Below, one piece after another: positions 1 through 64,000 of a stretch of DNA of 64,000 nucleotides. Both the position numbers and the translations under genes were made by a program. Source of the stretch: a virus. Every line of letters starts with the position of its first letter. Position 1 is the stretch's first letter. The stretch lies in the IMG/VR virus record IMGVR_UViG_3300033149_006345, positions 1-64,000 of that record. The stretch is one strand, 5' to 3'. The notes beneath the pieces are model-generated. The model searched no databases and was not told the DNA's origin. It was given only the letters and a program-made list of their open reading frames with translations.

Positions 1-88
1 TCCATACCACGATATTTCTGGTATAACTCAAGCACCACTTCCCTGAGAGGTTTATTCCACGGATTCTTGTAGTTTCGTATCTTCGGTT

Positions 89-1303
89 TTACTTTTTCCT
101 TATGATCTTCTTTTTTTTTCTGGACAGCTTCTTAGGCTTCGGAAACATCTCAGGAAAATGTTCCTTCAGATATGCAACCGCCTCATCCGGCAGCTCCTCT
201 CTGGTGTCCGTATCCTGGTATGTTTCCTTCAGCAGAGAAATGAGATCGGCTTCCTCAAGATCGGATATATCCTCTTCCTCATATCCAGTTTCAATCAGCC
301 AAGCGTATACTTGGCTCTTTTCCTCGCTCTCTTCCTCTACCTCTTCCTCGGCTTCCTCTTCAGGCTCTTCTGTTTCCTCTTCGCCCCTCATTGCCTGATA
401 GAATTCAATGAGTTCGGGTGGGTAGTTTTCCTCCTCTTCAGGATCATAGGCATCGAGGATCATTTCAGCCAGATCCTCTTCGGTCTTGGCCTTTTTCATA
501 TGAAGAATCTTCAGCCCGACAGCCTTACCATATGCTTTCAATGTCCTCATATCGGGCATTTCAAATTCTACCTCTTCACCGGCCTCTTCCTCGGCTTCCT
601 CTTCAGGCTCTTCCTCGGTTATACCCCTGGTGCTCTTGTACCAATCAACCAGGGTATTCGGGAGATCATCATAGTCGCTTTCATCCAGCTCATCCATAGC
701 CTCAAGGATAGCCTCAGGGGTTGGTTTACAGCCGAGCAGGTTGCTCCAGCGCTTCAGTTTTATATCTGAGGGCTTTTCGTATGCAACTTCCTGCTCGGGT
801 TCAGCTTCGGCTTCAGGCTCACCCTCGTCTTCTACCTGACCAGAGATAATGGTATAGAAATGGAACAGCCCTTCACTCAGCTCTTCCCTGTCAGTTTCAT
901 CAAGGGCGTCTACTTCCTCATATACCTTACGAGCAAGTTCCTGATAGTCGGCATCATTCATACGCTTCTTATACTTGATACCGAGTTCATCAGCGTATTC
1001 TCTCAGCTCTTCTTTCGTGAAAGCAACCTCGTCCGGTTCCGGCTCAGGAGCCTTTGCCTTTTTGGCTTTAGCAGCCTTTTCAGTTTTCTTTGCCCTTTTG
1101 GGCTTGCTTTTGCCACCGGTCTGGCTTTTCTGGCTTTCCAGCCACTCCAGTTGTTCTTCGGTACATTCCTCCGGGTTCTCCTGCATATATTGAATCAGCT
1201 TTTCAGTAAGCTCTTCCTTGCTCTCACCGATTTTGGTTGCTATACCAAAACCCTTCTTTCCGGCCCATTTCTTTAGAGTGATAAACGATACATCCTTACC
1301 CAT
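89..1303 (-). CDS. Highly acidic protein with several HeH/Rho-N/SAP-like helical repeats and a Lys/Arg-rich C-tail
   Basis: Repeats LKKWAGKKGFG..KEELTEKL, ELREYADELGIK..YQELARKV, LKAYGKAVGLK..EEDLAEMIL separated by Glu-rich linkers; SD AGAAAGGAG upstream. Confidence 0.6.
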   Translation of the reverse strand: MGKDVSFITLKKWAGKKGFGIATKIGESKEELTEKLIQYMQENPEECTEEQLEWLESQKSQTGGKSKPKRAKKTEKAAKAKKAKAPEPEPDEVAFTKEELREYADELGIKYKKRMNDADYQELARKVYEEVDALDETDREELSEGLFHFYTIISGQVEDEGEPEAEAEPEQEVAYEKPSDIKLKRWSNLLGCKPTPEAILEAMDELDESDYDDLPNTLVDWYKSTRGITEEEPEEEAEEEAGEEVEFEMPDMRTLKAYGKAVGLKILHMKKAKTEEDLAEMILDAYDPEEEENYPPELIEFYQAMRGEEETEEPEEEAEEEVEEESEEKSQVYAWLIETGYEEEDISDLEEADLISLLKETYQDTDTREELPDEAVAYLKEHFPEMFPKPKKLSRKKKKIIRKK

Positions 1304-1327
1304 CTTTACTCTCCTTTCTTTTTTCGA

Positions 1328-1807
1328 TTATTGTGCTTCTGTATCAACTACTTCCGGTCTCATTGGCTCCAACAGCTCTTGTATTTGGCACCTCCTTCCT
1401 ATAACTCTTGCTATTTGTTCTTTGATAGAGGCAGGGCATTTCACAAATGTCATACCCAAATCCCCACCCTTTACCTCGAATAGCCATAGTCCTTGGCATA
1501 TGAAGTAATCGTATAACAACTTATTATCCCGAATTCTACTTGCTTTTACAAATTCGATAGTTTTATATCCCTTCCTCCAGAATAGGCAATGCACCCAGGT
1601 GGGTGCGACAAGTGCCACTATTTTAAGCGATAAATTCAGGTTGTCAACCACTTTTTTTGCGGAATCGTACTTGTCTGGAATTGTTATCCTTTTTTGCCTC
1701 AGCCCGGCATACCCCATCGCTTTTATGGTTTCTATTTGACCATACGAGGGGTAATGCCGGGAGATGAACACAATTTTATCTCTCATATATTGCTTTTGCT
1801 GTCTCAT
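1328..1807 (-). CDS. Hypothetical phage protein (FISRH...VALVAP motifs)
   Basis: 159-aa ORF co-oriented in the operon; Rossmann-like alternation of strands and helices. Confidence 0.65.
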   Translation of the reverse strand: MRQQKQYMRDKIVFISRHYPSYGQIETIKAMGYAGLRQKRITIPDKYDSAKKVVDNLNLSLKIVALVAPTWVHCLFWRKGYKTIEFVKASRIRDNKLLYDYFICQGLWLFEVKGGDLGMTFVKCPASIKEQIARVIGRRCQIQELLEPMRPEVVDTEAQ

Positions 1808-2207
1808 AAAATTTTCCTAGCTGGAACATTTCAGTTATTACCAACATAACCTTCGACCATTTGTCCTTTTCGCTATTATAGCAAGCACAGATTACTTTTA
1901 TTCGGCAATCCAAACATTCAGTAGCTTGCCATGAACAGTCATATTTGGTTTGTCTGGAGCACAGCGTTTTATATCGCCTTATAGCTGCAAGTCGCCATTT
2001 GCCTGCTTTCTCATGCGGTACTAACTTCTCAGTACCGTCAGGGAATGCAACAGTCACACCGGCTCTCGCTATATTCTTCACACGTGCTACCGTTCCGTTA
2101 ACTTGCAATAAAGCTCCCCTTGTTATAAGCAAGTTATAGTTAGTCACGTACCACGATGATACGCTTCTTACCGGCTTTGAGGACAATTTTATTTGTATTG
2201 GTGCCAC
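1776..2207 (-). CDS. Hypothetical protein with a Cys-rich C-terminus; start uncertain
   Basis: Fills the gap between operon genes; CxxC motif. Confidence 0.5.
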   Translation of the reverse strand: MAPIQIKLSSKPVRSVSSWYVTNYNLLITRGALLQVNGTVARVKNIARAGVTVAFPDGTEKLVPHEKAGKWRLAAIRRYKTLCSRQTKYDCSWQATECLDCRIKVICACYNSEKDKWSKVMLVITEMFQLGKFYETAKAIYER

Positions 2208-3129
2208 TATCTTTCTCCTTCTTTCGTACCTTAGTTATCTTCTTAGCAGCTAACAGCTTACGTTTTACAGCCCCTACCTTTGGAGCCTTTTCCAATGCTT
2301 CAGCCACTTCAGAGAAAGATTTGGCTATCTCCTCCTTCAGCTCTTCATCGGATTTAATTGTTTTGAGTCCAGCCTCATCAACATCGGTTAGAATCTCTCT
2401 TGCTTGCTCTGCATATTGTTTTAGTTCGTCATCGTTAAATATATTTTTCTTGTCGAATATATCCAGGAAACTTTCTAACTTCTCAAATACTGAGGAATGT
2501 ATTCTCTCGCCTTGAAGAGTTTTTGCGGCACGCTTTATAAGCTCCCGCATCTGCTCCCTCAAGGCAAGGATCATTCCTTCCTTTGCCTCCCTTAGAGTAT
2601 CCTGAAATTTCTTAACCTCTGCCTGATAGCGTTCGGGGGAAAGCAATCCCAGCTTTGCATCAGGCACGGATAGTACATAAAAGCTCCAGGTGAAGCTGTA
2701 CTTGCTCCTGATATAATCGACAGAGGGATAATCCTCCAGCCGGAAATATTTGCCCAGCTCATTTTGGGCTTGGGCAACAGCCTCATCCCAACGAGCTAAT
2801 ATGTTCTCTACTTCAGCATCGAATTCCTCTTTCAATTCGCTAAACTCTGCATCTAACTGTTGCAATAGGTCTCTGGATACAAAATGTATTCCCCTTATAG
2901 GGAATGGTAAAGTATATCTATTCAAGCAATCCCGTGCTCTGTTATAAATAGACGTAAGGTTATCGAATAGCGACGGGTCTATGAGTTTCTTTGTGGTATT
3001 GAACCACTCTTCATTGAGATCAACGTCTTCTAACCGAATAGTTTTGCGGTTTCCCCAGCGTTTAATTGATAGGTGTACTAAGCAACCCCTTTCAAACAAC
3101 GATGTAATTTCTCTTGCTATATTGCTCAT
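2140..3129 (-). CDS. DUF3150-family protein
   Basis: N-terminal LVHLSIKRWGNRKTIRLEDV...KKLIDP...ARDCL..LPF..GIHFV pattern followed by long helical/coiled-coil region. Confidence 0.7.
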   Translation of the reverse strand: MSNIAREITSLFERGCLVHLSIKRWGNRKTIRLEDVDLNEEWFNTTKKLIDPSLFDNLTSIYNRARDCLNRYTLPFPIRGIHFVSRDLLQQLDAEFSELKEEFDAEVENILARWDEAVAQAQNELGKYFRLEDYPSVDYIRSKYSFTWSFYVLSVPDAKLGLLSPERYQAEVKKFQDTLREAKEGMILALREQMRELIKRAAKTLQGERIHSSVFEKLESFLDIFDKKNIFNDDELKQYAEQAREILTDVDEAGLKTIKSDEELKEEIAKSFSEVAEALEKAPKVGAVKRKLLAAKKITKVRKKEKDSGTNTNKIVLKAGKKRIIVVRD

Positions 3130-3494
3130 GTTTCTATCTCCAGTATGAGATTGTCGTTTTGCTCATAGGTTTGCAGGTTTACATACCCACAAGCCAACGC
3201 AGCATCTTTACCTGCTTCAATGGTATAGTAAGCAAGCAATGTAGATGCTTCATTTCCTATGGTACGAGGTGCCATATCATCATAAACAAGATCGTATGTT
3301 CCTTGCTCGTTTGCCTTTACACCAACCCCAAGCTTACTATTGGGAAAGGTTATAGCATGGTCACATCGCTCGGTGGTATACCATAGAGTGACCTCTTTCT
3401 GGTTATAGTTGAGCTTGCCTCCAATCTTCTCGGCAGCTCGTGCCAATGCACCAAGGTTTTGTATATCAGCCTTCACTTGAACCCTTTTGCTCAT
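3126..3494 (-). CDS. DUF1257 (Ycf35-like) protein
   Basis: MSKRVQVKADIQNLGALARAAEKIG...GVGVKANEQGTYDLVYDD; start placed at second Met after GGAG SD; next to DUF2997 and Ycf46-type ATPase. Confidence 0.75.
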   Translation of the reverse strand: MSKRVQVKADIQNLGALARAAEKIGGKLNYNQKEVTLWYTTERCDHAITFPNSKLGVGVKANEQGTYDLVYDDMAPRTIGNEASTLLAYYTIEAGKDAALACGYVNLQTYEQNDNLILEIET

Positions 3495-3507
3495 GGTTAT
3501 ATCTCCT

Positions 3508-3720
3508 TTATCCACAGAATGGCTTGAAGCAAATCTTGTCCTCTTCCTCTATCTCATTACCCATATAAAACTCAGGTTTGAGATCTTCGGCAACCTCTTC
3601 GCCAAGAGCCTTACGCAAAATATCAACAACCTCGGCGCATGTGCTTCCGGTATAACCGAAAGCCTCAATGTTGACTTCGCCTGTCTTCTTGTTTGCGGTT
3701 ATAACCACTTTCTTCATCAT
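3508..3720 (-). CDS. DUF2997-family protein
   Basis: GEVNIEAFGYTGSTC...ALG....LKPEFY signature. Confidence 0.8.
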   Translation of the reverse strand: MMKKVVITANKKTGEVNIEAFGYTGSTCAEVVDILRKALGEEVAEDLKPEFYMGNEIEEEDKICFKPFCG

Positions 3721-3986
3721 TTCTCCTTTCTTGCTGGATTCTTCTTATAGAAAGAGTCTACTGGTTTCCAGAATTTGAAAACCATCTCCGTATACCCAAC
3801 AGAATAAAACTCTTCCAATCTCCACTCACAGGGTTTTCCCAATGCTAAATCACTTTTGTACATCTGGATCACTTCTTTCAGTAATCTAGCCCTATACCTG
3901 TGTACCTGCTTACTACGCCATCCGAATAATACTTTCGCTATGATATAGGGCAATAGAACAGTAAGTGCTCCTGTTCTTATATCCAT
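3717..3986 (-). CDS. Hypothetical protein with N-terminal hydrophobic segment
   Basis: 89-aa ORF tightly packed between neighbours. Confidence 0.65.
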   Translation of the reverse strand: MDIRTGALTVLLPYIIAKVLFGWRSKQVHRYRARLLKEVIQMYKSDLALGKPCEWRLEEFYSVGYTEMVFKFWKPVDSFYKKNPARKEK

Positions 3987-3989
3987 ACA

Positions 3990-5684
3990 TTATGTCCCTT
4001 TCCTAACCTTTTTCACCTTCCGCTTTACATGGATTTTCCTCTCCTTTACGATTCCCATATCAACCTTTGGGCGCAAAGCCTTTGGCTTGGCAAAGTGCCC
4101 CGCCGGTATTGTGTTTTCCTTGATATATTTCTGAATCCTCTCCACGGATTCAGCATCAACCTTCCTGATTGGTCGTACATATTTCATAGCTTCGGCGATC
4201 CCACATTGGAGCATCTTGCAATGCTTGACTATTGTCTTCAGCTCGGCATGGGAATATCCGCAAAGAGCATCGTTTATTAGCTTATCATCAACCTCATCCA
4301 AGATATGTTCTACATCGTAGAATTTTGAATAATATACCAGGTTGGCGGCTATTTCATCAGGAGATGGTAAATCTACACCCCATATGGAATCCCACCGACC
4401 GGCCCTTTTGAACTCCGGGGGCAGATCGGCAATGTTGTTGCAAGTGGCGACTACATATACCCCCTCCGGTTTCTTATCCAGCCATTTCAGGAATATGCTA
4501 CCGACCCCGGCTTTCGTACCGGCATCTGTATGCCCGGAGCTTTGAATACCGGACAACCCCTTTTCAATTTCATCAAAGATAGCAATAGCAGGCGCCATTG
4601 CATCAATAACCTTGAAGGTATTCAATGCTTGTTGCTCAGCCTGACCGACTATACCACCACCTGCCGCTCGCATACGCTCAAAGGAAACGAGGATGGCAGG
4701 AATATTCAATTCGTTGGCTAAGGCTTCGGCGGTATACGTCTTACCGGTGCCGGGAACGCCGACTACCAATATACCCTGAGCCAATGGATTCATGGCGGTC
4801 TTGGAGAGATATTCAATCAAATTCTCCAGACCCACCACATCATCAAAGGTATGTGTGGCGCTGGATATCTCCAGCGTTGCAGTTTTCTTTACCTGTTGCT
4901 TTTTGATTTCACCAATAATTAACGGATCAAACGAGGGAGATATTTCACCCTCTTCACCAGCTTCCTGCAATTCCCTGGTTATACTTTCAGTAAGGGCCAG
5001 GGATAAAGCGTTCTCGACTTCCAGATGGGTCATACCTTTAGCTGCAATAACAGCGTCCCTGGATAGCTCCACCAAAAAGCGTTCTTCCGGTGGATCAATC
5101 TCAGGGTTCCAGTCGGTATTGATAAACTCTTCATACCCGGCCAGTATACCCATCATAATCTCTTTAATTTCATCCTCAGTCGGCAAAGGAAAATCCACCA
5201 ACTGAAATAGACGGTCAACTTCCGGTGGTAGGTAAAACGAAGGCGATATAACAATCAAAGTTTTCCCGGTCGCCTTCCATTCAATCGAATCGTTTGAGAT
5301 TTGCTGTGCGAACCTCAGATATTGAGCGTTCCTTCTATTATCCAAAAACTTATCATAGTTTTGCACAAAGATGATTGTGTTAGATGGGGCACCGGATAAT
5401 ATCGCCAATGGATATAACGGCGATTCCGGCGGTATATTGGTTTGCGTTTTGGCAATTATCTCTGTAGGATTTATTTCACCCTCGTCCGGGCTTATATCGC
5501 TTATCCCCCGAGGCGTAACTTTATAGAAGCCTCGGGCGACATCCCAGCCATAAGTACGAAATGGCTCCTTCATGTTGAGGCTCAACTCTTCCACTTCTTT
5601 AGCAAGACCAAGCAAAGCACGCTGAGGCTCAAGCGTGTTGCAATACAAGCAAGGATATCCCGCAATGATATATTCCTTAATCAT
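3990..5684 (-). CDS. Ycf46-type AAA+ ATPase (degenerate N-terminal AAA domain plus intact C-terminal AAA domain)
   Basis: Walker A GVPGTGKT, Walker B AIFDEIEK, sensor/SRH ATCNNIADLPPEFKRAGRWD; N-terminal AGYPCLY..T.EP.R and LPPEV..L....DFPLP motifs. Confidence 0.88.
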   Translation of the reverse strand: MIKEYIIAGYPCLYCNTLEPQRALLGLAKEVEELSLNMKEPFRTYGWDVARGFYKVTPRGISDISPDEGEINPTEIIAKTQTNIPPESPLYPLAILSGAPSNTIIFVQNYDKFLDNRRNAQYLRFAQQISNDSIEWKATGKTLIVISPSFYLPPEVDRLFQLVDFPLPTEDEIKEIMMGILAGYEEFINTDWNPEIDPPEERFLVELSRDAVIAAKGMTHLEVENALSLALTESITRELQEAGEEGEISPSFDPLIIGEIKKQQVKKTATLEISSATHTFDDVVGLENLIEYLSKTAMNPLAQGILVVGVPGTGKTYTAEALANELNIPAILVSFERMRAAGGGIVGQAEQQALNTFKVIDAMAPAIAIFDEIEKGLSGIQSSGHTDAGTKAGVGSIFLKWLDKKPEGVYVVATCNNIADLPPEFKRAGRWDSIWGVDLPSPDEIAANLVYYSKFYDVEHILDEVDDKLINDALCGYSHAELKTIVKHCKMLQCGIAEAMKYVRPIRKVDAESVERIQKYIKENTIPAGHFAKPKALRPKVDMGIVKERKIHVKRKVKKVRKGT

Positions 5685-5979
5685 CTTCTATCTCCTTTTC
5701 TTTATGCAACATACACCATACATCATGGTTTATTTGCAAATTCAACCATAACTCTGGCGTAGTATCAAAAACCCGTGATAAGCGTATAGCCATATCAGTA
5801 GTGACAGAACATTTCTCGTTCACAAGTTTAGAAGCGGTTTTCCTTGATACACCCAACCGTTTTGATAACTCTGTAACTGACATACCCAATGGTTTTAGAT
5901 AGCCATATTTTATCACTCGCCCTGGGTGTACAGGGCACCTTTCCCTTTCAATAATGGGAGGTATAACTTTCTCATTCAT
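5677..5979 (-). CDS. higA: HigA-family antitoxin (HTH-XRE), no adjacent toxin
   Basis: HPGRVIK..YLKPLGMSVTELSKRLGVSRKTASKLVNEKCSVTTDMAIRLSRVFDTTPELWLNLQ. Confidence 0.88.
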   Translation of the reverse strand: MNEKVIPPIIERERCPVHPGRVIKYGYLKPLGMSVTELSKRLGVSRKTASKLVNEKCSVTTDMAIRLSRVFDTTPELWLNLQINHDVWCMLHKEKEIEDD

Positions 5980-6061
5980 TTTTTCCTCTTTTTGCATATT
6001 TTCATATGCGAGACGCTGAAAGAATAGAGGAGCCTGCCTAACTCGCCCAATAGTTAGAGCA

Positions 6062-6304
6062 TCAATTTCCCCCCCTGAACGGCTCCTTTAACCATCTCCT
6101 GCAATTTGCGACTTCCATTTTTACAAGAGTCTCATATCTGCGTCCTTTGAGGATAGAATTAACACGTAGGGCTTCTACTTCATTAAAAATCAAATGTGCA
6201 ATAATATGCCCAGGTATATTGTGCTCTTTGGATACACTTTGTACAAAATCCCTGAACTCCTCAACCTCCCACATTCTTTTCTCTCTTTCTTCATTACAGA
6301 ACAT
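6062..6304 (-). CDS. Hypothetical protein
   Basis: 80-aa ORF with AAAGGAG SD. Confidence 0.65.
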   Translation of the reverse strand: MFCNEEREKRMWEVEEFRDFVQSVSKEHNIPGHIIAHLIFNEVEALRVNSILKGRRYETLVKMEVANCRRWLKEPFRGGN

Positions 6305-6330
6305 AACTTATCTCCTTTCCGGAGGTATAG

Positions 6331-6419
6331 AATACAGCGGGGGGTGGGGCAAAGAAGCACAACCGAGAGAAAGAGCAAGAAAATATATCTTTCAGTCCCC
6401 TCTTCTCTCCCGCTGTATT
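6331..6419 (-). promoter_or_regulatory. Intergenic structured element (11-bp inverted repeat enclosing a second possible stem)
   Basis: AATACAGCGGG (6331-6341) and CCCGCTGTATT (6409-6419). Confidence 0.45.
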
Positions 6420-6429
6420 TATGTTTTAT

Positions 6430-7068
6430 TTATTTTTTATTCAGGAGCATAAACACAGTTTTAGGACTATCAAAATGTTGTTTGAGAACTTCTAATACTT
6501 TAGCAAAAACCTGACAGACTTTTTGTGAACGATAAAAATAGTCACACGGTTTGTTTACTCTCATCCAGGTATTTGGGTGAGAATCAATAACTCCTTTAAT
6601 CTCTACATAGTCGGGGAAGTTTTTAACAGGAAATGTTATTAAACCATCTAAAAGAGTAATATTTTTTCCTTGATGTAACATTGGCTCAACTTTTTCTACT
6701 ATTGCAAGTTTGATTGCTTTTAACACTTTCATCTCTTCGCTGTCATTCCGACAATTTTTGGGAAGAATCACGCCCTTTAGGCAGTGATGCTCCCCCAGAC
6801 AGATTCCCCGGATTCGCATAGGGTTTGTATATCCGCGGATTTCCTTTAAGTGTTTAAGGGCATAATCTAAACTGTCTGTCCACAAGATCTCACTGGTACC
6901 CTCAATCTTATAGGGCCAGATACTATCTTGAGCAATGTACTCTTCAAATGTGATATAGTGAGTATACATTTCTACAATTTGGCGAACAGCTTTCTCCCGT
7001 GTTTCCCGGTCTTCACTATGATAACGCATATATAAATTGTAATCAAATGGTTGGTGTTCCCATCTCAT
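6430..7068 (-). CDS. Hypothetical protein
   Basis: Long ORF; start at second Met after AAGGAG SD. Confidence 0.7.
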   Translation of the reverse strand: MRWEHQPFDYNLYMRYHSEDRETREKAVRQIVEMYTHYITFEEYIAQDSIWPYKIEGTSEILWTDSLDYALKHLKEIRGYTNPMRIRGICLGEHHCLKGVILPKNCRNDSEEMKVLKAIKLAIVEKVEPMLHQGKNITLLDGLITFPVKNFPDYVEIKGVIDSHPNTWMRVNKPCDYFYRSQKVCQVFAKVLEVLKQHFDSPKTVFMLLNKK

Positions 7069-7086
7069 TTTCTTCTCCTTTTGCAT

Positions 7087-7707
7087 TTATATGATAATCT
7101 CGACATTTGTTGGTGTCACTCTCTCAAAAGCTAATTTCTTTCCATACCGACAATACCTACCCCCGACCTTGCACTTGACAAGCACCTTGGGGGCATTGAG
7201 ATACTTGGAATCGGCAGGAAAAGGGGCAAACCGGGCATCCAATATATCCTCGTAGACGTATAAGCCGCCATTATGCCCTTTCCTGGGAGTTTCCTTTCTC
7301 TCCACCCCCAAGACCCAGGGGGAGCCATCGTAAACCGAATATAGCCTGCCATCTTCACCAATGGCTAGCTTCTTGTAAGCATAGCCATATTTGCAGGCTC
7401 TTGTTTTTGTCTGCTTTCTGGTCTTATATTCCTCCAAATCCTTCTTTGCGATATAAGAAGCCTGCCACCTGATTGTCTCGTCGTCTGCGCCATGCTTGGC
7501 AACAAGATTTTCAACATGCCTTTTGGTTCTGCAATGCAACAAGTACGAAAATGGATACTGGCGAGAGGGCCAACGGATATATCTGCAACATTCGCACTCT
7601 TCCCATTCGTCAGGATACCAACGCCCGGCTCGATCAAACGAGCCTTTTGGATGACACAAACGCTGTTCTCTGGCAAGATGAATTGCCAGGATAATATCCT
7701 GCGACAT
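7087..7707 (-). CDS. Hypothetical Cys/His-rich phage protein, first gene of the leftward operon
   Basis: HPKGSFDRAGRWYP...CECCRYIRWPSRQYPFSYLLHCRT; SD GAAAGGAG. Confidence 0.75.
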   Translation of the reverse strand: MSQDIILAIHLAREQRLCHPKGSFDRAGRWYPDEWEECECCRYIRWPSRQYPFSYLLHCRTKRHVENLVAKHGADDETIRWQASYIAKKDLEEYKTRKQTKTRACKYGYAYKKLAIGEDGRLYSVYDGSPWVLGVERKETPRKGHNGGLYVYEDILDARFAPFPADSKYLNAPKVLVKCKVGGRYCRYGKKLAFERVTPTNVEIII

Positions 7708-7731
7708 TTTTTCTCCTTTCCTGTTCCCTAG

Positions 7732-7813
7732 TTTTTGGCGTTCTGGATAAAGGATTCTCGACTTTTTGCCGTTCTGTATGAGAGAAATAAATTCTCCAGT
7801 TTTTTGCGTTCTG
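7732..7813. repeat. Three direct repeats of about TTTTTG(G/C)CGTTCTG
   Basis: Copies at 7732, 7763 and 7800; related GCGTTCT cores at 11737-11786. Confidence 0.75.
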
Positions 7814-8051
7814 ATGATTAAAAGGAAAGCTCATCCTCTCTTTTAAGGTATATGTTGCTTGAGGTATACCCTTCTGCTGGTATACCAGTTATCTCAGATA
7901 TAGTCGCTTGTTGGGTATACCTGCCCTTAGCCTCTATACCACCCCTGGCTGGGGTATATTGTGTTTGTTATACATTGCCCTGCCCCCTATACGCCAATTA
8001 TGTCAATTATGTTAACACCTATATATAAACGCCGATATGCGATTTTGGCGC

Positions 8052-8080
8052 ATTGTGCCACCTTGACCACCGAAAGTTAA
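8052..8080 (-). promoter_or_regulatory. Candidate leftward sigma70 promoter
   Basis: Minus strand TTAACT-17 nt-(TGG)CACAAT followed by GCGCCAAAATCG, mirroring the rightward promoter. Confidence 0.4.
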
Positions 8081-8142
8081 CAGAAAAATTTTTCCGTAGT
8101 CATTTCGGCCAGTTGGCACAAAAGTTTGTGTGCAAAAAACGC

Positions 8143-8171
8143 TTGACAACGGCAATTGGCTATGGTACCAT
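8143..8171 (+). promoter_or_regulatory. Near-consensus sigma70 (early-type) promoter
   Basis: TTGACA (8143-8148), 17-nt spacer, extended -10 TGG-TACCAT (8166-8171). Confidence 0.8.
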
Positions 8172-8245
8172 AGCGCCAAAATCGTGAATCACTTTTTGAC
8201 AATTAAATACAGTTATTATTAACCCGAACCAGAGGAGTAAAGAAA

Positions 8246-8692
8246 ATGAAATGCCCTAAATGCAACTATGAAATTGATGCTCTCCGTGCCGATGTAATTA
8301 GAATTTTAGACGGAGAATGTCCATCTAGTTGTGATGACGCTGTAGTAATCAGCGTCAGGTGTCCCAAATGCTTATTTAAGGTTTTCGGGAAGACAGTAGC
8401 CCAAGAATATGCTACTTGGGCTATAAACGAATACCCGGAATGGGTAGAAACTGGATTCACAGCGGAGTTAAAAAACACTTCCCTTGATGAAGACCTTTAT
8501 ATCTTCCCAAAGGATGGGAAGGTATATCTTGCGGAAAGAGCACGAATAATTTATTCTGGAGGTCCAGACGATGATCTTCCAGATATACCTGACGAAACCG
8601 ATTTGAAACTAGAGGTTTTAGACGACGGAAGATGGTTTATCCGTCGTCTAGATAGAGTAATAGCTGAAATTAAGCATTACAACAACAACTAG
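8246..8692 (+). CDS. Hypothetical zinc-ribbon protein
   Basis: Two CPKC motifs; SD GAGGAG. Confidence 0.75.
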   Translation: MKCPKCNYEIDALRADVIRILDGECPSSCDDAVVISVRCPKCLFKVFGKTVAQEYATWAINEYPEWVETGFTAELKNTSLDEDLYIFPKDGKVYLAERARIIYSGGPDDDLPDIPDETDLKLEVLDDGRWFIRRLDRVIAEIKHYNNN

Positions 8693-8707
8693 AAGGGAGG
8701 TATAACT

Positions 8708-9121
8708 ATGGCTAAAACGACTAAGACGAAAGTAAAGGTAGAGAAGCTGAAGAAAGGTATGTTGGGAAAAGGAAACAGATTTGCGGATGTGGATATAACT
8801 CCACGGTACGTAAAAAAGGATAGAAAACTAACACAACGAGATATAAAAGCAATTGATGAACAAACCAAAGACCTAGAAGCACTATTGAAAGATCCTGGAG
8901 CCAAAGCAGATTTAACAAAACAGCTCCAGATCAGCGATATACCTATTAGTGACAACCAGATTGTTCATGCTGTCCGATCTCAACCTAGTGTTGAGATCAA
9001 AAAAGATGCCAAAGGTAATGTGTCCTTCACTGTCAAGGTATACTCAGACGATATGGAGGATGCTTATACCAAGGCTGTTGATATAGCGGAACGCTTAGTA
9101 GCTATGGAGCTACAAAAATGA
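8708..9121 (+). CDS. Hypothetical protein with basic N-terminus
   Basis: SD GGAGG; 137 aa. Confidence 0.75.
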   Translation: MAKTTKTKVKVEKLKKGMLGKGNRFADVDITPRYVKKDRKLTQRDIKAIDEQTKDLEALLKDPGAKADLTKQLQISDIPISDNQIVHAVRSQPSVEIKKDAKGNVSFTVKVYSDDMEDAYTKAVDIAERLVAMELQK

Positions 9122-9333
9122 AGCGTGACGTTATATCCGGGCGTTTCCTAAATGAGCGGGTGTGTCGTATATCACGGCAACTAAACGGCAAGAAAATGGT
9201 GATTATATACGGTACGCCTTCTCGGTCTTTCAGGAAACGCCTAGCAGACTACGGTTTTAGGTATGATGGTAATAACAAGCGCTGGTATAAGATAATGAGC
9301 AAGAATCAAAAACTACCAGCGTTTATAAGATAA
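9118..9333 (+). CDS. Hypothetical basic protein
   Basis: ATGA overlap; RKRLADYGFRY....KRWY motif. Confidence 0.7.
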   Translation: MKRDVISGRFLNERVCRISRQLNGKKMVIIYGTPSRSFRKRLADYGFRYDGNNKRWYKIMSKNQKLPAFIR

Positions 9334-9345
9334 GGGGGATATACC

Positions 9346-9675
9346 ATGCGTTTGCGAGATCGTTATATTACAATGACGGCAATGATCAACCATTTTGGTG
9401 ACACTTTCGAAGAGGCATTTGCAAAAAGCGAAATGACATTGCGTGAAGCAATATATGTACATGATCATTATGTGCCTCAGAATAAACGCCTGCGGTATAT
9501 CCGCATGAACGGCAAGATGTTCAAGTATATCGGCAACGGCGTATTTCGCCGTGTCGATTCCCTTGGTCGTTTTTGTCTAGATGGTAAAAACGATCATGTA
9601 AAAGTGTTGGGATTCGTCAGGAATCCGCTCGAAGTTATATTCAACGATTCAATCGAAAAGATTAAGGAGGTATAA
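9346..9675 (+). CDS. Hypothetical protein
   Basis: SD AGGGGG; operon spacing. Confidence 0.7.
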   Translation: MRLRDRYITMTAMINHFGDTFEEAFAKSEMTLREAIYVHDHYVPQNKRLRYIRMNGKMFKYIGNGVFRRVDSLGRFCLDGKNDHVKVLGFVRNPLEVIFNDSIEKIKEV

Positions 9676-9677
9676 AA

Positions 9678-9986
9678 ATGGAATGGATATGTGATATCAG
9701 ACGTGTCAACAGTTGTGAAGCGCATCTGAGAGTCCTTTCAGATGCAATTGGTAACAATAAATGGACTGCATGGTTCGGTGGCCGGGGAGATCAAGTAGTA
9801 ATTAGTATACCACGCAACTTCAAACTTTCTCGAAGGCGAGAGAAAGTACTGCTTCGAGATGGTTTCGGATATACTCCGATCATTATATTCGAAGATGGTA
9901 GGAAATTTGAACCCTCTATGTCAGAATTATATAGTAATAACTTTCCGACAGTTACTCAAGAAGATCTTGACCGTTTTTACAAATAG
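9678..9986 (+). CDS. Hypothetical protein
   Basis: SD AAGGAGG. Confidence 0.72.
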   Translation: MEWICDIRRVNSCEAHLRVLSDAIGNNKWTAWFGGRGDQVVISIPRNFKLSRRREKVLLRDGFGYTPIIIFEDGRKFEPSMSELYSNNFPTVTQEDLDRFYK

Positions 9987-9997
9987 GAGGATATATC

Positions 9998-10633
9998 ATG
10001 ACATACCCAATACAGCAGATTAAAGTATATGACGCCGAAGTGGTATATCAGGCCATGAAGGCATCTGATGAGTTTTACTTCGTAGAGTTTAACAGAGAGA
10101 AGGGAATAATATACTGCACCATTGAAAGATATGCCATGGACGGCCATGGCTACCATGTCGGATATGAGCGATTTAAGTATACCATTGGTCCCTTGTTGAC
10201 CAAAGAAAGAATGGGTGTATACAACATGGGACCATGGGGTTTATCTAAATATGTCTTCCTCCATGCCGATATAACCAACTGCGAGGTAAAGGTTATACCG
10301 GCAGAAGAGGAACACAGGCCAACTAAAACAGAGCTGATTGAATATATTATAGAAATGAGAAAAGGGGAGTATACCAAAACCGAATTACGCAAGATGTCCA
10401 AGGATGAAATTGAGGATATAGCATCCAACCTTGGATATTACGACGGGGTATACTACCCCGCTGACGAAGATTTCGCCTATGAAGTATTTAGAGTAACAAT
10501 GGAGGATATAGTACTGAAAATAATAGATGAAAACCCTAATGATTGGGAATATACCTACAATGCCGAAGGTGGATATTGGAGCCTCGGCGATTTGATTTGG
10601 GATATAGAAAATAACACCTATGAGGAGGTATAA
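9998..10633 (+). CDS. Hypothetical protein with internal Rho-N/HeH-like TKTEL repeats
   Basis: SD AGGAGG; PTKTELIEYI and YTKTELRKMSKDEI. Confidence 0.72.
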   Translation: MTYPIQQIKVYDAEVVYQAMKASDEFYFVEFNREKGIIYCTIERYAMDGHGYHVGYERFKYTIGPLLTKERMGVYNMGPWGLSKYVFLHADITNCEVKVIPAEEEHRPTKTELIEYIIEMRKGEYTKTELRKMSKDEIEDIASNLGYYDGVYYPADEDFAYEVFRVTMEDIVLKIIDENPNDWEYTYNAEGGYWSLGDLIWDIENNTYEEV

Positions 10634-10635
10634 CT

Positions 10636-11091
10636 ATGGCATATGCACCGTTTTATATCTGGGGTCGAGTGAGCAACAGGAAACATGATATATCCATTCG
10701 TGTCAGAAACTCTGGCGGTATAATCATATTCGCCAGAGTAGATGGCGGAAGCGAAGAAGTAGTATCTATATACATGGACACAGAGCGTGATGGTAATATC
10801 ATAACAATGAACATTAGACTACCGAATGCTAAGCAATACAATTGGGCATGGTTTGGAAAGAATCAAGGTTATATCCGCTTCAACCGCTTTGATATAGTAG
10901 ATGCCTATTACGTATACTCGATGGATTACGGCGAACATGTGACGCTGGCAAGGTTGACAGATAAACTGAGATATACTCCATCTCCCAAGATAAAGGAAAA
11001 GGGATATCATGGATTGAGCAAAAATGCCAAGAAGATATATCACAATCTTGTTGTAAGGCACTATAGCGATCTTGCAAGATATAAAGGATAA
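10636..11091 (+). CDS. Hypothetical protein
   Basis: SD GAGGAGG. Confidence 0.72.
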   Translation: MAYAPFYIWGRVSNRKHDISIRVRNSGGIIIFARVDGGSEEVVSIYMDTERDGNIITMNIRLPNAKQYNWAWFGKNQGYIRFNRFDIVDAYYVYSMDYGEHVTLARLTDKLRYTPSPKIKEKGYHGLSKNAKKIYHNLVVRHYSDLARYKG

Positions 11092-11109
11092 GGAGAGAAG
11101 AGGATTAAG

Positions 11110-11259
11110 ATGAGATATACTTGCATATGCGGTGGGCAATTGTATAAGGTTATGGTTCAACCATTTCAACAAGCGGGATGGTATATCTGTAGTAAATGTA
11201 ACAGAAGAGGACCATTATATATAATTAGTAGATTGTTTGTGATTGGAGATGATCAATGA
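11110..11259 (+). CDS. Small zinc-ribbon peptide, 49 aa (not in ORF track)
   Basis: MRYTCICGG...WYICSKC; SD GAGGA. Confidence 0.55.
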   Translation: MRYTCICGGQLYKVMVQPFQQAGWYICSKCNRRGPLYIISRLFVIGDDQ

Positions 11260-11295
11260 GATATATCAAGAGATCCTTTATATAGGGGGGATATA

Positions 11296-11682
11296 ATGCT
11301 AATCGTATTGAGAAAAGCTATTGCCAGTAATGTATACCCCACATACAGCAATGGGGTATATGACGGCAAACCTATGAGAAAATATTATACTGTTAAACTT
11401 GGCACACATGAGCACGAGAGTTATACCTGTGCTCAATGTGGCAAACAACACGATAAGTTATATCTAATTGTGAGGAAAGTTCGAGATATGTTTGGTCACT
11501 TTCCTGTAGTTATGCTGAATGGACAAGAACACGTGATTGATATAACCTTGCCAACTACGGTGGATAAAATACCACGTGATGCTGTTGCCGTACCTGATGC
11601 TATAGCTAGCAAGGTATGGCATTGGGACAGTCATCGTTTTGTACATAGCAGCTTGATATCATTCTGGAAAAACAACAGATAA
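11296..11682 (+). CDS. Hypothetical protein with CxxC motif
   Basis: SD GGGGGG; ends at terminator. Confidence 0.72.
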   Translation: MLIVLRKAIASNVYPTYSNGVYDGKPMRKYYTVKLGTHEHESYTCAQCGKQHDKLYLIVRKVRDMFGHFPVVMLNGQEHVIDITLPTTVDKIPRDAVAVPDAIASKVWHWDSHRFVHSSLISFWKNNR

Positions 11683-11685
11683 AAG

Positions 11686-11724
11686 AAAACCCCGGCCAGG
11701 TATATCACCTGCCGGGGTTTTTTA
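11686..11724. terminator. Rho-independent terminator, probably bidirectional
   Basis: AAAACCCCGGC / GCCGGGGTTTT stem with T-tract on the right and A-tract on the left. Confidence 0.85.
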
Positions 11725-11850
11725 TTCTTTATAACTTGGCGTTCTCGATATATCGGCGTTCTGAATCCTCAGTTTTTTTGCGTTCTATATACCGGGGGGG
11801 AAGGTCGGTGCAATATTTCTCTTGCGCCAATCCCGCTTGCGCCAATATAC

Positions 11851-12015
11851 TTTGCACCGGTGCAAATATATTTAGCTCCATGCAAAATATATTTGCACTA
11901 GTTATATCCTAGGATATACCATGTGGTATATCTGCAACGGTATACTGCACACAATTGTGTGCAATGTTTCCCATGCAAATATGCCTGCATGGTATACTTG
12001 CAGGATATATCCTGC
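11851..12015. repeat. Cluster of perfect 16-18 bp palindromes
   Basis: TTTGCACCGGTGCAAA 11851-66; TATATCCTAGGATATA 11903-18; TGCACACAATTGTGTGCA 11946-63; GCAGGATATATCCTGC 12000-15. Confidence 0.9.
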
Positions 12016-12091
12016 TAGATATAACTTGCCTAAAAATTTTTCTCGAATTTTCTCGATCAGCCAATATGTTTCATGGTATATCTTGCCGGAA

Positions 12092-12120
12092 ATACTAGCA
12101 AATTCGGAAAAATTTGTCAA
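12092..12120 (-). promoter_or_regulatory. Candidate leftward sigma70 promoter firing into non-coding DNA
   Basis: Minus strand TTGACA (12120-12115), 17 nt, TGC-TAGTAT (12097-12092). Confidence 0.55.
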
Positions 12121-12133
12121 GCGAATTTTTTGC

Positions 12134-12161
12134 TTGACATGCTCATATTATATGATATAAG
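12134..12161 (+). promoter_or_regulatory. Sigma70 promoter
   Basis: TTGACA (12134-39), 16 nt, TGA-TATAAG (12156-61). Confidence 0.7.
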
Positions 12162-12210
12162 TAAAGGCAAATCCGGCAAGGGAACCCGAAAAGGAAAGGA
12201 GGTTAAGGAA

Positions 12211-12429
12211 ATGGTAAAGGAAAACAAAGGGTTACGGAAAGACATCAGACGGGAAATAGCTTACAAAGTCATAAAGAGACATCCGGCCTGGAATTTGGTT
12301 GAGGCATTGAAATTTATAGATGCAACAATGGATCTAGTCCGAAACAAGGAAATTGATAGAGTATATGAAAATTTTGATATTGTTGGTCTGCCGTACAATC
12401 TCGCCATCGAGATTGCCGGACATTGTTAA
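12211..12429 (+). CDS. Hypothetical protein
   Basis: SD AAAGGAGGT before ATG 12211. Confidence 0.7.
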   Translation: MVKENKGLRKDIRREIAYKVIKRHPAWNLVEALKFIDATMDLVRNKEIDRVYENFDIVGLPYNLAIEIAGHC

Positions 12430-12450
12430 CCACAAAACGGGAGGTGCAAC

Positions 12451-12750
12451 ATGGCAAAGGCAAAAAATAAAGTAATCGAATTGAAACCGGAGGACGCATT
12501 AGTGTTTGACAGGTTGGTCAATGAACTGGAGGATTTTTTAATCCGTAAAGGCATCAAGCGTGCTGATGCCGAGAGAAAACTCTTAGCAAAAGGTTTTCGT
12601 CCTGTAACTTCCAAAGAATTTGCTCACCTTACTAGGTTCGAGCGAAGTTTACTTGAATGGCGTGTTTGCGGCCGCAAGCGCTTTGTGCGGCCGCGTCAAC
12701 GGTTTATCCACCGCGGGCGTGTTGTCACGGTGGAATACAAAAGGGCGTGA
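12451..12750 (+). CDS. Hypothetical Arg-rich protein
   Basis: SD GGGAGGT. Confidence 0.7.
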   Translation: MAKAKNKVIELKPEDALVFDRLVNELEDFLIRKGIKRADAERKLLAKGFRPVTSKEFAHLTRFERSLLEWRVCGRKRFVRPRQRFIHRGRVVTVEYKRA

Positions 12751-12752
12751 TC

Positions 12753-13634
12753 ATGGTACAGGATGTTTATAAACGTGATCAATCAACCGTCGAGTTTTTA
12801 CGGCAGGTTGGTTTAGCTTGTCGCAACCTCGATGGAATAGATCATGTGTATTATTGCAAGGCAAAGCGGCAATGTAAGACGCTTTTGCCTTGCGTCTACA
12901 ATTGTGGTGAATATGAAGGTTGCCAGGACATACCAGACAACCTGCAACCTCTAATATCAACCATAAAACGGATGGAGGAAAAAATCATGGCAAAGGTAAA
13001 GGTAAGCAAAAAGGCAACCGGCAAGGGAAACATCAAGGCAAAGGTAAAGGTTGGTAGCAAAGCAACCTCCACCACCAACCAGGAGGTGAATAACGGCAAC
13101 CTGCAAACCACCATAAAGGCAATCAAGGATTTGCTCGATGGATATCAATTTAACAACAAACACAACGTAACCATGAACACGTTGTGCGACATCGACAAAA
13201 AGCTTGACAGGTTGATCGACGCTTTGCGTTATTTTAATGAACGACTGGAAAAATTGGGACCGGCCATAGAGGTTATAAGTCGATATGGCCGGGAAAACCG
13301 GCAGGACTATTTGCCGCAAAAGGCAACCGAAAAGGCAACATCCACCTCCACCAAAACATCACGTCTTGGAAGTTTAGTCGGGACAGTATATAACGCTTTG
13401 GTGGAATACACAGAACAGGATGGAGGTGCAACCTTCGATGAGGTGATAGACTATGTAAAGGAACATGGCTTCACCTCCGACAGCAATCTGTCAACCGTCC
13501 AGCAATATCTAAAACCTAACGTGCAATTTGTGGAATTTCTCCGCAAAAAGGGCAAGCGATTGATGGAGGTGCTATTTGAGGATGAGGACGGCAACCAGGT
13601 TGACGGTTATGTCCTAGAGGACATAGAGGACTAA
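12753..13634 (+). CDS. Hypothetical protein with probable C-terminal winged helix; strong internal start at 12987
   Basis: VYNALVE....GGATFDEVIDYVKEHG...STVQQYL; GGAGG SD before ATG 12987. Confidence 0.65.
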   Translation: MVQDVYKRDQSTVEFLRQVGLACRNLDGIDHVYYCKAKRQCKTLLPCVYNCGEYEGCQDIPDNLQPLISTIKRMEEKIMAKVKVSKKATGKGNIKAKVKVGSKATSTTNQEVNNGNLQTTIKAIKDLLDGYQFNNKHNVTMNTLCDIDKKLDRLIDALRYFNERLEKLGPAIEVISRYGRENRQDYLPQKATEKATSTSTKTSRLGSLVGTVYNALVEYTEQDGGATFDEVIDYVKEHGFTSDSNLSTVQQYLKPNVQFVEFLRKKGKRLMEVLFEDEDGNQVDGYVLEDIED

Positions 13635-13696
13635 GACCAAATATTAACCTAGGGCAAGGCAACAATGCCTTGCCTGCAACAACCGGGAGGTGCAAT

Positions 13697-13942
13697 ATGG
13701 CTAAGGGTAAGGTTGTCGGCAACCTGTACATCATGGAGGATTTTACGGACGGTTTAGAGGTGGAGTTTTACAGGATGTCAAAGGATTCAAGGGGTGGGAA
13801 ACCTCGATATACTACTCCAACGGAATATAACCAGGATGATCTAATCCTCGATGATGTCCTGGTTATAACTGTCAACCGCAAATCCACCAACGGCAAGGCA
13901 AAACCAAAGGTAAAGCGTCGGCCAAAGGTAGCTAAAAAGTAA
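13697..13942 (+). CDS. Hypothetical protein with Lys-rich C-tail
   Basis: SD GGGAGGT; ends before terminator. Confidence 0.7.
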   Translation: MAKGKVVGNLYIMEDFTDGLEVEFYRMSKDSRGGKPRYTTPTEYNQDDLILDDVLVITVNRKSTNGKAKPKVKRRPKVAKK

Positions 13943-13964
13943 AACTCATATCTAAACCTGATGG

Positions 13965-13997
13965 AACCTCCTGGTTGTTACGCCAGGAGGTTTTTTA
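13965..13997 (+). terminator. Rho-independent terminator
   Basis: AACCTCCTGG-ttgttacg-CCAGGAGGTT followed by TTTT. Confidence 0.85.
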
Positions 13998-14192
13998 TTG
14001 CCTTGATCATGGTATATCTCAATGGCCTGTACAGCAAGGCAATATCCAAAACATGCCTTTCCAATGTTTTTCTCTTATAGTTTTCTCTTGTCTCTGCAAT
14101 ATCGTTTCCTTGCCTGTAATAATATGCAGATACAATAAAAGGTTATATTTGAGATACAGATATTGCTAGCAGATATTTGATTAGTTGAATGT

Positions 14193-14358
14193 CTGGTAAT
14201 TGGTTTACCAGGTAACTGATCATTGGCGATTTGGGTATTTGGTTGTTTGTTCAGGTAGTAGTCGGTGGTTTGGTTTACCTGGTGATTGGTTTACTGGTAA
14301 CTGGTTGTTTGGTGATTGATTTGGTGATTTGGTTTACCTGGTGATTTGGCGATTTGAT
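14193..14358. repeat. GT-rich degenerate 7-8-mer tandem repeats (TGGTTTAC/TGGTGATT/TGGCGATT)
   Basis: TGGTTTACC(A/T)GGT at 14201, 14271 and 14330 plus many shorter units. Confidence 0.75.
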
Positions 14359-15004
14359 AGTACGCCAATGATCCCTTGCCTACAGTTTTTCATATCACCA
14401 ATATACTAAACTCAAAAGTATAAACTAGAACATATCTAATTCGCTTTATACTCGTATCAAACACCTTGCCTGCACCTAAATCTACCTCTATCGCCTAATC
14501 CCTACCACAGGCAAATCTGGCATTATATGAACGTTGCTATATGCAGGCATTGCCGTATATGCAATCCACTATACACCATGCCTATTTCGTCTCACAATCG
14601 CTTTTCTATGCCTTGCCAATATCAAACACTAGGACTAAGGCGAAAATCGATCACAAGCCAAATTTGATCCATTTGCAACGTACAGATGGTTTAGCTATGC
14701 CTGCATATGCCGGTATGATCGCTGCTATAGTACACAGGCAAGCTTCGATCATCACCTTGAGCACTATACCAGTCGATCCATTGCCCATATTTCCATGCAC
14801 CAATATATTGAACATTGCATATGATCATGTGCTGATATATTCCAATATGGCAGCAATATATCCATTGCACCATGTGCTATATATCTATTGCGGTATACAA
14901 TACTGCATTTGATCCTATGTGGTATATGGTATAGGGGTATACTCGGGTATACTGTCCAATATACCCAAAGTCCCATTTTGGACACACCGGATATACCAAG
15001 AAGT

Positions 15005-15330
15005 CAACCTTACACCTAACAAGTTTTCTCAACTCACATATATAAAGAACCTATTAGTTCAACCTTACATCTAACAAATTTCTCCAATCCGTATATATAA
15101 GGAACTATTTAATTCCATATTTCACCTACTAGATTTTTCAAACTTGTATATATAAGGAAGTTGTTTCTATTTTACCTACCATCTAACAACTCTTTCAAAC
15201 TCACATATATAAGGAAGTTGTTTTACTTCATCCACCATCTAATAAATTTTTTCAATTCACATATATAAGGAACAACTTAATTCCATATTCCACCTGACAA
15301 TTTTTTCAAACTCGTATATATAACAACTCC
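15005..15330. repeat. Six degenerate tandem repeats of 55-57 bp, core about TTTCAAACTCRYATATATAAGGAA
   Basis: ATATATAA cores at 15038, 15093, 15148, 15205, 15261 and 15316. Confidence 0.9.
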
Positions 15331-15574
15331 ATTTGCTACACCTGATTGTTTTTCTTGAAACCATTTTTATCCATTCAGATTTTCTTATCGTCTATTGTTT
15401 TTTAAACTTCCATATGTTGAAAGATATATGCAGCAATAAATTTTTCATATACGCATATATATTGGCTTCGTCATATTTTACTTCCCTGAAAACTATTGAT
15501 ATTGCAAATTGGAAAAATGAATTTTGGAAAAATATATGGAGGGAAATTTGGATATGGGTATATAAGGGAATGGA

Positions 15575-15623
15575 TAAAAGAAAAGCCATATGGGACTCCG
15601 TGTTGGAAAATCCCATATGGCTT
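15575..15623 (-). terminator. Rho-independent terminator of the leftward operon
   Basis: 13-bp stem AAGCCATATGGGA / TCCCATATGGCTT with A-tract on the left (U-tract on minus strand). Confidence 0.75.
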
Positions 15624-15657
15624 CCGTTGGGAGGGGGATGTATGGAGGGCTGTATGA

Positions 15658-15759
15658 TTATCTGCGTCTGCCTTTCCCTTTTCTGCTCTTCTTCAATCGC
15701 TTTTGTTTTTCTTTCTTCTTTTGCTTTGCGGTAGGTCTATTCCGTTTTCCCTTGGGCAT
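15658..15759 (-). CDS. 33-aa protamine-like basic peptide (not in ORF track)
   Basis: MPKGKRNRPTAKQKKKEKQKRLKKSRKGKGRRR; AGGAG SD 7 nt upstream. Confidence 0.6.
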   Translation of the reverse strand: MPKGKRNRPTAKQKKKEKQKRLKKSRKGKGRRR

Positions 15760-15807
15760 ATTGAAGCTCCTGGTTTATTCTCATCGCTTTGCGTATTGTC
15801 TATTCCT

Positions 15808-15867
15808 TCATTGTACCATAGCCGTTTCAAATTCTGTTATTATACGGTATAAGTATATTTTATTCAT
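15808..15867 (-). pseudogene. Truncated duplicate of the start of the 15864-16136 gene
   Basis: MNKIYLYRII...stop after 19 aa versus MNKLYLYRIK; SD region also duplicated. Confidence 0.5.
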
Positions 15868-16136
15868 TGTTCTTCCTTCCATTTTTCCACTATTTGAATT
15901 ACACCCGGACTATCTATTAGAAATGTTGATGGTGACACAATAATATTATCTTGTTTGGCTACAAGTTCAATAGATATGGTACCCATCCTTTCCCAAACAG
16001 CCTCTTCATCACCTTCTTTTATATCTCTTTTCATACGTTCATAGAGGGTTAAAAAGGCACTGGCTGGATCTGTGCTTAGTACAAGAGCTTCACCAAAACT
16101 CGCTGCTTTTATACGGTATAAGTATAGCTTATTCAT
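15864..16136 (-). CDS. Hypothetical protein
   Basis: SD GGAAGGAAG. Confidence 0.65.
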   Translation of the reverse strand: MNKLYLYRIKAASFGEALVLSTDPASAFLTLYERMKRDIKEGDEEAVWERMGTISIELVAKQDNIIVSPSTFLIDSPGVIQIVEKWKEEQ

Positions 16137-16218
16137 TATTCTTCCTTCCTTTCAGGTAATACCAATTTCCTTATTATTGATCCGGGTCTCATTCTTACTT
16201 CAAACAGATATAATTTTT

Positions 16219-16419
16219 TCATCTCCCATTTATATCCTTCGATATGCTTTTCGCAAGCCCGTATGAAACAATACCAACCAGTCCTATTGCCCCAATGAGG
16301 AAACGCCAGGGCAATGGGTTTACCATTAAAGCCATAATTTTGAAGAAGGTTAACAAAACCGATAATATAAATATTGTCATTGCTATACTGAATAAATCCT
16401 CTTTGCTACTATATTTCAT
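16219..16419 (-). CDS. Small two-TM membrane protein
   Basis: Two hydrophobic segments; SD AGGAGGT. Confidence 0.65.
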   Translation of the reverse strand: MKYSSKEDLFSIAMTIFILSVLLTFFKIMALMVNPLPWRFLIGAIGLVGIVSYGLAKSISKDINGR

Positions 16420-16422
16420 TTG

Positions 16423-17235
16423 CTACCTCCTTTCCCATATTATGATTTTTGTTTCCAATCCAACTCTCTTTGCGATATTGATCATATGTTTTGTTCCCCT
16501 GCTTTTGCCGTCCCAAAAGGCTATTAGCTGATCGCTGTATGCAGCCATTAGCCGATTGCGAATGATCCCGGCAGGTTTTCCGAACAAACCCCAATGCGCC
16601 GGAAACAATTTATAGCGAATGTTGTTTTCCTCGGCGTATTTTATACCATATTGATCCGGTCCTTTGGCATTGCCTGAAATTATGATGGCAGTTCGGGGAA
16701 TACGTAATCTATCCAAATGTTCCTTCACAAAAATGTAGGAATCCACTATCCGTGATCCTGCAACTATAATCCTCTTCCTTTTGGAAATTCTCTTGGAGAC
16801 TATAACAAAGCGAGCGTCCAGTTGAGCTTTCTCCAATATTTGTTTTACATCTCTCCAGTCAAGACCTCCATTACCACATCCAGGTCTTGGCAAGCAAACC
16901 AATTTCCAGTCGTTTTCATCAGCCAGTTGTTTTAGTTGGATAGCTGATTGTTCTATCAATGTTGGATCGGCTCTTTCCCACCAATTATGCTTCACAGGGA
17001 AGGAATATATGTTTTCCAACAGGTGGTTTATTTGGTTCCCTTTTTGTTTGATGGTATTTCCCAATATTGAATCTATGCCATTGAATTTTGTTTTGGCTTC
17101 AAGAGCACAGCCTCTTCCCATAACGGCGGCACCATTTTTCTTTATGGTGCCATTCGTTGTTATACAAACGGCGTCAAATAATATACGTCTTTCAAACAAA
17201 TCCATTTGCAGAGAGCGGAATTTGGGGATTAGCAT
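16423..17235 (-). CDS. Macrodomain (ADP-ribose processing) fused to SLOG (YspA/DUF2493-like) domain
   Basis: N-half ITTNG...AVMGRGCA...SFPVK..W...LPRPGCGNGGLDW; C-half IIVAGSR...IISGNAKGPD...AGIIRNRLM...LIAFWDGKSRGTKHMI. Confidence 0.88.
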   Translation of the reverse strand: MLIPKFRSLQMDLFERRILFDAVCITTNGTIKKNGAAVMGRGCALEAKTKFNGIDSILGNTIKQKGNQINHLLENIYSFPVKHNWWERADPTLIEQSAIQLKQLADENDWKLVCLPRPGCGNGGLDWRDVKQILEKAQLDARFVIVSKRISKRKRIIVAGSRIVDSYIFVKEHLDRLRIPRTAIIISGNAKGPDQYGIKYAEENNIRYKLFPAHWGLFGKPAGIIRNRLMAAYSDQLIAFWDGKSRGTKHMINIAKRVGLETKIIIWERR

Positions 17236-17579
17236 ATCTTTTTCCTATATGGTAGTAGTATATTTTTCTTATTCATGGTCCTTTCCCTCTTCCTGCCTTT
17301 TATATTCCAAAAAGATGACATTTCCGACTCTTGAATATTCCAAAGAAATGCCGCAAAATTTGCTACATCTATCCAATCTTCTTTCTCTATATGTTTCCTC
17401 AACTCGCTTTTGAAAAAGGACTTATACCGGGGAGTATCCCATCCCCGATGTCCCTCTTGGAACTTTTGGTGCAGTTTTCGTTTCATTTCTTGGGCAAAAG
17501 TGTCAATTAAAGCATCTAATCCAATATCACGTATATCGGTGCTAAACCTTAATGTATTCATTTTATATCCCTTATTCAT
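17229..17579 (-). CDS. Hypothetical helical phage protein (GW...IDVANFAAFL motif)
   Basis: Motif loosely resembles all-alpha NTP-pyrophosphatase-like phage proteins. Confidence 0.6.
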   Translation of the reverse strand: MNKGYKMNTLRFSTDIRDIGLDALIDTFAQEMKRKLHQKFQEGHRGWDTPRYKSFFKSELRKHIEKEDWIDVANFAAFLWNIQESEMSSFWNIKGRKRERTMNKKNILLPYRKKIC

Positions 17580-17791
17580 ACGTGAGAGAGATCGACGACT
17601 AAAGCTACTTGCGGACTGTACACAGCATCGTAGTAGTCTCTAAAAGCGTCTGGATCAAGGGTCTCAGCAGATTCCCTAGTGAAACCGTAATGCTCAACTG
17701 CTATTCTTTTTAGATCGGTGAACCACTCGTCAAAAGGATAATGCTCCAGCCATGCGCTTCTCAATTCCTTTTTCCTGACCCGCTTTTTCAT
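17576..17791 (-). CDS. Hypothetical protein
   Basis: SD AAGGAG. Confidence 0.6.
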   Translation of the reverse strand: MKKRVRKKELRSAWLEHYPFDEWFTDLKRIAVEHYGFTRESAETLDPDAFRDYYDAVYSPQVALVVDLSHV

Positions 17792-17808
17792 TTTTCTCCT
17801 TCTTTACT

Positions 17809-18411
17809 TTACTGTCTAGATATATGCTCAGTTGATGTGTACTTATCTGTCTGGTTTCCCCAAACAAACCACCCATGCCTACGTCCTCTTGCGAAGAGTT
17901 CAATAAAAGGACCCCAACTACATGATTCTATAATTACGTACTGTTCATCTGGCTTCCTGCTATGTTCTCTTTTACGTGAAACAATAATATTCTCTTGAGT
18001 TCGACCAGGTTGTAATGTACGAGCACTTTTACCTCGGACTCCAAAAAGGAGTATCTCAGTAACATTTCTAAAGTAGAACCCGACTCCTCGTCTATCCGGT
18101 CCACCATCTTTTCTAATTTTGTACCAGACTATGTTGGTTTTGTATGTAAATCCCCAATGTTCCATAACTTCTAGACCTTCAATCAAAAGTGCATTGGGCA
18201 CCCAGAGATATAAGTGCGCTGTTTCTTCTACTATCTTCGAAACAGGAAGCTCTTTGATTGTCTCTATACTTAAAGTAGGGTATCTCCAGAGTCTCTTATG
18301 CTCTGGTGCCATTTTACCTGTATGATTCTGAAACTGCCAAGGCGGATCTGCTAAAACAGTAGCAAACCGTCGATCCCCTACTGATTTCAGAAGATCTTCT
18401 GGCACATTCAT
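17809..18411 (-). CDS. MT-A70 family adenine methyltransferase (orphan)
   Basis: LADPPW catalytic motif, HLYLWVPN, WGFTYKTNIVWYK, HSRKP, IELFAR. Confidence 0.92.
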   Translation of the reverse strand: MNVPEDLLKSVGDRRFATVLADPPWQFQNHTGKMAPEHKRLWRYPTLSIETIKELPVSKIVEETAHLYLWVPNALLIEGLEVMEHWGFTYKTNIVWYKIRKDGGPDRRGVGFYFRNVTEILLFGVRGKSARTLQPGRTQENIIVSRKREHSRKPDEQYVIIESCSWGPFIELFARGRRHGWFVWGNQTDKYTSTEHISRQ

Positions 18412-18470
18412 TCCACCAGCTCCCCCTGTTGTTTTTGTACATTATCTTAAATACATAATAGTGAATCTCC

Positions 18471-18722
18471 TTATATCTTCAAGCCAGCCTTTTTCAAATC
18501 CTTTTTCAATTGCTCCAAATGCTTCTGCTGGTTTACCGATAAGCAGGTACGCTTTGGGTCGAACCCGAACCTGTAGGGAAAGAAGGCGCATTCCACCGCT
18601 GTACATCTTTCTATTTCCGAAGGGTTGGGCACGGGCCATACATTGTCTACTGCCCGTGGCCCACCCATACATTCGGAACAGTTTCTCCTTATTAGTTTGA
18701 GCAGTTCATTCTTGGTTGCCAT
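18471..18722 (-). CDS. Small Cys-rich phage protein
   Basis: IRRNCSECMGG...C...C.FFPYRFG. Confidence 0.7.
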   Translation of the reverse strand: MATKNELLKLIRRNCSECMGGPRAVDNVWPVPNPSEIERCTAVECAFFPYRFGFDPKRTCLSVNQQKHLEQLKKDLKKAGLKI

Positions 18723-19287
18723 TTCGCTTCTCTATATTTGCTTTTCTTTCACGGGGTAATATCAGCTTCCTGCTGATTTTCTTTGGAGCTTTTTCCATAA
18801 GCTCCTCCTCAACGAATTTATCCAAGAATGTATGTAGGTTTGCGGACAGGAAATTTTGGAACCTTTCCATAATGGTCATTGTTGCTTCATCTAGTTCTAC
18901 TGGCGGTAGTAGTTTATTTTCTTCTTGTGTTTGGCGGAACATTAGAACATAAGAATTACCATGACGACCGAAGAGAAAATGGTTTACTAATCCAGGGTCT
19001 ATTTTATACAATAAAGAAAAAATATACCGGACCAACTCTTGATCTCGTTGTTTATTGTATTGGCTCTTCGATACCGTACCATACCGATATTTTCCGTATT
19101 GGTATTCCACCGGGTTGTATACAACATCAACTTCACTATTGGGATATGATAATGCTGCACCTATAAGCCACAAGGCTCTTGCCAGAAGATAATGTTTCTC
19201 CCTTGTTGGAATTAAGGGTTTATAATCGTATGGCAAACTCTCCAATGAGAAAACTTCACAAAGATCTCTTGCAACTTCTTCAGACAT
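18706..19287 (-). CDS. Hypothetical protein
   Basis: 193-aa ORF in operon. Confidence 0.7.
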   Translation of the reverse strand: MSEEVARDLCEVFSLESLPYDYKPLIPTREKHYLLARALWLIGAALSYPNSEVDVVYNPVEYQYGKYRYGTVSKSQYNKQRDQELVRYIFSLLYKIDPGLVNHFLFGRHGNSYVLMFRQTQEENKLLPPVELDEATMTIMERFQNFLSANLHTFLDKFVEEELMEKAPKKISRKLILPRERKANIEKRNGNQE

Positions 19288-19290
19288 TGC

Positions 19291-19971
19291 TTATCCCCTC
19301 AAGCATCTTTGCATTACCAAATCAACGACATATCCGTAATAATGTGCCCCTTTGCAATAGCAAAGAGACTCACCTGGGTCGACACCGATTTCCCCTGCCA
19401 TGTATTCCTTCAGATATTGAATACCACCCAGGTTTGCCGGGAACCCACTCCATAGGTCCCAACTCCTATATATTATATGGAAGTGTAGCTTCCCATCCTG
19501 GATTCGTGTATCTATGAGCTGAAGACATGGTGGATCATTCAACTCACGATCAGTCGGCAATCCGACGTTCATGACCAACTGGTTATTCCTGTACCCATAC
19601 CTTTTATATATAGAGATAACCTTCTCTATTTGGTCCACCCCAAGCCCGTTGCGTAATCGGCTTCCGTATGTATAGTCTTCCCCTGGTTGTTTCAGGTTAT
19701 CCATTATATAACTAGTGTATTCTTCTATGTACCCTGGCTCCACTGGTGGTGGAACTCCAGCCATATGAGGAGGCAGATCCGGTTCAAAAGGTCGTGCTTC
19801 AGGATGAGTGATCTGAACGAAAATCGTATCGAACTCCAATCTCTTTTCCACACCTGCAAAAGAACCGTGGTCTATATCGAACAACCGAGCATTATCCGGT
19901 GCCGACAATATCAGTTGATGCCAAGCATCAGGTATTGTTGTTGCTCTTATTATGACTGGGTTTAGCATCAT
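19291..19971 (-). CDS. thyA: Thymidylate synthase-family protein (short form)
   Basis: YTYGSRL, catalytic PPCL, YRSWDLWSGFPAN (Asn at the dUMP-specificity position), AHYY. Confidence 0.8.
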   Translation of the reverse strand: MMLNPVIIRATTIPDAWHQLILSAPDNARLFDIDHGSFAGVEKRLEFDTIFVQITHPEARPFEPDLPPHMAGVPPPVEPGYIEEYTSYIMDNLKQPGEDYTYGSRLRNGLGVDQIEKVISIYKRYGYRNNQLVMNVGLPTDRELNDPPCLQLIDTRIQDGKLHFHIIYRSWDLWSGFPANLGGIQYLKEYMAGEIGVDPGESLCYCKGAHYYGYVVDLVMQRCLRG

Positions 19972-19974
19972 AGT

Positions 19975-20184
19975 TTACCCCTGAAACGTTAGAATATGCA
20001 CACCGATCAAAATAAAGCCCAGGATAAAGATGATTACAAGAGATAAAAGTCGCTCGTATGTTGATAGATCAGGTGTGTTTGTAATATTATTCGAGATATA
20101 TAAGATAACCGAGACGTATATTATGCAAAGTACGCCCAATATTCCAAGCATTTTTTGCTCCATCAATATGATCTGCTGATGCAC
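19975..20184 (-). CDS. Small two-TM membrane protein
   Basis: Two hydrophobic segments. Confidence 0.6.
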   Translation of the reverse strand: MHQQIILMEQKMLGILGVLCIIYVSVILYISNNITNTPDLSTYERLLSLVIIFILGFILIGVHILTFQG

Positions 20185-20486
20185 TTTTCATTGATCCACC
20201 AAGTACCTATTTCCCCTCGTGGTCTAACTTTCAATAAACCACGCCATACGGAAATGTCTACCACAGATACTCTTTCGCCAGGCTCAAAAAGCCTACATCT
20301 GTCAAGGAGAATCAATCTAGCAACAGCTTCCACATCTCTTTGTTGCAAACAACTGACTACAATATCATAGTCAGAAAAAGTTTTGGCACCAAGTGTTCTA
20401 CGCAAAATAGTTTCAGCTTGTACTGCTGAGGTTGTAATGGCAAGAAGACAAATTACTATGATTATTGTTAAAACTACTTTTCGCAT
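20163..20486 (-). CDS. Exported protein with signal peptide and SH3-like C-terminus
   Basis: MRK + hydrophobic core + VQA cleavage site; SD AGGAGGT. Confidence 0.65.
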   Translation of the reverse strand: MRKVVLTIIIVICLLAITTSAVQAETILRRTLGAKTFSDYDIVVSCLQQRDVEAVARLILLDRCRLFEPGERVSVVDISVWRGLLKVRPRGEIGTWWINEKCISRSY

Positions 20487-20499
20487 GTTTACCTCCTTT

Positions 20500-20790
20500 C
20501 TACTCTCTAGTAATTATCCAGTAAGTATTGCCAAGTTTTTCTATACCAATAAGTTCCTCAGTTGGGGATAACATTATCTGAACAACTTTAGGTTTCTTGC
20601 CGAAATTTGGCAATGGAGTTAACTTCAGAACGTGTGGTTGCGGGGTAATTTGTGTTGTATTATTTTCTCCGGTAAATTTTTTTGCAACAATAGGTGTTAC
20701 ATACGCCCCTGCAAAAAACATTACAAACATTCCCAACAAAAAAGCAAGAAGTGGATGAATAGAACCACGTTGGTTTATAAATGCTTTCAT
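20500..20790 (-). CDS. Single-TM membrane protein
   Basis: NQRGS followed by a hydrophobic helix. Confidence 0.6.
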   Translation of the reverse strand: MKAFINQRGSIHPLLAFLLGMFVMFFAGAYVTPIVAKKFTGENNTTQITPQPHVLKLTPLPNFGKKPKVVQIMLSPTEELIGIEKLGNTYWIITRE

Positions 20791-21290
20791 TGTATCTTCT
20801 CCAGAAGTTTTGTGTATTGGTCTATCCTTCGTGCAGCATTGTCGATTTTATCTAGTTGCCATCCTTTACTAGAGCTAAACTTCTTAATGAGGGACTTTTC
20901 TAGTAAGATAGCACTACGTAGTGCTTGTTTTATTATTTTCATCTCTTCTGGTGTAAACGTTGTTTTTATTTTTCCATTTTTGTGCTTATCCTCCAATTCC
21001 AAGCAAACTATTGCCAACAGAGAATATACTGACAAATCCCTCAGCGTATCGTCCAGCTTTTCGTCGGTTACTCTGATCTCCCCTGTTTTGACAATGGACT
21101 TTAGTCTAGCCCATTTGTCGCTCATCCTGACAAGAACACCGATGAATGGAGAAACACCAAATTCCTCTACGTTCAGAAGGTTTCCAATTGGGTTACCCCC
21201 ACCGTAATCATGGCTCTTCCTGGCGTGCAAATCCGCGATCTGTTGTACCAACTCCATAAAGCGGGGATGCCCGCCTTTAGTTTCTACCAT
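20787..21290 (-). CDS. DUF1599 / nucleotide-modification-associated domain 1 protein
   Basis: RKSHDYG...N...GVLVRMSDKWARL...DE.LDDTLRDLSVYSLL. Confidence 0.8.
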   Translation of the reverse strand: MVETKGGHPRFMELVQQIADLHARKSHDYGGGNPIGNLLNVEEFGVSPFIGVLVRMSDKWARLKSIVKTGEIRVTDEKLDDTLRDLSVYSLLAIVCLELEDKHKNGKIKTTFTPEEMKIIKQALRSAILLEKSLIKKFSSSKGWQLDKIDNAARRIDQYTKLLEKIQ

Positions 21291-21508
21291 TTCTTTGCTC
21301 CTTGTTTGCTATTGGCTGAGTAATATTACGCATTTGTCGTAACATTGCCAACAAGGTTCATCTGACGGATTGAAGATAGTGTTATGTGTTTTGCACTTGA
21401 AACGTCTATCATTCATTTTGACCCAGCGTTGATTCTTCAATTGGTCGAATTTCTCCCAGTCGAAAGTGGTTCCGATCCATTTAACATCTTTCATCACTTT
21501 CCCCTTTT

Positions 21509-21829
21509 TTAATGCACTTTCCCAATTACCATATAGTCCGCTATATTTTCCCCCTCCTCCAACTCGCCACTCATGATCTTCTGCACCCCCGCCATGATGA
21601 ACTCCATGGCTTGTTCGATAGCTTGCCGATCCGCCTCTGTTAACGGAGCATGAGGGTCCATAGCGAGTTGAATGGTAAAGTTCCAACGCTTTTCCTCTGG
21701 CACCATTGGATTATAAAACAGCAATGCAACAGCTATACAAGGAGCTTGTTTTCTACTACAAGTCTCTCGCACCATCTGCGCTGTTTTTTCTGTCCATTTG
21801 TTTAAGTCGATAACACCTGGTTTGGTCAT
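21509..21829 (-). CDS. Hypothetical protein
   Basis: SD AGGAG. Confidence 0.65.
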   Translation of the reverse strand: MTKPGVIDLNKWTEKTAQMVRETCSRKQAPCIAVALLFYNPMVPEEKRWNFTIQLAMDPHAPLTEADRQAIEQAMEFIMAGVQKIMSGELEEGENIADYMVIGKVH

Positions 21830-21929
21830 TTATTTTCTCCTGAGTTTACAGAAGGTATTCCTCGGTTTCTCTACCATACTCTCACCTACTTCAACCTTCT
21901 CTTGGTAACTGTTCTCATCTGTGTGCTCT

Positions 21930-22124
21930 TTATTGTACAGATACACCACCCTCTCGTAGTGCTTTAGCCCAATCTTTATCAACTATCTGAGCTACCCTAT
22001 GGTTGCATCGCCCGCAACGCAAGTAGTCATCATAACGAATAATCTCAGTTACTTGGTTGCATCTTTGGCAGTATAAGGCATAGAGACCCTCCCACTCTAT
22101 TACAACAACTTCCCGTCCTTCCAT
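21930..22124 (-). CDS. Small zinc-ribbon protein
   Basis: CQRC...CGRC. Confidence 0.6.
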   Translation of the reverse strand: MEGREVVVIEWEGLYALYCQRCNQVTEIIRYDDYLRCGRCNHRVAQIVDKDWAKALREGGVSVQ

Positions 22125-22445
22125 TTATATATACTCCCCACACAGTCTGGCGATATAATCATCCTCCGACTCTCTCTTCTGGATAGTGATATGGAGTTGG
22201 GTCAGTTCTTCTTCCGCTATCGCAATTATGTCTTGCATTTCTTCTTTGGTGATCAATCCTTGCTTGCAAGCTGCCATAGCAGTCTGGCGCACCTGGTCTA
22301 CATATTCCGCCATATCCTCCAAAAGCCACTGATTGCAGTCCACTCTGATATGTTTTTCATAATGCTTACGCCAGTTTTGAGCCAGACAAGCAACAGCTTC
22401 TTTGGTTAAACGCTGGTCACAGCACTTGGTTTTCCCCCGTTGCAT
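22125..22445 (-). CDS. Hypothetical protein
   Basis: ORF abutting its neighbour in the operon. Confidence 0.6.
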   Translation of the reverse strand: MQRGKTKCCDQRLTKEAVACLAQNWRKHYEKHIRVDCNQWLLEDMAEYVDQVRQTAMAACKQGLITKEEMQDIIAIAEEELTQLHITIQKRESEDDYIARLCGEYI

Positions 22446-22496
22446 TAGTTATACCTTTTATTGCCCTCAAAAGGCTCCTACTTCGTTTTTGCCTCT

Positions 22497-22805
22497 TTAT
22501 ATCTGGCTCCCCTTTCCTTCTTTACCCCGCAATCCAGTCCGGTTGCGTTTATACCACTCTTCCCATTCCTTAAGCCTTTTTGGTGACATATCGTAATCAT
22601 CTACACAACCACCATCTTCACATTTGGGGCACAAATCTACCTTATAATAGCCACTTTCCCAATCGCCGTCTATACCTTCCTCGCACTCTTCTGCTGGTCC
22701 ACACCATCCACATTCGCTACAGATGGCAATGTCGGGTTTTGGCTCGGGATCAGGGTCCGGCTCGACAAGACCGAGAATCCTCTTTGTTTTCAGCAGGTCC
22801 GTCAT
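22497..22805 (-). CDS. Hypothetical zinc-binding protein
   Basis: CSECGW...CPKC; SD GGAGGT. Confidence 0.65.
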   Translation of the reverse strand: MTDLLKTKRILGLVEPDPDPEPKPDIAICSECGWCGPAEECEEGIDGDWESGYYKVDLCPKCEDGGCVDDYDMSPKRLKEWEEWYKRNRTGLRGKEGKGSQI

Positions 22806-23017
22806 CGCCCCTACCTCCGTTGGTAAGAAGTAACCTTAGCTTTATCTCCTTCTTGTGAATTTGCATGTCTATTAGGTGTTCTAGCTTGTCCATTTTCTAT
22901 TTACCTTAATTTACATCCAAAGGCTTTCTCCCAACATTCTAGGAGTTCTTCTGGAAGTTTAAGCCCACGAATTATACTTGTAGCTTTTTGCCTCCTCTAA
23001 TGTCTTGGGTGGATTGA

Positions 23018-23347
23018 TCATGTGTTTTCCTCCATTTCAAGCCATTCATCGAATTTCCTGTTAAGAAATTCGACTATCTTCCCTGGCATTTTAGGGATGT
23101 GCTCATTATTTGCTATTTTTGGTAGTAGGTAGATAACCACCGCATTGTTAGTGGTGGGCAGAATAAGACGAATAAACCAAAGTATAACCACACATACCAA
23201 CAAGATAATACTAACTGTTGCTGAATGTGAAACAATTAGGACATAACCGAGAATAGGGAAAGCCAGAAAAAACATAGTAAGCTCTAATAGTGTACGCAAA
23301 TCATCCAGCTTTGAAATTATATAAATATGCCACCATTTTATTTTCAT
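23018..23347 (-). CDS. Two-TM membrane protein
   Basis: Hydrophobic hairpin followed by ILPT. Confidence 0.65.
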   Translation of the reverse strand: MKIKWWHIYIISKLDDLRTLLELTMFFLAFPILGYVLIVSHSATVSIILLVCVVILWFIRLILPTTNNAVVIYLLPKIANNEHIPKMPGKIVEFLNRKFDEWLEMEENT

Positions 23348-23411
23348 CTACTTGGACGATCTACATATTCGATTTTGTAAGTTTTCCCTAATATATTTAC
23401 GGAGCCTGGTT

Positions 23412-23837
23412 TCATCTTTCTCCTTCCTCCGTTTTCTTGCGAGCAACCTTGACAAGCTCGACAAAAGGGTTTGATGTCGAAGAATCCAGCAATTTCTTGT
23501 AGTTCACCCATCGCGCAGCGTGGTAACCGAACATCCAAAATTTGTAGCCCGCAAGAGCCTTCCAGGCTTTTTGTTCAGCATCGGCCATGGCGGACAATAT
23601 CTTCTTGCGGTTCATAACTTTCCTCGCCTGTGCTTTCCTCCTCAGCTTTTTAGGATCAATACAAATATATTCCCCCATCCTGGCCTGGGGGAATAGCCCG
23701 CAAGATAGTAGAGACCACTTCCTCCATTTACCGGCTTGTCTAGGGGTTAATAATATCTCCGTGCCAGGACCGGAGCGCCTTAGACGCTTAGTCGGCAAGT
23801 CGCCTAGATCCATTATATTGTAACGCACTTTCCTCAT
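23412..23837 (-). CDS. Hypothetical protein (possible internal start near 23615)
   Basis: AWKALAGYKFWMFGYHAARWVN motif in the C-half. Confidence 0.55.
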   Translation of the reverse strand: MRKVRYNIMDLGDLPTKRLRRSGPGTEILLTPRQAGKWRKWSLLSCGLFPQARMGEYICIDPKKLRRKAQARKVMNRKKILSAMADAEQKAWKALAGYKFWMFGYHAARWVNYKKLLDSSTSNPFVELVKVARKKTEEGER

Positions 23838-23908
23838 CTTCTATCAGATGGTCCACTTGGTGGATAACCAACATGACCTTTTCTTGCAACTCGTCAGTTT
23901 GTATTCTA

Positions 23909-24412
23909 TCATACACCTCTTGGAGTACTGTCTTTATACCTCTGAGCCTTAATAGCTTTTGCATAGCGACTTTCCAACATAGCTGGTTGTGGTGGGGAAA
24001 GAAGTGCCTGCAACTGTTTCTGAATGGTGTTTTTTATAAGAGCTTCTTCCTCTTCGGTAGGGTCTTTGCCTAATCTCTGTACTACACTGTTGTATATATC
24101 CTCTGCTCGGTATATTTTTGCTGTTCGCAATATTCTTTCATCGGCTTTATCCAAGGCTGCATCCAGCTTATCCCGCATGGAAGCATTATCGTCTGTTACT
24201 ATCCTCTTCGACCTTTGCTGGAATACTGTTCCGCATTTTTTAGTGCAGAACTTTCTTTTGGTCCAGGTTTGAATGGTTTCGCCTCTACGCCTGAAAAAAA
24301 CTTTACCGCAACACTTGCACTCCTTCGCCTCCAGATTTTCCCCTCGAACACGCTGGAAAAGCTGTGGCTTAAAACATTCCTTCACCAATCGCTGACATTC
24401 TTCCTCGGTCAT
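23909..24412 (-). CDS. Zinc-finger protein
   Basis: CKCCGKVF...KFCTKKC. Confidence 0.65.
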   Translation of the reverse strand: MTEEECQRLVKECFKPQLFQRVRGENLEAKECKCCGKVFFRRRGETIQTWTKRKFCTKKCGTVFQQRSKRIVTDDNASMRDKLDAALDKADERILRTAKIYRAEDIYNSVVQRLGKDPTEEEEALIKNTIQKQLQALLSPPQPAMLESRYAKAIKAQRYKDSTPRGV

Positions 24413-24417
24413 TTTGG

Positions 24418-24693
24418 TTACTCGGTCTTTTTGCGGGTTCTCCGTCTTGGTTTGGGTTTATCTTCTTTGGTCGCAATATCATCAGGGGTAACATAAAGAG
24501 CTGATGGCGACGTGTTCAAACCCGCCTCTTCTTTCACTTTGAGTTTTTCCTCGACGATTCTGTTTATCTCCCTCTCCAGAAGCAGGAAAGGAATAGGTGC
24601 TTTTTCCTCCGTTGCGGTTCTCTTCTCCAAATTGGCGACCTTTGCCTCTAAGTCTGCTAGGCGTTGCAAAATGCTGTCGATTCTATCCGGCAT
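24418..24693 (-). CDS. Coiled-coil protein with basic tail
   Basis: ILQRLADLEAKVANLEKR; SD GGAGGG. Confidence 0.65.
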   Translation of the reverse strand: MPDRIDSILQRLADLEAKVANLEKRTATEEKAPIPFLLLEREINRIVEEKLKVKEEAGLNTSPSALYVTPDDIATKEDKPKPRRRTRKKTE

Positions 24694-26044
24694 TTAATAT
24701 CCCTCCATTCTTTTCTATTTGTATGTCATTCCATAGAACCAACTTTTCTGCCTCTGTAGGTTTTCTACCCTCCTTTCTTATGAACTCTGCCATCCTATAC
24801 TCAAATAGTTCTTTGGCAGGTATATCCTTAACCTTCTTTTGTACTACCTGTGGGAAATATTTCCTGTTTTTCCTGACGTTTCCGTTAATACAATCGTGCA
24901 ACAATCGTCTATTTGCAACGAATCCCGGAAATGGATAAACCGTGTCGTACCAGGGACTACTATACAAGATGTAGAAATAGTTGTCAATAGCTTTTTTTAT
25001 CAATTCTTCCGTGCAGTTACGGAAAATCAGGAGGTAAGTGATGGCTATCTGGGATTTATATACCACAGCCGAATCTTTTATGCGGTGAATGGGAACCCGT
25101 TTGGTCCTGTCCGCCTTTTTGTTGTATTTGGATGCTTTGCTGTTCCAATGTTCCAATATACGATACGTTTCCTCCCCCGCCGGTTGTATTTTCTTTTCAA
25201 ACAGTTTTGTACGCATATATATCAGCGGGCGATCATATTTGTGGGAAGACAGGTTATGGTGCGACAACCATTTTGACAAGGAAGCAGGTGTAATCTTTTT
25301 ATTCTTTTCAATTGGTATATTTTTTCTGGTTTCTGGTATATTTTTTGCGGCGGGCTGTTTTCGTTTGGAATCCCATTTTCTTCTAGCAAGGGAGTTACCC
25401 TTTCCTTTTCCAAGGGAGTCTCCTTTTCCTGGTTCAAGAGAATCCACTTCCTTGAAACAAGGAGGAGAGAGAGAATTTTCGTGCACGCTTTCGCAAGAAA
25501 GCGTTACAGAGGAATCTATGATTCCTCTTAGCGTTTTTGGAAAAGGGAATGTGTACGAACGTAGTGAGTACACATTCCCTCCAAAAACGCTTTGTACTAC
25601 GCCAGTAGTACAATTCTTAAACCGGGTGTATTTTTGCACCCGAGGTGAAAAATGTACCCCCTGCTCAGGTGTTGTTGTGCACCCCGTGACTTCCCTGCAC
25701 CGTTGCTCATGGATTTTTCTATTAAATTCAAACAGTTTCAGCGTCGTGCTTCCTTCCTTGCCGTTTTGTCTCTGGTAGTCGATCAGCCAAAGTTCCCGTA
25801 ATAATTGGGTATATTTTAGCACAAGGCGTTTATTTGCACCTGAGTAGGTCTCGCAAGTTCGCATCAGGCTACCGACGAACTTGCTGTTGAAGTCGCTGTC
25901 GATTTCACATAAGACGAGATAAATCCTGGAAAGATTGCTGGCGTCCTTCTTGCTGAAGTATTTGCGGAATAACCGAAGGACCCTTTTGTCCCACCATGCG
26001 TGTGGTACGTTTCGTTTACGTTGCTGTAATTGCTCTTTTGACAT
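24683..26044 (-). CDS. Probable replication initiator (lambda O-like architecture)
   Basis: N-terminal winged-helix-like domain, low-complexity basic linker with DNA repeats, helical C-terminal domain. Confidence 0.6.
   Translation of the reverse strand: MSKEQLQQRKRNVPHAWWDKRVLRLFRKYFSKKDASNLSRIYLVLCEIDSDFNSKFVGSLMRTCETYSGANKRLVLKYTQLLRELWLIDYQRQNGKEGSTTLKLFEFNRKIHEQRCREVTGCTTTPEQGVHFSPRVQKYTRFKNCTTGVVQSVFGGNVYSLRSYTFPFPKTLRGIIDSSVTLSCESVHENSLSPPCFKEVDSLEPGKGDSLGKGKGNSLARRKWDSKRKQPAAKNIPETRKNIPIEKNKKITPASLSKWLSHHNLSSHKYDRPLIYMRTKLFEKKIQPAGEETYRILEHWNSKASKYNKKADRTKRVPIHRIKDSAVVYKSQIAITYLLIFRNCTEELIKKAIDNYFYILYSSPWYDTVYPFPGFVANRRLLHDCINGNVRKNRKYFPQVVQKKVKDIPAKELFEYRMAEFIRKEGRKPTEAEKLVLWNDIQIEKNGGILNAG
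25625..25684. repeat. Iteron-like hyphenated palindromes inside the initiator gene
   Basis: GGTG-N5/6-TG(C/T)ACCC at 25625, 25644 and 25668. Confidence 0.55.
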
Positions 26045-26486
26045 CTTCCCCTCCCTTTATCGAATTGCATGTGGTGAAAACTAGACCATGAATATCCTCG
26101 TCGTATTCCGATAGGTCTAGATAAGGGTATTGGTAGCCGTCGTCGGTCTCTCGATAACCGTATTCCAATACCCTGAGTTTCACAAGTTTATCCATATATT
26201 TTTTGACTTCCTCTCTTGGGATGCCTGTCAGCCTGGATGCAAGGTCGATTGGGTCTGGATGGTATTTTCGCTGAAGGTATTTTAATACGAGGTAGTAGTT
26301 GTCAATTTCGCACATGGTGAAATAGAAATAGATGATACTATTCTTATCCCGAATGTTGGTTCTATATCGTAAGTATCTAACTATTCGGGGGTCAAACCAC
26401 GCAAAACCGGCATCACGTAGAAGAGCAGGATTTATTTGTTGCTCATATTCTTCCGGGGTTAATAATTCACGTTCGGGTGGGGGCAT
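26016..26486 (-). CDS. Stand-alone paralog of the initiator N-terminal domain
   Basis: AWFDPRIVRYLR...YFTMCEID versus AWWDKRVLRLFR...YLVLCEID. Confidence 0.7.
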   Translation of the reverse strand: MPPPERELLTPEEYEQQINPALLRDAGFAWFDPRIVRYLRYRTNIRDKNSIIYFYFTMCEIDNYYLVLKYLQRKYHPDPIDLASRLTGIPREEVKKYMDKLVKLRVLEYGYRETDDGYQYPYLDLSEYDEDIHGLVFTTCNSIKGGEDVKRAITAT

Positions 26487-26487
26487 T

Positions 26488-27117
26488 TTATTCCTCCTTT
26501 GCCAATATGGCTGCGAGAGCCTTTTTCAGCTTTTTATATTCATCCTCCCTGTTTGCGAATATTGGTATATCTTTTTCAGGTTTTCCTGTTCGATAGACCG
26601 GAAGTCGAATGATTTTTGTCTTTATTCTAAACTTATGTTGCAGGTAGTACTGTATGAGGAGGTTTATCAGGACGTGTTTGGTTAATCCGTCTTGGCGTAG
26701 TTTTTTGTCCAGTTGTCTGATTTCATACTGTGTCAGCCTGAGCCATTGTCCTCTGAATCTGGTACCGGGTGGGTATATTTTTGTATAATCAACCCTACTC
26801 CTTCTTCCCTTTTTTATCTTGGTATCAGGTTCAACGGTTTGTGTTTCTTCGTCTTCTAGGATCAACCGCCGGTGTAATATCAGCTCATTGTTTAGATAAT
26901 AGTCTAATAGTAGGTGGATGACCGTTAAAGCGGGTGTTGGTGAGGGGCACTCTTGTGTTGCTTTGGTTATGAATTTCTTTAGGATGTCTTCTGGTATCAT
27001 AACTTTGAATTGTGAGGTGCCTATGCGTATGCCAGGAGACTTTTTCTTTTCTTTTTCATGGTAGACTTGTCGGGCATTTCTTATTGGTATCGAGAACTTT
27101 TTCTTCGTTTTCTGCAT
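26488..27117 (-). CDS. Basic protein with two ribbon-helix-helix-like repeats
   Basis: VIHLLLDYYLNNEL and LINLLIQYYLQHKF; divergent from the late operon. Confidence 0.55.
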   Translation of the reverse strand: MQKTKKKFSIPIRNARQVYHEKEKKKSPGIRIGTSQFKVMIPEDILKKFITKATQECPSPTPALTVIHLLLDYYLNNELILHRRLILEDEETQTVEPDTKIKKGRRSRVDYTKIYPPGTRFRGQWLRLTQYEIRQLDKKLRQDGLTKHVLINLLIQYYLQHKFRIKTKIIRLPVYRTGKPEKDIPIFANREDEYKKLKKALAAILAKEE

Positions 27118-27214
27118 TTTTCTCGGCTTTCCTATATCATATAACTTTTAATTTCTTGACGTTGTTGTTTGATTATACTTAGAGTTTGTAGTACGATCCT
27201 TATGGAGTTTACAT

Positions 27215-27826
27215 ATGGATGAAATAGCCGTTGTTAAATACAGCATGACCAAAGAGAAAAAGTTCGGTAAGAAGCGAGGTGGAGATCCCATGTCTGAAAT
27301 AGTAACTATACGCCCTGGGCTTATTCGTAGGAACCGTAGAGATTTTTCTGATCCGGTACCTATACGCCGAGTAGTCAATGATCGTCGTTCATCGGGCATA
27401 AACGCCGCTCGTTTGGAAATTACTGAAGCCATACTAAAAGACCTCGAAACTTATATTGTTAGAGGTTGTACCTTGCCGGAAGCCTGCCGGTTGGCGGGCA
27501 TTCCGTACAACCGGTTCAACCGATGGAAAGAACAATACCCCGACTTTGAGGAGTTTGTCAAGACCTGTGAGGCCAAGGCGAAGTATGAGGCATTGGAGCA
27601 AATAAGTACAGCGAGGGAAGGGGGTGTTTGGCAAGCTGCTTCCTGGTTTTTGGAAAGAAAATACCCAGCCGAGTTTGGAAGAAAGGATATGACCCGTCAT
27701 CAAATCGTGCATGAATATCAAGAGTTCATCAAGATCGTGTTGGAGGTTTTGAATGAGGTTGAGCCAGAGTTACGAGCGAGAGTCGTTGATCGGCTCAGGG
27801 ATAAAAACATTACTATCGAAGATTAA
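27215..27826 (+). CDS. terS: Terminase small subunit
   Basis: HTH (EACRLAGIPYNRFNRW) and WQAASWFLERKYP; immediately upstream of terL. Confidence 0.75.
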   Translation: MDEIAVVKYSMTKEKKFGKKRGGDPMSEIVTIRPGLIRRNRRDFSDPVPIRRVVNDRRSSGINAARLEITEAILKDLETYIVRGCTLPEACRLAGIPYNRFNRWKEQYPDFEEFVKTCEAKAKYEALEQISTAREGGVWQAASWFLERKYPAEFGRKDMTRHQIVHEYQEFIKIVLEVLNEVEPELRARVVDRLRDKNITIED

Positions 27827-30107
27827 CATAGATTACAGCGCCGGTATCCCTAGAGGAGAAGAGTTTACCGCCCAAGTTTTGAAAGATGAGCAGGGTGGTA
27901 GGATAGTTAATGATGTGGTGCATAAAGAGTTCCATTGGTTTATCCAGGAATGTCTGGAGGAACATGGAATTAGACGTATGATGATTTTGGGTGCTTTTGG
28001 TCTGGGGAAGTGTTTTTGTCGTGGAACGAAGGTTTTGCTTTATTCTGGTGAAGTAAAGCCAGTTGAAGATGTAAAGGTTGGCGATTTGTTGATGGGAGAT
28101 GACAACACCCCCCGCAAGGTGCTTTCAGTAGCTTCTGGAAGAGAAGAAGCATATAGAATTGTGTTATCTAATGGTGATTTTTATGAGTGTAATGAGTCTA
28201 GTATCTTGCCCGTTATAGTTTCATCTAGGTATAGTAGTTATAAGAAGGGAGACAAGCTGGAAATATCCCTCAAAGACTACCTTGAGTTGCCGGATTGGGT
28301 CAAGGAAAGTTGTTTGAAGATGTATAAAGTTCCGGTAGCTTTCCCAGAGAATCTTGAGATGCAAACACCACCTTATGACTACGGTGCCGCATTGGGCAAG
28401 TCTATCTCTGCATTCGAGTTGGTAAATATTGATGTTGCAAAGGAGTATCTAATCAATAGTGAGGATGTTCGTCTACAGTTTTTAGCTGGATTATTGGATA
28501 CTATTGGTGGGTTTAGTAACTCTGGTCATTATTTACTTACTGTCAGGACCTATTCACTTAAAGAAGATATTTTGTTCCTGTGCAGATCTTTGGGTTTCAG
28601 AGTGCATCTTAGGACTAAGAAGATTAAAGGACTGGATAATTATACTATTACAATAGGTGGTGATATTCACAGAATCCCCTGTAAAATTAAGAAAGCCCCT
28701 GAAAAAACAACAAAAACCAATCCTCTTGTCTTTGGGTTTGAGGCTATTCCCATAGGAGAAAAGGAATATTTTGGCTTTACCTTGGATAAAAATGGATTAT
28801 TTTTGTTACATGATTTTACGGTAGCCCATAACACCGAGCAGATTTCTATAGGTTACGTGTTGGAGTGCATTGCCCGGAACCGAAATGTGCGGATTAAGAT
28901 GGTTAGCAATACTGATGATAATGCTACTGATAGAGTGCGGGCGGTAAAGAATTATATAGAAAATGACGAGGATTTCCTACGGATAGCGCCTCATATAAAG
29001 AAGACAGCGATTTGGGGAAACAGCAAGTTTATTGTTTCCCGTGAATCGAGATCGAAAGATGGTACATTGGAGGCTTATGGTATTTTTGGTTCTGCTATTG
29101 GTGGGCGTGCCGATATGATTGTATTTGACGACCCCCAAGACTTAAAAACTGCTGTTTTGGAACCTAGTAGCAGAGAGAAGTGCATTCAGGTTATTGAGAG
29201 TGTTTGGCTTTCACGTTTGGTGGAGAATGGTGTGGCTATTATTCTAATGAATAGGTGGCATGAATACGATGTTGCTAGGTGGGTGATGTCCAATCCGGAT
29301 TGGGCTTGGTTGGCCATAAGTGTTGATGATAGTTACCGTCATTTAATAGTAGAGAAAAAGATAGGAACTGAGTACGACAAATATAAGATACCACCGTGGA
29401 AACCCCCGGACTATTTTGCACAAAAGCGGTCGGATTTGGGAGACCGAGCCTTTAAGAGAGGCTATCAGCTTGTGCCTTACTCCGACGAAGAGATGTTTTT
29501 CCCTTCTTTTGTCAAATGTTGCCATTTTAATGCAAACAGACAACAGAGAATACGTTCCCTGATTAAGACTAGGGATCATGTTATCGTTTGTGGTTTGGAC
29601 TATGCCTCGACAAAACGTCCTGGTACTTGTTTGGTCACGGTTTTAGCAGAGAAAAGAAGCCAGCAACGTCATCTAGTTGAGGTTGCTATCATGTCGGATG
29701 CCTCCAGGTTGGTGGAGCATATTATTAGGGTTTATACTCGGTACGGTATAGATTTGCTCATGGCTGAAAATAATGCTACACAGGATTTGATAACCGATAT
29801 GCTACAGGCGTTTGGTCAAATTCGTGGCATAAACATTAAGGGATTTTACACGGGCAAGAACAAGGCTGACCCCGATATGGGACTTATATCCCTGGAAAAT
29901 GAGTTTGAGAGAGGGTTATGGAGCTTCTATTTCGATTTTGACCAACCCCGAATCGAGGATGAGAAGAAGGACCCGTATACAAGGTATTATTACGAAATGA
30001 GGGATTACCCCTTTTGGGAAACAACAGATTTGGTCATGGCAACCTGGTTTTGCAGGCAAGGAATTGATTATCTATTTAGGCAAAAGGTGGTGCCTCGTAT
30101 TTATTGA
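27753..30107 (+). CDS. terL: Terminase large subunit, intein-containing
   Basis: Walker A GAFGLGK|T, Walker B GGRADMIVFDD, NRWHEYD, nuclease CGLDYAS, AENNATQ, DLVMA. Confidence 0.92.
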   Translation: MRLSQSYERESLIGSGIKTLLSKINIDYSAGIPRGEEFTAQVLKDEQGGRIVNDVVHKEFHWFIQECLEEHGIRRMMILGAFGLGKCFCRGTKVLLYSGEVKPVEDVKVGDLLMGDDNTPRKVLSVASGREEAYRIVLSNGDFYECNESSILPVIVSSRYSSYKKGDKLEISLKDYLELPDWVKESCLKMYKVPVAFPENLEMQTPPYDYGAALGKSISAFELVNIDVAKEYLINSEDVRLQFLAGLLDTIGGFSNSGHYLLTVRTYSLKEDILFLCRSLGFRVHLRTKKIKGLDNYTITIGGDIHRIPCKIKKAPEKTTKTNPLVFGFEAIPIGEKEYFGFTLDKNGLFLLHDFTVAHNTEQISIGYVLECIARNRNVRIKMVSNTDDNATDRVRAVKNYIENDEDFLRIAPHIKKTAIWGNSKFIVSRESRSKDGTLEAYGIFGSAIGGRADMIVFDDPQDLKTAVLEPSSREKCIQVIESVWLSRLVENGVAIILMNRWHEYDVARWVMSNPDWAWLAISVDDSYRHLIVEKKIGTEYDKYKIPPWKPPDYFAQKRSDLGDRAFKRGYQLVPYSDEEMFFPSFVKCCHFNANRQQRIRSLIKTRDHVIVCGLDYASTKRPGTCLVTVLAEKRSQQRHLVEVAIMSDASRLVEHIIRVYTRYGIDLLMAENNATQDLITDMLQAFGQIRGINIKGFYTGKNKADPDMGLISLENEFERGLWSFYFDFDQPRIEDEKKDPYTRYYYEMRDYPFWETTDLVMATWFCRQGIDYLFRQKVVPRIY
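28011..28832 (+). mobile_element. 274-aa intein with LAGLIDADG-type homing endonuclease domain in the TerL Walker A motif
   Basis: Starts CFCRGTKVLL, ends FTVAHN followed by Thr; internal FLAGLLDTIG. Confidence 0.93.
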
Positions 30108-30118
30108 GGAGTGGGGGG

Positions 30119-30616
30119 ATGAGAGGCAAACATTTGCTTATGGATTTGTATGGATGTAAGCCGGTGTTTGTAACTCAGGATGTTGGTTTTTTGCAAGATG
30201 TCTTGCGGAGTGTGATAGCTTTGGCTGAAATGACTCTTATTTTTATGCCACAACCGGTTATCTACGAAGACTTTGATTCAACTTTTGGTTGGGGTGTTTC
30301 CGCTACAGCTATTTTGGCAGAGAGTCATGTAGCTATTCATACGGCCCCCTCGGTGATGAACAGTGTGTTTTTTGATATGTACAGTTGCAAGGATTTTGAT
30401 GATAGTATATTATACTCGAAAGTTGTTGATTTTTTCAACCCGGATTTTTTGGAGTGCAGGGTAATACCAAGAAATAGATTTTTACAGATGTCAAGAGGAG
30501 GAATGGTTTATGGGGATTATCAAAGACATGGATGCGAGGAAAGATATTGTGGTTTTGCGGGAGAAGATGGCAACTTTACAGGCGAAAATAGAGGAGATAG
30601 AGAAGCGGTCTGCTAA
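30119..30616 (+). CDS. speD: S-adenosylmethionine decarboxylase proenzyme homolog
   Basis: GKHLLMDLYGC, GVSATAILAE|SHVAIHT pyruvoyl site, DMYSCKDFD. Confidence 0.85.
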   Translation: MRGKHLLMDLYGCKPVFVTQDVGFLQDVLRSVIALAEMTLIFMPQPVIYEDFDSTFGWGVSATAILAESHVAIHTAPSVMNSVFFDMYSCKDFDDSILYSKVVDFFNPDFLECRVIPRNRFLQMSRGGMVYGDYQRHGCEERYCGFAGEDGNFTGENRGDREAVC

Positions 30617-30845
30617 GAGTTGTAGTTGTGGGTCTACTGATGCAGTTAAGGGTATCAGGAAGATGTTGTTGGAATTGGAGCGAGAGCTTGGATTTTCACG
30701 GGATGAATATGATATACTTGATAGGAAGATACCCCCTGACTCGGCTTTGGGGCGATTGCAGTTGCAGATTGATTCTTTGGTTGAGGTTTTGGATTTGGAA
30801 GAAACATGGGCTGGTGGTAAACTAAGATATGAGAAGAAGGGGTGA
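30510..30845 (+). CDS. Coiled-coil hypothetical protein
   Basis: SD GAGGAGG. Confidence 0.65.
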   Translation: MGIIKDMDARKDIVVLREKMATLQAKIEEIEKRSAKSCSCGSTDAVKGIRKMLLELERELGFSRDEYDILDRKIPPDSALGRLQLQIDSLVEVLDLEETWAGGKLRYEKKG

Positions 30846-30869
30846 TAGTTAGGAAAGTGAGGTAATTTT

Positions 30870-32510
30870 ATGCCGAGAGGAGCACCCGCTTCATTGCTAT
30901 CTAGGGAAGGTATAGGAGAATTGGTAACAACACGAAGAAAGTCGTGGGCAGAGTTGCGGACTTTTTTTGAGAGGGAACGTGCGCTGTCTACCGGTCGGGA
31001 TTACAAGCGAAATCCCTCTAAACAACTGGATGAATATAGAGGGTGGGTATATAGTGCTGTTGATTGTATTGTGGACCGTTTGTGCTCTTTGAGCTATACT
31101 TTCAAAAGAGAAGATACCGGCGAGGTTATTTCACCTTTTGACAAACGTTATCATGCTATATTGAAACCGATAATCAAACCGAATGAGTATATGAGCCTAA
31201 AGTTTTTGATGCAGTTTTGTCAGACTCAATTGGATTTGTGTGGAAAGGCAGCTATCCTGAAAGTAAGAAATGCTTTTGGTAAGCCTTGGGAATTATGGCC
31301 GCTGGATATGAATGATTTCAGGCGTATTGTTTACCCACATAGACGGCAAGCTGGTAGGATTGTACCACCTGTGGGTTTCGAGTTCAGGCTTGGTAACAAG
31401 TTAGTTCTCATCGAGTGGAAGGATATTATATGGTTGCGATATCCAAGTCCTCTTAATATGTGGGATGGTTTCTCACCGATTCGGGCGCAAGCGTATACTA
31501 CAGATATTGATTACTACCTTGAAGTTTACGAGCGGGGTTTCTTTAGAAATTCGGCTCGGGTGGATTTTGTGATTGAAGGGGAAAATCTTACTGAGGAAGA
31601 CGCCAAGCGGTTGAAGCAAGAGTGGGTAAAGAAGTATGGTGGCCCAAAACGGTCATATGAGCCTGCTGTACTTACTGGCGGTATTAAGATTGTTCCTATA
31701 ACAATGACCAATAAGGATTTTCAGTTTTTGGAGCTGGCACGTTGGACCAAGGAACGTATTTTGAGTGCTTACCGTGTGCCAGAGGGCAAGTTGGGTTTAT
31801 TCCGTGATATCAATAGAGCCAACCAGAAAGGGATAGATATAGCATTTAATGAAGGTGCCATTTTGCCTCGGGCACGTTTGTGGGAGTCGGAGTTGACCTA
31901 TCAGCTCATTTGGGCTGATTTTACGGAAAAGGTCTCCATTGAGTTTGAGAATCCAATTCCTAGAGATAGGGAGGCAGATCTGAAAGAGTTGCAATTACGT
32001 AGTGGTAAGGGTATGGTTCCTATCAATACTATAAATGAGTTGCGTAATTGGTGGGATGGTTCTCCGTCTATAGCAGGAGGTGATGCAATTTTGGTAAATC
32101 AGAATCTTGTACCTATTACGAGTGTTGTTGGGGAGAATGGAGAGGGTGATACGGAGTCAGGTAATGAAAAACCTCCAGTAACAGACGATGATGATAAGCC
32201 CGGTCAGACGGACGATGATCCTGAATATGATCCTGAATATGATCCCGGCGGAGAGGAGTCTGATAAAAAGATACTGGATTGGGAAAAAGCGCTGGCACCT
32301 TTAGTTGGAAAGTATAGAGAGGCAATAAGCAAAACCAAAGGGTGGTCAGTTGCAAAGGTGGAAAATTATTTGAGAGGTTTAGAGCTTGATGTGAGTGATG
32401 GGGTGAAGAGAATTTTCGAGAACTGTGTGCTGAAGGATTATCCAGAGGTTAAATTTAAGCAAGCGGTAAAGGCATATCTTATTTTGACGGCAGTAAGGCG
32501 TAAAAATTAA
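30870..32510 (+). CDS. Portal protein (HK97 type)
   Basis: WVYSAVDCI, KPNEYMS, GFSPI, FFRNSA, DFQFLE, AYRVP, TINELR. Confidence 0.95.
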   Translation: MPRGAPASLLSREGIGELVTTRRKSWAELRTFFERERALSTGRDYKRNPSKQLDEYRGWVYSAVDCIVDRLCSLSYTFKREDTGEVISPFDKRYHAILKPIIKPNEYMSLKFLMQFCQTQLDLCGKAAILKVRNAFGKPWELWPLDMNDFRRIVYPHRRQAGRIVPPVGFEFRLGNKLVLIEWKDIIWLRYPSPLNMWDGFSPIRAQAYTTDIDYYLEVYERGFFRNSARVDFVIEGENLTEEDAKRLKQEWVKKYGGPKRSYEPAVLTGGIKIVPITMTNKDFQFLELARWTKERILSAYRVPEGKLGLFRDINRANQKGIDIAFNEGAILPRARLWESELTYQLIWADFTEKVSIEFENPIPRDREADLKELQLRSGKGMVPINTINELRNWWDGSPSIAGGDAILVNQNLVPITSVVGENGEGDTESGNEKPPVTDDDDKPGQTDDDPEYDPEYDPGGEESDKKILDWEKALAPLVGKYREAISKTKGWSVAKVENYLRGLELDVSDGVKRIFENCVLKDYPEVKFKQAVKAYLILTAVRRKN

Positions 32511-32537
32511 CACATTGAAGAGAGTAGGAGGTAAATA

Positions 32538-34247
32538 ATGGCATACAGGGTTAAAGCCAAGGACGAAAATGGAGCTGAGCGGAATGTTGTCATCAACGGC
32601 AAAGAGGTATTGGGTTTTGACGTTTCACCTGATCTAGTTGAGATTAAAGAAGTTGACGAGGAAAACAGGTCATTTTTGGCTACGGCGGCGTCGGAGGCAC
32701 CGGATCGGATATACGATATTATTCGTATAGCAGGGATTGATCTTACTGACTACGAGAAAAATCCTGTTGTTATGTGGGCACATGAGTACCGTGCTCTTCC
32801 GTTGGGCATTTCTCTGGAGACTATCAAACGCCCTAGAAAGAAGGTACTGGAATTTCGGCCAAATTTCGATGACCATGAGTTTGCTGAAAAAGTTTATCGC
32901 TCTTATCTGAAGAAGATAATGCGTGGTTTTTCCGTTGGCTTGCTTCCCATTGAGATGGAGAAGCGACAAGATATGACGGAAGAGGAAAAGGCACAAGCTG
33001 GGTATTTTGGTGGTTGGGAAATCAAGAAGTCGTCTTTGTTGGAGATAAGTTGTGCTCCTATACCAATGCACCAGGATGCTTTGGCGCAAATGAAGGCGGT
33101 AGGTTTTCCAATGGAACTTCTGTCTCCAGCCGATTTAGGTTTTGGTAATAAGGAGAAGGCATTGGATGACGGAAGTTATTGGGTTCCTGTGGAAGACACC
33201 ATGCTGTTTTTCAATCATAAGACCATCCCCTTGGATGATAAGGTAAATGCTATTGTTGCTGATCCTCTTGGTGCTAGTGGGAGTGGACGCAATCTCTCCA
33301 AGGTGGTTGGTTATCTCTTTTCCAAAGATATGTCTGAGGAGGAGAGGGCTGAATGGTTGTCTTCCTTTGGGGTTAGCGACCGTAATGTTATGATTGTTGC
33401 CTCTGATACGAATGTTTTGGAGCTGTCGGCAGAAGAAATAGGTTTAGTCAAAGGTATTTGCGGTTCGTCATCGTTGCCTTTGAGTGATAAGTCTTCTTGG
33501 GATGGCGATGCAGCCAGGAAGAGAATGTGGGAAAAGGGATTATCCACTTTTAAGAAAGGGCATGTATGGCAAAAACCAGATGAGAATCCGGAGACAAAGG
33601 GAGCCTATTCTTTACCCTTTGCGGATATAATTGATGGCACTTTAACTGCTGTTTGGGGTGGTGTTCGTGCGGCAATGGCTGCGGTACATGGTGCTCGTAA
33701 TGCTCCAGAAGGAGATAGGAGAAAACAACATAATTTCCTTGCCAAATATTATAGACGTTTTGGTAAGGAACCGCCAGAGTTCAAAACATATACTGATGAG
33801 GAATTACATGAAATTTTTGGTATTGACACTTCTGATATAGATAAACAAAATTCCACTGACGGTGACCACCAAGGAACGGCGAATGACATGGAACCCATTG
33901 TTAATGTTGTGAGGGAGGAGTTGACCGAGTTGTTTAATACTTTTAAGGAGGAAGTGGTTACAGCTATCAGAGCTTCATTGGAGGAAACTTCTGCTTCTTC
34001 TAGAGAACCAAATATCACTCAAGGAGCCGACGAGGGTGACGCCACTTTTGTGCAGGCGGTGGGTGAGTTGGTAGCTAAGTTGAAAGAGGATAAGGATACT
34101 CCGGTGATACCAGACGATCTCTCCCAGGAAGATATAGTAAAGCTCTCTGAAATGGTGGCGCAATCGCTTGGTGCCACTTTGGGTGATGCTATAGCTTCTA
34201 CGGTGGAAGAGAATCTGAAGAGTTATGCTGGTATCATTGACGACTAA
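32538..34247 (+). CDS. Prohead maturation protease with large accessory and scaffold-like extensions
   Basis: NPVVMWAH, GFSVG, LLEISCAPIPM; LPFADIIDGTLTAVWGGV domain; acidic helical tail. Confidence 0.88.
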   Translation: MAYRVKAKDENGAERNVVINGKEVLGFDVSPDLVEIKEVDEENRSFLATAASEAPDRIYDIIRIAGIDLTDYEKNPVVMWAHEYRALPLGISLETIKRPRKKVLEFRPNFDDHEFAEKVYRSYLKKIMRGFSVGLLPIEMEKRQDMTEEEKAQAGYFGGWEIKKSSLLEISCAPIPMHQDALAQMKAVGFPMELLSPADLGFGNKEKALDDGSYWVPVEDTMLFFNHKTIPLDDKVNAIVADPLGASGSGRNLSKVVGYLFSKDMSEEERAEWLSSFGVSDRNVMIVASDTNVLELSAEEIGLVKGICGSSSLPLSDKSSWDGDAARKRMWEKGLSTFKKGHVWQKPDENPETKGAYSLPFADIIDGTLTAVWGGVRAAMAAVHGARNAPEGDRRKQHNFLAKYYRRFGKEPPEFKTYTDEELHEIFGIDTSDIDKQNSTDGDHQGTANDMEPIVNVVREELTELFNTFKEEVVTAIRASLEETSASSREPNITQGADEGDATFVQAVGELVAKLKEDKDTPVIPDDLSQEDIVKLSEMVAQSLGATLGDAIASTVEENLKSYAGIIDD

Positions 34248-34274
34248 TATTATATTCTACTAGGAGGTTTTAAT

Positions 34275-35555
34275 ATGGACAAGGAAAAATTGATGAAGCA
34301 ACTTCAGGAGATTAACGAGGAGATCGTCAAGCGTTATATTGGTAGCGATGAATTTACTAATATGATCAACAAGCGCATCCAGACCTTTATGGAGACTTTG
34401 CAAAAGCAGCTCCAGGGGGACTCAACTGCTGGTGCGATTGCTGATGCACAGCCTTCATCGCTTCCATTCGTGCAGGCGACTCTTCCTTACGCCAACGTCC
34501 GAGGAAATCTGATTGTTACACGCCAGGGGTCCGTATTGGATATCACCAAGAAGACTCCGTGGGTGCAGGTTTCCAAGGAAGTGCAGGATTGGGCCTCTGA
34601 TTTTCTTCAGTACGTGCAGAGTCGGGGGCGAGTTGTCGGTAAGACTCTTCAGGAAAGTGAGGACCCGAGTGGTGGGTATCTCGTACCGGAAGAGTTTAGG
34701 GCAACTATCCTGATGTACGATGCAGAACCGGCTATTGTTTGGCCCAGGGCTACTGTGTGGCCGATGGCGACCGATAAGCTGGGTATGCCGAAGTTGGCGC
34801 AGTCTCCTGATGGTATTGAGAATGACGACTATGACCATTTTGCGGGTGTAGCGTTTACCTGGACTGATGAAGGTGGTTCCAAGACCGAGACGGAACCTGA
34901 CTTCGAGTTCATTGAGCTTATTGCTCATGAGCTTTCTGGGTATACCGCTATCACTAACACTCTTATGGACGATAGCCCAATTAACCTGATGAACTTCTTG
35001 ACCACTTTGTTCAGGGGTGCATGGGTATGGCAGACCGACAAGGCATTTATCCGTCAGGATGGTGCCAATAAGCCGTTGGGGGTGACCAAAGACCCGAGTG
35101 TGTTGTCTGTGAACCGGAATACTGCTTCCACGGTGAAATATGCCGATCTGCTGAATATGGTTAAGAAGCTCCCCTCGGTATTTGACGCTGGAGCCGTTTG
35201 GTTCTTCAATAAGGAAGTCCATGCTGCTATTCGTAATGAGCGTGATAACAACAACGCTTTGCTGTTGCAGCAAACTTACGATTCGGCGGCTGGTAAGATG
35301 ATTGAGATTCTGCTGGGCTACCCTGTAGTCAAGTCCGACGGCAAGACTTATCCGATGGGGACTAAGGGCGATGTCATTTTGGGCAATTGGGCCTACTATT
35401 ATATTGGTGACAGGCAGGAGTTCAGGTTGGATACCAGCGAGCATTATCTGTTCCGTAGCAATAAGCTCGCAATCAGGGTAGCCAGCCGTCTGGATGGTCA
35501 GCCAGCGATTCCAGAGGCTTTTGTGGTTCTGGATGACGTGGCTTCCGCCAGCTAA
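34275..35555 (+). CDS. Major capsid protein (HK97 fold)
   Basis: GGYLVPEEF, WTDEG, KPLG, LLGYPV, GDVILGNW, RLDG. Confidence 0.95.
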   Translation: MDKEKLMKQLQEINEEIVKRYIGSDEFTNMINKRIQTFMETLQKQLQGDSTAGAIADAQPSSLPFVQATLPYANVRGNLIVTRQGSVLDITKKTPWVQVSKEVQDWASDFLQYVQSRGRVVGKTLQESEDPSGGYLVPEEFRATILMYDAEPAIVWPRATVWPMATDKLGMPKLAQSPDGIENDDYDHFAGVAFTWTDEGGSKTETEPDFEFIELIAHELSGYTAITNTLMDDSPINLMNFLTTLFRGAWVWQTDKAFIRQDGANKPLGVTKDPSVLSVNRNTASTVKYADLLNMVKKLPSVFDAGAVWFFNKEVHAAIRNERDNNNALLLQQTYDSAAGKMIEILLGYPVVKSDGKTYPMGTKGDVILGNWAYYYIGDRQEFRLDTSEHYLFRSNKLAIRVASRLDGQPAIPEAFVVLDDVASAS

Positions 35556-35588
35556 TTGAAAACTTCTTTATAACGGAGGTGGATTCTA

Positions 35589-36041
35589 ATGAGTGCAAAG
35601 CGTGATATGACCAATAATACGCTGGTGATTCCTTTTGTTACCCATACCACGCACCAGACCAACACCGGCATCTTGACCAGCAATTATGATACGATGCGTG
35701 GTGGAGCCAACCCGACGAGGATGTTGCTGATTTTGCTGATGTCCAGTTGGGGAAGCGGTGGCTCGGTTACTGTGCGGGTACAGGATTGTAATACCAGCAA
35801 CGGTACTTTCTCTACTCGGGCAACTTTGGGGGCTGCCAACCAGTCCACCGGGCAGACTTGTTTTATGGCGGAGGTGAGCGATTTTCGCCGGTTTGTCCGT
35901 CTCAGCTATGATGTGACTGGTGCAGCTTGTACCCTGTCTATCATTGGTATTTGTCAGCGTGGGCGAAAGGAGCCGGTGACGCAGTATGATGCTGTTGGCA
36001 AGCTGTCTGTGTCCCAGACGGTTGCTCCTGAAGCCTCGTAA
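35589..36041 (+). CDS. Probable capsid decoration/cement protein, Ser/Thr-rich beta protein
   Basis: Directly follows the capsid gene; VRVQDC...RRFVRLSYDV pattern. Confidence 0.65.
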   Translation: MSAKRDMTNNTLVIPFVTHTTHQTNTGILTSNYDTMRGGANPTRMLLILLMSSWGSGGSVTVRVQDCNTSNGTFSTRATLGAANQSTGQTCFMAEVSDFRRFVRLSYDVTGAACTLSIIGICQRGRKEPVTQYDAVGKLSVSQTVAPEAS

Positions 36042-36056
36042 TGTTCCCCCTCTTTC

Positions 36057-36092
36057 CTTCCCTACCTGTACGCTTTTGTACAGGTAGGGAAG
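36057..36092 (+). promoter_or_regulatory. 15-bp perfect hairpin after the capsid genes (mRNA stabiliser, processing site or partial terminator)
   Basis: CTTCCCTACCTGTAC-gctttt-GTACAGGTAGGGAAG; no long U-tract. Confidence 0.65.
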
Positions 36093-36135
36093 TTCATATA
36101 TAAGATTACAGCGAGACCAGAAAAGGAGAAAGCAG

Positions 36136-36450
36136 ATGGCTGTTAAGGTTAAACTGACAAAACTATCTTTGATTAGACGGTATAGAAAATCTGTATTGGA
36201 AGTAAGTGAGGCGGAAGCCGCCCGGATGATCGGATCAGGGCTGGCTGTAGCAGTAACTTCTTTTGATGGACCACCGGTTAATAAACTGGTAGCTTCTCCT
36301 GGTATTAAGAAAGAAGTAGCAGAAATAAAGGAGGCTGATACCGCAGAAAACCCTACTGGGAAAGCGGAGGAACCTCCGAAACCTCCGCAGAAAAACAAAA
36401 AGAAAAAATCGAAGAAGTCAAGGAAGAAAGTCAAGGTAAATATCCAGTAG
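36136..36450 (+). CDS. Small head-module protein with Lys-rich tail
   Basis: EVSEAEAARMIGSGLAV motif of small post-capsid ORFs; SD AAGGAG. Confidence 0.7.
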   Translation: MAVKVKLTKLSLIRRYRKSVLEVSEAEAARMIGSGLAVAVTSFDGPPVNKLVASPGIKKEVAEIKEADTAENPTGKAEEPPKPPQKNKKKKSKKSRKKVKVNIQ

Positions 36451-37409
36451 CACGTTGGTCTCCTTCTTTACCCTATGCACTTTGTAAGGTTGGTTGGATA
36501 CAGGACGCTGAGGTATTAGGTGGTGCTGAATTATCCAATCTACAGATAATCAAACGAGGTCTGGAGTTAGGTTTTGCTATTAGGGTTATAACTCCGGACA
36601 GTTTTGATCGTGACTGGATTGCCATTTCTGACTTTCTCATTTTCAATAACTTTTATACCTTTCCATCAAATCTTTGGCATTATTTGTTGCAAGTCATTTG
36701 GGAGTATAGGAAGCCTTATGTAATATATTCTCATGATCATCGGGATATATATGGTGAGACTGCTAGACTCTCTTTTGCATGGCGTTGGTTTAAGCATTCC
36801 TTCTTGAATGTCTTTATTTCTCCGGCACATTATGCCAACTTTAAGAAATGTTTAGGCAGTGCTGCCGAGCCGCATTTTATCTTACCCCCACCGATAGACA
36901 CCGAATTTTTCTACCCCAGGGAAGAAGTTACTAGGAAACCAAAGACTGTTGTTAATCTTACCGGTAGATTGGTTAGCAGTAAGGGTCTGATGAATGTTTA
37001 TAAGTGGGCCGCAGCAAACCCTGACTATAAGGTAAATGTTTATACGAAGTATGCCGAAGGTACCAGCGGTAAGGTTTTGGAGACTAAGAATAATATAACT
37101 ATCCATAAACCTGTACCATATGCCCTTTTGCCGTATATCTACTCTGAACATGAGTATGTGTTACATCTTCCTGAAGATTGGGAAGCGGCGGGGAGGACAT
37201 TGGTAGAGGGTTTATTGTGTGGTTGGACATTGGTAGAGGGTTTATTGTGTGGTTGTATCCCGATTTGCAATAGTAAAGTAGGAGTTGCTAGTTTCGCACC
37301 GGATCTATTGTCATACGGTCGTGAAAATCTGGCTGTGATTTTGGAGGAAGGACAGTATATTTTTTGGTACAATATTTATCGGTATTTCCAGTTATTGGAG
37401 GAAAGATAG
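36339..37409 (+). CDS. GT4-like glycosyltransferase; open frame lacks a standard start before its N-terminal motif
   Basis: Frame open from 36339; KVGWIQD..LGGAELS at about 36486-36537; EAAGRTLVE (ExE7) motif. Confidence 0.8.
   Translation, partial: YRRKPYWESGGTSETSAEKQKEKIEEVKEESQGKYPVARWSPSLPYALCKVGWIQDAEVLGGAELSNLQIIKRGLELGFAIRVITPDSFDRDWIAISDFLIFNNFYTFPSNLWHYLLQVIWEYRKPYVIYSHDHRDIYGETARLSFAWRWFKHSFLNVFISPAHYANFKKCLGSAAEPHFILPPPIDTEFFYPREEVTRKPKTVVNLTGRLVSSKGLMNVYKWAAANPDYKVNVYTKYAEGTSGKVLETKNNITIHKPVPYALLPYIYSEHEYVLHLPEDWEAAGRTLVEGLLCGWTLVEGLLCGCIPICNSKVGVASFAPDLLSYGRENLAVILEEGQYIFWYNIYRYFQLLEER
37195..37254 (+). repeat. Exact 30-bp tandem duplication
   Basis: GGACATTGGTAGAGGGTTTATTGTGTGGTT x2. 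Confidence 0.95.
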
Positions 37410-38411
37410 ATGCGGAAAAAGCTGTTGATTGGGGTATTCGTTGGTGAGTTAGGTTGGGAATATCTACGTTATCAAGGATATTTTAGACGCTATGCGAGAT
37501 TAAATTGTTTCAAAGAACAGGGGGATGAATGCATCGCTTTTACGTATTTTGGGCATGAGCTTTTTTATCACGATTTTTGCTCCGCTGTTTTTTCACATGA
37601 ATCTTGGTTAGATGGAAGAAGAGAGATAATAGGACCACCACATGCTTTTGGGCATATGCAAATGTCCTCAGCAGTATATGATTCTCTTTGTCAGTATATT
37701 TTGAATGTTGTGTCTCATTATTATGACCATGCACAATATGATATAGAGTTTGTAAAACATCCGCTGGGTGTTGCTCATAGGGCGAATTACTTTTTGCAGG
37801 ACTTTGTTGAGTTTTCGGTAAGTGAAAAAGAAATAATGTCGATTTGGATACAGTTGGAAAAGAAATATCTTATACCTGACGCACAAATTGTATGTGTTTT
37901 TCCCAGGATGAAAGGTGATAAAAGGGATTGGGGAGCCGGTAACTATGAGAACCTGATAGAGAGTTTATTGGGGTACGGTTTTGGGGTTGTTATTTGTGGG
38001 CATCCGCAACAGTCATTTTGTACGGATATGGAAACAAGATATGGGCTGTTGAATCTTACGGAGTTTCCAAGGCGTTATATTTTACCTCTTACTATTTGTG
38101 CTTTGGCGAAGAGTGCTTTCGCCTTTGGGGGACAAAGTGCCCTTCCACTTATTTCTTTAGGGCAGGGGGTACCAACAGTTATGTGGGGGTGCGAGCCTAG
38201 GCGTCATAGCCAGATTTATAATTGGAGGAAAACCGCTTGTTTATTTTTGCCTTCCCAGCAGTATGATATTTCCCCCAAAGAGGTATTAGGGGCTTTTTTC
38301 GATTGGAAGGATGGTGTTTCCCGAGATGATAGACTCTCCCCTTTCCATCTCCTTGATGCTTCATTGCTTAAAGAAGGGGAAATTTTACCCAATGAAAAGG
38401 TGAAAAGATGA
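37410..38411 (+). CDS. GT9-like glycosyltransferase
   Basis: GELGWE, KRDW...Y..L, GGQSALPLISLGQGVPTVMWG. Confidence 0.65.
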   Translation: MRKKLLIGVFVGELGWEYLRYQGYFRRYARLNCFKEQGDECIAFTYFGHELFYHDFCSAVFSHESWLDGRREIIGPPHAFGHMQMSSAVYDSLCQYILNVVSHYYDHAQYDIEFVKHPLGVAHRANYFLQDFVEFSVSEKEIMSIWIQLEKKYLIPDAQIVCVFPRMKGDKRDWGAGNYENLIESLLGYGFGVVICGHPQQSFCTDMETRYGLLNLTEFPRRYILPLTICALAKSAFAFGGQSALPLISLGQGVPTVMWGCEPRRHSQIYNWRKTACLFLPSQQYDISPKEVLGAFFDWKDGVSRDDRLSPFHLLDASLLKEGEILPNEKVKR

Positions 38412-39322
38412 AGCCGAAGATTCTTATGGTAGCGGATGTTAAAGGTTGGGCTTGGTGGTATAAGGCGCAACAGGTAAAAAAGCACCTGGCGAATGAGTTT
38501 GATATTGATATTGTATGTGTTGTTCAAGAAGGGGCATTGCCGAAAGAACTGGCTTCCAAATATGATTTATTTTTTACTTTTGCACCGAAATATTTGAAGA
38601 TGCTTAGCAATATAGGGGTGCCAGTCAAGAAACGTATTTCTGGAATAACAGCTCATTTTTTGGGATTAGAAGATGATCTTCTACGCTTTCAGAATCATGT
38701 TGTTTACTTTCATGCAAATAGCCCTGCTTTGGTAAAAATTGCAGAGAGGTATTATCGTCATGTTTTTTACGTACCGAATGGTGTTGATGAGACCATTTTT
38801 TATCCCACCAATAGAAAGCCGAAGGATGTTTTTATTGTGGGTCACGTAGGGAAACCTACTGCAAGGAAAGGTTTTGACTCGATAATTATGCCTGCTTTCG
38901 AGAAGGCGTTTTCCGGTGGTAGATCGGTAGCAACATTGAAGGTTAACCAACGACGATATTATAATGCTTTGTCCCAGCCGGAGATGAGAGAATGGTATCA
39001 GGATGTAGACGTTTTGGTGTTTGCCAGCGATTTGGATGGAACTCCCAATCCGATGTTGGAGGGTGGCGCAATTGGTATTCCTTCTATAATAAATTGTATA
39101 GGAAATGCAGAGGAATTTATTAGCGATGGGGTAAATGGTTTCCTGATGCGGGAAAAGACGGTAGATGCTTATGCGGACAGATTACAATGGTGTTTTTATA
39201 ACAGAGAGCAATGTTGGAAAATGGGGGAAGAGGCAAGAAAGACGGTATTGTCCAGTTGGACTTGGAAACAGAAAGTAGAGAACTATAGGAATATGTTCAG
39301 AGAGATTTTGTCGGAGGAATAA
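38408..39322 (+). CDS. GT4 glycosyltransferase
   Basis: VPNGVD, RKG, ASDLDGTPNPMLEGGAIGIP, DGVNGFL. Confidence 0.9.
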   Translation: MKPKILMVADVKGWAWWYKAQQVKKHLANEFDIDIVCVVQEGALPKELASKYDLFFTFAPKYLKMLSNIGVPVKKRISGITAHFLGLEDDLLRFQNHVVYFHANSPALVKIAERYYRHVFYVPNGVDETIFYPTNRKPKDVFIVGHVGKPTARKGFDSIIMPAFEKAFSGGRSVATLKVNQRRYYNALSQPEMREWYQDVDVLVFASDLDGTPNPMLEGGAIGIPSIINCIGNAEEFISDGVNGFLMREKTVDAYADRLQWCFYNREQCWKMGEEARKTVLSSWTWKQKVENYRNMFREILSEE

Positions 39323-39323
39323 G

Positions 39324-39905
39324 ATGCCAATAATTAGAGAGCACGTTCACGATGGAACCGTTTGTTATATTGAGCCGGAGTCTATTCCGTATATTGAAAA
39401 AGTGTTGCGTGAGTTCAAACCACAATTGATTATTGAGTTGGGCACAGCTTTTGGTGGTTTTACCAAGTATCTTTGCAATTGGTTTCCTTCCACTCCTATT
39501 TATACTGTAGATGCCTTTTTATACGCCTCGAAAAAGGACTTGGCGTTATTTAGGAAGAGAAACGTTACTTTGTTGCTTACTGCTCAGTTGTTCGAGGGGG
39601 AAATGACCATTCCGCTTCTTTGCTCTTTGCCTCTACGTAAATTTCTGTTCTGTGATAATGGGCAAAAGGATATTGAGGTTAGATTATTTGGTGGCTATCT
39701 GCGCCCAGGTGATTTGCTGGCTGTACATGATTGGAGTGATTATAAGCAACGTTTGGAGGGGGCTTTTGAGGAGTTTGTTGCCCATCCCATCAATAAAGTT
39801 TTGAAAACGGAAGTCGATTCGGATGTCCGCTTTTTCTATAAGAAAGATAGGAGTGGTACTAGGGTTAAACCGGTAAACAAAACGGAGCATATATGGGGAA
39901 AATGA
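39324..39905 (+). CDS. Class I SAM methyltransferase (CmcI/Methyltransf_24-like)
   Basis: IIELGTAFGG, YTVD, FCDNG, LRPGDLLAVHD. Confidence 0.8.
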   Translation: MPIIREHVHDGTVCYIEPESIPYIEKVLREFKPQLIIELGTAFGGFTKYLCNWFPSTPIYTVDAFLYASKKDLALFRKRNVTLLLTAQLFEGEMTIPLLCSLPLRKFLFCDNGQKDIEVRLFGGYLRPGDLLAVHDWSDYKQRLEGAFEEFVAHPINKVLKTEVDSDVRFFYKKDRSGTRVKPVNKTEHIWGK

Positions 39906-40816
39906 TGCCTTGTGATATAGTTGTTTCTGTGACCAAAGGATATTTTTTGTATTTGCAAATCCTTCTGGAGAGTTTTAGCAAAAGCAATCCAGATTTTTCC
40001 GGTTGTATACATATTCTTATGTATGACGAAGACGACTGGTTTCTCTCGTATTTGCGATCATGTAAACTTCCTTATGAGATCCATAAAAGATTTTTGGGAA
40101 ATGCTGTTACCAGCAAGAAGGCAACTACAGCTATGCTGGAGCGGTTTTCCTTTGCATCTGATTTGAAGAGACCGGTAATGCTGGTGGATGCTGACACCAT
40201 TTTTCTAGGTAATGTTAATATGTTCTTCGATATTGCGGGTTTGGGTTATATTGTTGGATGTGGAAATGGGAAGGATATAGAGTTTGGTTTTGGTTGCAAA
40301 GCTAGTAGATTCAAATATGGGAGACCTTTTTGTTATCCTGTACCGAGCAACATACCGGAGGTGGGGGGGAAGTGCAACTATAGAACGATTGCATTGCCTT
40401 TGTTTTTAGATCCTGTAAGGTATGGTTTTTTGTTGAAGGACGTATATGATTATTATTTTTCTCAGGATGAAGACAGAAAGCTCGCCGAGTGGGTTATCTT
40501 GCAGGCACTTTTGGTTAAACACGACTTAATAGATAAGATTTTGCTTTTACCATCACATCGAACATCAAATAGTTATCATTTTATGGTGAACCCATTGTCT
40601 GGTGTATATAAGTATAAAGAGAGGTTTTTATCATCTGCCGGAGGTGATGTGCTTATATGTCATGGCCGGGTGCTAAGCGGTTTTTGGTGGAATGAAAGTA
40701 TGGAAGCGATGAGGAATTTCTTTAGACTTTTTTCCGATGAAGATTGGTTTTTGCAAATGTGGAAAGATAATGCCCAACAGTTGCGAAATATTGTCGGTAG
40801 TTACAGGAGAGATTGA
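39893..40816 (+). CDS. GT-A fold glycosyltransferase (GT8-like)
   Basis: ILLESF..SNP, VMLVDADTIF DxD motif. Confidence 0.7.
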   Translation: MGKMMPCDIVVSVTKGYFLYLQILLESFSKSNPDFSGCIHILMYDEDDWFLSYLRSCKLPYEIHKRFLGNAVTSKKATTAMLERFSFASDLKRPVMLVDADTIFLGNVNMFFDIAGLGYIVGCGNGKDIEFGFGCKASRFKYGRPFCYPVPSNIPEVGGKCNYRTIALPLFLDPVRYGFLLKDVYDYYFSQDEDRKLAEWVILQALLVKHDLIDKILLLPSHRTSNSYHFMVNPLSGVYKYKERFLSSAGGDVLICHGRVLSGFWWNESMEAMRNFFRLFSDEDWFLQMWKDNAQQLRNIVGSYRRD

Positions 40817-41619
40817 TTATGTATCCTCTCATACAGGTTTTTCGTGGCAGTGTTAGTAGACCGTGGCAATTGAAAAGAACAACTCCGACTCTCTTTGATA
40901 GATTTAAGTATGCTGGAAAGATTGAATATCATTTAGTTGAAAGTGTTTTTGTCGATGAGTTGTCGGAAGAATGTCTTGAGTACGCAACATCGCAAGAGTA
41001 TATCACTCATGTTATAAAACCACAACGGGGCTATGGTTATGCTATAAAATGGTTTTTGGATAATATGTGCACAGCCCCATATATGATAAATTGGGAAGAT
41101 GATTATGCTGCTGTGACAGATATTCCTCTGACCGAATGTGTTGAGTTGATGGAGACATATCCTCATATAAATCAGATATGTTTTAATAAACGTAAAACAA
41201 TGTCTTATAAGTGGGCGAGACCTGGTCATGGTAGAGAAGATTTTAAGTGGCAGAAGGAACAGAGGGAATTTCCATTGACTGATGGAAGGATGATACCTCT
41301 AGTAGTGAAGGAGAAATGGTGGTTTGGTCCGGCTATTTGGCGAGTTTCCTTCGTCAAAGATAAGTTTGTTGGTTTTAGAGAACGAGTACACCACCGATTC
41401 AATGATGAAGTGTTGTTTCCTTTATTTGGTCCACGCCGTTTGCCTGATGGTTCTCCTTATGTTCCAACACCTACTGAGGTAGAAGAGGTCATTGGTTGTT
41501 ATATTTATGGGAGACATAAAGATCCTCCTATGTCTAGGCATATGCAGGAGGGGGATAGTATCTGGAAAAAGGAACTTCTAGATAAATGGCGGGCAGAGGG
41601 GAGGAAGGTATATTTATGA
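40813..41619 (+). CDS. GT-A fold glycosyltransferase (GT2-like)
   Basis: SRP..LKRT, GYGYAI, YMINWEDDY. Confidence 0.7.
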   Translation: MIMYPLIQVFRGSVSRPWQLKRTTPTLFDRFKYAGKIEYHLVESVFVDELSEECLEYATSQEYITHVIKPQRGYGYAIKWFLDNMCTAPYMINWEDDYAAVTDIPLTECVELMETYPHINQICFNKRKTMSYKWARPGHGREDFKWQKEQREFPLTDGRMIPLVVKEKWWFGPAIWRVSFVKDKFVGFRERVHHRFNDEVLFPLFGPRRLPDGSPYVPTPTEVEEVIGCYIYGRHKDPPMSRHMQEGDSIWKKELLDKWRAEGRKVYL

Positions 41620-42344
41620 TTATTGATCTTTTGGTTACGTCTGCAAGTCGTCCTGCTCTTCTGGAGAAGACACTCACTTCATTTTCGGGTAATGTGGAGT
41701 TAACACAACATTACTTTCGTGGCTTATTGCATGAGGATATATTAGAAGAGGAGCCATCCAAACAAATTATTGTGTGGGCATCTAGATTTTCCTTTTCTGT
41801 GGTTGAACACCATCAACCACATATTGGTTTAGGGCCAGCTATTGGTTATATGCTGGATAATTTTGTCACTTCAAAATATTTGTTTTATTTGCAAGATGAT
41901 TGGGAGTTGGTACGCCCATTGGATTTAGATTTGGCTATAGATTATATGGAAAAATACCCAATGATAAATCAAATTCGTTTTAATAAAAGGAAAACAATGC
42001 CTTTTGTCGGGGATAACCCTAAGAAAAGATGGTATAAGAAAGAGGTTTTATTTGGGGATAGAATTTTTACTGTGTCACCGCATTGGGTTTTGAATCCGGC
42101 TCTATGGCGAGTTGATTTTATTAGTGACAAGTTTGTTCCTTCTTACGAGTTCTGTAACTGGCGTACCAATGATGTTTTGAAACAAGGAAAAGGGCCAAAT
42201 GAAATAGATGCCGACTGGATTGCGGAAAATATGGGTACTTTTATTTGGGGTGGTATTGGTGAACCGCCCTTTTTCAGACATCTTGGGCATGGTCAAAGCG
42301 CATTAACAAAGACGGGCCAGGAGCGCCAGTATTATAGGAGATAG
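41616..42344 (+). CDS. GT-A fold glycosyltransferase, paralog of the preceding gene
   Basis: TSASRPALLEKTL, YLFYLQDDW, shared INQIxFNKRKTM, FRHLGHG. Confidence 0.72.
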   Translation: MIIDLLVTSASRPALLEKTLTSFSGNVELTQHYFRGLLHEDILEEEPSKQIIVWASRFSFSVVEHHQPHIGLGPAIGYMLDNFVTSKYLFYLQDDWELVRPLDLDLAIDYMEKYPMINQIRFNKRKTMPFVGDNPKKRWYKKEVLFGDRIFTVSPHWVLNPALWRVDFISDKFVPSYEFCNWRTNDVLKQGKGPNEIDADWIAENMGTFIWGGIGEPPFFRHLGHGQSALTKTGQERQYYRR

Positions 42345-42350
42345 TGAGAG

Positions 42351-42905
42351 ATGGGCGACGGATCAGGGGATTTGCAGAAAATATGGCATGTATATGTTGG
42401 TAAACATATTGTCTCCGGTTCTGTTTTGGATGTTGGGGCCGGATTAGGCAAGAGTAAAGGAAGATTGCTTATTGGTGCAGATGAAGTTGTTACTCAGGAT
42501 ATTGATAGGGCAAGGATGTTAGATGTTGATGTTATTTGCCCATTAGAAGAGATAACAGAAATTTTTGATTATGTTACTGCTTTTGATGTTATTGAGCATG
42601 TACCTCATCCGGTTAGCTTTTTGACGCATATGTGGAAGCGTTCCAGGAAAGGTATATTTGTCACTACCCCAAATGCTGTAGTTTACCCTCATCCTTGGCA
42701 TTTTACTCCTGCAAAGTTTGCTCTTCTTTTATCTGGTTTTGTTAGAGACAGACAGGAGGCCGAGCGGGTTGTTTTTGCTTACTTCTGTCGTTGTAAGACA
42801 GAGCAAGAGGATATTATAATTGAATCCACGTGGTCGGACTTTCTTCGAGCTGACTCCCCGATTGTTGGGTTGGGTGTATTGGTGCAGAGGAGAGAAAATG
42901 CGTGA
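42351..42905 (+). CDS. Class I SAM methyltransferase
   Basis: SVLDVGAGLG, FDYVTAFDVIEHVPHP, VTTPN. Confidence 0.88.
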   Translation: MGDGSGDLQKIWHVYVGKHIVSGSVLDVGAGLGKSKGRLLIGADEVVTQDIDRARMLDVDVICPLEEITEIFDYVTAFDVIEHVPHPVSFLTHMWKRSRKGIFVTTPNAVVYPHPWHFTPAKFALLLSGFVRDRQEAERVVFAYFCRCKTEQEDIIIESTWSDFLRADSPIVGLGVLVQRRENA

Positions 42906-43926
42906 CTTTTACCGTATTTTGGTCTTATCTAAATTTCGCAATTACATCTCTTATTTTTCACATGGTGTTATTGAGGGAGCAATACGCAACGGCTGGCGTG
43001 CCAATTGGGTTGAGTTGCAGAAGCTAAATGATGCCGCCAATTATAAGGAGCATTGCGAGTCCATTTTGGAGCAGATAGTGCGCTATCGACCTCATGTAAT
43101 TTTCTGCAATGGCATTTTTGGGGAAGACTCAGAAGCCTTTCCGGGAATATTTGATGTGCTTCTTAAAATCAGGAAAAGATTTGATGATTGCAAGATTGTT
43201 TATCATATGGGTGATCCGAGAAATGAACCTAGGTATAGGAATGACATTTCCAAACTAGTTGATATAGCTCTTTGTAATTTTGGTGGTGAGCTATTAGAGA
43301 AATTCTCGGATATTTGGAAAGTTCCTTGTTATCATTGGCCCTACGCTTGCTGGCAGTTTCCCCGATATGTAGAGAAAGAAAAGAGATATGATTTATTATA
43401 TTTGGGTAATGTGTCAGAACACCCTCGTTATAAGGACCGCACTCCATTTGTTCATTATCTTTTGGATAATGCTTCTATGGAAGTGAGAAGATTTCCTGAT
43501 GAAGAAATAGGCAATACACGCTTCTTTTTGGAAGATATTGTTCCCTATGCTAGAGGGTTATTGAGTTTAGCAGCCACTTATGATCTACCTTACTACATAG
43601 ATGCCCGTCCTTTTGAATATCTTGGTTTTGGGGGTTTGGTTTTTCGTCCAATGTCTGCTGGTTTGACGGATATTTTTGTACCTTTTTATCACTTTATTCC
43701 TTTTGATTTTATCCCCGGAGAGCATAAGTATACTATGAAGTCTTTGGAGGAAGTATATTATGAATACACGACAGTGAAGCGAGATCAGGCGGAGAAAATA
43801 CGAAGACAAGGTTTTGAGTATACCCAAAATTATCATAATTATAGGATGCGAGTTAGAGATGTTATTTTGCTTTTGGAAGGAGTAATAGAGAGGCCCCTCG
43901 TCTACTTGTCTGATTTTGACTTTTGA
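42898..43926 (+). CDS. CgeB-like (Glyco_trans_1_2) glycosyltransferase
   Basis: YDLLYLGN, RPFEYLGFGG, IRRQGFEY...HNY..RV. Confidence 0.78.
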   Translation: MRDFYRILVLSKFRNYISYFSHGVIEGAIRNGWRANWVELQKLNDAANYKEHCESILEQIVRYRPHVIFCNGIFGEDSEAFPGIFDVLLKIRKRFDDCKIVYHMGDPRNEPRYRNDISKLVDIALCNFGGELLEKFSDIWKVPCYHWPYACWQFPRYVEKEKRYDLLYLGNVSEHPRYKDRTPFVHYLLDNASMEVRRFPDEEIGNTRFFLEDIVPYARGLLSLAATYDLPYYIDARPFEYLGFGGLVFRPMSAGLTDIFVPFYHFIPFDFIPGEHKYTMKSLEEVYYEYTTVKRDQAEKIRRQGFEYTQNYHNYRMRVRDVILLLEGVIERPLVYLSDFDF

Positions 43927-43943
43927 TGATTGGAGGTTGTGGG

Positions 43944-44918
43944 ATGCAACCAAAAAGACCCATACGCCTAGCTTGTTTAGGAGATTGGTCAAATTATTTT
44001 AGCTATTTTCTGTATGGGAGCCTGGAGGGGGCTATATTAAATCAGTGCTGGTTTCGTCCTATTGATATACGCTCTCCAGTGAAGGTTATAGTGCGAAATA
44101 TTTTGGAGTTTCGTCCAGACATTCTTTTGGCGCATATGTTATTTTCTGAAGGAGTACGACCTATCCCGGAAACATTGGATTATTTGGCGACGGTTCGCAA
44201 GAAAGTAGGTACGCGAGTTTTTTATCATTTGGGTGATGCCAGAACAGTTCCCCGTTATGCAGGTGATATCAGTATGGCAGTTGATGGTTGTTTGGTTAAC
44301 CAGACCAACTTGACTCCTTTTGAAGAAATATGGAAAGTTCCTTGTTACCATTGGCCCTATGCTGCATTTAAGCAGGCTAGAATTGCTGGGAAAGTGAAGG
44401 AGTTTGAGCATCCACTTATATTTACCGGTAGGCTAAGTGACAAGGGGATACATAGGAACAGGACCATTTTTATTAGGGAACTCCAGCGCCTAATGCCTGT
44501 TAAAGTATATCCAGATGAGAAGTATCCAGATACAAAGCTATTGACAGCGGAAATTGCAGCTTCAGCAACAGCAATCCTTGGGGTTTGTGCCGGATATGAT
44601 ATTCCTGGTTATGCTGATGTGCGTCCGTATCAGTATCCTGGGGCGGGGGGTGTTTTGTTTCAACGGTATTATTTGGGATTGGAAGAGATTTTTCTGGATG
44701 GTAAACATATGATCTTCTTTTATGATGATGATCCAAGTAACTTCGAGGAGCTTTATAATAAATGGGTGTTTGGCGAGTTTTCGTCTCTTCTCTCTTCAAT
44801 ACGGCAGGAGGCTTTTTCTTTCCTTCAGAGATATCATACTTATGCCAACCGAATAAAGGATGTTTTGAATATTGTTTATTATGGCGTGCCCCCAAAGATA
44901 AAACTTGCGGATCTGTAG
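43944..44918 (+). CDS. CgeB-like glycosyltransferase, paralog of the preceding gene
   Basis: Shared YHxGDxR..PRY..DIS and WKVPCYHWPYA; HTYANRI. Confidence 0.78.
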   Translation: MQPKRPIRLACLGDWSNYFSYFLYGSLEGAILNQCWFRPIDIRSPVKVIVRNILEFRPDILLAHMLFSEGVRPIPETLDYLATVRKKVGTRVFYHLGDARTVPRYAGDISMAVDGCLVNQTNLTPFEEIWKVPCYHWPYAAFKQARIAGKVKEFEHPLIFTGRLSDKGIHRNRTIFIRELQRLMPVKVYPDEKYPDTKLLTAEIAASATAILGVCAGYDIPGYADVRPYQYPGAGGVLFQRYYLGLEEIFLDGKHMIFFYDDDPSNFEELYNKWVFGEFSSLLSSIRQEAFSFLQRYHTYANRIKDVLNIVYYGVPPKIKLADL

Positions 44919-44927
44919 GAGGAGCGA

Positions 44928-46238
44928 ATGCAGTTGGAGCGTATTTATGAAAAGTTAATGATACCAGAGACCGAAGATCGTGTTATTTTGGATGGAAAAG
45001 AATATTCAGCCAAGGTTGGTAAGCATAGCATTTGGATTCCTGAATTGGAGTTGAAGTTGCCATTTCAGTATAACGGCCATTTTGTTGAATATTACCATTG
45101 GTCAAGAGGGCAACATGCAGAGCGAATAAAAAATTTTACCTTTGGAACGGAACTCCCTTATGCCATGTCTTCTCTCTATAATATTGTTGAGGAATGGGCT
45201 ATTTTTTACTTGCTGGCAAAACGGAAGTTGGCTCCTCCAATTGGTGGTTTTGTCTTCTTCAAGAATATACTTTCCACTTTTCCAAAAGACGTCATGCGTT
45301 GTGACCCAAAGGGCGGATATGGTTTTTTTATGAGAGATGCTTCCAAGTTGGATAAGAAATCTTTCTCACCGGATTATTTTAAGCAGGAGTTTGTGTCAAG
45401 TGGTATATTATATTGCTCCGAGACAGCATTGGGGGATATTTGTGAGGAGGGGAGAAATAATCATATAAATGGGTATATTGTTGACATTAGGAGAAGCATC
45501 CAGGATGCAATTCATCTTCGTAAATTGCCCGGATTGGATGAGATTGCGACAGATACCTATTTAACCAGCATTTGCAAAGAAATTTTTTATCAGGATGATC
45601 CTGGGAAATTGAAAGAAAGAATTGCTGTATATGGTCAATTTCCTTTCAAACAAAGAAATAAGCCTTATCAAAGCTATTGGCTCAGGAATGAATATGTAGA
45701 AGGGGCTAGGGCTACTGAGGAAAGGTTGTCGTTGATGGGTATTCCAACTGAGCTTCCTCCTGAAACATCCGTGTTGGATTTGGGTTGTTGTATTGGTGCT
45801 ATTTGTCAAGGAATGTATTTAAGAGGGGCTAGAGATATTTTGGGATTGGAGTATCAACTAGAATATTTAGCTTGCGCCAGAGATTTAGCGAGATATAATG
45901 GTCATCAAATTTCTTACTTACAATATGATCTCTCTGATAGAGAACAGCTAGATAAGGTGATTGCTCATCTAAACAAATATTTTCCCAATGGAATTGACTA
46001 TGTTTTTGCTTTGGCTATTTATAAGCATATTGGTTTGGATAATTTGTTGTACCTTTTGGAGAACATTTCTTTCAGAAATCTATATGTTGAGAGTTCATCT
46101 GTTGAATCGGTGAAAACTACGGGACATGCCAAAGAATGTAATAAACAGTTGAATAAGCGTTGGAAAACAAAGTTTTTGGGGTATACTACTGATCGCAGTA
46201 AACGAGCGATATGGTATTGTGAAGGAGGGGAAAAATGA
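44928..46238 (+). CDS. Kinase-like domain fused to a class I SAM methyltransferase
   Basis: C-half SVLDLGCCIG, LGLEY, DYVFALAIYKH; N-half LAKRKLAPP...GD....RNN.INGYIVD resembling degenerate kinase loops. Confidence 0.65.
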   Translation: MQLERIYEKLMIPETEDRVILDGKEYSAKVGKHSIWIPELELKLPFQYNGHFVEYYHWSRGQHAERIKNFTFGTELPYAMSSLYNIVEEWAIFYLLAKRKLAPPIGGFVFFKNILSTFPKDVMRCDPKGGYGFFMRDASKLDKKSFSPDYFKQEFVSSGILYCSETALGDICEEGRNNHINGYIVDIRRSIQDAIHLRKLPGLDEIATDTYLTSICKEIFYQDDPGKLKERIAVYGQFPFKQRNKPYQSYWLRNEYVEGARATEERLSLMGIPTELPPETSVLDLGCCIGAICQGMYLRGARDILGLEYQLEYLACARDLARYNGHQISYLQYDLSDREQLDKVIAHLNKYFPNGIDYVFALAIYKHIGLDNLLYLLENISFRNLYVESSSVESVKTTGHAKECNKQLNKRWKTKFLGYTTDRSKRAIWYCEGGEK

Positions 46239-46486
46239 GTCGGATTATTACCAAACCCACACCTAATTTTTATACCTGTAGGTTGCTTGAGCCGGTAAGT
46301 GAAGCAGAGTATTACTATAAGCGTTGTGCAGAGAAGAGCAAAGGACGCTGTATTGATCATGTGTATATGAAGAAGAGGGGAGAGGATTCGACCAAATTGC
46401 AATCTTTGCGGTACAAGAAGACGATATGGACCAGGCAAGCGGCAAAAGCCCATTGTGATCAGAGAGGAGGAAGGTTTGATGTTTGA
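46235..46486 (+). CDS. Small Cys-containing protein
   Basis: PNFYTCRL...QSLRYKK..WT...AKAHC; SD GGAGGG. Confidence 0.65.
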   Translation: MSRIITKPTPNFYTCRLLEPVSEAEYYYKRCAEKSKGRCIDHVYMKKRGEDSTKLQSLRYKKTIWTRQAAKAHCDQRGGRFDV

Positions 46487-47063
46487 GTTTTTGGGTGGCT
46501 TCAACCATATTTTGGTTACTGGAGTGCAACGATCCGGCACTACTATTTGTGCTCAGATGATTGCACATGATTTAGGGTATAAATGGTATAAGGAAGAGAA
46601 AGTAAAAGGTGAAGATTGGATAGCCTTGTATAAGTTCTTGACTGATTTTCGTGGAATGAAGTTGGTGCTACAATGCCCTAGATTTTGCTATTGTATCGAG
46701 CGAGTAAGTCTACCTTCAAATGCCATAGTTTTCATGGTTAGGAATAAGAGGGAGGTGTTGAAAGCACAGAGGGATATAGGATGGGATGCTTCAAAAGAAA
46801 TGCAACATCCTTGTTACCGAGGTTATAAAGATATCGTTGAAGCCAAGAAGCAATATTGGGAAACAGTTCAGAAACATGGCATCTATAATGCTTTTGAAGT
46901 GAATTATCGCTCTTTGGCAAAGCATCCATTGTGGATTCCGGCCAGGTTGCGGAAAGATTTTGCATCAATGCAGACATCTTTAGCTTCTCCTTATACCTTT
47001 GATGACTCCCCTGAAGATAAGAAGTTGCGGGAGAAACTGTACAAGAGAGGAAGGATTGTCTGA
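46479..47063 (+). CDS. Sulfotransferase-like P-loop protein
   Basis: ILVTGVQRSGTT (5'-PSB-like), IVFMVRN (3'-PB-like), EVNYRSL. Confidence 0.7.
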   Translation: MFEFLGGFNHILVTGVQRSGTTICAQMIAHDLGYKWYKEEKVKGEDWIALYKFLTDFRGMKLVLQCPRFCYCIERVSLPSNAIVFMVRNKREVLKAQRDIGWDASKEMQHPCYRGYKDIVEAKKQYWETVQKHGIYNAFEVNYRSLAKHPLWIPARLRKDFASMQTSLASPYTFDDSPEDKKLREKLYKRGRIV

Positions 47064-47911
47064 TGTTTGGTATGAGTGTTACTGTTCCATACCGTAATCG
47101 CTTTAAGTGTTTGGATAGGTGCCTTCGTCCATTATTGCGACAGAAGACAAATTTTCCTTTTGAGGTAGTGTTTGTAGATTATGGAAGCACCGATGATACT
47201 CTGAGCTATCTTTGTAAGTCTTATTCTGCTGAGATAGCTTCTAATAAGTTGGTGCTTGTTCATTATCCTGCCGACGCATTTAATTTGGCAGGAGCACGTA
47301 ATGTTGGTATTGCTTTCTCTAATTATCCTTTGATTTTTACGTTTGATATTGATTCTATCTGCCTATCTGATACCATTTTGCAAGAGGTGTATGATTTTTA
47401 TTTGGATATGGAGCAAAAAGCAAAGAAAAATATACAAGATTTAGAACAATATAAACCACCATTGCTGACAAAAAATATACCTTACACTTATGATGAATAC
47501 AAGTATATCCCCTATGGACATATTGTCAGGACTGTTGGTTGGGGAAATTGTTTGTTGCATAAAGATATATTTTTTGCTATTGGTGGTTTGGACCATATGA
47601 CTTTTCGGGGCAAAGGATATGAAGATATGGCTTTTATGGTGTTGTGCTTGAGGAATGGTTATTATCTGGTTCAGTATCCTGATGTGCTATATCGAAAGAA
47701 GAATACGAAACTGGTAAATTTCAAGGACCATGAGTTGTCACCGGAAGAAAGGGTGGAAACATATGATGTATGGGAGGATGGTTGTGACGCTGGGGCTAGA
47801 GAACGGAGTTACAGACGCTTTCGGCTGTTGGTAGAATCCCCTGGAGTACGGTATAATTCAGTAGTTGATTGGAATCTTCTCAGGAAGGAAGGATATAGAA
47901 TAAATATATAG
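47063..47911 (+). CDS. GT2 glycosyltransferase with GT7C-like C-terminus
   Basis: VTVPYRNR, EVVFVDYGSTD, ARNVG, FDID, GGLD...GKGYED. Confidence 0.9.
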   Translation: MFGMSVTVPYRNRFKCLDRCLRPLLRQKTNFPFEVVFVDYGSTDDTLSYLCKSYSAEIASNKLVLVHYPADAFNLAGARNVGIAFSNYPLIFTFDIDSICLSDTILQEVYDFYLDMEQKAKKNIQDLEQYKPPLLTKNIPYTYDEYKYIPYGHIVRTVGWGNCLLHKDIFFAIGGLDHMTFRGKGYEDMAFMVLCLRNGYYLVQYPDVLYRKKNTKLVNFKDHELSPEERVETYDVWEDGCDAGARERSYRRFRLLVESPGVRYNSVVDWNLLRKEGYRINI

Positions 47912-47921
47912 GGGGTTATGG

Positions 47922-48125
47922 ATGATAGTTTATGTGGATGGAAAACTCTATCATGGGGCAAGAGGTTTGGTTGCTGTATGTTTTAGTGATCGGGATTTGG
48001 AACACATTCGCAATATGGCACCGGGTTGTAGAATTTATTGTGAGTATGATGCTGATTTATGGCAGGATGAAACAGAAGTTGCTTCTATTTTGCACGAATT
48101 TATGAAGGACTGCGAGAAGGAGTGA
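47922..48125 (+). CDS. Small hypothetical protein
   Basis: 67 aa, coupled to neighbours. Confidence 0.6.
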   Translation: MIVYVDGKLYHGARGLVAVCFSDRDLEHIRNMAPGCRIYCEYDADLWQDETEVASILHEFMKDCEKE

Positions 48126-49135
48126 AAATGCGCTTCATCTTCAATCTGGAAAGATGCGGTGCAGCCAATAACGGTGGCACTAAGACCATTTTTGCTAGCG
48201 CCAATACTTTAGTAGATATGGGCCATGAGGTCTTTGTTGTTTCTGATATTGAGAATAAATTTACATGGTTCCCCTTGAAAGCAGAGTTTATTCATTTTCG
48301 AGGTAAATCCAAAGAGTATCCTAGTGCAGACGCTCATATTGCTACTGGTTTTCAAACGGTCAAGCCTGTTTTGGCTTCGCCTTCTTTTACCGGTGAGAGG
48401 GTGCATTGGATTCGGGCACATGAGACTTGGATTATGAAAGACCCTACATTGGTATATCATGCCCCGACGAGGAAGCTGGTCAACAGCAAGGGTCTTCAGC
48501 AATTTATAAAAGCAAATTATGGGATTGACTCAATCATTTTATATCCTGGGATAGAGTATGATGTATTCAGGAATGTTGGGAAATATGACATTAGTTATCC
48601 CATTGGTATTGGAGCTTTATATAACCAAAAGGCACGGAAACGTTTTCCTTGGGTGGTGGACTCTTTTCGTTTCTTAAAGAGGACATATGGTCGCGCGGTT
48701 AGGTTTATTCTGTTTGGTAATGATGGTCGTCCCATAAACTTAGAGAAACTGTTTCGTTTTTCGTATGTACAACAGCCAGCCCAAGAGCAATTGGTGCATC
48801 TTTATAATCAATGCACATTTTGGCTAGCTCCTACAGAATCAGAAGGGTTGCATATTTGCCCGATGGAGGCAGCGTTATGTCGCTCCGTTGTTATTGGTAC
48901 CGATGCTCCTTTGGCGGGTATGAGCGATTGGTTGGATGAAACCACAGGTTTTGTTTCGGAAAATGATTATGACAGCTACCTCAAAATGGTTTTATTTGCT
49001 TTCGAGCAAGAACCCAGCAAGCTGGCAGCTTTGAGTATTGCTGCCAGAGATAGAATTGTCCAAAAGATTGGTTCACGCAGGCGGAATATGGGCAAACTGG
49101 TTCATCTGATAAAATTTTGGAGGAATGAAAGATGA
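48122..49135 (+). CDS. GT4 glycosyltransferase
   Basis: NNGGTKTI, SEGLHICPMEAALC. Confidence 0.87.
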   Translation: MKMRFIFNLERCGAANNGGTKTIFASANTLVDMGHEVFVVSDIENKFTWFPLKAEFIHFRGKSKEYPSADAHIATGFQTVKPVLASPSFTGERVHWIRAHETWIMKDPTLVYHAPTRKLVNSKGLQQFIKANYGIDSIILYPGIEYDVFRNVGKYDISYPIGIGALYNQKARKRFPWVVDSFRFLKRTYGRAVRFILFGNDGRPINLEKLFRFSYVQQPAQEQLVHLYNQCTFWLAPTESEGLHICPMEAALCRSVVIGTDAPLAGMSDWLDETTGFVSENDYDSYLKMVLFAFEQEPSKLAALSIAARDRIVQKIGSRRRNMGKLVHLIKFWRNER

Positions 49136-50154
49136 GAGCATTATTACTACGACAAAAGGTGCCCCCTGATGCCAATCGTATAACTTTTCCCTCGTTTGAG
49201 GAAATAGATGATATGTGGATGTTGCTTTTTTATAGAGCATGTAAAAGGCTTGGTTTCTCGTCGGTCGAGGTTTGGAATTGGGGTGGTACGAGGTATGTGG
49301 AATATGATGCGGAGGACTCCGTTAGATTTATTGAGCGGTGGCTCCCGAATTATTGGCCGGATGGTGCCTCTATTTTCTCCCCCGATGATGTTCAATTGGT
49401 TTTTGCTCGTGGTGGTTTTAGGGAATATATACCAATTCTGAATTATTTTAAGAATGCCGTGAAGATTTATTATGGAGCTGGTAAAAGACATAACCCTAAG
49501 ATGTTGGATGACCCGACTGACTATAATGCTGTTTTATGTGATACGAAGGAGCAGGAAAAAGAATTGACTTCGGCGGGATATACCGCTTTTACTTTCATAA
49601 AACCAGCATGTGATACTATTTTCCACCCTTGGAAAGCTGAGAAATATTACGACGTGGTTTTTATAGCCAACGCCCCGCAACGCCAGTTAAAGGGACATGA
49701 TTTTCTTTTTGATGTATTGAAGGGAACGCACTTACACCTTCTTGTTATTGGGATTGCTGATGCTTCTGTTATCTCCTGTGCCACTTTACGGGGAGTAAAC
49801 TCTACATTTACTGGTTGGGTACCCAGGAAGGTAATACCTCAGTTGGCTTGTAGAGCCAAGATAGGGGTATGTTGCTCTACTTCTTATGAATCGTGTCCAC
49901 GGGTTATCCCGGAATATTTAGCTATGGATATCCCGATATTAGTGCGGTCTAGTGTTCGCTTCAATACGGATTTATATGTCACGCCGGAAACGGGAATGTC
50001 GGCAGATGATCATACTTTCCTCAAGACCCTTGAGTATATGGTACATAATTATACTAAGTTTACACCCAGGAAGTATTACGAAGAGCATTTGTCCCTTGAA
50101 GTTGCATCTGTTTATTTTAGCGGACTGTTACGTCCATTTATTAGAGGTTTGTAG
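49132..50154 (+). CDS. GT4-like glycosyltransferase
   Basis: LKGH, FTGWVPR, ESCPRVIPEYLAMDIP. Confidence 0.82.
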   Translation: MRALLLRQKVPPDANRITFPSFEEIDDMWMLLFYRACKRLGFSSVEVWNWGGTRYVEYDAEDSVRFIERWLPNYWPDGASIFSPDDVQLVFARGGFREYIPILNYFKNAVKIYYGAGKRHNPKMLDDPTDYNAVLCDTKEQEKELTSAGYTAFTFIKPACDTIFHPWKAEKYYDVVFIANAPQRQLKGHDFLFDVLKGTHLHLLVIGIADASVISCATLRGVNSTFTGWVPRKVIPQLACRAKIGVCCSTSYESCPRVIPEYLAMDIPILVRSSVRFNTDLYVTPETGMSADDHTFLKTLEYMVHNYTKFTPRKYYEEHLSLEVASVYFSGLLRPFIRGL

Positions 50155-50156
50155 AC

Positions 50157-51107
50157 ATGCGTTTTTTGCGTGGTACAGATCGGTTATCAATAATTACTAT
50201 AGATTATGCCAACCGCTATAATATAGGAAATTATCATCTTAATGCCGAGTTAGCAAGTAACTTCAAGGAGGTGCGTTATTATTTCTTGGAGAATGGTTTT
50301 TCTTTGGATGACCCCTTCTTGTTGTCCAGCGACATGATTTTTATTAACAGACCACTACGAAAGACGATACAGAGAACAGTTGAGGGGGAAACCTACCGAA
50401 AGCTGAATTTCAAGTCTATTGATGGTATTGTGGTCCTTTTTGATACTGACCCACAGGTTTTAAGTATAAAAGAGCGGGCCAAAGTGATAGATAATATTGG
50501 CGTGGATCTGTTGCTATTGGGAAATAATGATGCTAGAGTTGTAGAACATAACAGGTTTTTTGGTGGACGTATTTTATGCAAGTGGCTCCCCTTTGGAGTG
50601 AATCTAGATCACTTTTACGATATGGGGATAGAGAGGGATATTGTAAGTGGTTTTATCGGCTCATATAGAAACTATTATTATGGCAAAAGAAAGGAGATGG
50701 TAGAGTATTTACGAGAGAAATTGGGCAACCGTTTCTTTTGGAAGAGGATGATAAAAGAGGAATATCTTTTGTTCCTAAATAGAATAAAACTGTTTGTCTT
50801 AGCAAATGACTTAACTGGTGGTTTCTTTATGAAGCATTTGGAAAGTATGGCTTCTGGTTGTTTGTTAGTGGCTGAATATACTCCTTTGTTAGAACGTTTG
50901 GGTTTTGTGCCTTCTGAAGATCTTATTGTATGGAATACTTTGCAGGAATGTGAGCAAGCTATTTTGTATTATGCTGTTTATGAGGGCAATCGGGGGCAGA
51001 TAATAGAAAATGCGAAGAAGAAGATCAAGGAGCATCATACATGGGCACACAGGGTAAAGTGGTTGTTAACTTGGGCAAGTGGAAAAAACCTAGATATAAG
51101 CTATTAA
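50157..51107 (+). CDS. CgeB-like glycosyltransferase
   Basis: WLPFGV, GFIGS, KHLESMASGCLL, HHTWAHRV. Confidence 0.82.
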   Translation: MRFLRGTDRLSIITIDYANRYNIGNYHLNAELASNFKEVRYYFLENGFSLDDPFLLSSDMIFINRPLRKTIQRTVEGETYRKLNFKSIDGIVVLFDTDPQVLSIKERAKVIDNIGVDLLLLGNNDARVVEHNRFFGGRILCKWLPFGVNLDHFYDMGIERDIVSGFIGSYRNYYYGKRKEMVEYLREKLGNRFFWKRMIKEEYLLFLNRIKLFVLANDLTGGFFMKHLESMASGCLLVAEYTPLLERLGFVPSEDLIVWNTLQECEQAILYYAVYEGNRGQIIENAKKKIKEHHTWAHRVKWLLTWASGKNLDISY

Positions 51108-52168
51108 ACCGTGTTGCTGTGAATTTTGGTAATGGGCTGGGTAATTTTGTAATGTTGACGCCTACTCTGCATGGTTTATCTCGGATGTATAATGCCGCTA
51201 TCGACTTGGTTTTTGATGATACATGGCGGGATAGTAGACGGAAGTCTGTAGAGGAATTGTTCGCAAGTTGTTTTTATGGCGGTGAGATTATAAATTTTAC
51301 CGGCCCATCTTCACTTGATTTGGAGCGATATAAGGCGATCTATTGGACTTCTCATGGGGAGGTCAATCCTGCTTGGGAGTATATGCGGGAAGTAGCGACG
51401 ATTAAAGCCTCATTTGAGGATGAGGATGATACCTGGAGACAAGTCAAAATACATGAGGTTGATTTTTATCTGAAGCCACTTATTAAACTTGGTTATATTA
51501 AACGACCGACCCCTCAGTTGTTTGGTTTTAACGATGTCAGAAGGGTGGTAAGAAAGGGTTGGAAGACCAGGAGAGGACAAGTTTTCAATGGGCTTTTGCC
51601 TTTGGTTATCGGTTTCTGTAATGGGTTTTTTGGAGAGGAAGACAGCGTTTGGTCAAGGAAAGCATGGCCGTATTTTGGTGAATTGGCGTTGATGTTGTAC
51701 GGGTTTTTTGGGGATTTGGTTGATATTCAATTATTTGGAAAAGGAGCACAAGAGAGACGATGGGCAGAAACGGTAGTATCTATGCTAGAAGCTAAGAATT
51801 ACTATGCAAAAAATTTTGTTGACAGGCTTACTTTACCTCATACAATAAAGAAGATGGGTGATGTAGATATTTTTGTTACTACGGATACTGGTTTAATGCA
51901 TGTGGCTGATGCCATGGGGATACCGTCGGTGATTTTATTTGGGGCGACATTGGCGAGTAAGAACGGACCATACACTATGCTACGAAAGCGACTGGTTCAT
52001 AGTTTGGAAGGCTGTGCTCCCTGTCAGAACACTTACCATTTCCATCTGTGCAAAGATTACAAATGTATGAGGTCCATCACTCCGGCAGATGTTTTTCCAC
52101 AAATTTTGGCGTTGTGTAAATCTATGGGCTTTGTATTTCCTATTTTAAGGGGGCGCAAATGGCGATAG
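51041..52168 (+). CDS. GT9 (heptosyltransferase-like) glycosyltransferase
   Basis: GLGNFVMLTP, KAWPYF, TTDTGLMHVADAMGIPSVILFGAT, CAPC...C...CMRSI. Confidence 0.9.
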   Translation: MGTQGKVVVNLGKWKKPRYKLLNRVAVNFGNGLGNFVMLTPTLHGLSRMYNAAIDLVFDDTWRDSRRKSVEELFASCFYGGEIINFTGPSSLDLERYKAIYWTSHGEVNPAWEYMREVATIKASFEDEDDTWRQVKIHEVDFYLKPLIKLGYIKRPTPQLFGFNDVRRVVRKGWKTRRGQVFNGLLPLVIGFCNGFFGEEDSVWSRKAWPYFGELALMLYGFFGDLVDIQLFGKGAQERRWAETVVSMLEAKNYYAKNFVDRLTLPHTIKKMGDVDIFVTTDTGLMHVADAMGIPSVILFGATLASKNGPYTMLRKRLVHSLEGCAPCQNTYHFHLCKDYKCMRSITPADVFPQILALCKSMGFVFPILRGRKWR

Positions 52169-52776
52169 ATACGACTATTTCCTTTGTAACTGATATTAAT
52201 GATTTGGTTGGGTGGGGTGGTCTTACTTCTAGCGATGTTACAGCTAACTCCACTCTCCTTGAGACATTGGTTAACCAAGTTGCTTCCTTTATGGAAAGAT
52301 ATACCAGCAGGAAGTTAAAAGCACGGGATTATGATTACAGCTCTGATTCAGACACGACGGATTCCATTGGGGATGGAGACGGGACTACCAGATTTTATAC
52401 GAAGCAATGGCCCATAAATTCTGTGACCACACTTGTTATTGGGGATGACACTATTTCCGCCGCCTCTGATTGGGATGATGACGGGTATTTTATCTATCCC
52501 AATGAAGGTTGCATATATTACGAAGATGGATTTGACAAATACAAGCAGAATATCAAGCTAAAATATAATGCTGGCTATAATGCGGATCATTCCGAGTATG
52601 ATCTGCTCAAAATGATAACTTGTGCTTTGGTGGGTTATATTTGGGAGAATAGAGATAAACTAGGTTTTAGGCAGGAGTTCCTTGGTAGGTACCGTTATAC
52701 AAAAGGCTCTTTTAAGGATGTAGACTCTTGGGTATGGGAAACTTTGGACTCTTTTAAGAGGCGAGGGGTGGCATGA
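52159..52776 (+). CDS. Head-tail connector (gp6/gp15-like adaptor)
   Basis: MERYTSRKL, DGDGT, WPINSV, IKLKYNAGY. Confidence 0.8.
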   Translation: MAIDTTISFVTDINDLVGWGGLTSSDVTANSTLLETLVNQVASFMERYTSRKLKARDYDYSSDSDTTDSIGDGDGTTRFYTKQWPINSVTTLVIGDDTISAASDWDDDGYFIYPNEGCIYYEDGFDKYKQNIKLKYNAGYNADHSEYDLLKMITCALVGYIWENRDKLGFRQEFLGRYRYTKGSFKDVDSWVWETLDSFKRRGVA

Positions 52777-53132
52777 GTTATCTTGGTTTGTTGAAACAGA
52801 CCTGCAATATTTCTAGGGCGACTATTTCCCAGGGTTCCGGTGGTGAGTTGGATGAGAGCTGGGAGGATGTGGCTACTTCTGTAAAGTGTTCTATTCAGAT
52901 GACAACGATTTCAAGGGAAGAATATTCCAGTATGTATGGCGGTGAGGCGACAAGAACGACTTTTGTTGGTTTCTTCCCATATGGTACGGATATAAGGGAA
53001 GGTGATAGAGTAGTGATGCAGGATAATGGCGATAATCGTATATTTCATGTGAATAGAGGACCAATTATTGATACAGTTGGCAGGAAACATCATATTGAAG
53101 TTGATTTGGAGCTGGTGGATGCTACAAACTAG
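52773..53132 (+). CDS. Head closure (stopper) protein
   Basis: DIREGDRV...HHIEVDL; position. Confidence 0.75.
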   Translation: MSYLGLLKQTCNISRATISQGSGGELDESWEDVATSVKCSIQMTTISREEYSSMYGGEATRTTFVGFFPYGTDIREGDRVVMQDNGDNRIFHVNRGPIIDTVGRKHHIEVDLELVDATN

Positions 53133-53586
53133 CATCGAAATAGATGTTTCTGAGTTTCAGAAAGCCTTGGAGGCTAGACGGCGTGGGCTACGGGCTGCCG
53201 TATCCGAGTGTGCTTATTTAGCGGCATCTTATCTTGTGGATAGGATAAAGGATAATATTTTGGAATCTACTCCGGCGGGGAGGATTTATATCATACGAGG
53301 TGTTTGGCATCAAGCGAGTGCCCCTGGACAGCCACCGGCGGTTTTAACTGGTGATCTGTTAAAGGGGTTTTTTGTGCGAGCCGCTTTTGGTTATCGGGAG
53401 AAAGTTGCTACTGCTTATATTGGTAATCATGTTCCCTATGCAATCTATCTTGAATATGGCACTTATAAGATGGCACCCCGCCCATATGTTTCCCCAATTA
53501 TCTTTAATCCGAGTGAGTTGCAATCGGCTGGTGAAGTCTTTGCTGACTGTCTTGTGAGGAAGGGATTGGCAAAATGGTCGAGTTGA
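53119..53586 (+). CDS. HK97 gp10-like neck/tail component
   Basis: HQASAPGQPPAVLTGDL, YAIYLEYGTYKMAPRPY. Confidence 0.85.
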   Translation: MLQTSIEIDVSEFQKALEARRRGLRAAVSECAYLAASYLVDRIKDNILESTPAGRIYIIRGVWHQASAPGQPPAVLTGDLLKGFFVRAAFGYREKVATAYIGNHVPYAIYLEYGTYKMAPRPYVSPIIFNPSELQSAGEVFADCLVRKGLAKWSS

Positions 53587-54038
53587 AGGATTATATATAC
53601 AGCTTGTTAAAAGCTGATGCCACCATTCAGTCTTTGACTGGATATACTGCGTCTGATAGCCGAATCTATCCTGCATATCCCCCGAAAGAGGTGGTAGTCA
53701 ATTCTACTTACCCAGGATATATAGTTTTCCGTCTTGTTGGCTATGGTCGAGGCTCGGAATATGTTGATAGGGCTGAAAAGGGAGATATGTATTTGCATTT
53801 GGATATTTATGGACTCACTTATCGTACTGCGGAAAATATTGCCGTTAGAGTAAATGATCTCCTTGATCTCTACGGTCCTTTTTCTACAACGAATTACCGA
53901 GTCCTCAATTTGGAAGTGGTTGAGCACTCCGACTTCCCTCCGGAGGGAGAATCCACGAGTGAAATGAGATATAGGCGACATATTGTTATAAGATTGCGTG
54001 GAGTGTTGAGTAAGACCGAAGTGGGGAATGTCGCATGA
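53574..54038 (+). CDS. Tail terminator (DUF3168-like)
   Basis: IYSLLKAD...RIYP...YIVF...LDIY; position. Confidence 0.75.
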   Translation: MVELKDYIYSLLKADATIQSLTGYTASDSRIYPAYPPKEVVVNSTYPGYIVFRLVGYGRGSEYVDRAEKGDMYLHLDIYGLTYRTAENIAVRVNDLLDLYGPFSTTNYRVLNLEVVEHSDFPPEGESTSEMRYRRHIVIRLRGVLSKTEVGNVA

Positions 54039-54277
54039 GAGATATGGTGCAACGTGAGCTAGGCATAAAAGTCGAATGCAAAGGAGAAGTGCGGGGATGT
54101 TATCATTGTAAGGATGTTAGCGGGAAACAAGGGTACTGTTCCAATTGTGGTCGCCGTTTGATAAAGAAGGTAGGGGAAGCATGTGGGGAACCACTTGCTT
54201 ATGTAGAAAAAAATTATGTTTGGACTGGTGCAATACGCATAAAGTGTAAGTGTTGTAAATCTATTACTACCATTTAA
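54035..54277 (+). CDS. Zinc-ribbon protein with Mu Com-like end
   Basis: CYHC, CSNC, CGEPL...IRIKCKCCKSITTI. Confidence 0.6.
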   Translation: MRDMVQRELGIKVECKGEVRGCYHCKDVSGKQGYCSNCGRRLIKKVGEACGEPLAYVEKNYVWTGAIRIKCKCCKSITTI

Positions 54278-54289
54278 GGAGGTTTGCTG

Positions 54290-54796
54290 ATGCAGACAAG
54301 CTACTCAGTTGAAAATGTAAAATTGGGTATTTGCGAGATCGAGTACGATAATACCCATATCGGCCACACTCAAGGTGGTGCCACTTTGAGGATTGGTACT
54401 TTGGTAGCTGAAAAGAAAGTGGATCGGTATGGGGATGTCCCCGTTGATTATGTTGATATCGGGACGACTGTTGAAGTCGTAACTCGATTGGCAGAGGAAT
54501 CATTGACCAAACTTTTGAAGATTCTTCCAACTGGAAGTATGTCCGTAGTTGCTGATCGTCTGACGTTTGGTCGTGCGGTCGGTTCTTCTTTGGCCGCTCG
54601 GCGTTTGGTTCTTGATCCGATTGATGGTTCTGAGCCAATAGTTATTTACAGAGCTGTTCCCAATCCTGGCGAGACCATTGAGGCTGAGTATACCAATGAT
54701 GGCCAAAGGGTTTGGCAGGTAACTTGGCGTGGTCTGCCGGTTGAGGGACGTGCTGATGGGGATATGCTGTTCCGTATCGGTGGTCCAGCTTCCTAA
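54290..54796 (+). CDS. Major tail (tube) protein
   Basis: NVKLG...IGHTQGG...VDRYG..PVD...LAEESL; position. Confidence 0.8.
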   Translation: MQTSYSVENVKLGICEIEYDNTHIGHTQGGATLRIGTLVAEKKVDRYGDVPVDYVDIGTTVEVVTRLAEESLTKLLKILPTGSMSVVADRLTFGRAVGSSLAARRLVLDPIDGSEPIVIYRAVPNPGETIEAEYTNDGQRVWQVTWRGLPVEGRADGDMLFRIGGPAS

Positions 54797-54820
54797 TATT
54801 ATTTATTGGAGGGTAAGTAA

Positions 54821-55207
54821 ATGAACAAAGATAATGTACAGCAAGATCGAGTAAGGAACTTTGATGAATATGATCAGCCTGAGAGATTTAAGTTTCGGGG
54901 GGAGGTTTACGAAATCCCCCCGATCTCTCAGGATACTTCTGACAGATTGGCTGCTATTTCCGAGAGACTGATTGCTCTTACTGATGAGGGCAAATATACT
55001 GAAGCGAATGCGTGTGTATTCGAGTATGTTTTGGTGGCTATGCTGGGGGACGACTATACCCCAGAGAAATTGGAGGAGATGAGGCAAGATCGCAAGTATA
55101 GGGCTTTCCCCAGAAGGATGTTGCATGATTTGATGTCGTTGATAAATACAATGCAGGGGCTTCCTTCGGAAATGACCCCTGTAGAGGAGGTTAAGGCAAA
55201 AAAGTAA
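54821..55207 (+). CDS. Tail assembly chaperone (G-like)
   Basis: Lies between tube and tape measure genes; ends in a slippery site. Confidence 0.8.
   Translation: MNKDNVQQDRVRNFDEYDQPERFKFRGEVYEIPPISQDTSDRLAAISERLIALTDEGKYTEANACVFEYVLVAMLGDDYTPEKLEEMRQDRKYRAFPRRMLHDLMSLINTMQGLPSEMTPVEEVKAKK
55198..55204 (+). promoter_or_regulatory. Programmed -1 frameshift heptamer A AAA AAG
   Basis: In frame just before TAA; GGAGG at 55186-90; -1 frame open to 55533. Confidence 0.85.
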
Positions 55208-55533
55208 TAGACCGCTTGAGGATATATTTTGACATTATGAAAGCCTCAAGCGGAGCGATTACTTTTAAGGAGCTAAGAGAGATGCCATTCGCACAGCTAT
55301 CTCTCTTAGCTCGTGTAGCCAAGGCTACGCAAATAGAAGATGAAATGCGGTTCATTGGCGGGGTTGCCACTGGTACCTCCGGTAATGCGAAGCATATGGA
55401 TAGTCTTGAATTTAGGTATAACCAACTTTTATTTATAAAACCGACTACAGATAGAAACAAGTTACTACAGATCAAGGAGAGAATGAAGAAAAAGCAACAA
55501 AAAACAGTTGGCTCCAAACGACGAGGTAAATAA
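55204..55533 (+). CDS. Tail assembly chaperone frameshift extension (T part of G-T)
   Basis: -1 frame continuation of the G-like gene. Confidence 0.75.
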   Translation, partial: VIDRLRIYFDIMKASSGAITFKELREMPFAQLSLLARVAKATQIEDEMRFIGGVATGTSGNAKHMDSLEFRYNQLLFIKPTTDRNKLLQIKERMKKKQQKTVGSKRRGK

Positions 55534-58317
55534 ATGCCTATAGGCACGCCGGATATTTTAGCGAAATTCAAAGGGGATATTAGCAATTTTGAGAGGGCCA
55601 TAGTCCAAAGCTCTTTGGCTGCGGGCAAGTTTGCCGAGCAGATGGCTTCGCATAATAAGACTATGGCTGCCGAGGCTAGGCGTGCGTATCAAGCCGAGAT
55701 GCAGAAGGTTAGAGCACTTAGACAAGCTGCCGCTGCTAGAAGGAGACAAGTAGTTGCGATAGAACGGGCGACACGGGAAATACGCCGGTCTACAAAGGCT
55801 GCGGAGCAACAGAATCATTCCTTTTCCTCTTTTTCTAAGACGTTGGGTACGTCTATTACTCTTTGGTATACCGCTAGAACGGCCATTTACGCCTTTCGGA
55901 ATGCTGTTGAAGATGTCATTTCTATTTACCGCAAAGGAATTGAGGCACTAGACGAGTTCAAAACCAGCGTTATTGGCGTCTCTGCTGTAATGATTCCTTA
56001 CGTTAAGGAGGGCACTACAGCAGTTGAGAAAATGGAATTGGCATTGCGGCACAATACCGAAGCCTTCAAAGACATGGAAATTGTCGCCGCAAAGCATATT
56101 GCTACTGGTAAATCTTTGCAGATGGTTTACGAGGCTTTGGCTGTCAGTGGTGTTTTTGCCTCCAAAGAGGATATTGATAATGTAGCGAAGTTGGCTGATT
56201 TTATTACGTTGTACACCAAGGGCCAGCGCCTTGAAGTCCAATTGATACAGGAAATTAGAGGTTTGATGGATGGGCAAGTCAGGGCGCAAAATAGGTTGGC
56301 ATATACTTTAGATAGGCTTTTAGGTGGTAGTCTGAAAGAGTACGTTGAGAAATGGAAGGAAGCCGGTAGGGATCAAAAAGGACAGTTGGTTGTCTTATCC
56401 GAGATAGTCAACCGTCTTGGTAATATTGACGTTTTGCAGGGGGAAATTCTGAATACTGTTGGTGCCTGGAAGAATACTCTTATAACGATAGGCACCAGGC
56501 TCTTGCGGGAAAGTGTAGTTCAGGCGCATTCTGATATTGTTTCCCTTTTGAAGAGAGTAGTTGGTTACGTCTATGATCTTGAAACTGGTTACACGAGGCA
56601 AGGACGTATTCTACAGTCTATAATTCGAGAGGGTTGGTTGAAAATACGGGATGTTGCGGAAGGCTTTCTTGGTACAGAACTGCGGAATATAAACCAAGTG
56701 ATGGATGAGCTTTTGGCAAAGAGCCAGAAGTTTGTGTTTAATTTGGATGGAAAGAAGATTGGAGAACAATTACGGGCAGGGTTTGAAATAGCTAAAGAGG
56801 CGGTTGAAGGTCTCTTTCTGCTGGTGAAAGCATATTTGGTGTATAAAATCCCGTATTGGGCGGTGAAAGCTGGTGAAGCACTGCTAGCAGCACTTGCTGG
56901 GAGGGCAACAATTGCTGAAGTTGCTGGGTTGTGGGGTTTAGTAACTCTGGTTGTTTATGAGTTAGCAAAAGCGTATAAAGAGGCAGCCAAAGAATCGGAA
57001 ACCCTGCAACGAATAAATGAAAAGCTAGCGCCGATTTTTGAACGATTGGCGAAAGCTATGTCAAATCTTTATGGGGCCGAAGTTGGTCTTGGGGAGGGGG
57101 GTAGAACTCAATTTATTAGGAGACCAATTGCATTTCCCCGTGGTGCAAAATACCCAGAAATATTAGAACGACATGGCGCAAGGGCAATAGCCCCTCCCCC
57201 AAGCATGCGCCCCGCTGGCCCGACTTTTGTAACTCCTGATAAGTGGTTTGAAAAGTATAAAGAAGAGCTGGAAGATACAGTAAAGAAGGAAAAAGAGCTG
57301 ACTGCGGATGACTGGATTACTCGGAGAATAAAAGGACGGGAAGAAGCATTAGAAAATCTATACAAAGCACAAAAAGCACTTTGGCAACTAACGGAAAAGG
57401 AGAGAAGGCGTAGAGAGGAAATAGATAGAATAGTTGCCGAAGGAATAGAGGAAGAGAAGAAAAGAAGGCAAGAAGAATTAGATCAATATGTTTCTGATTT
57501 AGGGGAATATCTTGCCCAGCAAGCTAAATTGGCAGAAGAAAGAGCTAGCCTACAGAAAACTTGGCATTTGGAAGTTATACGTCTTACTAAAGGTGAACTG
57601 GAAGCCAAAAAGGAGGCATTGAAGGAAGAAGAGGAGGCTATTAGGGAGAAGTTTGGCAATGATTTGGAGCTATTAAAGTTATACCATAAGTACAGAGATA
57701 AACTTTTAGAGGAGGAAGTTAGGAAGGATCAGTTAGCCAAAGCTGAAATGCTGTCTAATACCTTCAGCAATTTATCTGAGACTTTTAGGTTGCAGGGGCA
57801 ATATAGCAAAAAGTGGTTTAGGATGCACCAAGCTATGGCCGTCTCTCAAATTATAGTCGATACCTCCAGGGCAATTATGGCTACCTTAGCCAAAGAAGGC
57901 TGGTGGGCTTATGCTTTAGCTGGCTCAATTGCTGCATTGGGTGCAGCACAAATTGCTACCGTTTTACGACAAGAGCCACCGACTGTTACCGGTTTGGCAG
58001 AGGGTGGTGTTAGTCCTGGTGGTTTTAAGTCTTTGGCAGAGACGGTGCTTTCCAAACCAACGTATGTTGTTGCTGAAAGACAAGGTAGACCTGAGGCTGT
58101 GGTTCCATTGGACAAATATGATATATCGAGGAAAGGTAAAGGCGGCGGTGCCGTTGTTGTTGGAGATAGATATCAAGTGACTATTATGGCTGTTGACGCA
58201 AAGTCGCTGTGGGATATGTATACCAGAAACCGCCCTGTATTTGAGGGTATGATTGTTGAAATGTTGAGAAGTGGCAAGTCCAATGTGAAGGCAGCGGCCC
58301 GAAGTGCTGTGAGGTAA
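55534..58317 (+). CDS. Tail tape measure protein
   Basis: 927-aa helical Ala/Glu/Lys-rich ORF; C-terminal GLAEGG...GRPEAVVPL. Confidence 0.9.
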   Translation: MPIGTPDILAKFKGDISNFERAIVQSSLAAGKFAEQMASHNKTMAAEARRAYQAEMQKVRALRQAAAARRRQVVAIERATREIRRSTKAAEQQNHSFSSFSKTLGTSITLWYTARTAIYAFRNAVEDVISIYRKGIEALDEFKTSVIGVSAVMIPYVKEGTTAVEKMELALRHNTEAFKDMEIVAAKHIATGKSLQMVYEALAVSGVFASKEDIDNVAKLADFITLYTKGQRLEVQLIQEIRGLMDGQVRAQNRLAYTLDRLLGGSLKEYVEKWKEAGRDQKGQLVVLSEIVNRLGNIDVLQGEILNTVGAWKNTLITIGTRLLRESVVQAHSDIVSLLKRVVGYVYDLETGYTRQGRILQSIIREGWLKIRDVAEGFLGTELRNINQVMDELLAKSQKFVFNLDGKKIGEQLRAGFEIAKEAVEGLFLLVKAYLVYKIPYWAVKAGEALLAALAGRATIAEVAGLWGLVTLVVYELAKAYKEAAKESETLQRINEKLAPIFERLAKAMSNLYGAEVGLGEGGRTQFIRRPIAFPRGAKYPEILERHGARAIAPPPSMRPAGPTFVTPDKWFEKYKEELEDTVKKEKELTADDWITRRIKGREEALENLYKAQKALWQLTEKERRRREEIDRIVAEGIEEEKKRRQEELDQYVSDLGEYLAQQAKLAEERASLQKTWHLEVIRLTKGELEAKKEALKEEEEAIREKFGNDLELLKLYHKYRDKLLEEEVRKDQLAKAEMLSNTFSNLSETFRLQGQYSKKWFRMHQAMAVSQIIVDTSRAIMATLAKEGWWAYALAGSIAALGAAQIATVLRQEPPTVTGLAEGGVSPGGFKSLAETVLSKPTYVVAERQGRPEAVVPLDKYDISRKGKGGGAVVVGDRYQVTIMAVDAKSLWDMYTRNRPVFEGMIVEMLRSGKSNVKAAARSAVR

Positions 58318-58332
58318 ATAGGGGGAAACACT

Positions 58333-58914
58333 ATGGCAAAGTTTCCTGAAGCTGATACCATAGATTTTGTAGCACCTTTGACGATTGTTACTAGGTATTC
58401 GACTGTAGTCAGTCAGCTTCCTGGTGGAACGGAGAAGAGACGAGCTAAATTCACCTATCCGCTGTATGATTTGCAGGTGAAATACGATACTCTTTCTTTA
58501 GCTACTGCTAGAACCCTTTGGCAGTTTTATAAGGATAGGTATGGTGCTCTTCAGAGCTTTTATTTCTATAATCCTGCAACGGATTCTTATGAGGGAGAAT
58601 ATTGTGGGACTGGCAATGGTTCAGCTTTAACTTTTGACATTCCTGGAAAGAATACTTCTTCTCAATCAGTATATGTTAATGGTGTATTGAAGACCGAGGG
58701 AGTTCATTATAATATCGAGACCGGTTCCGGTGCTGAAGGTGCCGACAGGATTGTTTTTACGGCTGGTAATGCTCCAGCATCGGGCAATGTGGTAACTGTA
58801 GATTTCACAGGTAACTACAGGTATAAAGTGCGTTTTGCTGAAGACAAATATACCTTCAGCCAATTTTATAGAGCTTTGGTTTCTGTTGGTATAGCTTTGG
58901 TGGGTGTGCGATGA
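58333..58914 (+). CDS. Distal tail protein (DUF2460-like)
   Basis: GTEKRRA, F...R.G...SFYF, GTGNG...F, VRFAED. Confidence 0.8.
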   Translation: MAKFPEADTIDFVAPLTIVTRYSTVVSQLPGGTEKRRAKFTYPLYDLQVKYDTLSLATARTLWQFYKDRYGALQSFYFYNPATDSYEGEYCGTGNGSALTFDIPGKNTSSQSVYVNGVLKTEGVHYNIETGSGAEGADRIVFTAGNAPASGNVVTVDFTGNYRYKVRFAEDKYTFSQFYRALVSVGIALVGVR

Positions 58915-59531
58915 GATCTTGGCCATCTTCTTTCATAAATGAACTGCGAGCAGAGGTTAGTCGTGTTTTTGTCTTGGCAAGATTTTCATTTACCTCTGTT
59001 TACAGGGTAACGGATGCGGATAGACCTCTCTATTATAATGGGGAGGAATACACCCCTTTGGCGATGTCCGTGTCTGATGTAACCTATACCCAAGAGTCAC
59101 TTTTGGAATCGGTTACTTTGGAACTGGATAATGCTTCTTTGGAGCAAGTTCCTCGTTTTAATTCAGAAGATGTAAATGGAACCCAAGTTATCATCTATAT
59201 GCAGGCTCTAAATTCAAGCGGCTCAGCAATTGCAACTGTAACTTTGTTTGTTGGCTATATCGATGGTTGGTCTTTGGATGAAACTAGAGTTTCTGTTAGA
59301 CTCAGGTCAGAAGCTTCTCGTTTTGACCAAATGACGCTTCCAAGATATACTCCATCTTGTCGGTGGGTGTTTAAGAGTAGCAGGTGTGGTTATTCTGGGG
59401 GTGCCTCTTGGTGCGATCATAGTTATACCAGATGCAAAGCATTGAATAATGAAATAAACTTTATGGGTTTTCCTGAATTGACTGATTTGGAGACTGTGGA
59501 CATCTGGTGGGGTAGGCAACGTGGAGAGTAG
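58911..59531 (+). CDS. Tail tip protein, lambda gpL/DUF2163-like
   Basis: CRWVFKSSRCGYSG...CDHSYTRC...NF.GFP Cys motif. Confidence 0.8.
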   Translation: MRSWPSSFINELRAEVSRVFVLARFSFTSVYRVTDADRPLYYNGEEYTPLAMSVSDVTYTQESLLESVTLELDNASLEQVPRFNSEDVNGTQVIIYMQALNSSGSAIATVTLFVGYIDGWSLDETRVSVRLRSEASRFDQMTLPRYTPSCRWVFKSSRCGYSGGASWCDHSYTRCKALNNEINFMGFPELTDLETVDIWWGRQRGE

Positions 59532-59976
59532 AGCAAGAATTATAGATTCTATGTTAGAGATTCCATATAAACTTGGTAGTTGGAATCCAGAGGAGGGATT
59601 GGACTGTTTTACTTTTCTGGTTGAATACGGTCGTCGCTGTGGTATAATTGAGTTAGGGGATGCGGAATACCGTATCAAATATGCTGCTAGTAAAGGTTTA
59701 GATCTGTCTAAGTATCCCTACTACTTTAAGCATAAGACATCTTTTGCAATGGAAGTTTTTAGATCGTTTGTACAGGATTATACTGAGGAAGTCGGACTAA
59801 AGAATATAGAGTGTGGTGATATTATTGTTGCAGGCTACTCTGGGCCGGACTTTGATTTCTATTTTTTGATCTACGGTGGCAACTCGGTTTGTTTTGGTAT
59901 GTTTGAAGAGGGCGTCACAGCAATCAATATGTCAATGGTGGATGTTAGAGAGGTAAGGCGATGGGTGGTACCGTAG
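59521..59976 (+). CDS. NlpC/P60-like tail protein (lambda gpK-like)
   Basis: PYKLG.....GLDC, GDII; catalytic His position appears replaced. Confidence 0.65.
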   Translation: MESRARIIDSMLEIPYKLGSWNPEEGLDCFTFLVEYGRRCGIIELGDAEYRIKYAASKGLDLSKYPYYFKHKTSFAMEVFRSFVQDYTEEVGLKNIECGDIIVAGYSGPDFDFYFLIYGGNSVCFGMFEEGVTAINMSMVDVREVRRWVVP

Positions 59977-62900
59977 AGAAAGTAGTTGAACCTATCACTA
60001 AAATAGTCGAGCCTGTTGTAGAAGTTGTTAGTGAAGTATTAGAGCCTGTTACAGAAGTCGTTAGCGATGTGTTTGGGACTGATGCTGGTGTGCTGTTATC
60101 TGGAGCTGCTCTTGGTTTTTCTGTTTTTACTGCTTTTGTTGATACGCCCATAAAAGCATTTACTTGGAAATTGTGGGCTGGGGCTGCGGGAGCGGCTGTT
60201 GCTGGTGCTGCTGTTACATATGGTATGTATAAAGGGATGTCGGACATTGCTGATGTTCGAGGAATGGATTCATCCGCTTTTATAGCAGAACAAAAAGGAA
60301 TAAAAGCAAACTTACGTGGCTCGCAAGCTGTAATTCCTATTGTTTATGGTACCCAACGTGTTGGTGGCAATCTCTTGTTTGTTGGTACCTCTGGGGAAAA
60401 CAATAAATATTTGTGGTTGGTATATGGTCTTTGTCATGGTGAAATAGAGGGCTTTGCCCAAGAGGGTGGTACGGATGCTCTCTATTTAGACGACAAATTG
60501 TATACCGAATATGGTGGAAAGGTTTCCTATTGGTTGTACAGAGGAACTTCTAATCAAGGGGTAGATACTCATTTATCTAGTGTTTTCTCTTCATGGGATA
60601 GAGCCTATCGTGGTTTGGCTTATATTGTTATTCGGCTGGAATATGATGAAAAATATTTTACACATATACCTACGGTCAACTGTGTCATAAAGGGGCGCAA
60701 ATTATATGACCCTAGAAATGGTACAACAGGCTATAGTGAAAATGCAGCATTGGCTTTATGGGATTTTCTTACTAATAATTTATACGGGCCGAATCTGGAT
60801 TCTTCTCGTCTTGATGCTACCTCCTTTGGGAATACTGCAACTTACTTTGAGACTACGAAAGGTTGGTCCTTCAATAGAACTTATATAGGAGAACGTAGTG
60901 TAAAAGAAATTATTGATGATATGTTGTTCCATATGCGGGGCTATCTGGTTTGGGGTACGGATAGGAAATATTACCTCCGTTATATGGATCTCAATTATGA
61001 ATCAAGTGTGATGTCTCTTTCGGATGAGGAAAATATTGTTGATGGTTCTCACAGCGTCTCTGATAGCGGTCGGTCTTCTTATTATAATAGTGCCAAGGTT
61101 AATTGGGTTGATGCTGGGAGAAACTATACCTCGGATGCCTTCTACATAACCGAAAGCTCTGTGACTAATGAAGGGGATAGGGTTACCTTAAATGTTGATC
61201 TTCCCGGCTGTATAGACAAAGAAATGGCCAGGGAATTGGGGACATACTACCTGGAGGTCTCTAGGCTAACTAGAACATATAGTATTACTTGCCTGGATGA
61301 AGCTGCCAAATTAGAACCTGGTGATATTGTAACTGTAACCACGGATGTGTTTGGTTGGAACAATCGGCTTTGCCGAGTAATAAACTCCTCAATAAAACCC
61401 AATGGCGAAGTGGCCCTTACTTTGAGGGAGGAAAGTACGAATCTATACGATGCGGATTTGGATTATTCGACTGATTCTGGTCCGTATATTACTCCGCCAG
61501 ATCCGATAGCATTGTCTGCGGTGACAAATGTTAGTGTCGTGGAACAAACAGCCCAGCGTGGAGATGGTTCTTTTAATGTCAGTCTGCGGGTTACCTTTAC
61601 CGCCCCTTCGGACATATATTGGGAGTATGGTGAAATATGGCTTAGTACTGATGATGTAAACTATCGCTATATTGGTAATGCTTATGGAAATCCGGGTTCT
61701 ACTGTGATTTATGATATATCGGCGGAGCAGGCATTAGTTACCCCCAATGATATTGCCTATGTTAAAATATTATCGCATAATATGAATGGTCCTACCCAGG
61801 AACTTGGGGATGTCCCTGCTTACAGTACAAGTGGAACTATTTCTTATCCAATCTATCTATACGCTTTAGGTAGTGGAACTCCTGATAATAATCCAAATAA
61901 TGGTATTGTTTGGCAGGCGGGTGACACACCAGGTGTAACTGTTTACGAAGGTGCCAATCTTAGGGTCAGATTGGGGTACCTTGCTGATGATATATATGGT
62001 CTTCTTGGATATGCTGGAGACGGGACCACTCGTATATTTGAATTGTCTAATAATCAACAAATGATAGCCGGGTGGACATTTGATAACGAGAAGTTTACAT
62101 CACCATCTGGAAGTTTTACCATTGATTCTACTGTTCCATCTTTATATATGGGCAACGCCACAGACTACATGACCGGCACCGGTATATGGATGGGCAATGA
62201 CGGCGGTACGTATAAGGCCCACATGGGTGATCCATCAGGGGATCATTTGAAGTGGGATGGATCGAACCTATACGTTACAGGGTACTTTGTCGGTAGTAGC
62301 GATATTGATACTACTATTTCTGACACCTTCACCATAAATGCTGACCGTGACGACGTAACCACCAGCTTGGTGCTGGGCAGAACCACAGGTGGCGACGCTA
62401 CGATAAGTTGGGATGGCAGTGAGCTGACGACTGATATCAATGTAGATGTTGACGGTAGTCTGGATCAGATCGCCACCAAAGAGTACGTGGATTATTCCGT
62501 AACCAGCCTCGGAGCGTCGTACTATATGCTGGATACAGCCTCCGGCGTCAGCGATTATAAGCTGTGTTCGCTTACTCCATCTTCCGATGCAGAAACATAT
62601 CTGGAAGCATCTGGTTTGGCAGATGGTGATTATATCGGTGGCTGGATTTCCCCTGATGGGGAAGCTCCAAATGTACTGCTGACGGGTACATTCAACTTCT
62701 ATCTCGTTGCTGAAAAGACCACAGGTACAAAGACTCTGAAGTTGTACTGGAAGATGTACGAGAGGAAGTCGGATACGACTGAAGTGTTGATCGGCACCTC
62801 TTCCACCAGCATAGAGGTAACCAACAGCAAGGATGCTTTTGTTATCCCTTTGACGCTTACCTCTGATTATATACCAGACAGCCTTTCAAGGATTGTGGGT

Positions 62901-64000
62901 AAGATATACGCTTCCGTGACTGGTAGTGGCAATGCGCCTACGGTGCGAATTTATTACCGTGGCGATACCGGATCACGGTGGGATATACCTGCCAATAGCG
63001 AAGTTTTCAAGAATATCTTCGTGCCGTACAGCGGTGCGGTGCAAGATGTGGATTTAGGAAGTTACGATATAAAGGCGACGATGGCTGAGTTTACTGGTTT
63101 GGCCGCTGGTTCCGCCACCATATCCGGCAATGTGGATATAACCAGCGGTGGTGATCTCACAGTTGGCTCCAACATATTCTTCGTCGATGCCTCACAGAGC
63201 AACGTGGGTATAAACTGTGCCCCTGACGCTCAGTTTGACTTGGACGTAGCTGGCAACTTGCGTGCCCAGGGTTGGATAGTTGGCAAGCATGCCATTCAGC
63301 TATCTGGGGCATTGATGATATGTCATTTTGATGGCCCTGAGCCGTATGAAACGGATTACACTGGTAACCCCACAGGGCATATGGGTCAGGTAGCAACTGT
63401 GAGCGGTGGTGTGATATACCGACCTGGGAAGTTTGGAAAGGCGGTGCAGATTGCTGAGGCGACGACTAATTATATTGGCAACCCACAAGCGGAAAATGAC
63501 CTTGGGTGGTGGGAGACTGTAGATACTGGCGTTACTCGAAGCACAGACAGACCATATATCGGCTCTGCATGTTTCCGATTTGAAGATGATGGAACAGACT
63601 ATGTTAATTTAGTTTCTCCAACAATCTCGACTAGTGGTGAACAAGACTGGACATTTTCATTATGGTATCGAGTAGATAATGGGGATTGGCAACAGTTTAC
63701 TCGTTCGGTTACTACTTCAACTGGAGCAACATGGATCAAATTTAATATTTACCGAGCGCAAAGTAATGGTAATCTAGCTTTACGGGTTGACGACTCAAAC
63801 GGCAGACTGATTGAGGTTGCAATTGCTACTGGTGGCACTTACTACTATGTGGATGCATGCCAAGCTGAGCAGAAAGCATACCCTACACCATATTGTTGTG
63901 GTGATTTGGGTGATGGTCATAGCTGGAGCGGTACTCCCCATGCGAGCACTAGCAGTAGGACTCAAGGATTACTTTATTACGACAATGTGGGTTTGTCCGA
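59961..64000 (+). CDS. Central tail tip / host-specificity protein (gpJ-like), runs off the window end
   Basis: ATG 59961; IPIVYGTQRVGG, LCHGEIEG, GLAYIVIRL, KGRKLYDPR, LEPGD; frame spot-checked as consistent at 62160 and 63960; absent from the ORF track, consistent with no stop in the window. Confidence 0.88.
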   Translation, partial: MGGTVEKVVEPITKIVEPVVEVVSEVLEPVTEVVSDVFGTDAGVLLSGAALGFSVFTAFVDTPIKAFTWKLWAGAAGAAVAGAAVTYGMYKGMSDIADVRGMDSSAFIAEQKGIKANLRGSQAVIPIVYGTQRVGGNLLFVGTSGENNKYLWLVYGLCHGEIEGFAQEGGTDALYLDDKLYTEYGGKVSYWLYRGTSNQGVDTHLSSVFSSWDRAYRGLAYIVIRLEYDEKYFTHIPTVNCVIKGRKLYDPRNGTTGYSENAALALWDFLTNNLYGPNLDSSRLDATSFGNTATYFETTKGWSFNRTYIGERSVKEIIDDMLFHMRGYLVWGTDRKYYLRYMDLNYESSVMSLSDEENIVDGSHSVSDSGRSSYYNSAKVNWVDAGRNYTSDAFYITESSVTNEGDRVTLNVDLPGCIDKEMARELGTYYLEVSRLTRTYSITCLDEAAKLEPGDIVTVTTDVFGWNNRLCRVINSSIKPNGEVALTLREESTNLYDADLDYSTDSGPYITPPDPIALSAVTNVSVVEQTAQRGDGSFNVSLRVTFTAPSDIYWEYGEIWLSTDDVNYRYIGNAYGNPGSTVIYDISAEQALVTPNDIAYVKILSHNMNGPTQELGDVPAYSTSGTISYPIYLYALGSGTPDNNPNNGIVWQAGDTPGVTVYEGANLRVRLGYLADDIYGLLGYAGDGTTRIFELSNNQQMIAGWTFDNEKFTSPSGSFTIDSTVPSLYMGNATDYMTGTGIWMGNDGGTYKAHMGDPSGDHLKWDGSNLYVTGYFVGSSDIDTTISDTFTINADRDDVTTSLVLGRTTGGDATISWDGSELTTDINVDVDGSLDQIATKEYVDYSVTSLGASYYMLDTASGVSDYKLCSLTPSSDAETYLEASGLADGDYIGGWISPDGEAPNVLLTGTFNFYLVAEKTTGTKTLKLYWKMYERKSDTTEVLIGTSSTSIEVTNSKDAFVIPLTLTSDYIPDSLSRIVGKIYASVTGSGNAPTVRIYYRGDTGSRWDIPANSEVFKNIFVPYSGAVQDVDLGSYDIKATMAEFTGLAAGSATISGNVDITSGGDLTVGSNIFFVDASQSNVGINCAPDAQFDLDVAGNLRAQGWIVGKHAIQLSGALMICHFDGPEPYETDYTGNPTGHMGQVATVSGGVIYRPGKFGKAVQIAEATTNYIGNPQAENDLGWWETVDTGVTRSTDRPYIGSACFRFEDDGTDYVNLVSPTISTSGEQDWTFSLWYRVDNGDWQQFTRSVTTSTGATWIKFNIYRAQSNGNLALRVDDSNGRLIEVAIATGGTYYYVDACQAEQKAYPTPYCCGDLGDGHSWSGTPHASTSSRTQGLLYYDNVGLS

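Follow-up and report, generated by a model that had tools for sequence, protein, structure and literature searches.

Organization of the gene block

The window analysed here is a 64,000-nucleotide stretch of an IMG/VR contig from an uncultured siphovirus (record length 76.6 kb, completeness 70%). Positions 36136–52168 are occupied by 19 plus-strand open reading frames (ORFs), located between the genes for the major capsid protein (MCP) plus a decoration-like protein and that for the head–tail adaptor (Table 1). All 19 frames are open. Neighbouring ORFs mostly overlap, with spacings of −112 to +9 bp and a 210-bp gap at 47912–48121 as the lone exception, and the GC content and skew of the block are the same as in the remainder of the operon. 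The initial annotation's description of a co-oriented gene block between capsid/decoration and connector genes is thus confirmed. Past the adaptor, gene order is head closure, neck, tail terminator, Ig-type major tail protein, TMP and J-like protein (PHROGs). The decoration-like gene follows the MCP gene in all close relatives and is present in two copies in L017; its homolog in L004 encodes a poly-Ser tail of 40 residues.

Hydropathy analysis predicted no membrane protein in the block. Searches of the entire 76.6-kb record, which is 70% complete, found no Epimerase, NTP_transferase, Bac_transf or PAPS_reduct domains, and neither an initiating phosphoglycosyl transferase (PGT) nor NDP-sugar genes, in agreement with the earlier observation that flippase, polymerase, Gtr-type and NDP-sugar synthesis genes are absent.

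Table 1. Features of the block and its surroundings. ORFs are named in the text by their first coordinate; GT, glycosyltransferase.
Feature	Position	Strand	Evidence or remark
terS	27215		PHROGs
terL	27753		PHROGs
Portal	30870		PHROGs
Protease/scaffold	32538		PHROGs
MCP	34275–35555	+	phrog_10, E 7e-56; C-terminus ...DDVASAS; proposed acceptor
Decoration-like protein, 150 aa	35589–36041	+	phrog_5707; C-terminus ...APEAS; possible second acceptor
Small N-domain ORF, 104 aa, Lys-rich tail	36136–36450	+	N-terminal part of first GT in relatives
Candidate −1 shift site: C AAA AAG followed by G AAA AAA	36396–36408	+	Within Lys-rich linker
Core GT-B glycosyltransferase (first GT)	36339–37409 (open frame)	+	Conserved domain from ~36480
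GT9-like protein, lead only	37410–38411	+	ESM Atlas 0.98, TM 0.74–0.82 to viral 'GT9 family' clusters
GT4 glycosyltransferase	38408–39322	+	Glycos_transf_1, 50.3 bits
CmcI-like methyltransferase, weak	39324–39905	+	PF04989, 18.6 bits, under cut-off
GT8-like protein, weak	39893–40816	+	PF01501, E 0.02
Paralogous GT-A-like pair	40813–41619, 41586–42344	+	36% identity, DD motif
SAM methyltransferase, borderline	42351–42905	+	Methyltransf_23, 26.9 vs 27 bits
Two CgeB-like GT-B glycosyltransferases	42820–43926, 43923–44918	+	Glyco_trans_1_2, 27 and 29.9 bits
Two-domain protein	44928–46238	+	C-terminal half SAM methyltransferase, PDB profile E 3e-8
Small basic Cys-containing protein, 83 aa, conserved	46235–46486	+	No enzyme by any test
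Sulfotransferase-like P-loop protein, degenerate	46455–47063	+	Sulfotransfer_3, 22.6 vs cut-off 27 bits
GT2 glycosyltransferase	47063–47911	+	Glycos_transf_2, 51.5 bits
Two GT4 glycosyltransferases	48122–49135, 49132–50154	+	Glyco_trans_1_4, 34 bits each
CgeB-like glycosyltransferase	50157–51107	+	Glyco_trans_1_2, 50.7 bits
Core GT9 glycosyltransferase	51041–52168	+	PF01075, 52.2 bits
Head–tail adaptor, downstream boundary of block	52159–52776	+	phrog_442, E 4e-15
Major tail (tube) protein, Ig-type	54284–54796	+	phrog_2175; C-terminus ...IGGPAS; proposed acceptor

Enzymes encoded by the block

A GT was called firmly when it passed the Pfam gathering score or, for the first GT, by the fold of an ortholog. 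The gathering score was exceeded by eight (ORFs 38408, 48122 and 49132, all of GT1/GT4 type, and 42820, 43923, 47063, 50157 and 51041), so that nine of the 13 GTs initially annotated are firm, the other four being three leads (37410, 40813 and 41586) and one weak candidate (39893). ORF 37410 matches TIGR04372 at 21.9 bits, under the cut-off, and neither HMM nor hhalign comparison supported it as a GT9 enzyme. The paralogous pair is GT2-like GT-A by ESM Atlas only (TM 0.71–0.80 to GT2 clusters for 41586); PDB and Pfam sequence searches with the pair gave no match. ORFs 48122 and 49132 are retained in nearer relatives, with orthologs in G001, L014, L017 and L020.

The core GT9 enzyme, 51041, has relatives at 25 viral loci and a Cys4 motif (C325, C328, C337, C342) that is invariant in the alignment. 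A PDB profile search returned WaaF (E 6.5e-13), and its fold matches were 3tov, WaaF and WaaC, with TibC at rank 9. It scores 49 bits against a WaaC/WaaF equivalog cut-off of 135 bits, and the earlier argument from GT9 through ADP-heptose to a Gram-negative host is therefore not supported.

Two to three of the three methyltransferases originally listed hold, 44928 being supported, 42351 borderline and 39324 weak. Residues 260–350 of the 44928 product resemble ToxA-like, PRMT and WbdD methyltransferase domains, and no match was found for residues 1–250. The sulfotransferase-like protein is present at 46455, where the PAPS-binding loop GxQRSGTT is retained (as GVQRSGTT), although the 3′ motif is degenerate and the score is below the cut-off. 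Canonical paralogs occur in G001 (49 bits), L014 and L017, and the best solved relative of the family profile is a protein-tyrosine sulfotransferase (E 1e-9). Given the degenerate window protein and this protein-acting relative, the suggestion that the glycan is sulfated finds no support for this phage. Homologs of the small protein 46235 occur in L013, L015, L016, L017, L039 and L040, where their genes sit between those for scaffold and MCP; in L004 the homolog is placed after the small protein.

A candidate −1 frameshift in the first glycosyltransferase

The N-domain, modelled as a beta-alpha-beta-alpha-beta domain with a disordered linker behind it, is joined in frame to the first GT at 13 related loci and is a separate ORF in L004. 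In the window, the frame of the first GT is −1 relative to ORF 36136, and there is no ATG, GTG or TTG codon upstream of the conserved GT N-terminus. The same arrangement, again lacking a start codon, is found in G001, L010 and L011, each with G AAA AAG twice, and the frame relation is identical across three or four independent assemblies. The −1 relation between N-domain and first GT in the window's clade implies recoding, for which the tract in the Lys-rich linker is the candidate site; a search downstream of it for RNA structure found none. The arrangement resembles the −1 frameshifts of the tail chaperone G/GT and of dnaX in its two overlapping −1 ORFs, in an A/G-rich tract of Lys codons kept in relatives, and in the N-terminus predicted to be common to the short and long products. 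It differs from them in its imperfect heptamer (C/G AAA AAG), in the negative result of the search for structure downstream and in having an enzyme as the fused partner, and the shift is a prediction from sequence.

The first GT was assigned to GT-B from weak Pfam matches and the fold of its L014 ortholog (pLDDT 83.5), and alignment of 14 orthologs revealed the motifs GGAELS, YEHDHRE and ER..FE..LCGC. The best fold matches of the L014 ortholog include HepE and the SRRP enzymes GtfC/Gtf3, and also take in polysaccharide and glycogen enzymes. A perfect, in-frame 30-bp tandem duplication (37195–37255) adds 10 residues inside the most conserved motif of the window's enzyme. Because of this duplication, and because a frameshift is needed for its synthesis, the first GT could be impaired in the window phage.

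A conserved core pair flanks a hypervariable centre

Comparison across viral contigs recovered ~20 relatives in which the order MCP, N-domain–GT, variable region, GT9 is kept, with MCP identity down to ~28%. In relatives, the core pair (the GT-B enzyme that bears a small N-domain, and the Cys4-containing GT9 enzyme) always accompanies the capsid gene; from these comparisons, it is an ancient fixture directly 3′ of that gene within a deep lineage of phages. The region between the two ranges from 23 bp (L035) to 18.5 kb (G001), and its genes are replaced wholesale between relatives by unrelated sugar-tailoring sets. The L031 set is wholly different (two methyltransferases, five GT2, an acyltransferase and a GT17), and G001 additionally carries an NDP-sugar epimerase/dehydratase, a canonical sulfotransferase, a B12-radical SAM enzyme and a PAPS_reduct-domain protein. 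Block orthologs in G001 occupy the same position at 47–55% identity, a level similar to that of most structural proteins (~51–64%; 73% for the C-terminal part of MCP); the ortholog of 38408 is split. By sequence comparison, the block is under selection.

Capsid and tail-tube proteins end in serine

All 19 MCPs of the lineage end in Ser, the residues before it being variable, as do all 15 tube proteins of cassette-bearing phages, which belong to two tube families with no similarity to each other in an HMM search. The final two residues are often common to the MCP and tube protein of one phage (AS/AS, ES/ES). A terminal Ser was found in none of four MCPs of cassette-less relatives, none of four Casjensviridae control tubes, which likewise come from cassette-less phages, and one of 34 structural-module proteins. 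The acceptors are thus proposed from a sequence correlation that spans related phages, a small number of independent clades and only eight control proteins.

Proposed role in virion glycosylation

We consider it likely that the late head–neck operon carries, in this block, a module for virion glycosylation. Because the core enzymes always accompany the capsid gene in relatives, and because capsid and tail-tube proteins end in Ser, the phage probably coats its own particle with sugar. The core pair, acting in the infected cytoplasm, would recognize C-terminal tails exposed on capsid and tail-tube subunits, perhaps also on the decoration-like protein, and O-glycosylate the terminal Ser. The N-domain may tether the first GT to the head or to its substrate; by shifting into the −1 frame at the Lys-rich linker, phages of the window's clade would make both free N-domain and the N-domain–GT fusion. 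The GT4, GT2/GT-A, CgeB-like and GT9-like enzymes, the methyltransferases and the sulfotransferase-like protein would then extend and cap the glycan from host nucleotide sugars and SAM. The outcome would be a phage-specific surface glycan, a virion 'serotype locus', serving shielding, stability or adhesion.

The missing membrane and lipid-carrier components count towards virion glycosylation. GT folds do not separate protein acceptors from lipid or sugar acceptors. The modelled match of the core GT to, among others, Gtf3/GtfC, which glycosylate serine-rich proteins, and the protein-acting best solved relative of the sulfotransferase family would both point to a virion protein. Of the initial interpretation, a soluble, late, glycan-building head–neck module stands, with the particle favoured as its target by the synteny of the core pair with the capsid gene and the fusion of the first GT to a head-module domain; one long glycan as its product, and sulfation of it, are not supported.

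Alternative acceptors

During infection, soluble GTs on the inner membrane's cytoplasmic side might instead modify the LPS core, or a different glycolipid or polysaccharide of the host, thereby blocking superinfection or adsorption of progeny to debris. The nearest solved and curated relatives of the GT9 enzyme are the LPS heptosyltransferases WaaF and WaaC, and polysaccharide loci typically contain members of the GT4, GT2 and CgeB-like families. Since WaaF and WaaC are also peripheral and have no TM segments, a block with no predicted membrane protein is compatible with such remodelling. However, the GT9 score lies far below the equivalog cut-off, PGT and flippase are absent, and a search for a near-identical bacterial LPS locus gave weak, partial Ramlibacter matches only. 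The genes belong to a late operon, and the phage has replication genes of its own, while no integrase was detected in the ORFs tested. Such remodelling would also leave unexplained why the core pair is obligatorily linked to the capsid gene, why the N-domain is fused to the first GT and why the terminal-Ser tags occur. We regard envelope remodelling as improbable.

It is quite improbable that the product is something else (an oligosaccharide that stays free or is secreted, a small molecule bearing sugar, or a glycosylated protein outside the virion, for example scaffold or one of the host) or that this copy of the cassette is decaying. Some erosion is seen, in the frameshifted first GT with its perfect duplication, the split G001 ortholog of 38408 and the degenerate sulfotransferase-like protein, but every frame of the block is open, orthologs are ~50% identical, and the frame relation recurs between assemblies.

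Very unlikely, in our view, is assembly of the glycan on hydroxymethylated pyrimidines of phage DNA before packaging, an explanation weakened yet kept alive by a diverged thymidylate-synthase-family (ThyA-like) gene (19294–19971, minus strand, 39.9 bits) that is compatible with such DNA and also present in two related records, one being the sole complete record, and by a weak NMAD1/DUF1599 match and an MT-A70 methylase in the replication module. Phage GTs do place diverse glycans on DNA, and the DNA-modifying ones are reported usually to cluster with ThyS/5mYOX and DNA-synthesis genes (preprint 10.1101/2023.12.21.572611); here the ThyA-like gene, which may have ordinary ThyA function, lies 16 kb away on the opposite strand, in another module with no adjoining GT. 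T4 beta-glucosyltransferase appeared in neither fold search among the matches listed, a set of 13 GTs together with a sulfotransferase-like protein would be unprecedented for modifying a base, and capsid-gene linkage and terminal-Ser tags would again go unexplained.

Comparison with known glycosylation systems

A virion-glycosylation module would share with O-antigen and capsule loci and Gtr serotype-conversion cassettes its conserved flanks, hypervariable GT/tailoring set and GT families. Unlike them, it lacks an initiating phosphoglycosyl transferase, flippase, polymerase, ABC transporter and GtrA/B/C membrane protein, and lies inside a phage head operon. The bacterial autotransporter heptosyltransferases (BAHTs) TibC and Aah (PDB 4RAP/4RB4; PMC4358343) are likewise of the GT9-type GT-B kind and O-glycosylate Ser of a cytoplasmic protein, with a four-Cys metal finger near the C-terminus of the C-lobe (TibC C339, C342, C358, C370). 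The Cys spacing in the window enzyme is shorter, its modelled N-terminus has no beta-barrel, it had no NCBIfam match to the BAHT family, and WaaF and WaaC are nearer to it in sequence and fold. In serine-rich-repeat (SRR) adhesin glycosylation (GtfA/B, Gtf3/GtfC, accessory Sec system), several soluble GTs O-glycosylate Ser stepwise in the cytoplasm; Gtf3/GtfC are among the best fold matches of the core GT, and two L004 head-module proteins carry poly-Ser tails. The window proteins, in contrast, have no Ser-rich repeats, no GtfA/B pair was recognized, and the fold match is no better than that to generic GT4 enzymes.

Freeman et al. reportedly described mycobacteriophage virion glycosylation in 2023 (Cell Host Microbe 31:1216). 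Capsid and tail-tube proteins of Che8 (gp6 and gp11, both ending GS) and Corndog (gp41, GS; gp49, DS) are Ser-terminated, as in the window, and Corndog gp35–38 form a GT/methyltransferase cassette located in the head operon, as PMC11600133 also has it. Virion glycosylation is covered for Che8, Corndog and Myrna in PMC12619734, PMC11600133, PMC12363180 and PMC11256854, the first of which (citing Freeman 2023) places the glycans on the C-terminal ends of the subunits that form capsid and tail tube. Both systems have soluble phage-encoded GTs and a methyltransferase (an O-methyltransferase in mycobacteriophages), but no sequence similarity was detected between Corndog gp35–38 and the window enzymes. 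The window phage is of an unrelated lineage; it has ~19 genes with 9–13 GTs, compared with 2–4, and adds the Cys4 GT9 enzyme, the sulfotransferase-like protein, an N-domain-tethered first GT with recoding and the hypervariable centre. By analogy, the block would work like mycobacteriophage virion glycosylation, using a far larger set of non-homologous enzymes.

Gene content of the block and its late-operon setting

The window was taken, as positions 1-64000, from a 76,591-bp IMG/VR viral contig that CheckV estimates to be 70% complete. By PHROGs annotation, the + strand from 27.2 kb onwards forms a classic siphovirus late operon, in which terS, terL, a SAM-decarboxylase-like gene, portal, protease/scaffold, the MCP (major capsid protein) plus a 150-aa decoration-like protein precede the block, and head-tail adaptor, head closure, neck, tail terminator, Ig-type major tail protein (tube), tape measure and J-like fibre follow it. 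There is no tRNA in the window, and the ORFs tested included no integrase; the remaining 12.6 kb of the record encodes a primase, helicases, a DnaB-like protein and a 5'-3' exonuclease. The SAM-decarboxylase-like gene between terL and portal is kept in L004, a related 8.2-kb contig.

The block contains 19 + strand ORFs with junctions of -112 to +9 bp, one 210-bp gap excepted, and scans for promoters and terminators inside it returned sites no more numerous than in shuffled sequences. The orthologous genes of the related 33-kb contig G001 overlap by 4 bp at the position of this gap, the only sizeable intergenic one in the block. The initial annotation had described 13 glycosyltransferases (GTs), three methyltransferases and a sulfotransferase-like protein here, with neither membrane export components nor NDP-sugar synthesis genes. 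This description is accurate, since ORF, domain and hydropathy checks agree with it, provided that the 13 GTs are read as nine firm assignments (eight ORFs passing the Pfam gathering score, and the first GT by the fold of an ortholog), three leads and one weak match. Two of the methyltransferases are supported and the third is weak. The sulfotransferase-like protein, ORF 46455, has the 5' PAPS motif but falls below the Pfam cut-off and has a degenerate 3' motif; its G001 paralog scores 49 bits as a canonical sulfotransferase, and the best solved relative of the family is a protein-tyrosine sulfotransferase (E 1e-9).

For the leads, ORF 37410 showed no similarity to the GT9 profile by hhalign and was also negative in HMM and PDB profile searches, and PDB profile searches gave nothing for ORFs 40813 and 41586. 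Sequence searches with the N-terminal half of ORF 44928, proposed to be kinase-like, returned no match, and NCBIfam matches were absent for ORFs 39324, 39893, 40813, 46455 and 49132 and for the first-GT fusion of L014. Hydropathy detected no membrane protein in the block, with no ORF having convincing TM segments, and Epimerase, NTP_transferase, Bac_transf and PAPS_reduct domains are absent from the whole record. The claimed lack of a flippase, polymerase or Gtr membrane protein and of NDP-sugar synthesis genes is thus borne out, and the block does not class with Wzx/Wzy, ABC-type polysaccharide or Gtr serotype-conversion systems, which are marked by an initiating phosphoglycosyl transferase and by flippase, polymerase or Gtr membrane proteins. 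In six related loci (L013, L015, L016, L017, L039 and L040), homologs of the 83-aa basic protein in the middle of the block sit between scaffold and MCP, and this small head-module gene therefore changes place.

Features of the window and of related contigs (ORFs named by start coordinate)
Feature	Location	Strand	Assignment and evidence
MT-A70, ThyA-like and NMAD1-like genes	17812-21290	-	MT-A70 DNA methylase, 109 bits; diverged thymidylate-synthase family, 39.9 bits; weak DUF1599/NMAD1 match
ThyA-like gene	19294-19971	-	diverged ThyA family
SAM-decarboxylase-like gene	30104-30616	+	phrog_3125, E 2e-15
MCP	34275-35555	+	
Decoration-like protein, 150 aa	35589-36041	+	phrog_5707 (PHROGs)
Block	36136-52168	+	
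N-domain ORF, 104 aa	36136-36450	+	Lys-rich tail
First GT (open frame)	36339-37409	+	weak Pfam matches only; full-length ortholog alignment; L014 ortholog fold GT-B
Tandem duplication, 30 bp	37195-37255		in first GT
ORF 37410	37410	+	lead: viral 'GT9 family' clusters, ESM Atlas only
ORFs 38408, 48122, 49132	38408, 48122, 49132	+	GT4 type; Pfam gathering score passed
ORF 39324	39324	+	third methyltransferase, weak
ORF 39893	39893	+	GT8-like, E 0.02 (weak)
ORF 41586 and paralog 40813	41586, 40813	+	leads: GT2-type GT-A models, ESM Atlas only
ORF 42351	42351	+	methyltransferase, borderline
ORFs 42820, 43923, 50157	42820, 43923, 50157	+	CgeB-like Glyco_trans_1_2; Pfam gathering score passed
ORF 44928, C-terminal half	44928	+	methyltransferase, confirmed by PDB profile
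Cys-containing protein, 83 aa	46235-46486	+	
ORF 46455	46455	+	Sulfotransfer_3, 22.6 bits (cut-off 27)
ORF 47063	47063	+	GT2; Pfam gathering score passed
Intergenic gap, 210 bp	47912-48121		
ORF 51041	51041	+	GT9; Pfam gathering score passed; PF01075, 52.2 bits (cut-off 22)
Head-tail adaptor	52159	+	
Major tail protein	54284	+	Ig-type
G001 genes absent from window	L008:9214-10443, 14559-16798		PAPS_reduct, B12-binding radical SAM, epimerase/dehydratase
G001 split ortholog of ORF 38408	11939-12529, 12520-12909		
G001 MCP, interrupted	L008:5386-7464		residues 1-136 at 5386-5799; 132-426 at 6574-7461
G001 ORF within MCP, 237 aa	5853-6566		
Decoration-like protein	L004:6140-7081		poly-Ser/His/Glu tail
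HNH-type endonuclease gene and decoration-like paralogs	L017:3483-5349		
Major tail protein, two ORFs	L046:14710-15557		

A conserved GT pair brackets a variable gene set

G001 (loci L008 and L003) has the same layout as the window, with a still larger block of 20.7 kb that separates the MCP/150-aa genes from the adaptor, and its orthologs are 47-55% identical to those of the window, a level similar to that of most structural proteins. It additionally encodes a 409-aa PAPS_reduct-domain protein, Methyltransf_24, a further GT2, a B12-binding radical SAM enzyme, an NAD-dependent NDP-sugar epimerase/dehydratase and the canonical sulfotransferase. Searches with MCP and GT9 profiles retrieved ∼25 further viral loci and one Pirellulales MAG contig. 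In ∼20 of these, a homolog of the first GT and then a homolog of the GT9 enzyme (the core pair) follow the MCP in that order, with MCP identity down to ∼28%. The interval between the two core genes is 23 bp in L035, 0.1-0.9 kb in L039, L040, L041/42 and L045/46, 4-8 kb in L030-L033, L036 and L043, 13.6 kb in the window and 18.5 kb in G001. The variable ORFs of the window had no match among the genes between the core pair of these relatives; in L031, for example, that interval holds two methyltransferases, five GT2, a hexapeptide acyltransferase and a GT17. Because the intervening genes differ between relatives, we conclude that a capsid-bound conserved pair brackets a hypervariable sugar-tailoring set, much as conserved flanks enclose such a set in O-antigen loci. 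The order and orthologs shared by the relatives show the module to be ancient and under selection.

The ortholog of ORF 38408 is split in two in G001. The G001 MCP gene is also interrupted, its two parts being separated by a 237-aa ORF; an intron or a homing endonuclease may have inserted into the capsid gene, and the MCP of the near-identical contig L010 is intact. In L017, an HNH-type endonuclease gene lies directly 3' of MCP and is followed by two tandem decoration-like paralogs, each ending ...NKNPATG. The major tail protein gene of L046 is in two ORFs, and that of the near-identical L045 is intact (283 aa).

The first GT may be produced by -1 frameshifting

A single ORF of 337-432 aa encodes the first GT in 13 loci; its N-terminal ∼45 residues fold into a small beta-alpha-beta-alpha-beta domain (N-domain), which a disordered linker connects to the GT-B part. 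In the window, the N-domain is a separate ORF and the GT frame, in -1 relation to it, has no ATG, GTG or TTG before the conserved N-terminus KVGWIQDAEVLGGAE. The same relation is found in G001, L010 and L011, all from other samples. Overlapping -1 ORFs kept in relatives, together with in-frame fused homologs elsewhere, are the pattern expected of a frameshift.

The simplest reading is a -1 shift on the AAA-AAG linker codons. This would be a candidate site with an imperfect heptamer, as a canonical X XXY YYZ sequence is absent and only C AAA AAG and G AAA AAA occur in the window linker; 3' of it, no stimulatory RNA structure was predicted beyond that of shuffled sequences (folding z-scores 0.3 and 0.6). 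Non-canonical initiation is an unlikely source of the enzyme, given that the relevant stretch of G001 lacks the three usual starts and also, by eye, a near-cognate one. A sequencing error is unlikely because relatives from other samples show the same frame relation and G001 has no start, and transcriptional slippage is presumably unlikely because the A runs are just 5-6 long.

L004 encodes the small N-domain protein alone, with a Ser-rich tail and no GT behind it on the contig, and this free-standing form shows that the N-domain is itself a head-module protein. The fusion of this domain to the GT, and the apparent recoding, suggest how the enzyme could be directed to the assembling particle. 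The decoration-like protein of L004 has a C-terminal poly-Ser/His/Glu tail of ∼40 residues.

All 14 first-GT orthologs align over their whole length, and the model of the L014 ortholog is a confident GT-B fold (pLDDT 83.5). The best fold matches of the core GT are polysaccharide enzymes (HepE, glycogen synthase) together with the Gtf3/GtfC enzymes that elongate the O-glycans of serine-rich adhesins. The window copy carries a perfect in-frame 30-bp tandem duplication, absent from the other 13 orthologs, that repeats TLVEGLLCG in the most conserved motif. Either a recent mutation or an artefact of assembly may have produced it, and this copy may be impaired.

The GT9 enzyme as a possible functional analog of TibC

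ORF 51041 is a true PF01075 member with a GT-B fold like that of WaaC/WaaF (fold matches 3tov, 1psw and 2gt1), and in NCBIfam it scores far below the equivalog thresholds for those enzymes (TIGR02195, 49.2 against 134.6; TIGR02193, 38.8 against 185.3). The model for bacterial autotransporter heptosyltransferases (BAHT; TibC/Aah) is absent from its NCBIfam matches at E <= 0.01, as is TibC from its PDB sequence and profile matches at E <= 10; among fold matches TibC ranks ninth, after 3tov, WaaF and WaaC. The enzyme has an invariant CxxC-x8-C-x4-C motif (C325, C328, C337, C342), at a C-terminal position equivalent to the TibC finger but in a low-confidence part of the model. TibC carries its iron finger in the C-lobe (C339, C342, C358, C370; PMC4358343) and has an N-terminal beta-barrel, whereas in the window GT9 the Cys spacing differs and no barrel is seen in the model. 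Because of this spacing and the poor model at Cys4, we read the likeness to BAHT as one of function and do not assign the enzyme to that family.

Capsid and tail-tube proteins end in serine

The MCP ends in Ser in all 19 lineage members, after a short variable tail that follows a conserved AF.VL strand (endings ...SAS, TAS, GGS, GTS, PES, ATS, GQS and AKS). Four relatives that lack the cassette (Javan255, NatCom_35866, GBK2 and Vibrio K306) have MCPs without a terminal Ser. In the window, the MCP (...SAS), decoration-like protein (...EAS) and major tail protein (...PAS) share an Ala-Ser terminus, and in G001 the MCP ends in TAS and the tube in AAS. An HMM search for the tube, blind to the C-terminus, gave 12 further loci; ten of these tube ORFs are phrog_807 by PHROGs, a second tube family without an HMM match to the window's tube, and all end in Ser. 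The MCP and tube of one phage often share their last two residues (PES/GES; SAS/PAS). By comparison, the same-family tubes of four cultured Casjensviridae have the endings VA, PK, AA and SA; the eight control proteins, these four tubes and the four MCPs above, all lack a terminal Ser. Among 34 structural-module proteins from the control phages, just one has a terminal Ser.

Three papers (PMC12619734, PMC12363180, PMC11600133) report that Che8 and Corndog virions are glycosylated, with glycans at the C-termini of capsid and tail-tube subunits. In Che8 both the MCP and the major tail protein terminate in GS, and in Corndog they terminate in GS and DS, respectively; none of the other Che8 structural proteins ends in Ser. 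The terminal Ser of MCP and tube is put forward as a candidate acceptor tag, a sequence correlate that gives a simple, falsifiable prediction and a metagenome screen for glycosylated virions.

Virion glycosylation and its alternatives

On comparative sequence evidence, virion glycosylation is the best-supported reading of the block, and we consider it probable. As in mycobacteriophage-type virion glycosylation, soluble phage GTs and methyltransferases are encoded among virion genes, and the Corndog cassette, an O-methyltransferase and three GTs, likewise lies inside the head operon. The two systems appear alike in working and are not homologous (Corndog gp35-38 gave no phmmer match to the window enzymes at E <= 1); the window system is set apart by its scale, its enzyme families, its variable centre and an initiator that is tethered and apparently recoded.

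DNA hypermodification, in which the block enzymes would act on phage DNA, gains some weight from the diverged ThyA-family protein, the weak NMAD1 match and the MT-A70 methylase in the replication module, and ThyA-like genes are also present in two related records. However, DNA-modifying GTs are reported to cluster with ThyS/5mYOX and DNA-synthesis genes (preprint 10.1101/2023.12.21.572611), whereas the ThyA-like gene lies 16 kb from the block in a different module, and this alternative leaves the capsid linkage and the Ser tags unexplained. The three minus-strand genes are grouped together and may constitute a DNA base-modification module. Remodelling of host LPS or polysaccharide is compatible with soluble GT9 and GT4 enzymes but fails to explain the same two features. 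Near-identity to a host LPS locus had been raised initially as a point against a virion coat, and MCP and GT9 profile searches of species genomes found no near-identical bacterial locus.

Returning to virion glycosylation, a fuller scheme is conceivable, and we advance it tentatively. Tailed phages other than actinobacteriophages might carry a 'virion serotype locus', in which a conserved initiator pair (N-domain-tethered GT-B and Cys4 GT9) fixed beside the capsid gene flanks exchangeable tailoring genes. Pair and tailoring enzymes would jointly build a phage-specific glycan, methylated and, depending on the phage, also sulfated, on the C-terminal Ser of both capsid and tail-tube subunits. The Ser tag would then be a general sequence-readable predictor of glycosylated virions, arisen in unrelated phages including mycobacteriophages, and the initiator would in this clade be made by conserved -1 recoding.

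Phage particles are generally treated as unglycosylated. In the literature that we found, virion glycosylation is reported for actinobacteriophages only, with two to four enzymes, and we found no publication describing head-module GT cassettes outside that group. A head-operon module with 9-13 GTs, in which a variable centre like that of O-antigen loci is combined with conserved initiators and which extends across a deep lineage of environmental siphoviruses, would show complex virion glycans to be a more widespread trait that evolves. This would bear on receptor binding, stability in the environment, host and antibody recognition, and phage engineering.

Searches bearing on the host of the lineage

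The GT9 query had no match among GenBank phages and the MCP profile none in 185,579 species genomes. In the same genomes, the GT9 profile retrieved a single Pirellulales MAG contig, 11 kb long, that carries the same cassette, and weak partial matches in Ramlibacter. A search of 301 Planctomycetota genomes returned just that MAG and one weak match, a weak hint of Planctomycetota as host. For a shorter homolog, the sole name obtained by cluster look-up was that of a Thermodesulfobacteriota MAG.

Follow-up and report, generated by a model that had tools for sequence, protein, structure and literature searches.

How does a phage produce a conserved enzyme whose reading frame contains no start codon? 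The question is raised by a glycosyltransferase (GT) frame in an environmental phage known from a 76.6-kb IMG/VR virus record, of which we analysed a 64,000-nt part (the window). The frame overlaps the end of a short upstream gene, here ORF1, and lies in the -1 frame relative to it. A first, sequence-only reading of this DNA proposed that a programmed -1 shift joins the two into a fusion of roughly 424 aa. That proposal is supported by a conserved start-less -1 overlap, by orthologues fused in frame and by purifying selection, and a shift at AAG 36400-36402 does give ~424 aa. We consider that the locus is probably read by -1 ribosomal frameshifting on a run of AAA/AAG codons (36391-36408), yielding both a 104-aa product and the longer fusion.

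ORF1 and the GT frame would then constitute one gene. Ribosomes would start at ATG 36136 and translate a 40-residue domain (the N-domain) and a linker, and most would stop at 36448, releasing the 104-aa protein. A fraction would slip back one base on the AAA/AAG Lys codons through re-pairing of tRNA-Lys, as at sites of the A_AAG type, and continue to 37409. The shifted product would comprise N-domain, linker and GT-B glycosyltransferase, which is the architecture that most relatives encode as an in-frame fusion. We infer that the event is ribosomal, and likewise its exact slip codon, any stimulator (such as the SD-like GGAGG), its efficiency and the bringing of the enzyme to the capsid protein by the N-domain.

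Genomic setting

The locus follows a head module (Table 1) and opens a cluster of glycosyltransferase, methyltransferase and sulfotransferase-like genes that occupies ~16 kb before the head-completion and tail genes. Related genes lie directly 3' of an HK97-type capsid gene in ~45 loci. No promoter or terminator was found between ORF1 and the GT frame, and no tRNA genes were found in the window. Between the 150-aa gene and ORF1 there is a perfect 15-bp hairpin (CTTCCCTACCTGTAC / GTACAGGTAGGGAAG, 6-nt loop; 36057-36092) without a clear T-tract, which may lower expression of the glycan cluster relative to the capsid genes. Upstream of the portal gene, Hint and homing-endonuclease domains (Pfam Hom_end_hint, E 3e-17) mark a 784-aa ORF (27753-30107) as containing an intein; this gene probably encodes the large terminase.

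Table 1. Features of the ORF1/GT locus and of the preceding head module, in window coordinates
Feature	Position	Strand	Basis or remark
Portal gene	30870-32510		Head module
Protease-like gene	32538-34247		Head module
HK97-type major capsid protein	34275-35555		Head module
150-aa protein	35589-36041		Head module, 3' of the capsid gene
ORF1, zero frame, 104 aa	36136-36450	+	Translation; start ATG 36136, stop 36448-36450
N-domain in ORF1, 40 residues, beta-alpha-beta-alpha-beta	36136-36255	+	AF2 model and homology to the N-terminus of fused GTs
Overlap window for a shift from ORF1 to the -1 frame	36339-36450	+	-1 frame opens after TGA 36336-36338; ORF1 stop 36448-36450
Hairpin GCGGAGG...CCTCCGC with SD-like GGAGG (36366-36370), just 5' of the Lys run	36364-36389	+	Fold
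Lys/Asn run AAA AAC AAA AAG AAA AAA	36391-36408	+	Sequence
Candidate slip site G_AAA_AAC	36390-36396	+	Sequence
Candidate slip site C_AAA_AAG	36396-36402	+	Sequence
Candidate slip site G_AAA_AAA	36402-36408	+	Sequence
GT-B (GT4-like) domain, -1 frame, first beta-strand KVGWIQD to stop	36486-37409	+	Homologues, AF2 model of P0011
First ATG/GTG/TTG in the GT frame (TTG)	36684-36686	+	66 codons past KVGW
Perfect 30-bp tandem duplication, 10-aa insert TLVEGLLCGW/TLVEGLLCGC	37195-37255	+	TRF: 2.0 copies, 100% match

A glycosyltransferase frame without a start codon

Translation confirms that the GT frame is open from 36339 and overlaps the end of ORF1 in the -1 frame, as had been read from the sequence; it runs to a stop at 37407-37409 and reads ...EKIEEVKEESQGKYPVARWSPSLPYALCKVGWIQDAEVLGGAELSN. 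The frame had also been described as lacking ATG, GTG and TTG up to about 36681. The absence stands, and only the position needs correction, as the first such codon is the TTG at 36684. This TTG encodes a conserved Leu and is not a start. Start-type codons account for 7.15% of the in-frame codons of the 31 other genes in the window, so a stretch of 115 codons without one has P ~2e-4. The sole near-cognate codon upstream of KVGW is ATC 36408, which is 26 codons away.

The residues encoded from 36486, KVGWIQDAEVLGGAELSN, make up the first strand of a GT-B enzyme and its Gly-rich loop. The earlier recognition of a GT-B N-terminus in this frame agrees with the homologues and with Foldseek matches of an AF2 model of P0011, a fused homologue that is 40% identical to the window protein (22-sequence alignment, pLDDT 88). 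In the model, residues 1-38 form a beta-alpha-beta-alpha-beta domain and residues 40-62 a disordered linker, followed by the GT-B enzyme, and the matches include HepE (4xsu), PimA (2gej), BshA (3mbo) and WaaG (2iv7) at E-values of 1e-8 to 3e-11. The two Rossmann-like domains by which GT4 membership is recognized are present in this model of the window protein's homologue. No Pfam Glyco_transf_4 or Glycos_transf_1 match rose above the gathering score (Glyco_transf_4, 20.1 bits against a cut-off of 28.5), and no PHROG match was found for the GT. The family is too divergent for curated profiles. It adds to environmental phages an unannotated GT family, with no Pfam or PHROG assignment, that carries a small N-terminal domain and is always encoded next to the capsid gene.

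The E-x7-E motif is present as EAAGRTLVE, and 17 sequences all share its E, A, G, R and E. Directly after it, the tandem duplication adds 10 aa that are missing from all 16 aligned homologues. The duplication may have arisen in assembly, or it may be a very recent insertion, possibly one that impairs the enzyme.

ORF1 and its N-terminal domain

Beyond the N-domain, ORF1 consists of a disordered linker rich in Pro, Glu and Lys, a Lys run and a short tail, and its C-terminus is basic (...QKNKKKKSKKSRKKVKVNIQ, then the stop). An AF2 model of ORF1, folded with relatives, gives pLDDT >90 for residues 1-40 and ~55-65 for the disordered residues 41-104. Going by this model, ORF1 looks like a domain plus linker rather than a finished structural protein. 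ORF1 had been taken for an independent small gene of the head module. That view is not upheld, as fused homologues identify it as the N-terminal domain and linker of the GT family: the N-terminal part of the fused proteins (MKIRYTDRAMIQRFG...VSD...GKAIPVTSFDNPLVDK) is clearly homologous to ORF1 of the window (VKVKLTKLSLIRRYR...VSE...GLAVAVTSFDGPPVNK).

The N-domain itself resembles little that is known. No Pfam family was found for it, no second copy was found in the window, and a word-based protein search with ORF1 returned only the self-match. Structure searches gave weak matches (Z <=3.8) to the GINS B-domain, the ribosomal L9 N-domain and the lambda gpFI C-domain, and the best BFVD E-value was 0.03; we draw no function from weak fold matches. 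A profile search of 1.8 billion representatives returned 51 proteins, some of them fused (300-450 aa) and many standing alone (59-115 aa). Three of the stand-alone proteins (P0024, P0045 and P0064) are built like ORF1, with an N-domain, a Pro-rich linker, a Lys run and a short tail. Five loci (L006, L011, L012, L030 and L033) have a tandem pair of N-domains before the GT. In two proteins of ~1500 aa (P0021 and P0033), the profile matches 6-8 stretches, so the module is reused there as a repeat.

Fused, split and probably frameshifted relatives

A protein search with the open GT frame recovered two groups of homologues. Proteins of the first group (369-406 aa, ~40% identity; P0011-P0019) are in-frame fusions with an ORF1-like domain, a linker of Lys, Glu and Arg, and the motif VGWVQD..GGAELSN. 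The second group consists of eight closer proteins (54-63% identity, 225-300 aa), all of which were called with truncated N-termini inside or after GGAELSN. The DNA of 57 related loci, some of which lack the N-domain, came from scans of IMG/VR and JGI metagenomes. Homologues were available on both sides of the question of whether the parts are fused in frame or keep the overlap, and both arrangements occur: the window's own clade keeps the -1 overlap, and distant relatives are fused.

The clade (hereafter, the L clade) is represented by five contigs from five metagenomic datasets (L001/L002, L043, L045 and L058), with four distinct sequences, given that L001 and L002 are 1 nt apart in the 2 kb compared. 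Its GTs are 60-72% identical to that of the window and the layout is the same: frame 0 encodes an ORF1 of 101-105 aa, frame -1 encodes the GT, and ATG, GTG and TTG are absent before KVAW. Across the window and the four L-clade sequences, both the frame relation and the Lys-run site are conserved. Gene callers truncate the GT in every clade member, a matter of some consequence for annotation. Seven of the homologous GTs (P0002-P0008) may be frameshifted too, judging by their truncated N-termini, as may P0024, P0045 and P0064, which are stand-alone ORF1s with Lys runs.

Around 30 more distant loci (L003-L037 and others) encode N-domain, linker and GT fused in frame, and a few are split. In the split forms L048 and L049, a TTG overlaps the upstream TGA behind GGAGGAG, and in L050 the stop is followed by an ATG. 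Given these forms, a covalent link between N-domain and GT is not strictly required for function. The existence of fused, split and frameshifted versions of one two-part gene makes this family well suited to the question of why a lineage would retain a frameshift and not a fusion.

A blastn search of a phage collection gave no match. Among 185,579 species genomes there was a single match, to the in-frame fused locus L057 on an 11-kb contig (CAZIKS010000127.1) of an uncultured Pirellulales MAG. The occurrence in a planctomycete MAG is a faint clue to the host of this phage group.

Selection on the start-less codons

Is the GT frame translated upstream of its first canonical start? In the 66 GT-frame codons concerned, L001 and L043 differ by synonymous-only changes in 23 codons and by replacements in 2, and the window differs from L001 by 19, 9 and 40 substitutions at first, second and third codon positions. 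These substitutions show clear purifying selection on the start-less codons, a pattern that marks a coding frame. Between L001 and L043, substitutions 5' of the Lys run fall 6/6/28 on the positions of frame 0 (28 of 40 third). In the 18 codons from the Lys run to the ORF1 stop, four of five are third-position changes when read in frame -1; they cause 0 amino-acid changes in that frame and 5 in frame 0. It seems that the coding frame changes at the Lys run, with p ~0.05 for the small post-run sample. The window and L001 share P-x3-W-x5-Y-x3-KV-x-W in the -1 frame.

The window is a single metagenomic assembly, and the odd layout could in principle reflect a sequencing or assembly indel, or a decaying pseudogene. 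We regard this as extremely unlikely. The -1 layout is repeated in the five other contigs, from as many metagenomic datasets, and the sequencing indel that had been listed as an alternative is therefore excluded. Strong purifying selection on the GT, which keeps its catalytic motifs, likewise excludes a pseudogene. One specific assembly error was considered and rejected: an ATG at 36475 combined with a missing T would give MHFCKVGW..., and the relatives have no such ATG while keeping the -1 layout.

A second possibility is that the GT is translated independently as one half of a split pair, through coupling or re-initiation at a non-canonical codon near the ORF1 stop. The split relatives with their own starts fit this idea, as do the many stand-alone N-domain proteins and the L-clade ORF1s, which stop exactly on the KVAW codons. 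Yet L001 and L045 are free of NTG and ATN codons all the way from the upstream stop to the first beta-strand. In the window and L043 the only candidate is an ATC, at unrelated positions (in L043, 32 codons upstream). A canonical start comes only after 66 codons of the Rossmann domain, and these codons are under purifying selection. The -1 frame upstream of the ORF1 stop also changes synonymously. Because L001 and L045 have no usable codon and the upstream codons are under selection, independent initiation fails as an explanation and seems unlikely; the non-canonical start suggested earlier as an alternative falls with it. The preferred reading, a -1 shift out of ORF1, leads to the sequence of the overlap.

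The lysine codon run and its surroundings

The A-rich stretch and the A-AAG motif that had been picked out in the overlap are both there. In the ORF1 frame the stretch reads CAG AAA AAC AAA AAG AAA AAA (36388-36408), followed by TCG, with AAA_AAG in phase at 36397-36402. No perfect X_XXY_YYZ heptamer was found in the overlap. Since the base before AAA is G or C at the candidate sites, P-site re-pairing would require either a mismatch at the first position or a G:U pair. In the L clade, G_AAA_AAG is present twice. Four other window genes also contain this motif in frame, and so it is not special by itself; a run of four or more Lys occurs in none of the 31 others. A_AAG is the classic minimal bacterial -1 site, and A_AAA_AAG is the strongest heptamer (PMC5009743).

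The one feature common to all six overlaps (window, L001/L002, L043, L045 and L058) is the in-phase run of Lys codons. In L001 it reads CCC AAG AAA AAG AAG AAA AAG AAA, and L043, L058 and L045 have 8 to 11 Lys. Its length varies (7-11 Lys) solely by multiples of 3 nt, which preserves the -1 relation. Just 3' of the run in the window, a 12/13-nt direct repeat (36411-36436; GAAGAAGTCAAG / GAAGAAAGTCAAG) is read as EEVKEESQ in frame -1 and as KKSRKKVK in frame 0.

These properties also bear on two other ways of joining the frames. If RNA polymerase added one A within the A-run, a fraction of the mRNAs would encode the fusion in frame, an outcome identical to that of ribosomal slippage; RNA polymerase slippage has been described for Thermus dnaX (PMC5009743). 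The A6 of the window and the A8 of L045 are compatible with such an event. However, the longest A-runs are only A5 in L001, L043 and L058, as well as A6 in the window, and known sites of transcriptional slippage usually span 7-9 bases or more. Moreover, what is conserved is in-phase AAA/AAG codons, not a homopolymer. Transcriptional slippage is thus quite unlikely here.

The switch might instead occur in the DNA, with the Lys run gaining or losing bases in the population (phase variation, or a compensated indel) and in-frame genomes coexisting with an out-of-frame majority, the form assembled. The run is repetitive and differs in length among relatives, and the perfect 30-bp duplication in the GT gene is a sign of replication slippage. 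Against this, six of six assemblies share the -1 phase, all length differences are multiples of 3 nt, and A5-A6 is short for slipped-strand switching. We judge DNA-level switching very unlikely.

For ribosomal slippage, a candidate stimulator lies upstream. The hairpin with the SD-like element just 5' of the run is a possible one. GGAGGAA is kept in the relatives, and GGAGG is 10 nt 5' of the first G_AAA_AAG in three of the four L-clade sequences (L001, L045 and L058); in L043 it is 15 nt away, and in the window, where GGAGG pairs within the hairpin, it is 19 nt from the run. No hairpin or pseudoknot stood out downstream, the sequence folding no better than shuffles (z-scores near 0), and there was no Rfam match near the site. 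Covariation was detected at no pair; the 8-bp GGAGGAAG/CUUCCUCC pairing that flanks the L-clade run is invariant and therefore provides no covariation evidence.

The genome has a second recoding site, as the sequence-only reading had noted, in the tail-chaperone genes. There, A_AAA_AAG (55198-55207) is directly followed by TAA TAG and preceded, at a distance of 7 nt, by GAGGAGG; the -1 frame, which opens just before the site, runs to the tape-measure gene at 55534. The presence of this textbook heptamer in the same phage indicates that slippage on Lys codons evidently works in its host.

Comparison with known recoding systems

The recoding mechanism itself is already known, and it is the gene family and its fused, split and frameshifted series that are new as far as the literature was searched. 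E. coli dnaX, which encodes tau and gamma and has A_AAA_AAG, an SD-like element 10 nt upstream and a 3' hairpin, likewise shifts by -1 on Lys AAA-AAG codons and obtains two products from one start. The 10-nt spacing is that which stimulates the dnaX shift (PMC5009743), and is matched in L001, L045 and L058. The two systems differ in that the shift truncates the dnaX product, whereas here the long product is the shifted one. They also differ in the imperfect heptamer (G or C before AAA), in the 3' hairpin, which was not found here, and in the spacing of 19 nt in the window.

Shifting on a tetranucleotide A_AAG is established for B. subtilis cdd (A_CGA_AAG) and IS1222 (G_CGA_AAG) (PMC5009743). 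Both resemble the present locus in that one tRNA-Lys slips on A_AAG and no complete heptamer is involved. An upstream SD-like sequence helps the shift at these two sites. In cdd the shift is incidental, whereas here it would be the sole route to a conserved enzyme.

Among phage systems, the tail assembly chaperones G/GT provide a conserved -1 shift within a morphogenesis operon through which some of the product molecules gain an extra domain at the C-terminus, and the same Lys-codon chemistry operates in the same genome (55198). G/GT belongs to another gene family, and the part added here is an enzyme; furthermore, the relatives of the present gene include plain fusions and split genes, which is not the rule for G/GT. 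The phage T7 capsid proteins 10A and 10B are a short and a long product made from a head-module gene by -1 frameshifting. They differ in that a structural protein gains a short tail in T7, whereas here a small domain would gain a whole glycosyltransferase. To our knowledge, there are few conserved programmed phage frameshifts outside tail-chaperone genes, and no published programmed frameshift that produces a glycosyltransferase was found in the literature searched.

Possible role at the capsid

Why would a phage place such an enzyme behind its capsid gene? The virion glycosylation genes of mycobacteriophages include glycosyltransferase genes near capsid genes (cited in PMC11256854, PMC11600133). 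The likeness lies in phage glycosyltransferases encoded beside the capsid gene, presumably modifying virion proteins. The differences are that no sequence relationship was found (there was no match in the phage collection) and that the present cluster, at ~16 kb, is far larger. No report of a frameshift or of an N-terminal docking domain in mycobacteriophage glycosylation genes was found in the literature searched. A capsid-adjacent GT together with a 16-kb glycan cluster points to virion glycosylation well beyond the mycobacteriophage examples.

The tethering of the priming glycosyltransferase to the head, suggested in the sequence-only reading, stays a hypothesis: synteny and a weak complex prediction make it plausible that the N-domain docks this enzyme on the capsid. 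The predicted complex of capsid protein and N-domain scored weakly, at 0.41 versus 0.00 for the best control; at least 82% of contacts are shared between runs, and the partner pLDDT is at least 71. The mark set for a complex was reached by 58 of 80 solved complexes and by 2 of 110 mismatched pairs, and at scores of 0.60 or under it was reached by only 7 of those 80 and by both of the mismatches.

More tentatively, and with considerable doubt, the N-domain may be a capsid-docking module, with the frameshift setting a fixed ratio of free N-domain bearing a poly-Lys tail to N-domain tethered to the priming enzyme. If true, the phage would control the number of enzymes on the capsid or procapsid, and hence the density of the glycan coat, and different phage lineages would use one module as a fusion, as a split pair or by way of a frameshift.

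The capsid gene of one relative also has an unusual feature. In L001 (IMGVR_UViG_3300010413_002165), the major capsid protein gene contains an insertion of ~795 bp (1602-2396) relative to the otherwise near-identical L002; the insertion looks like a mobile intron, an intein or a homing element.
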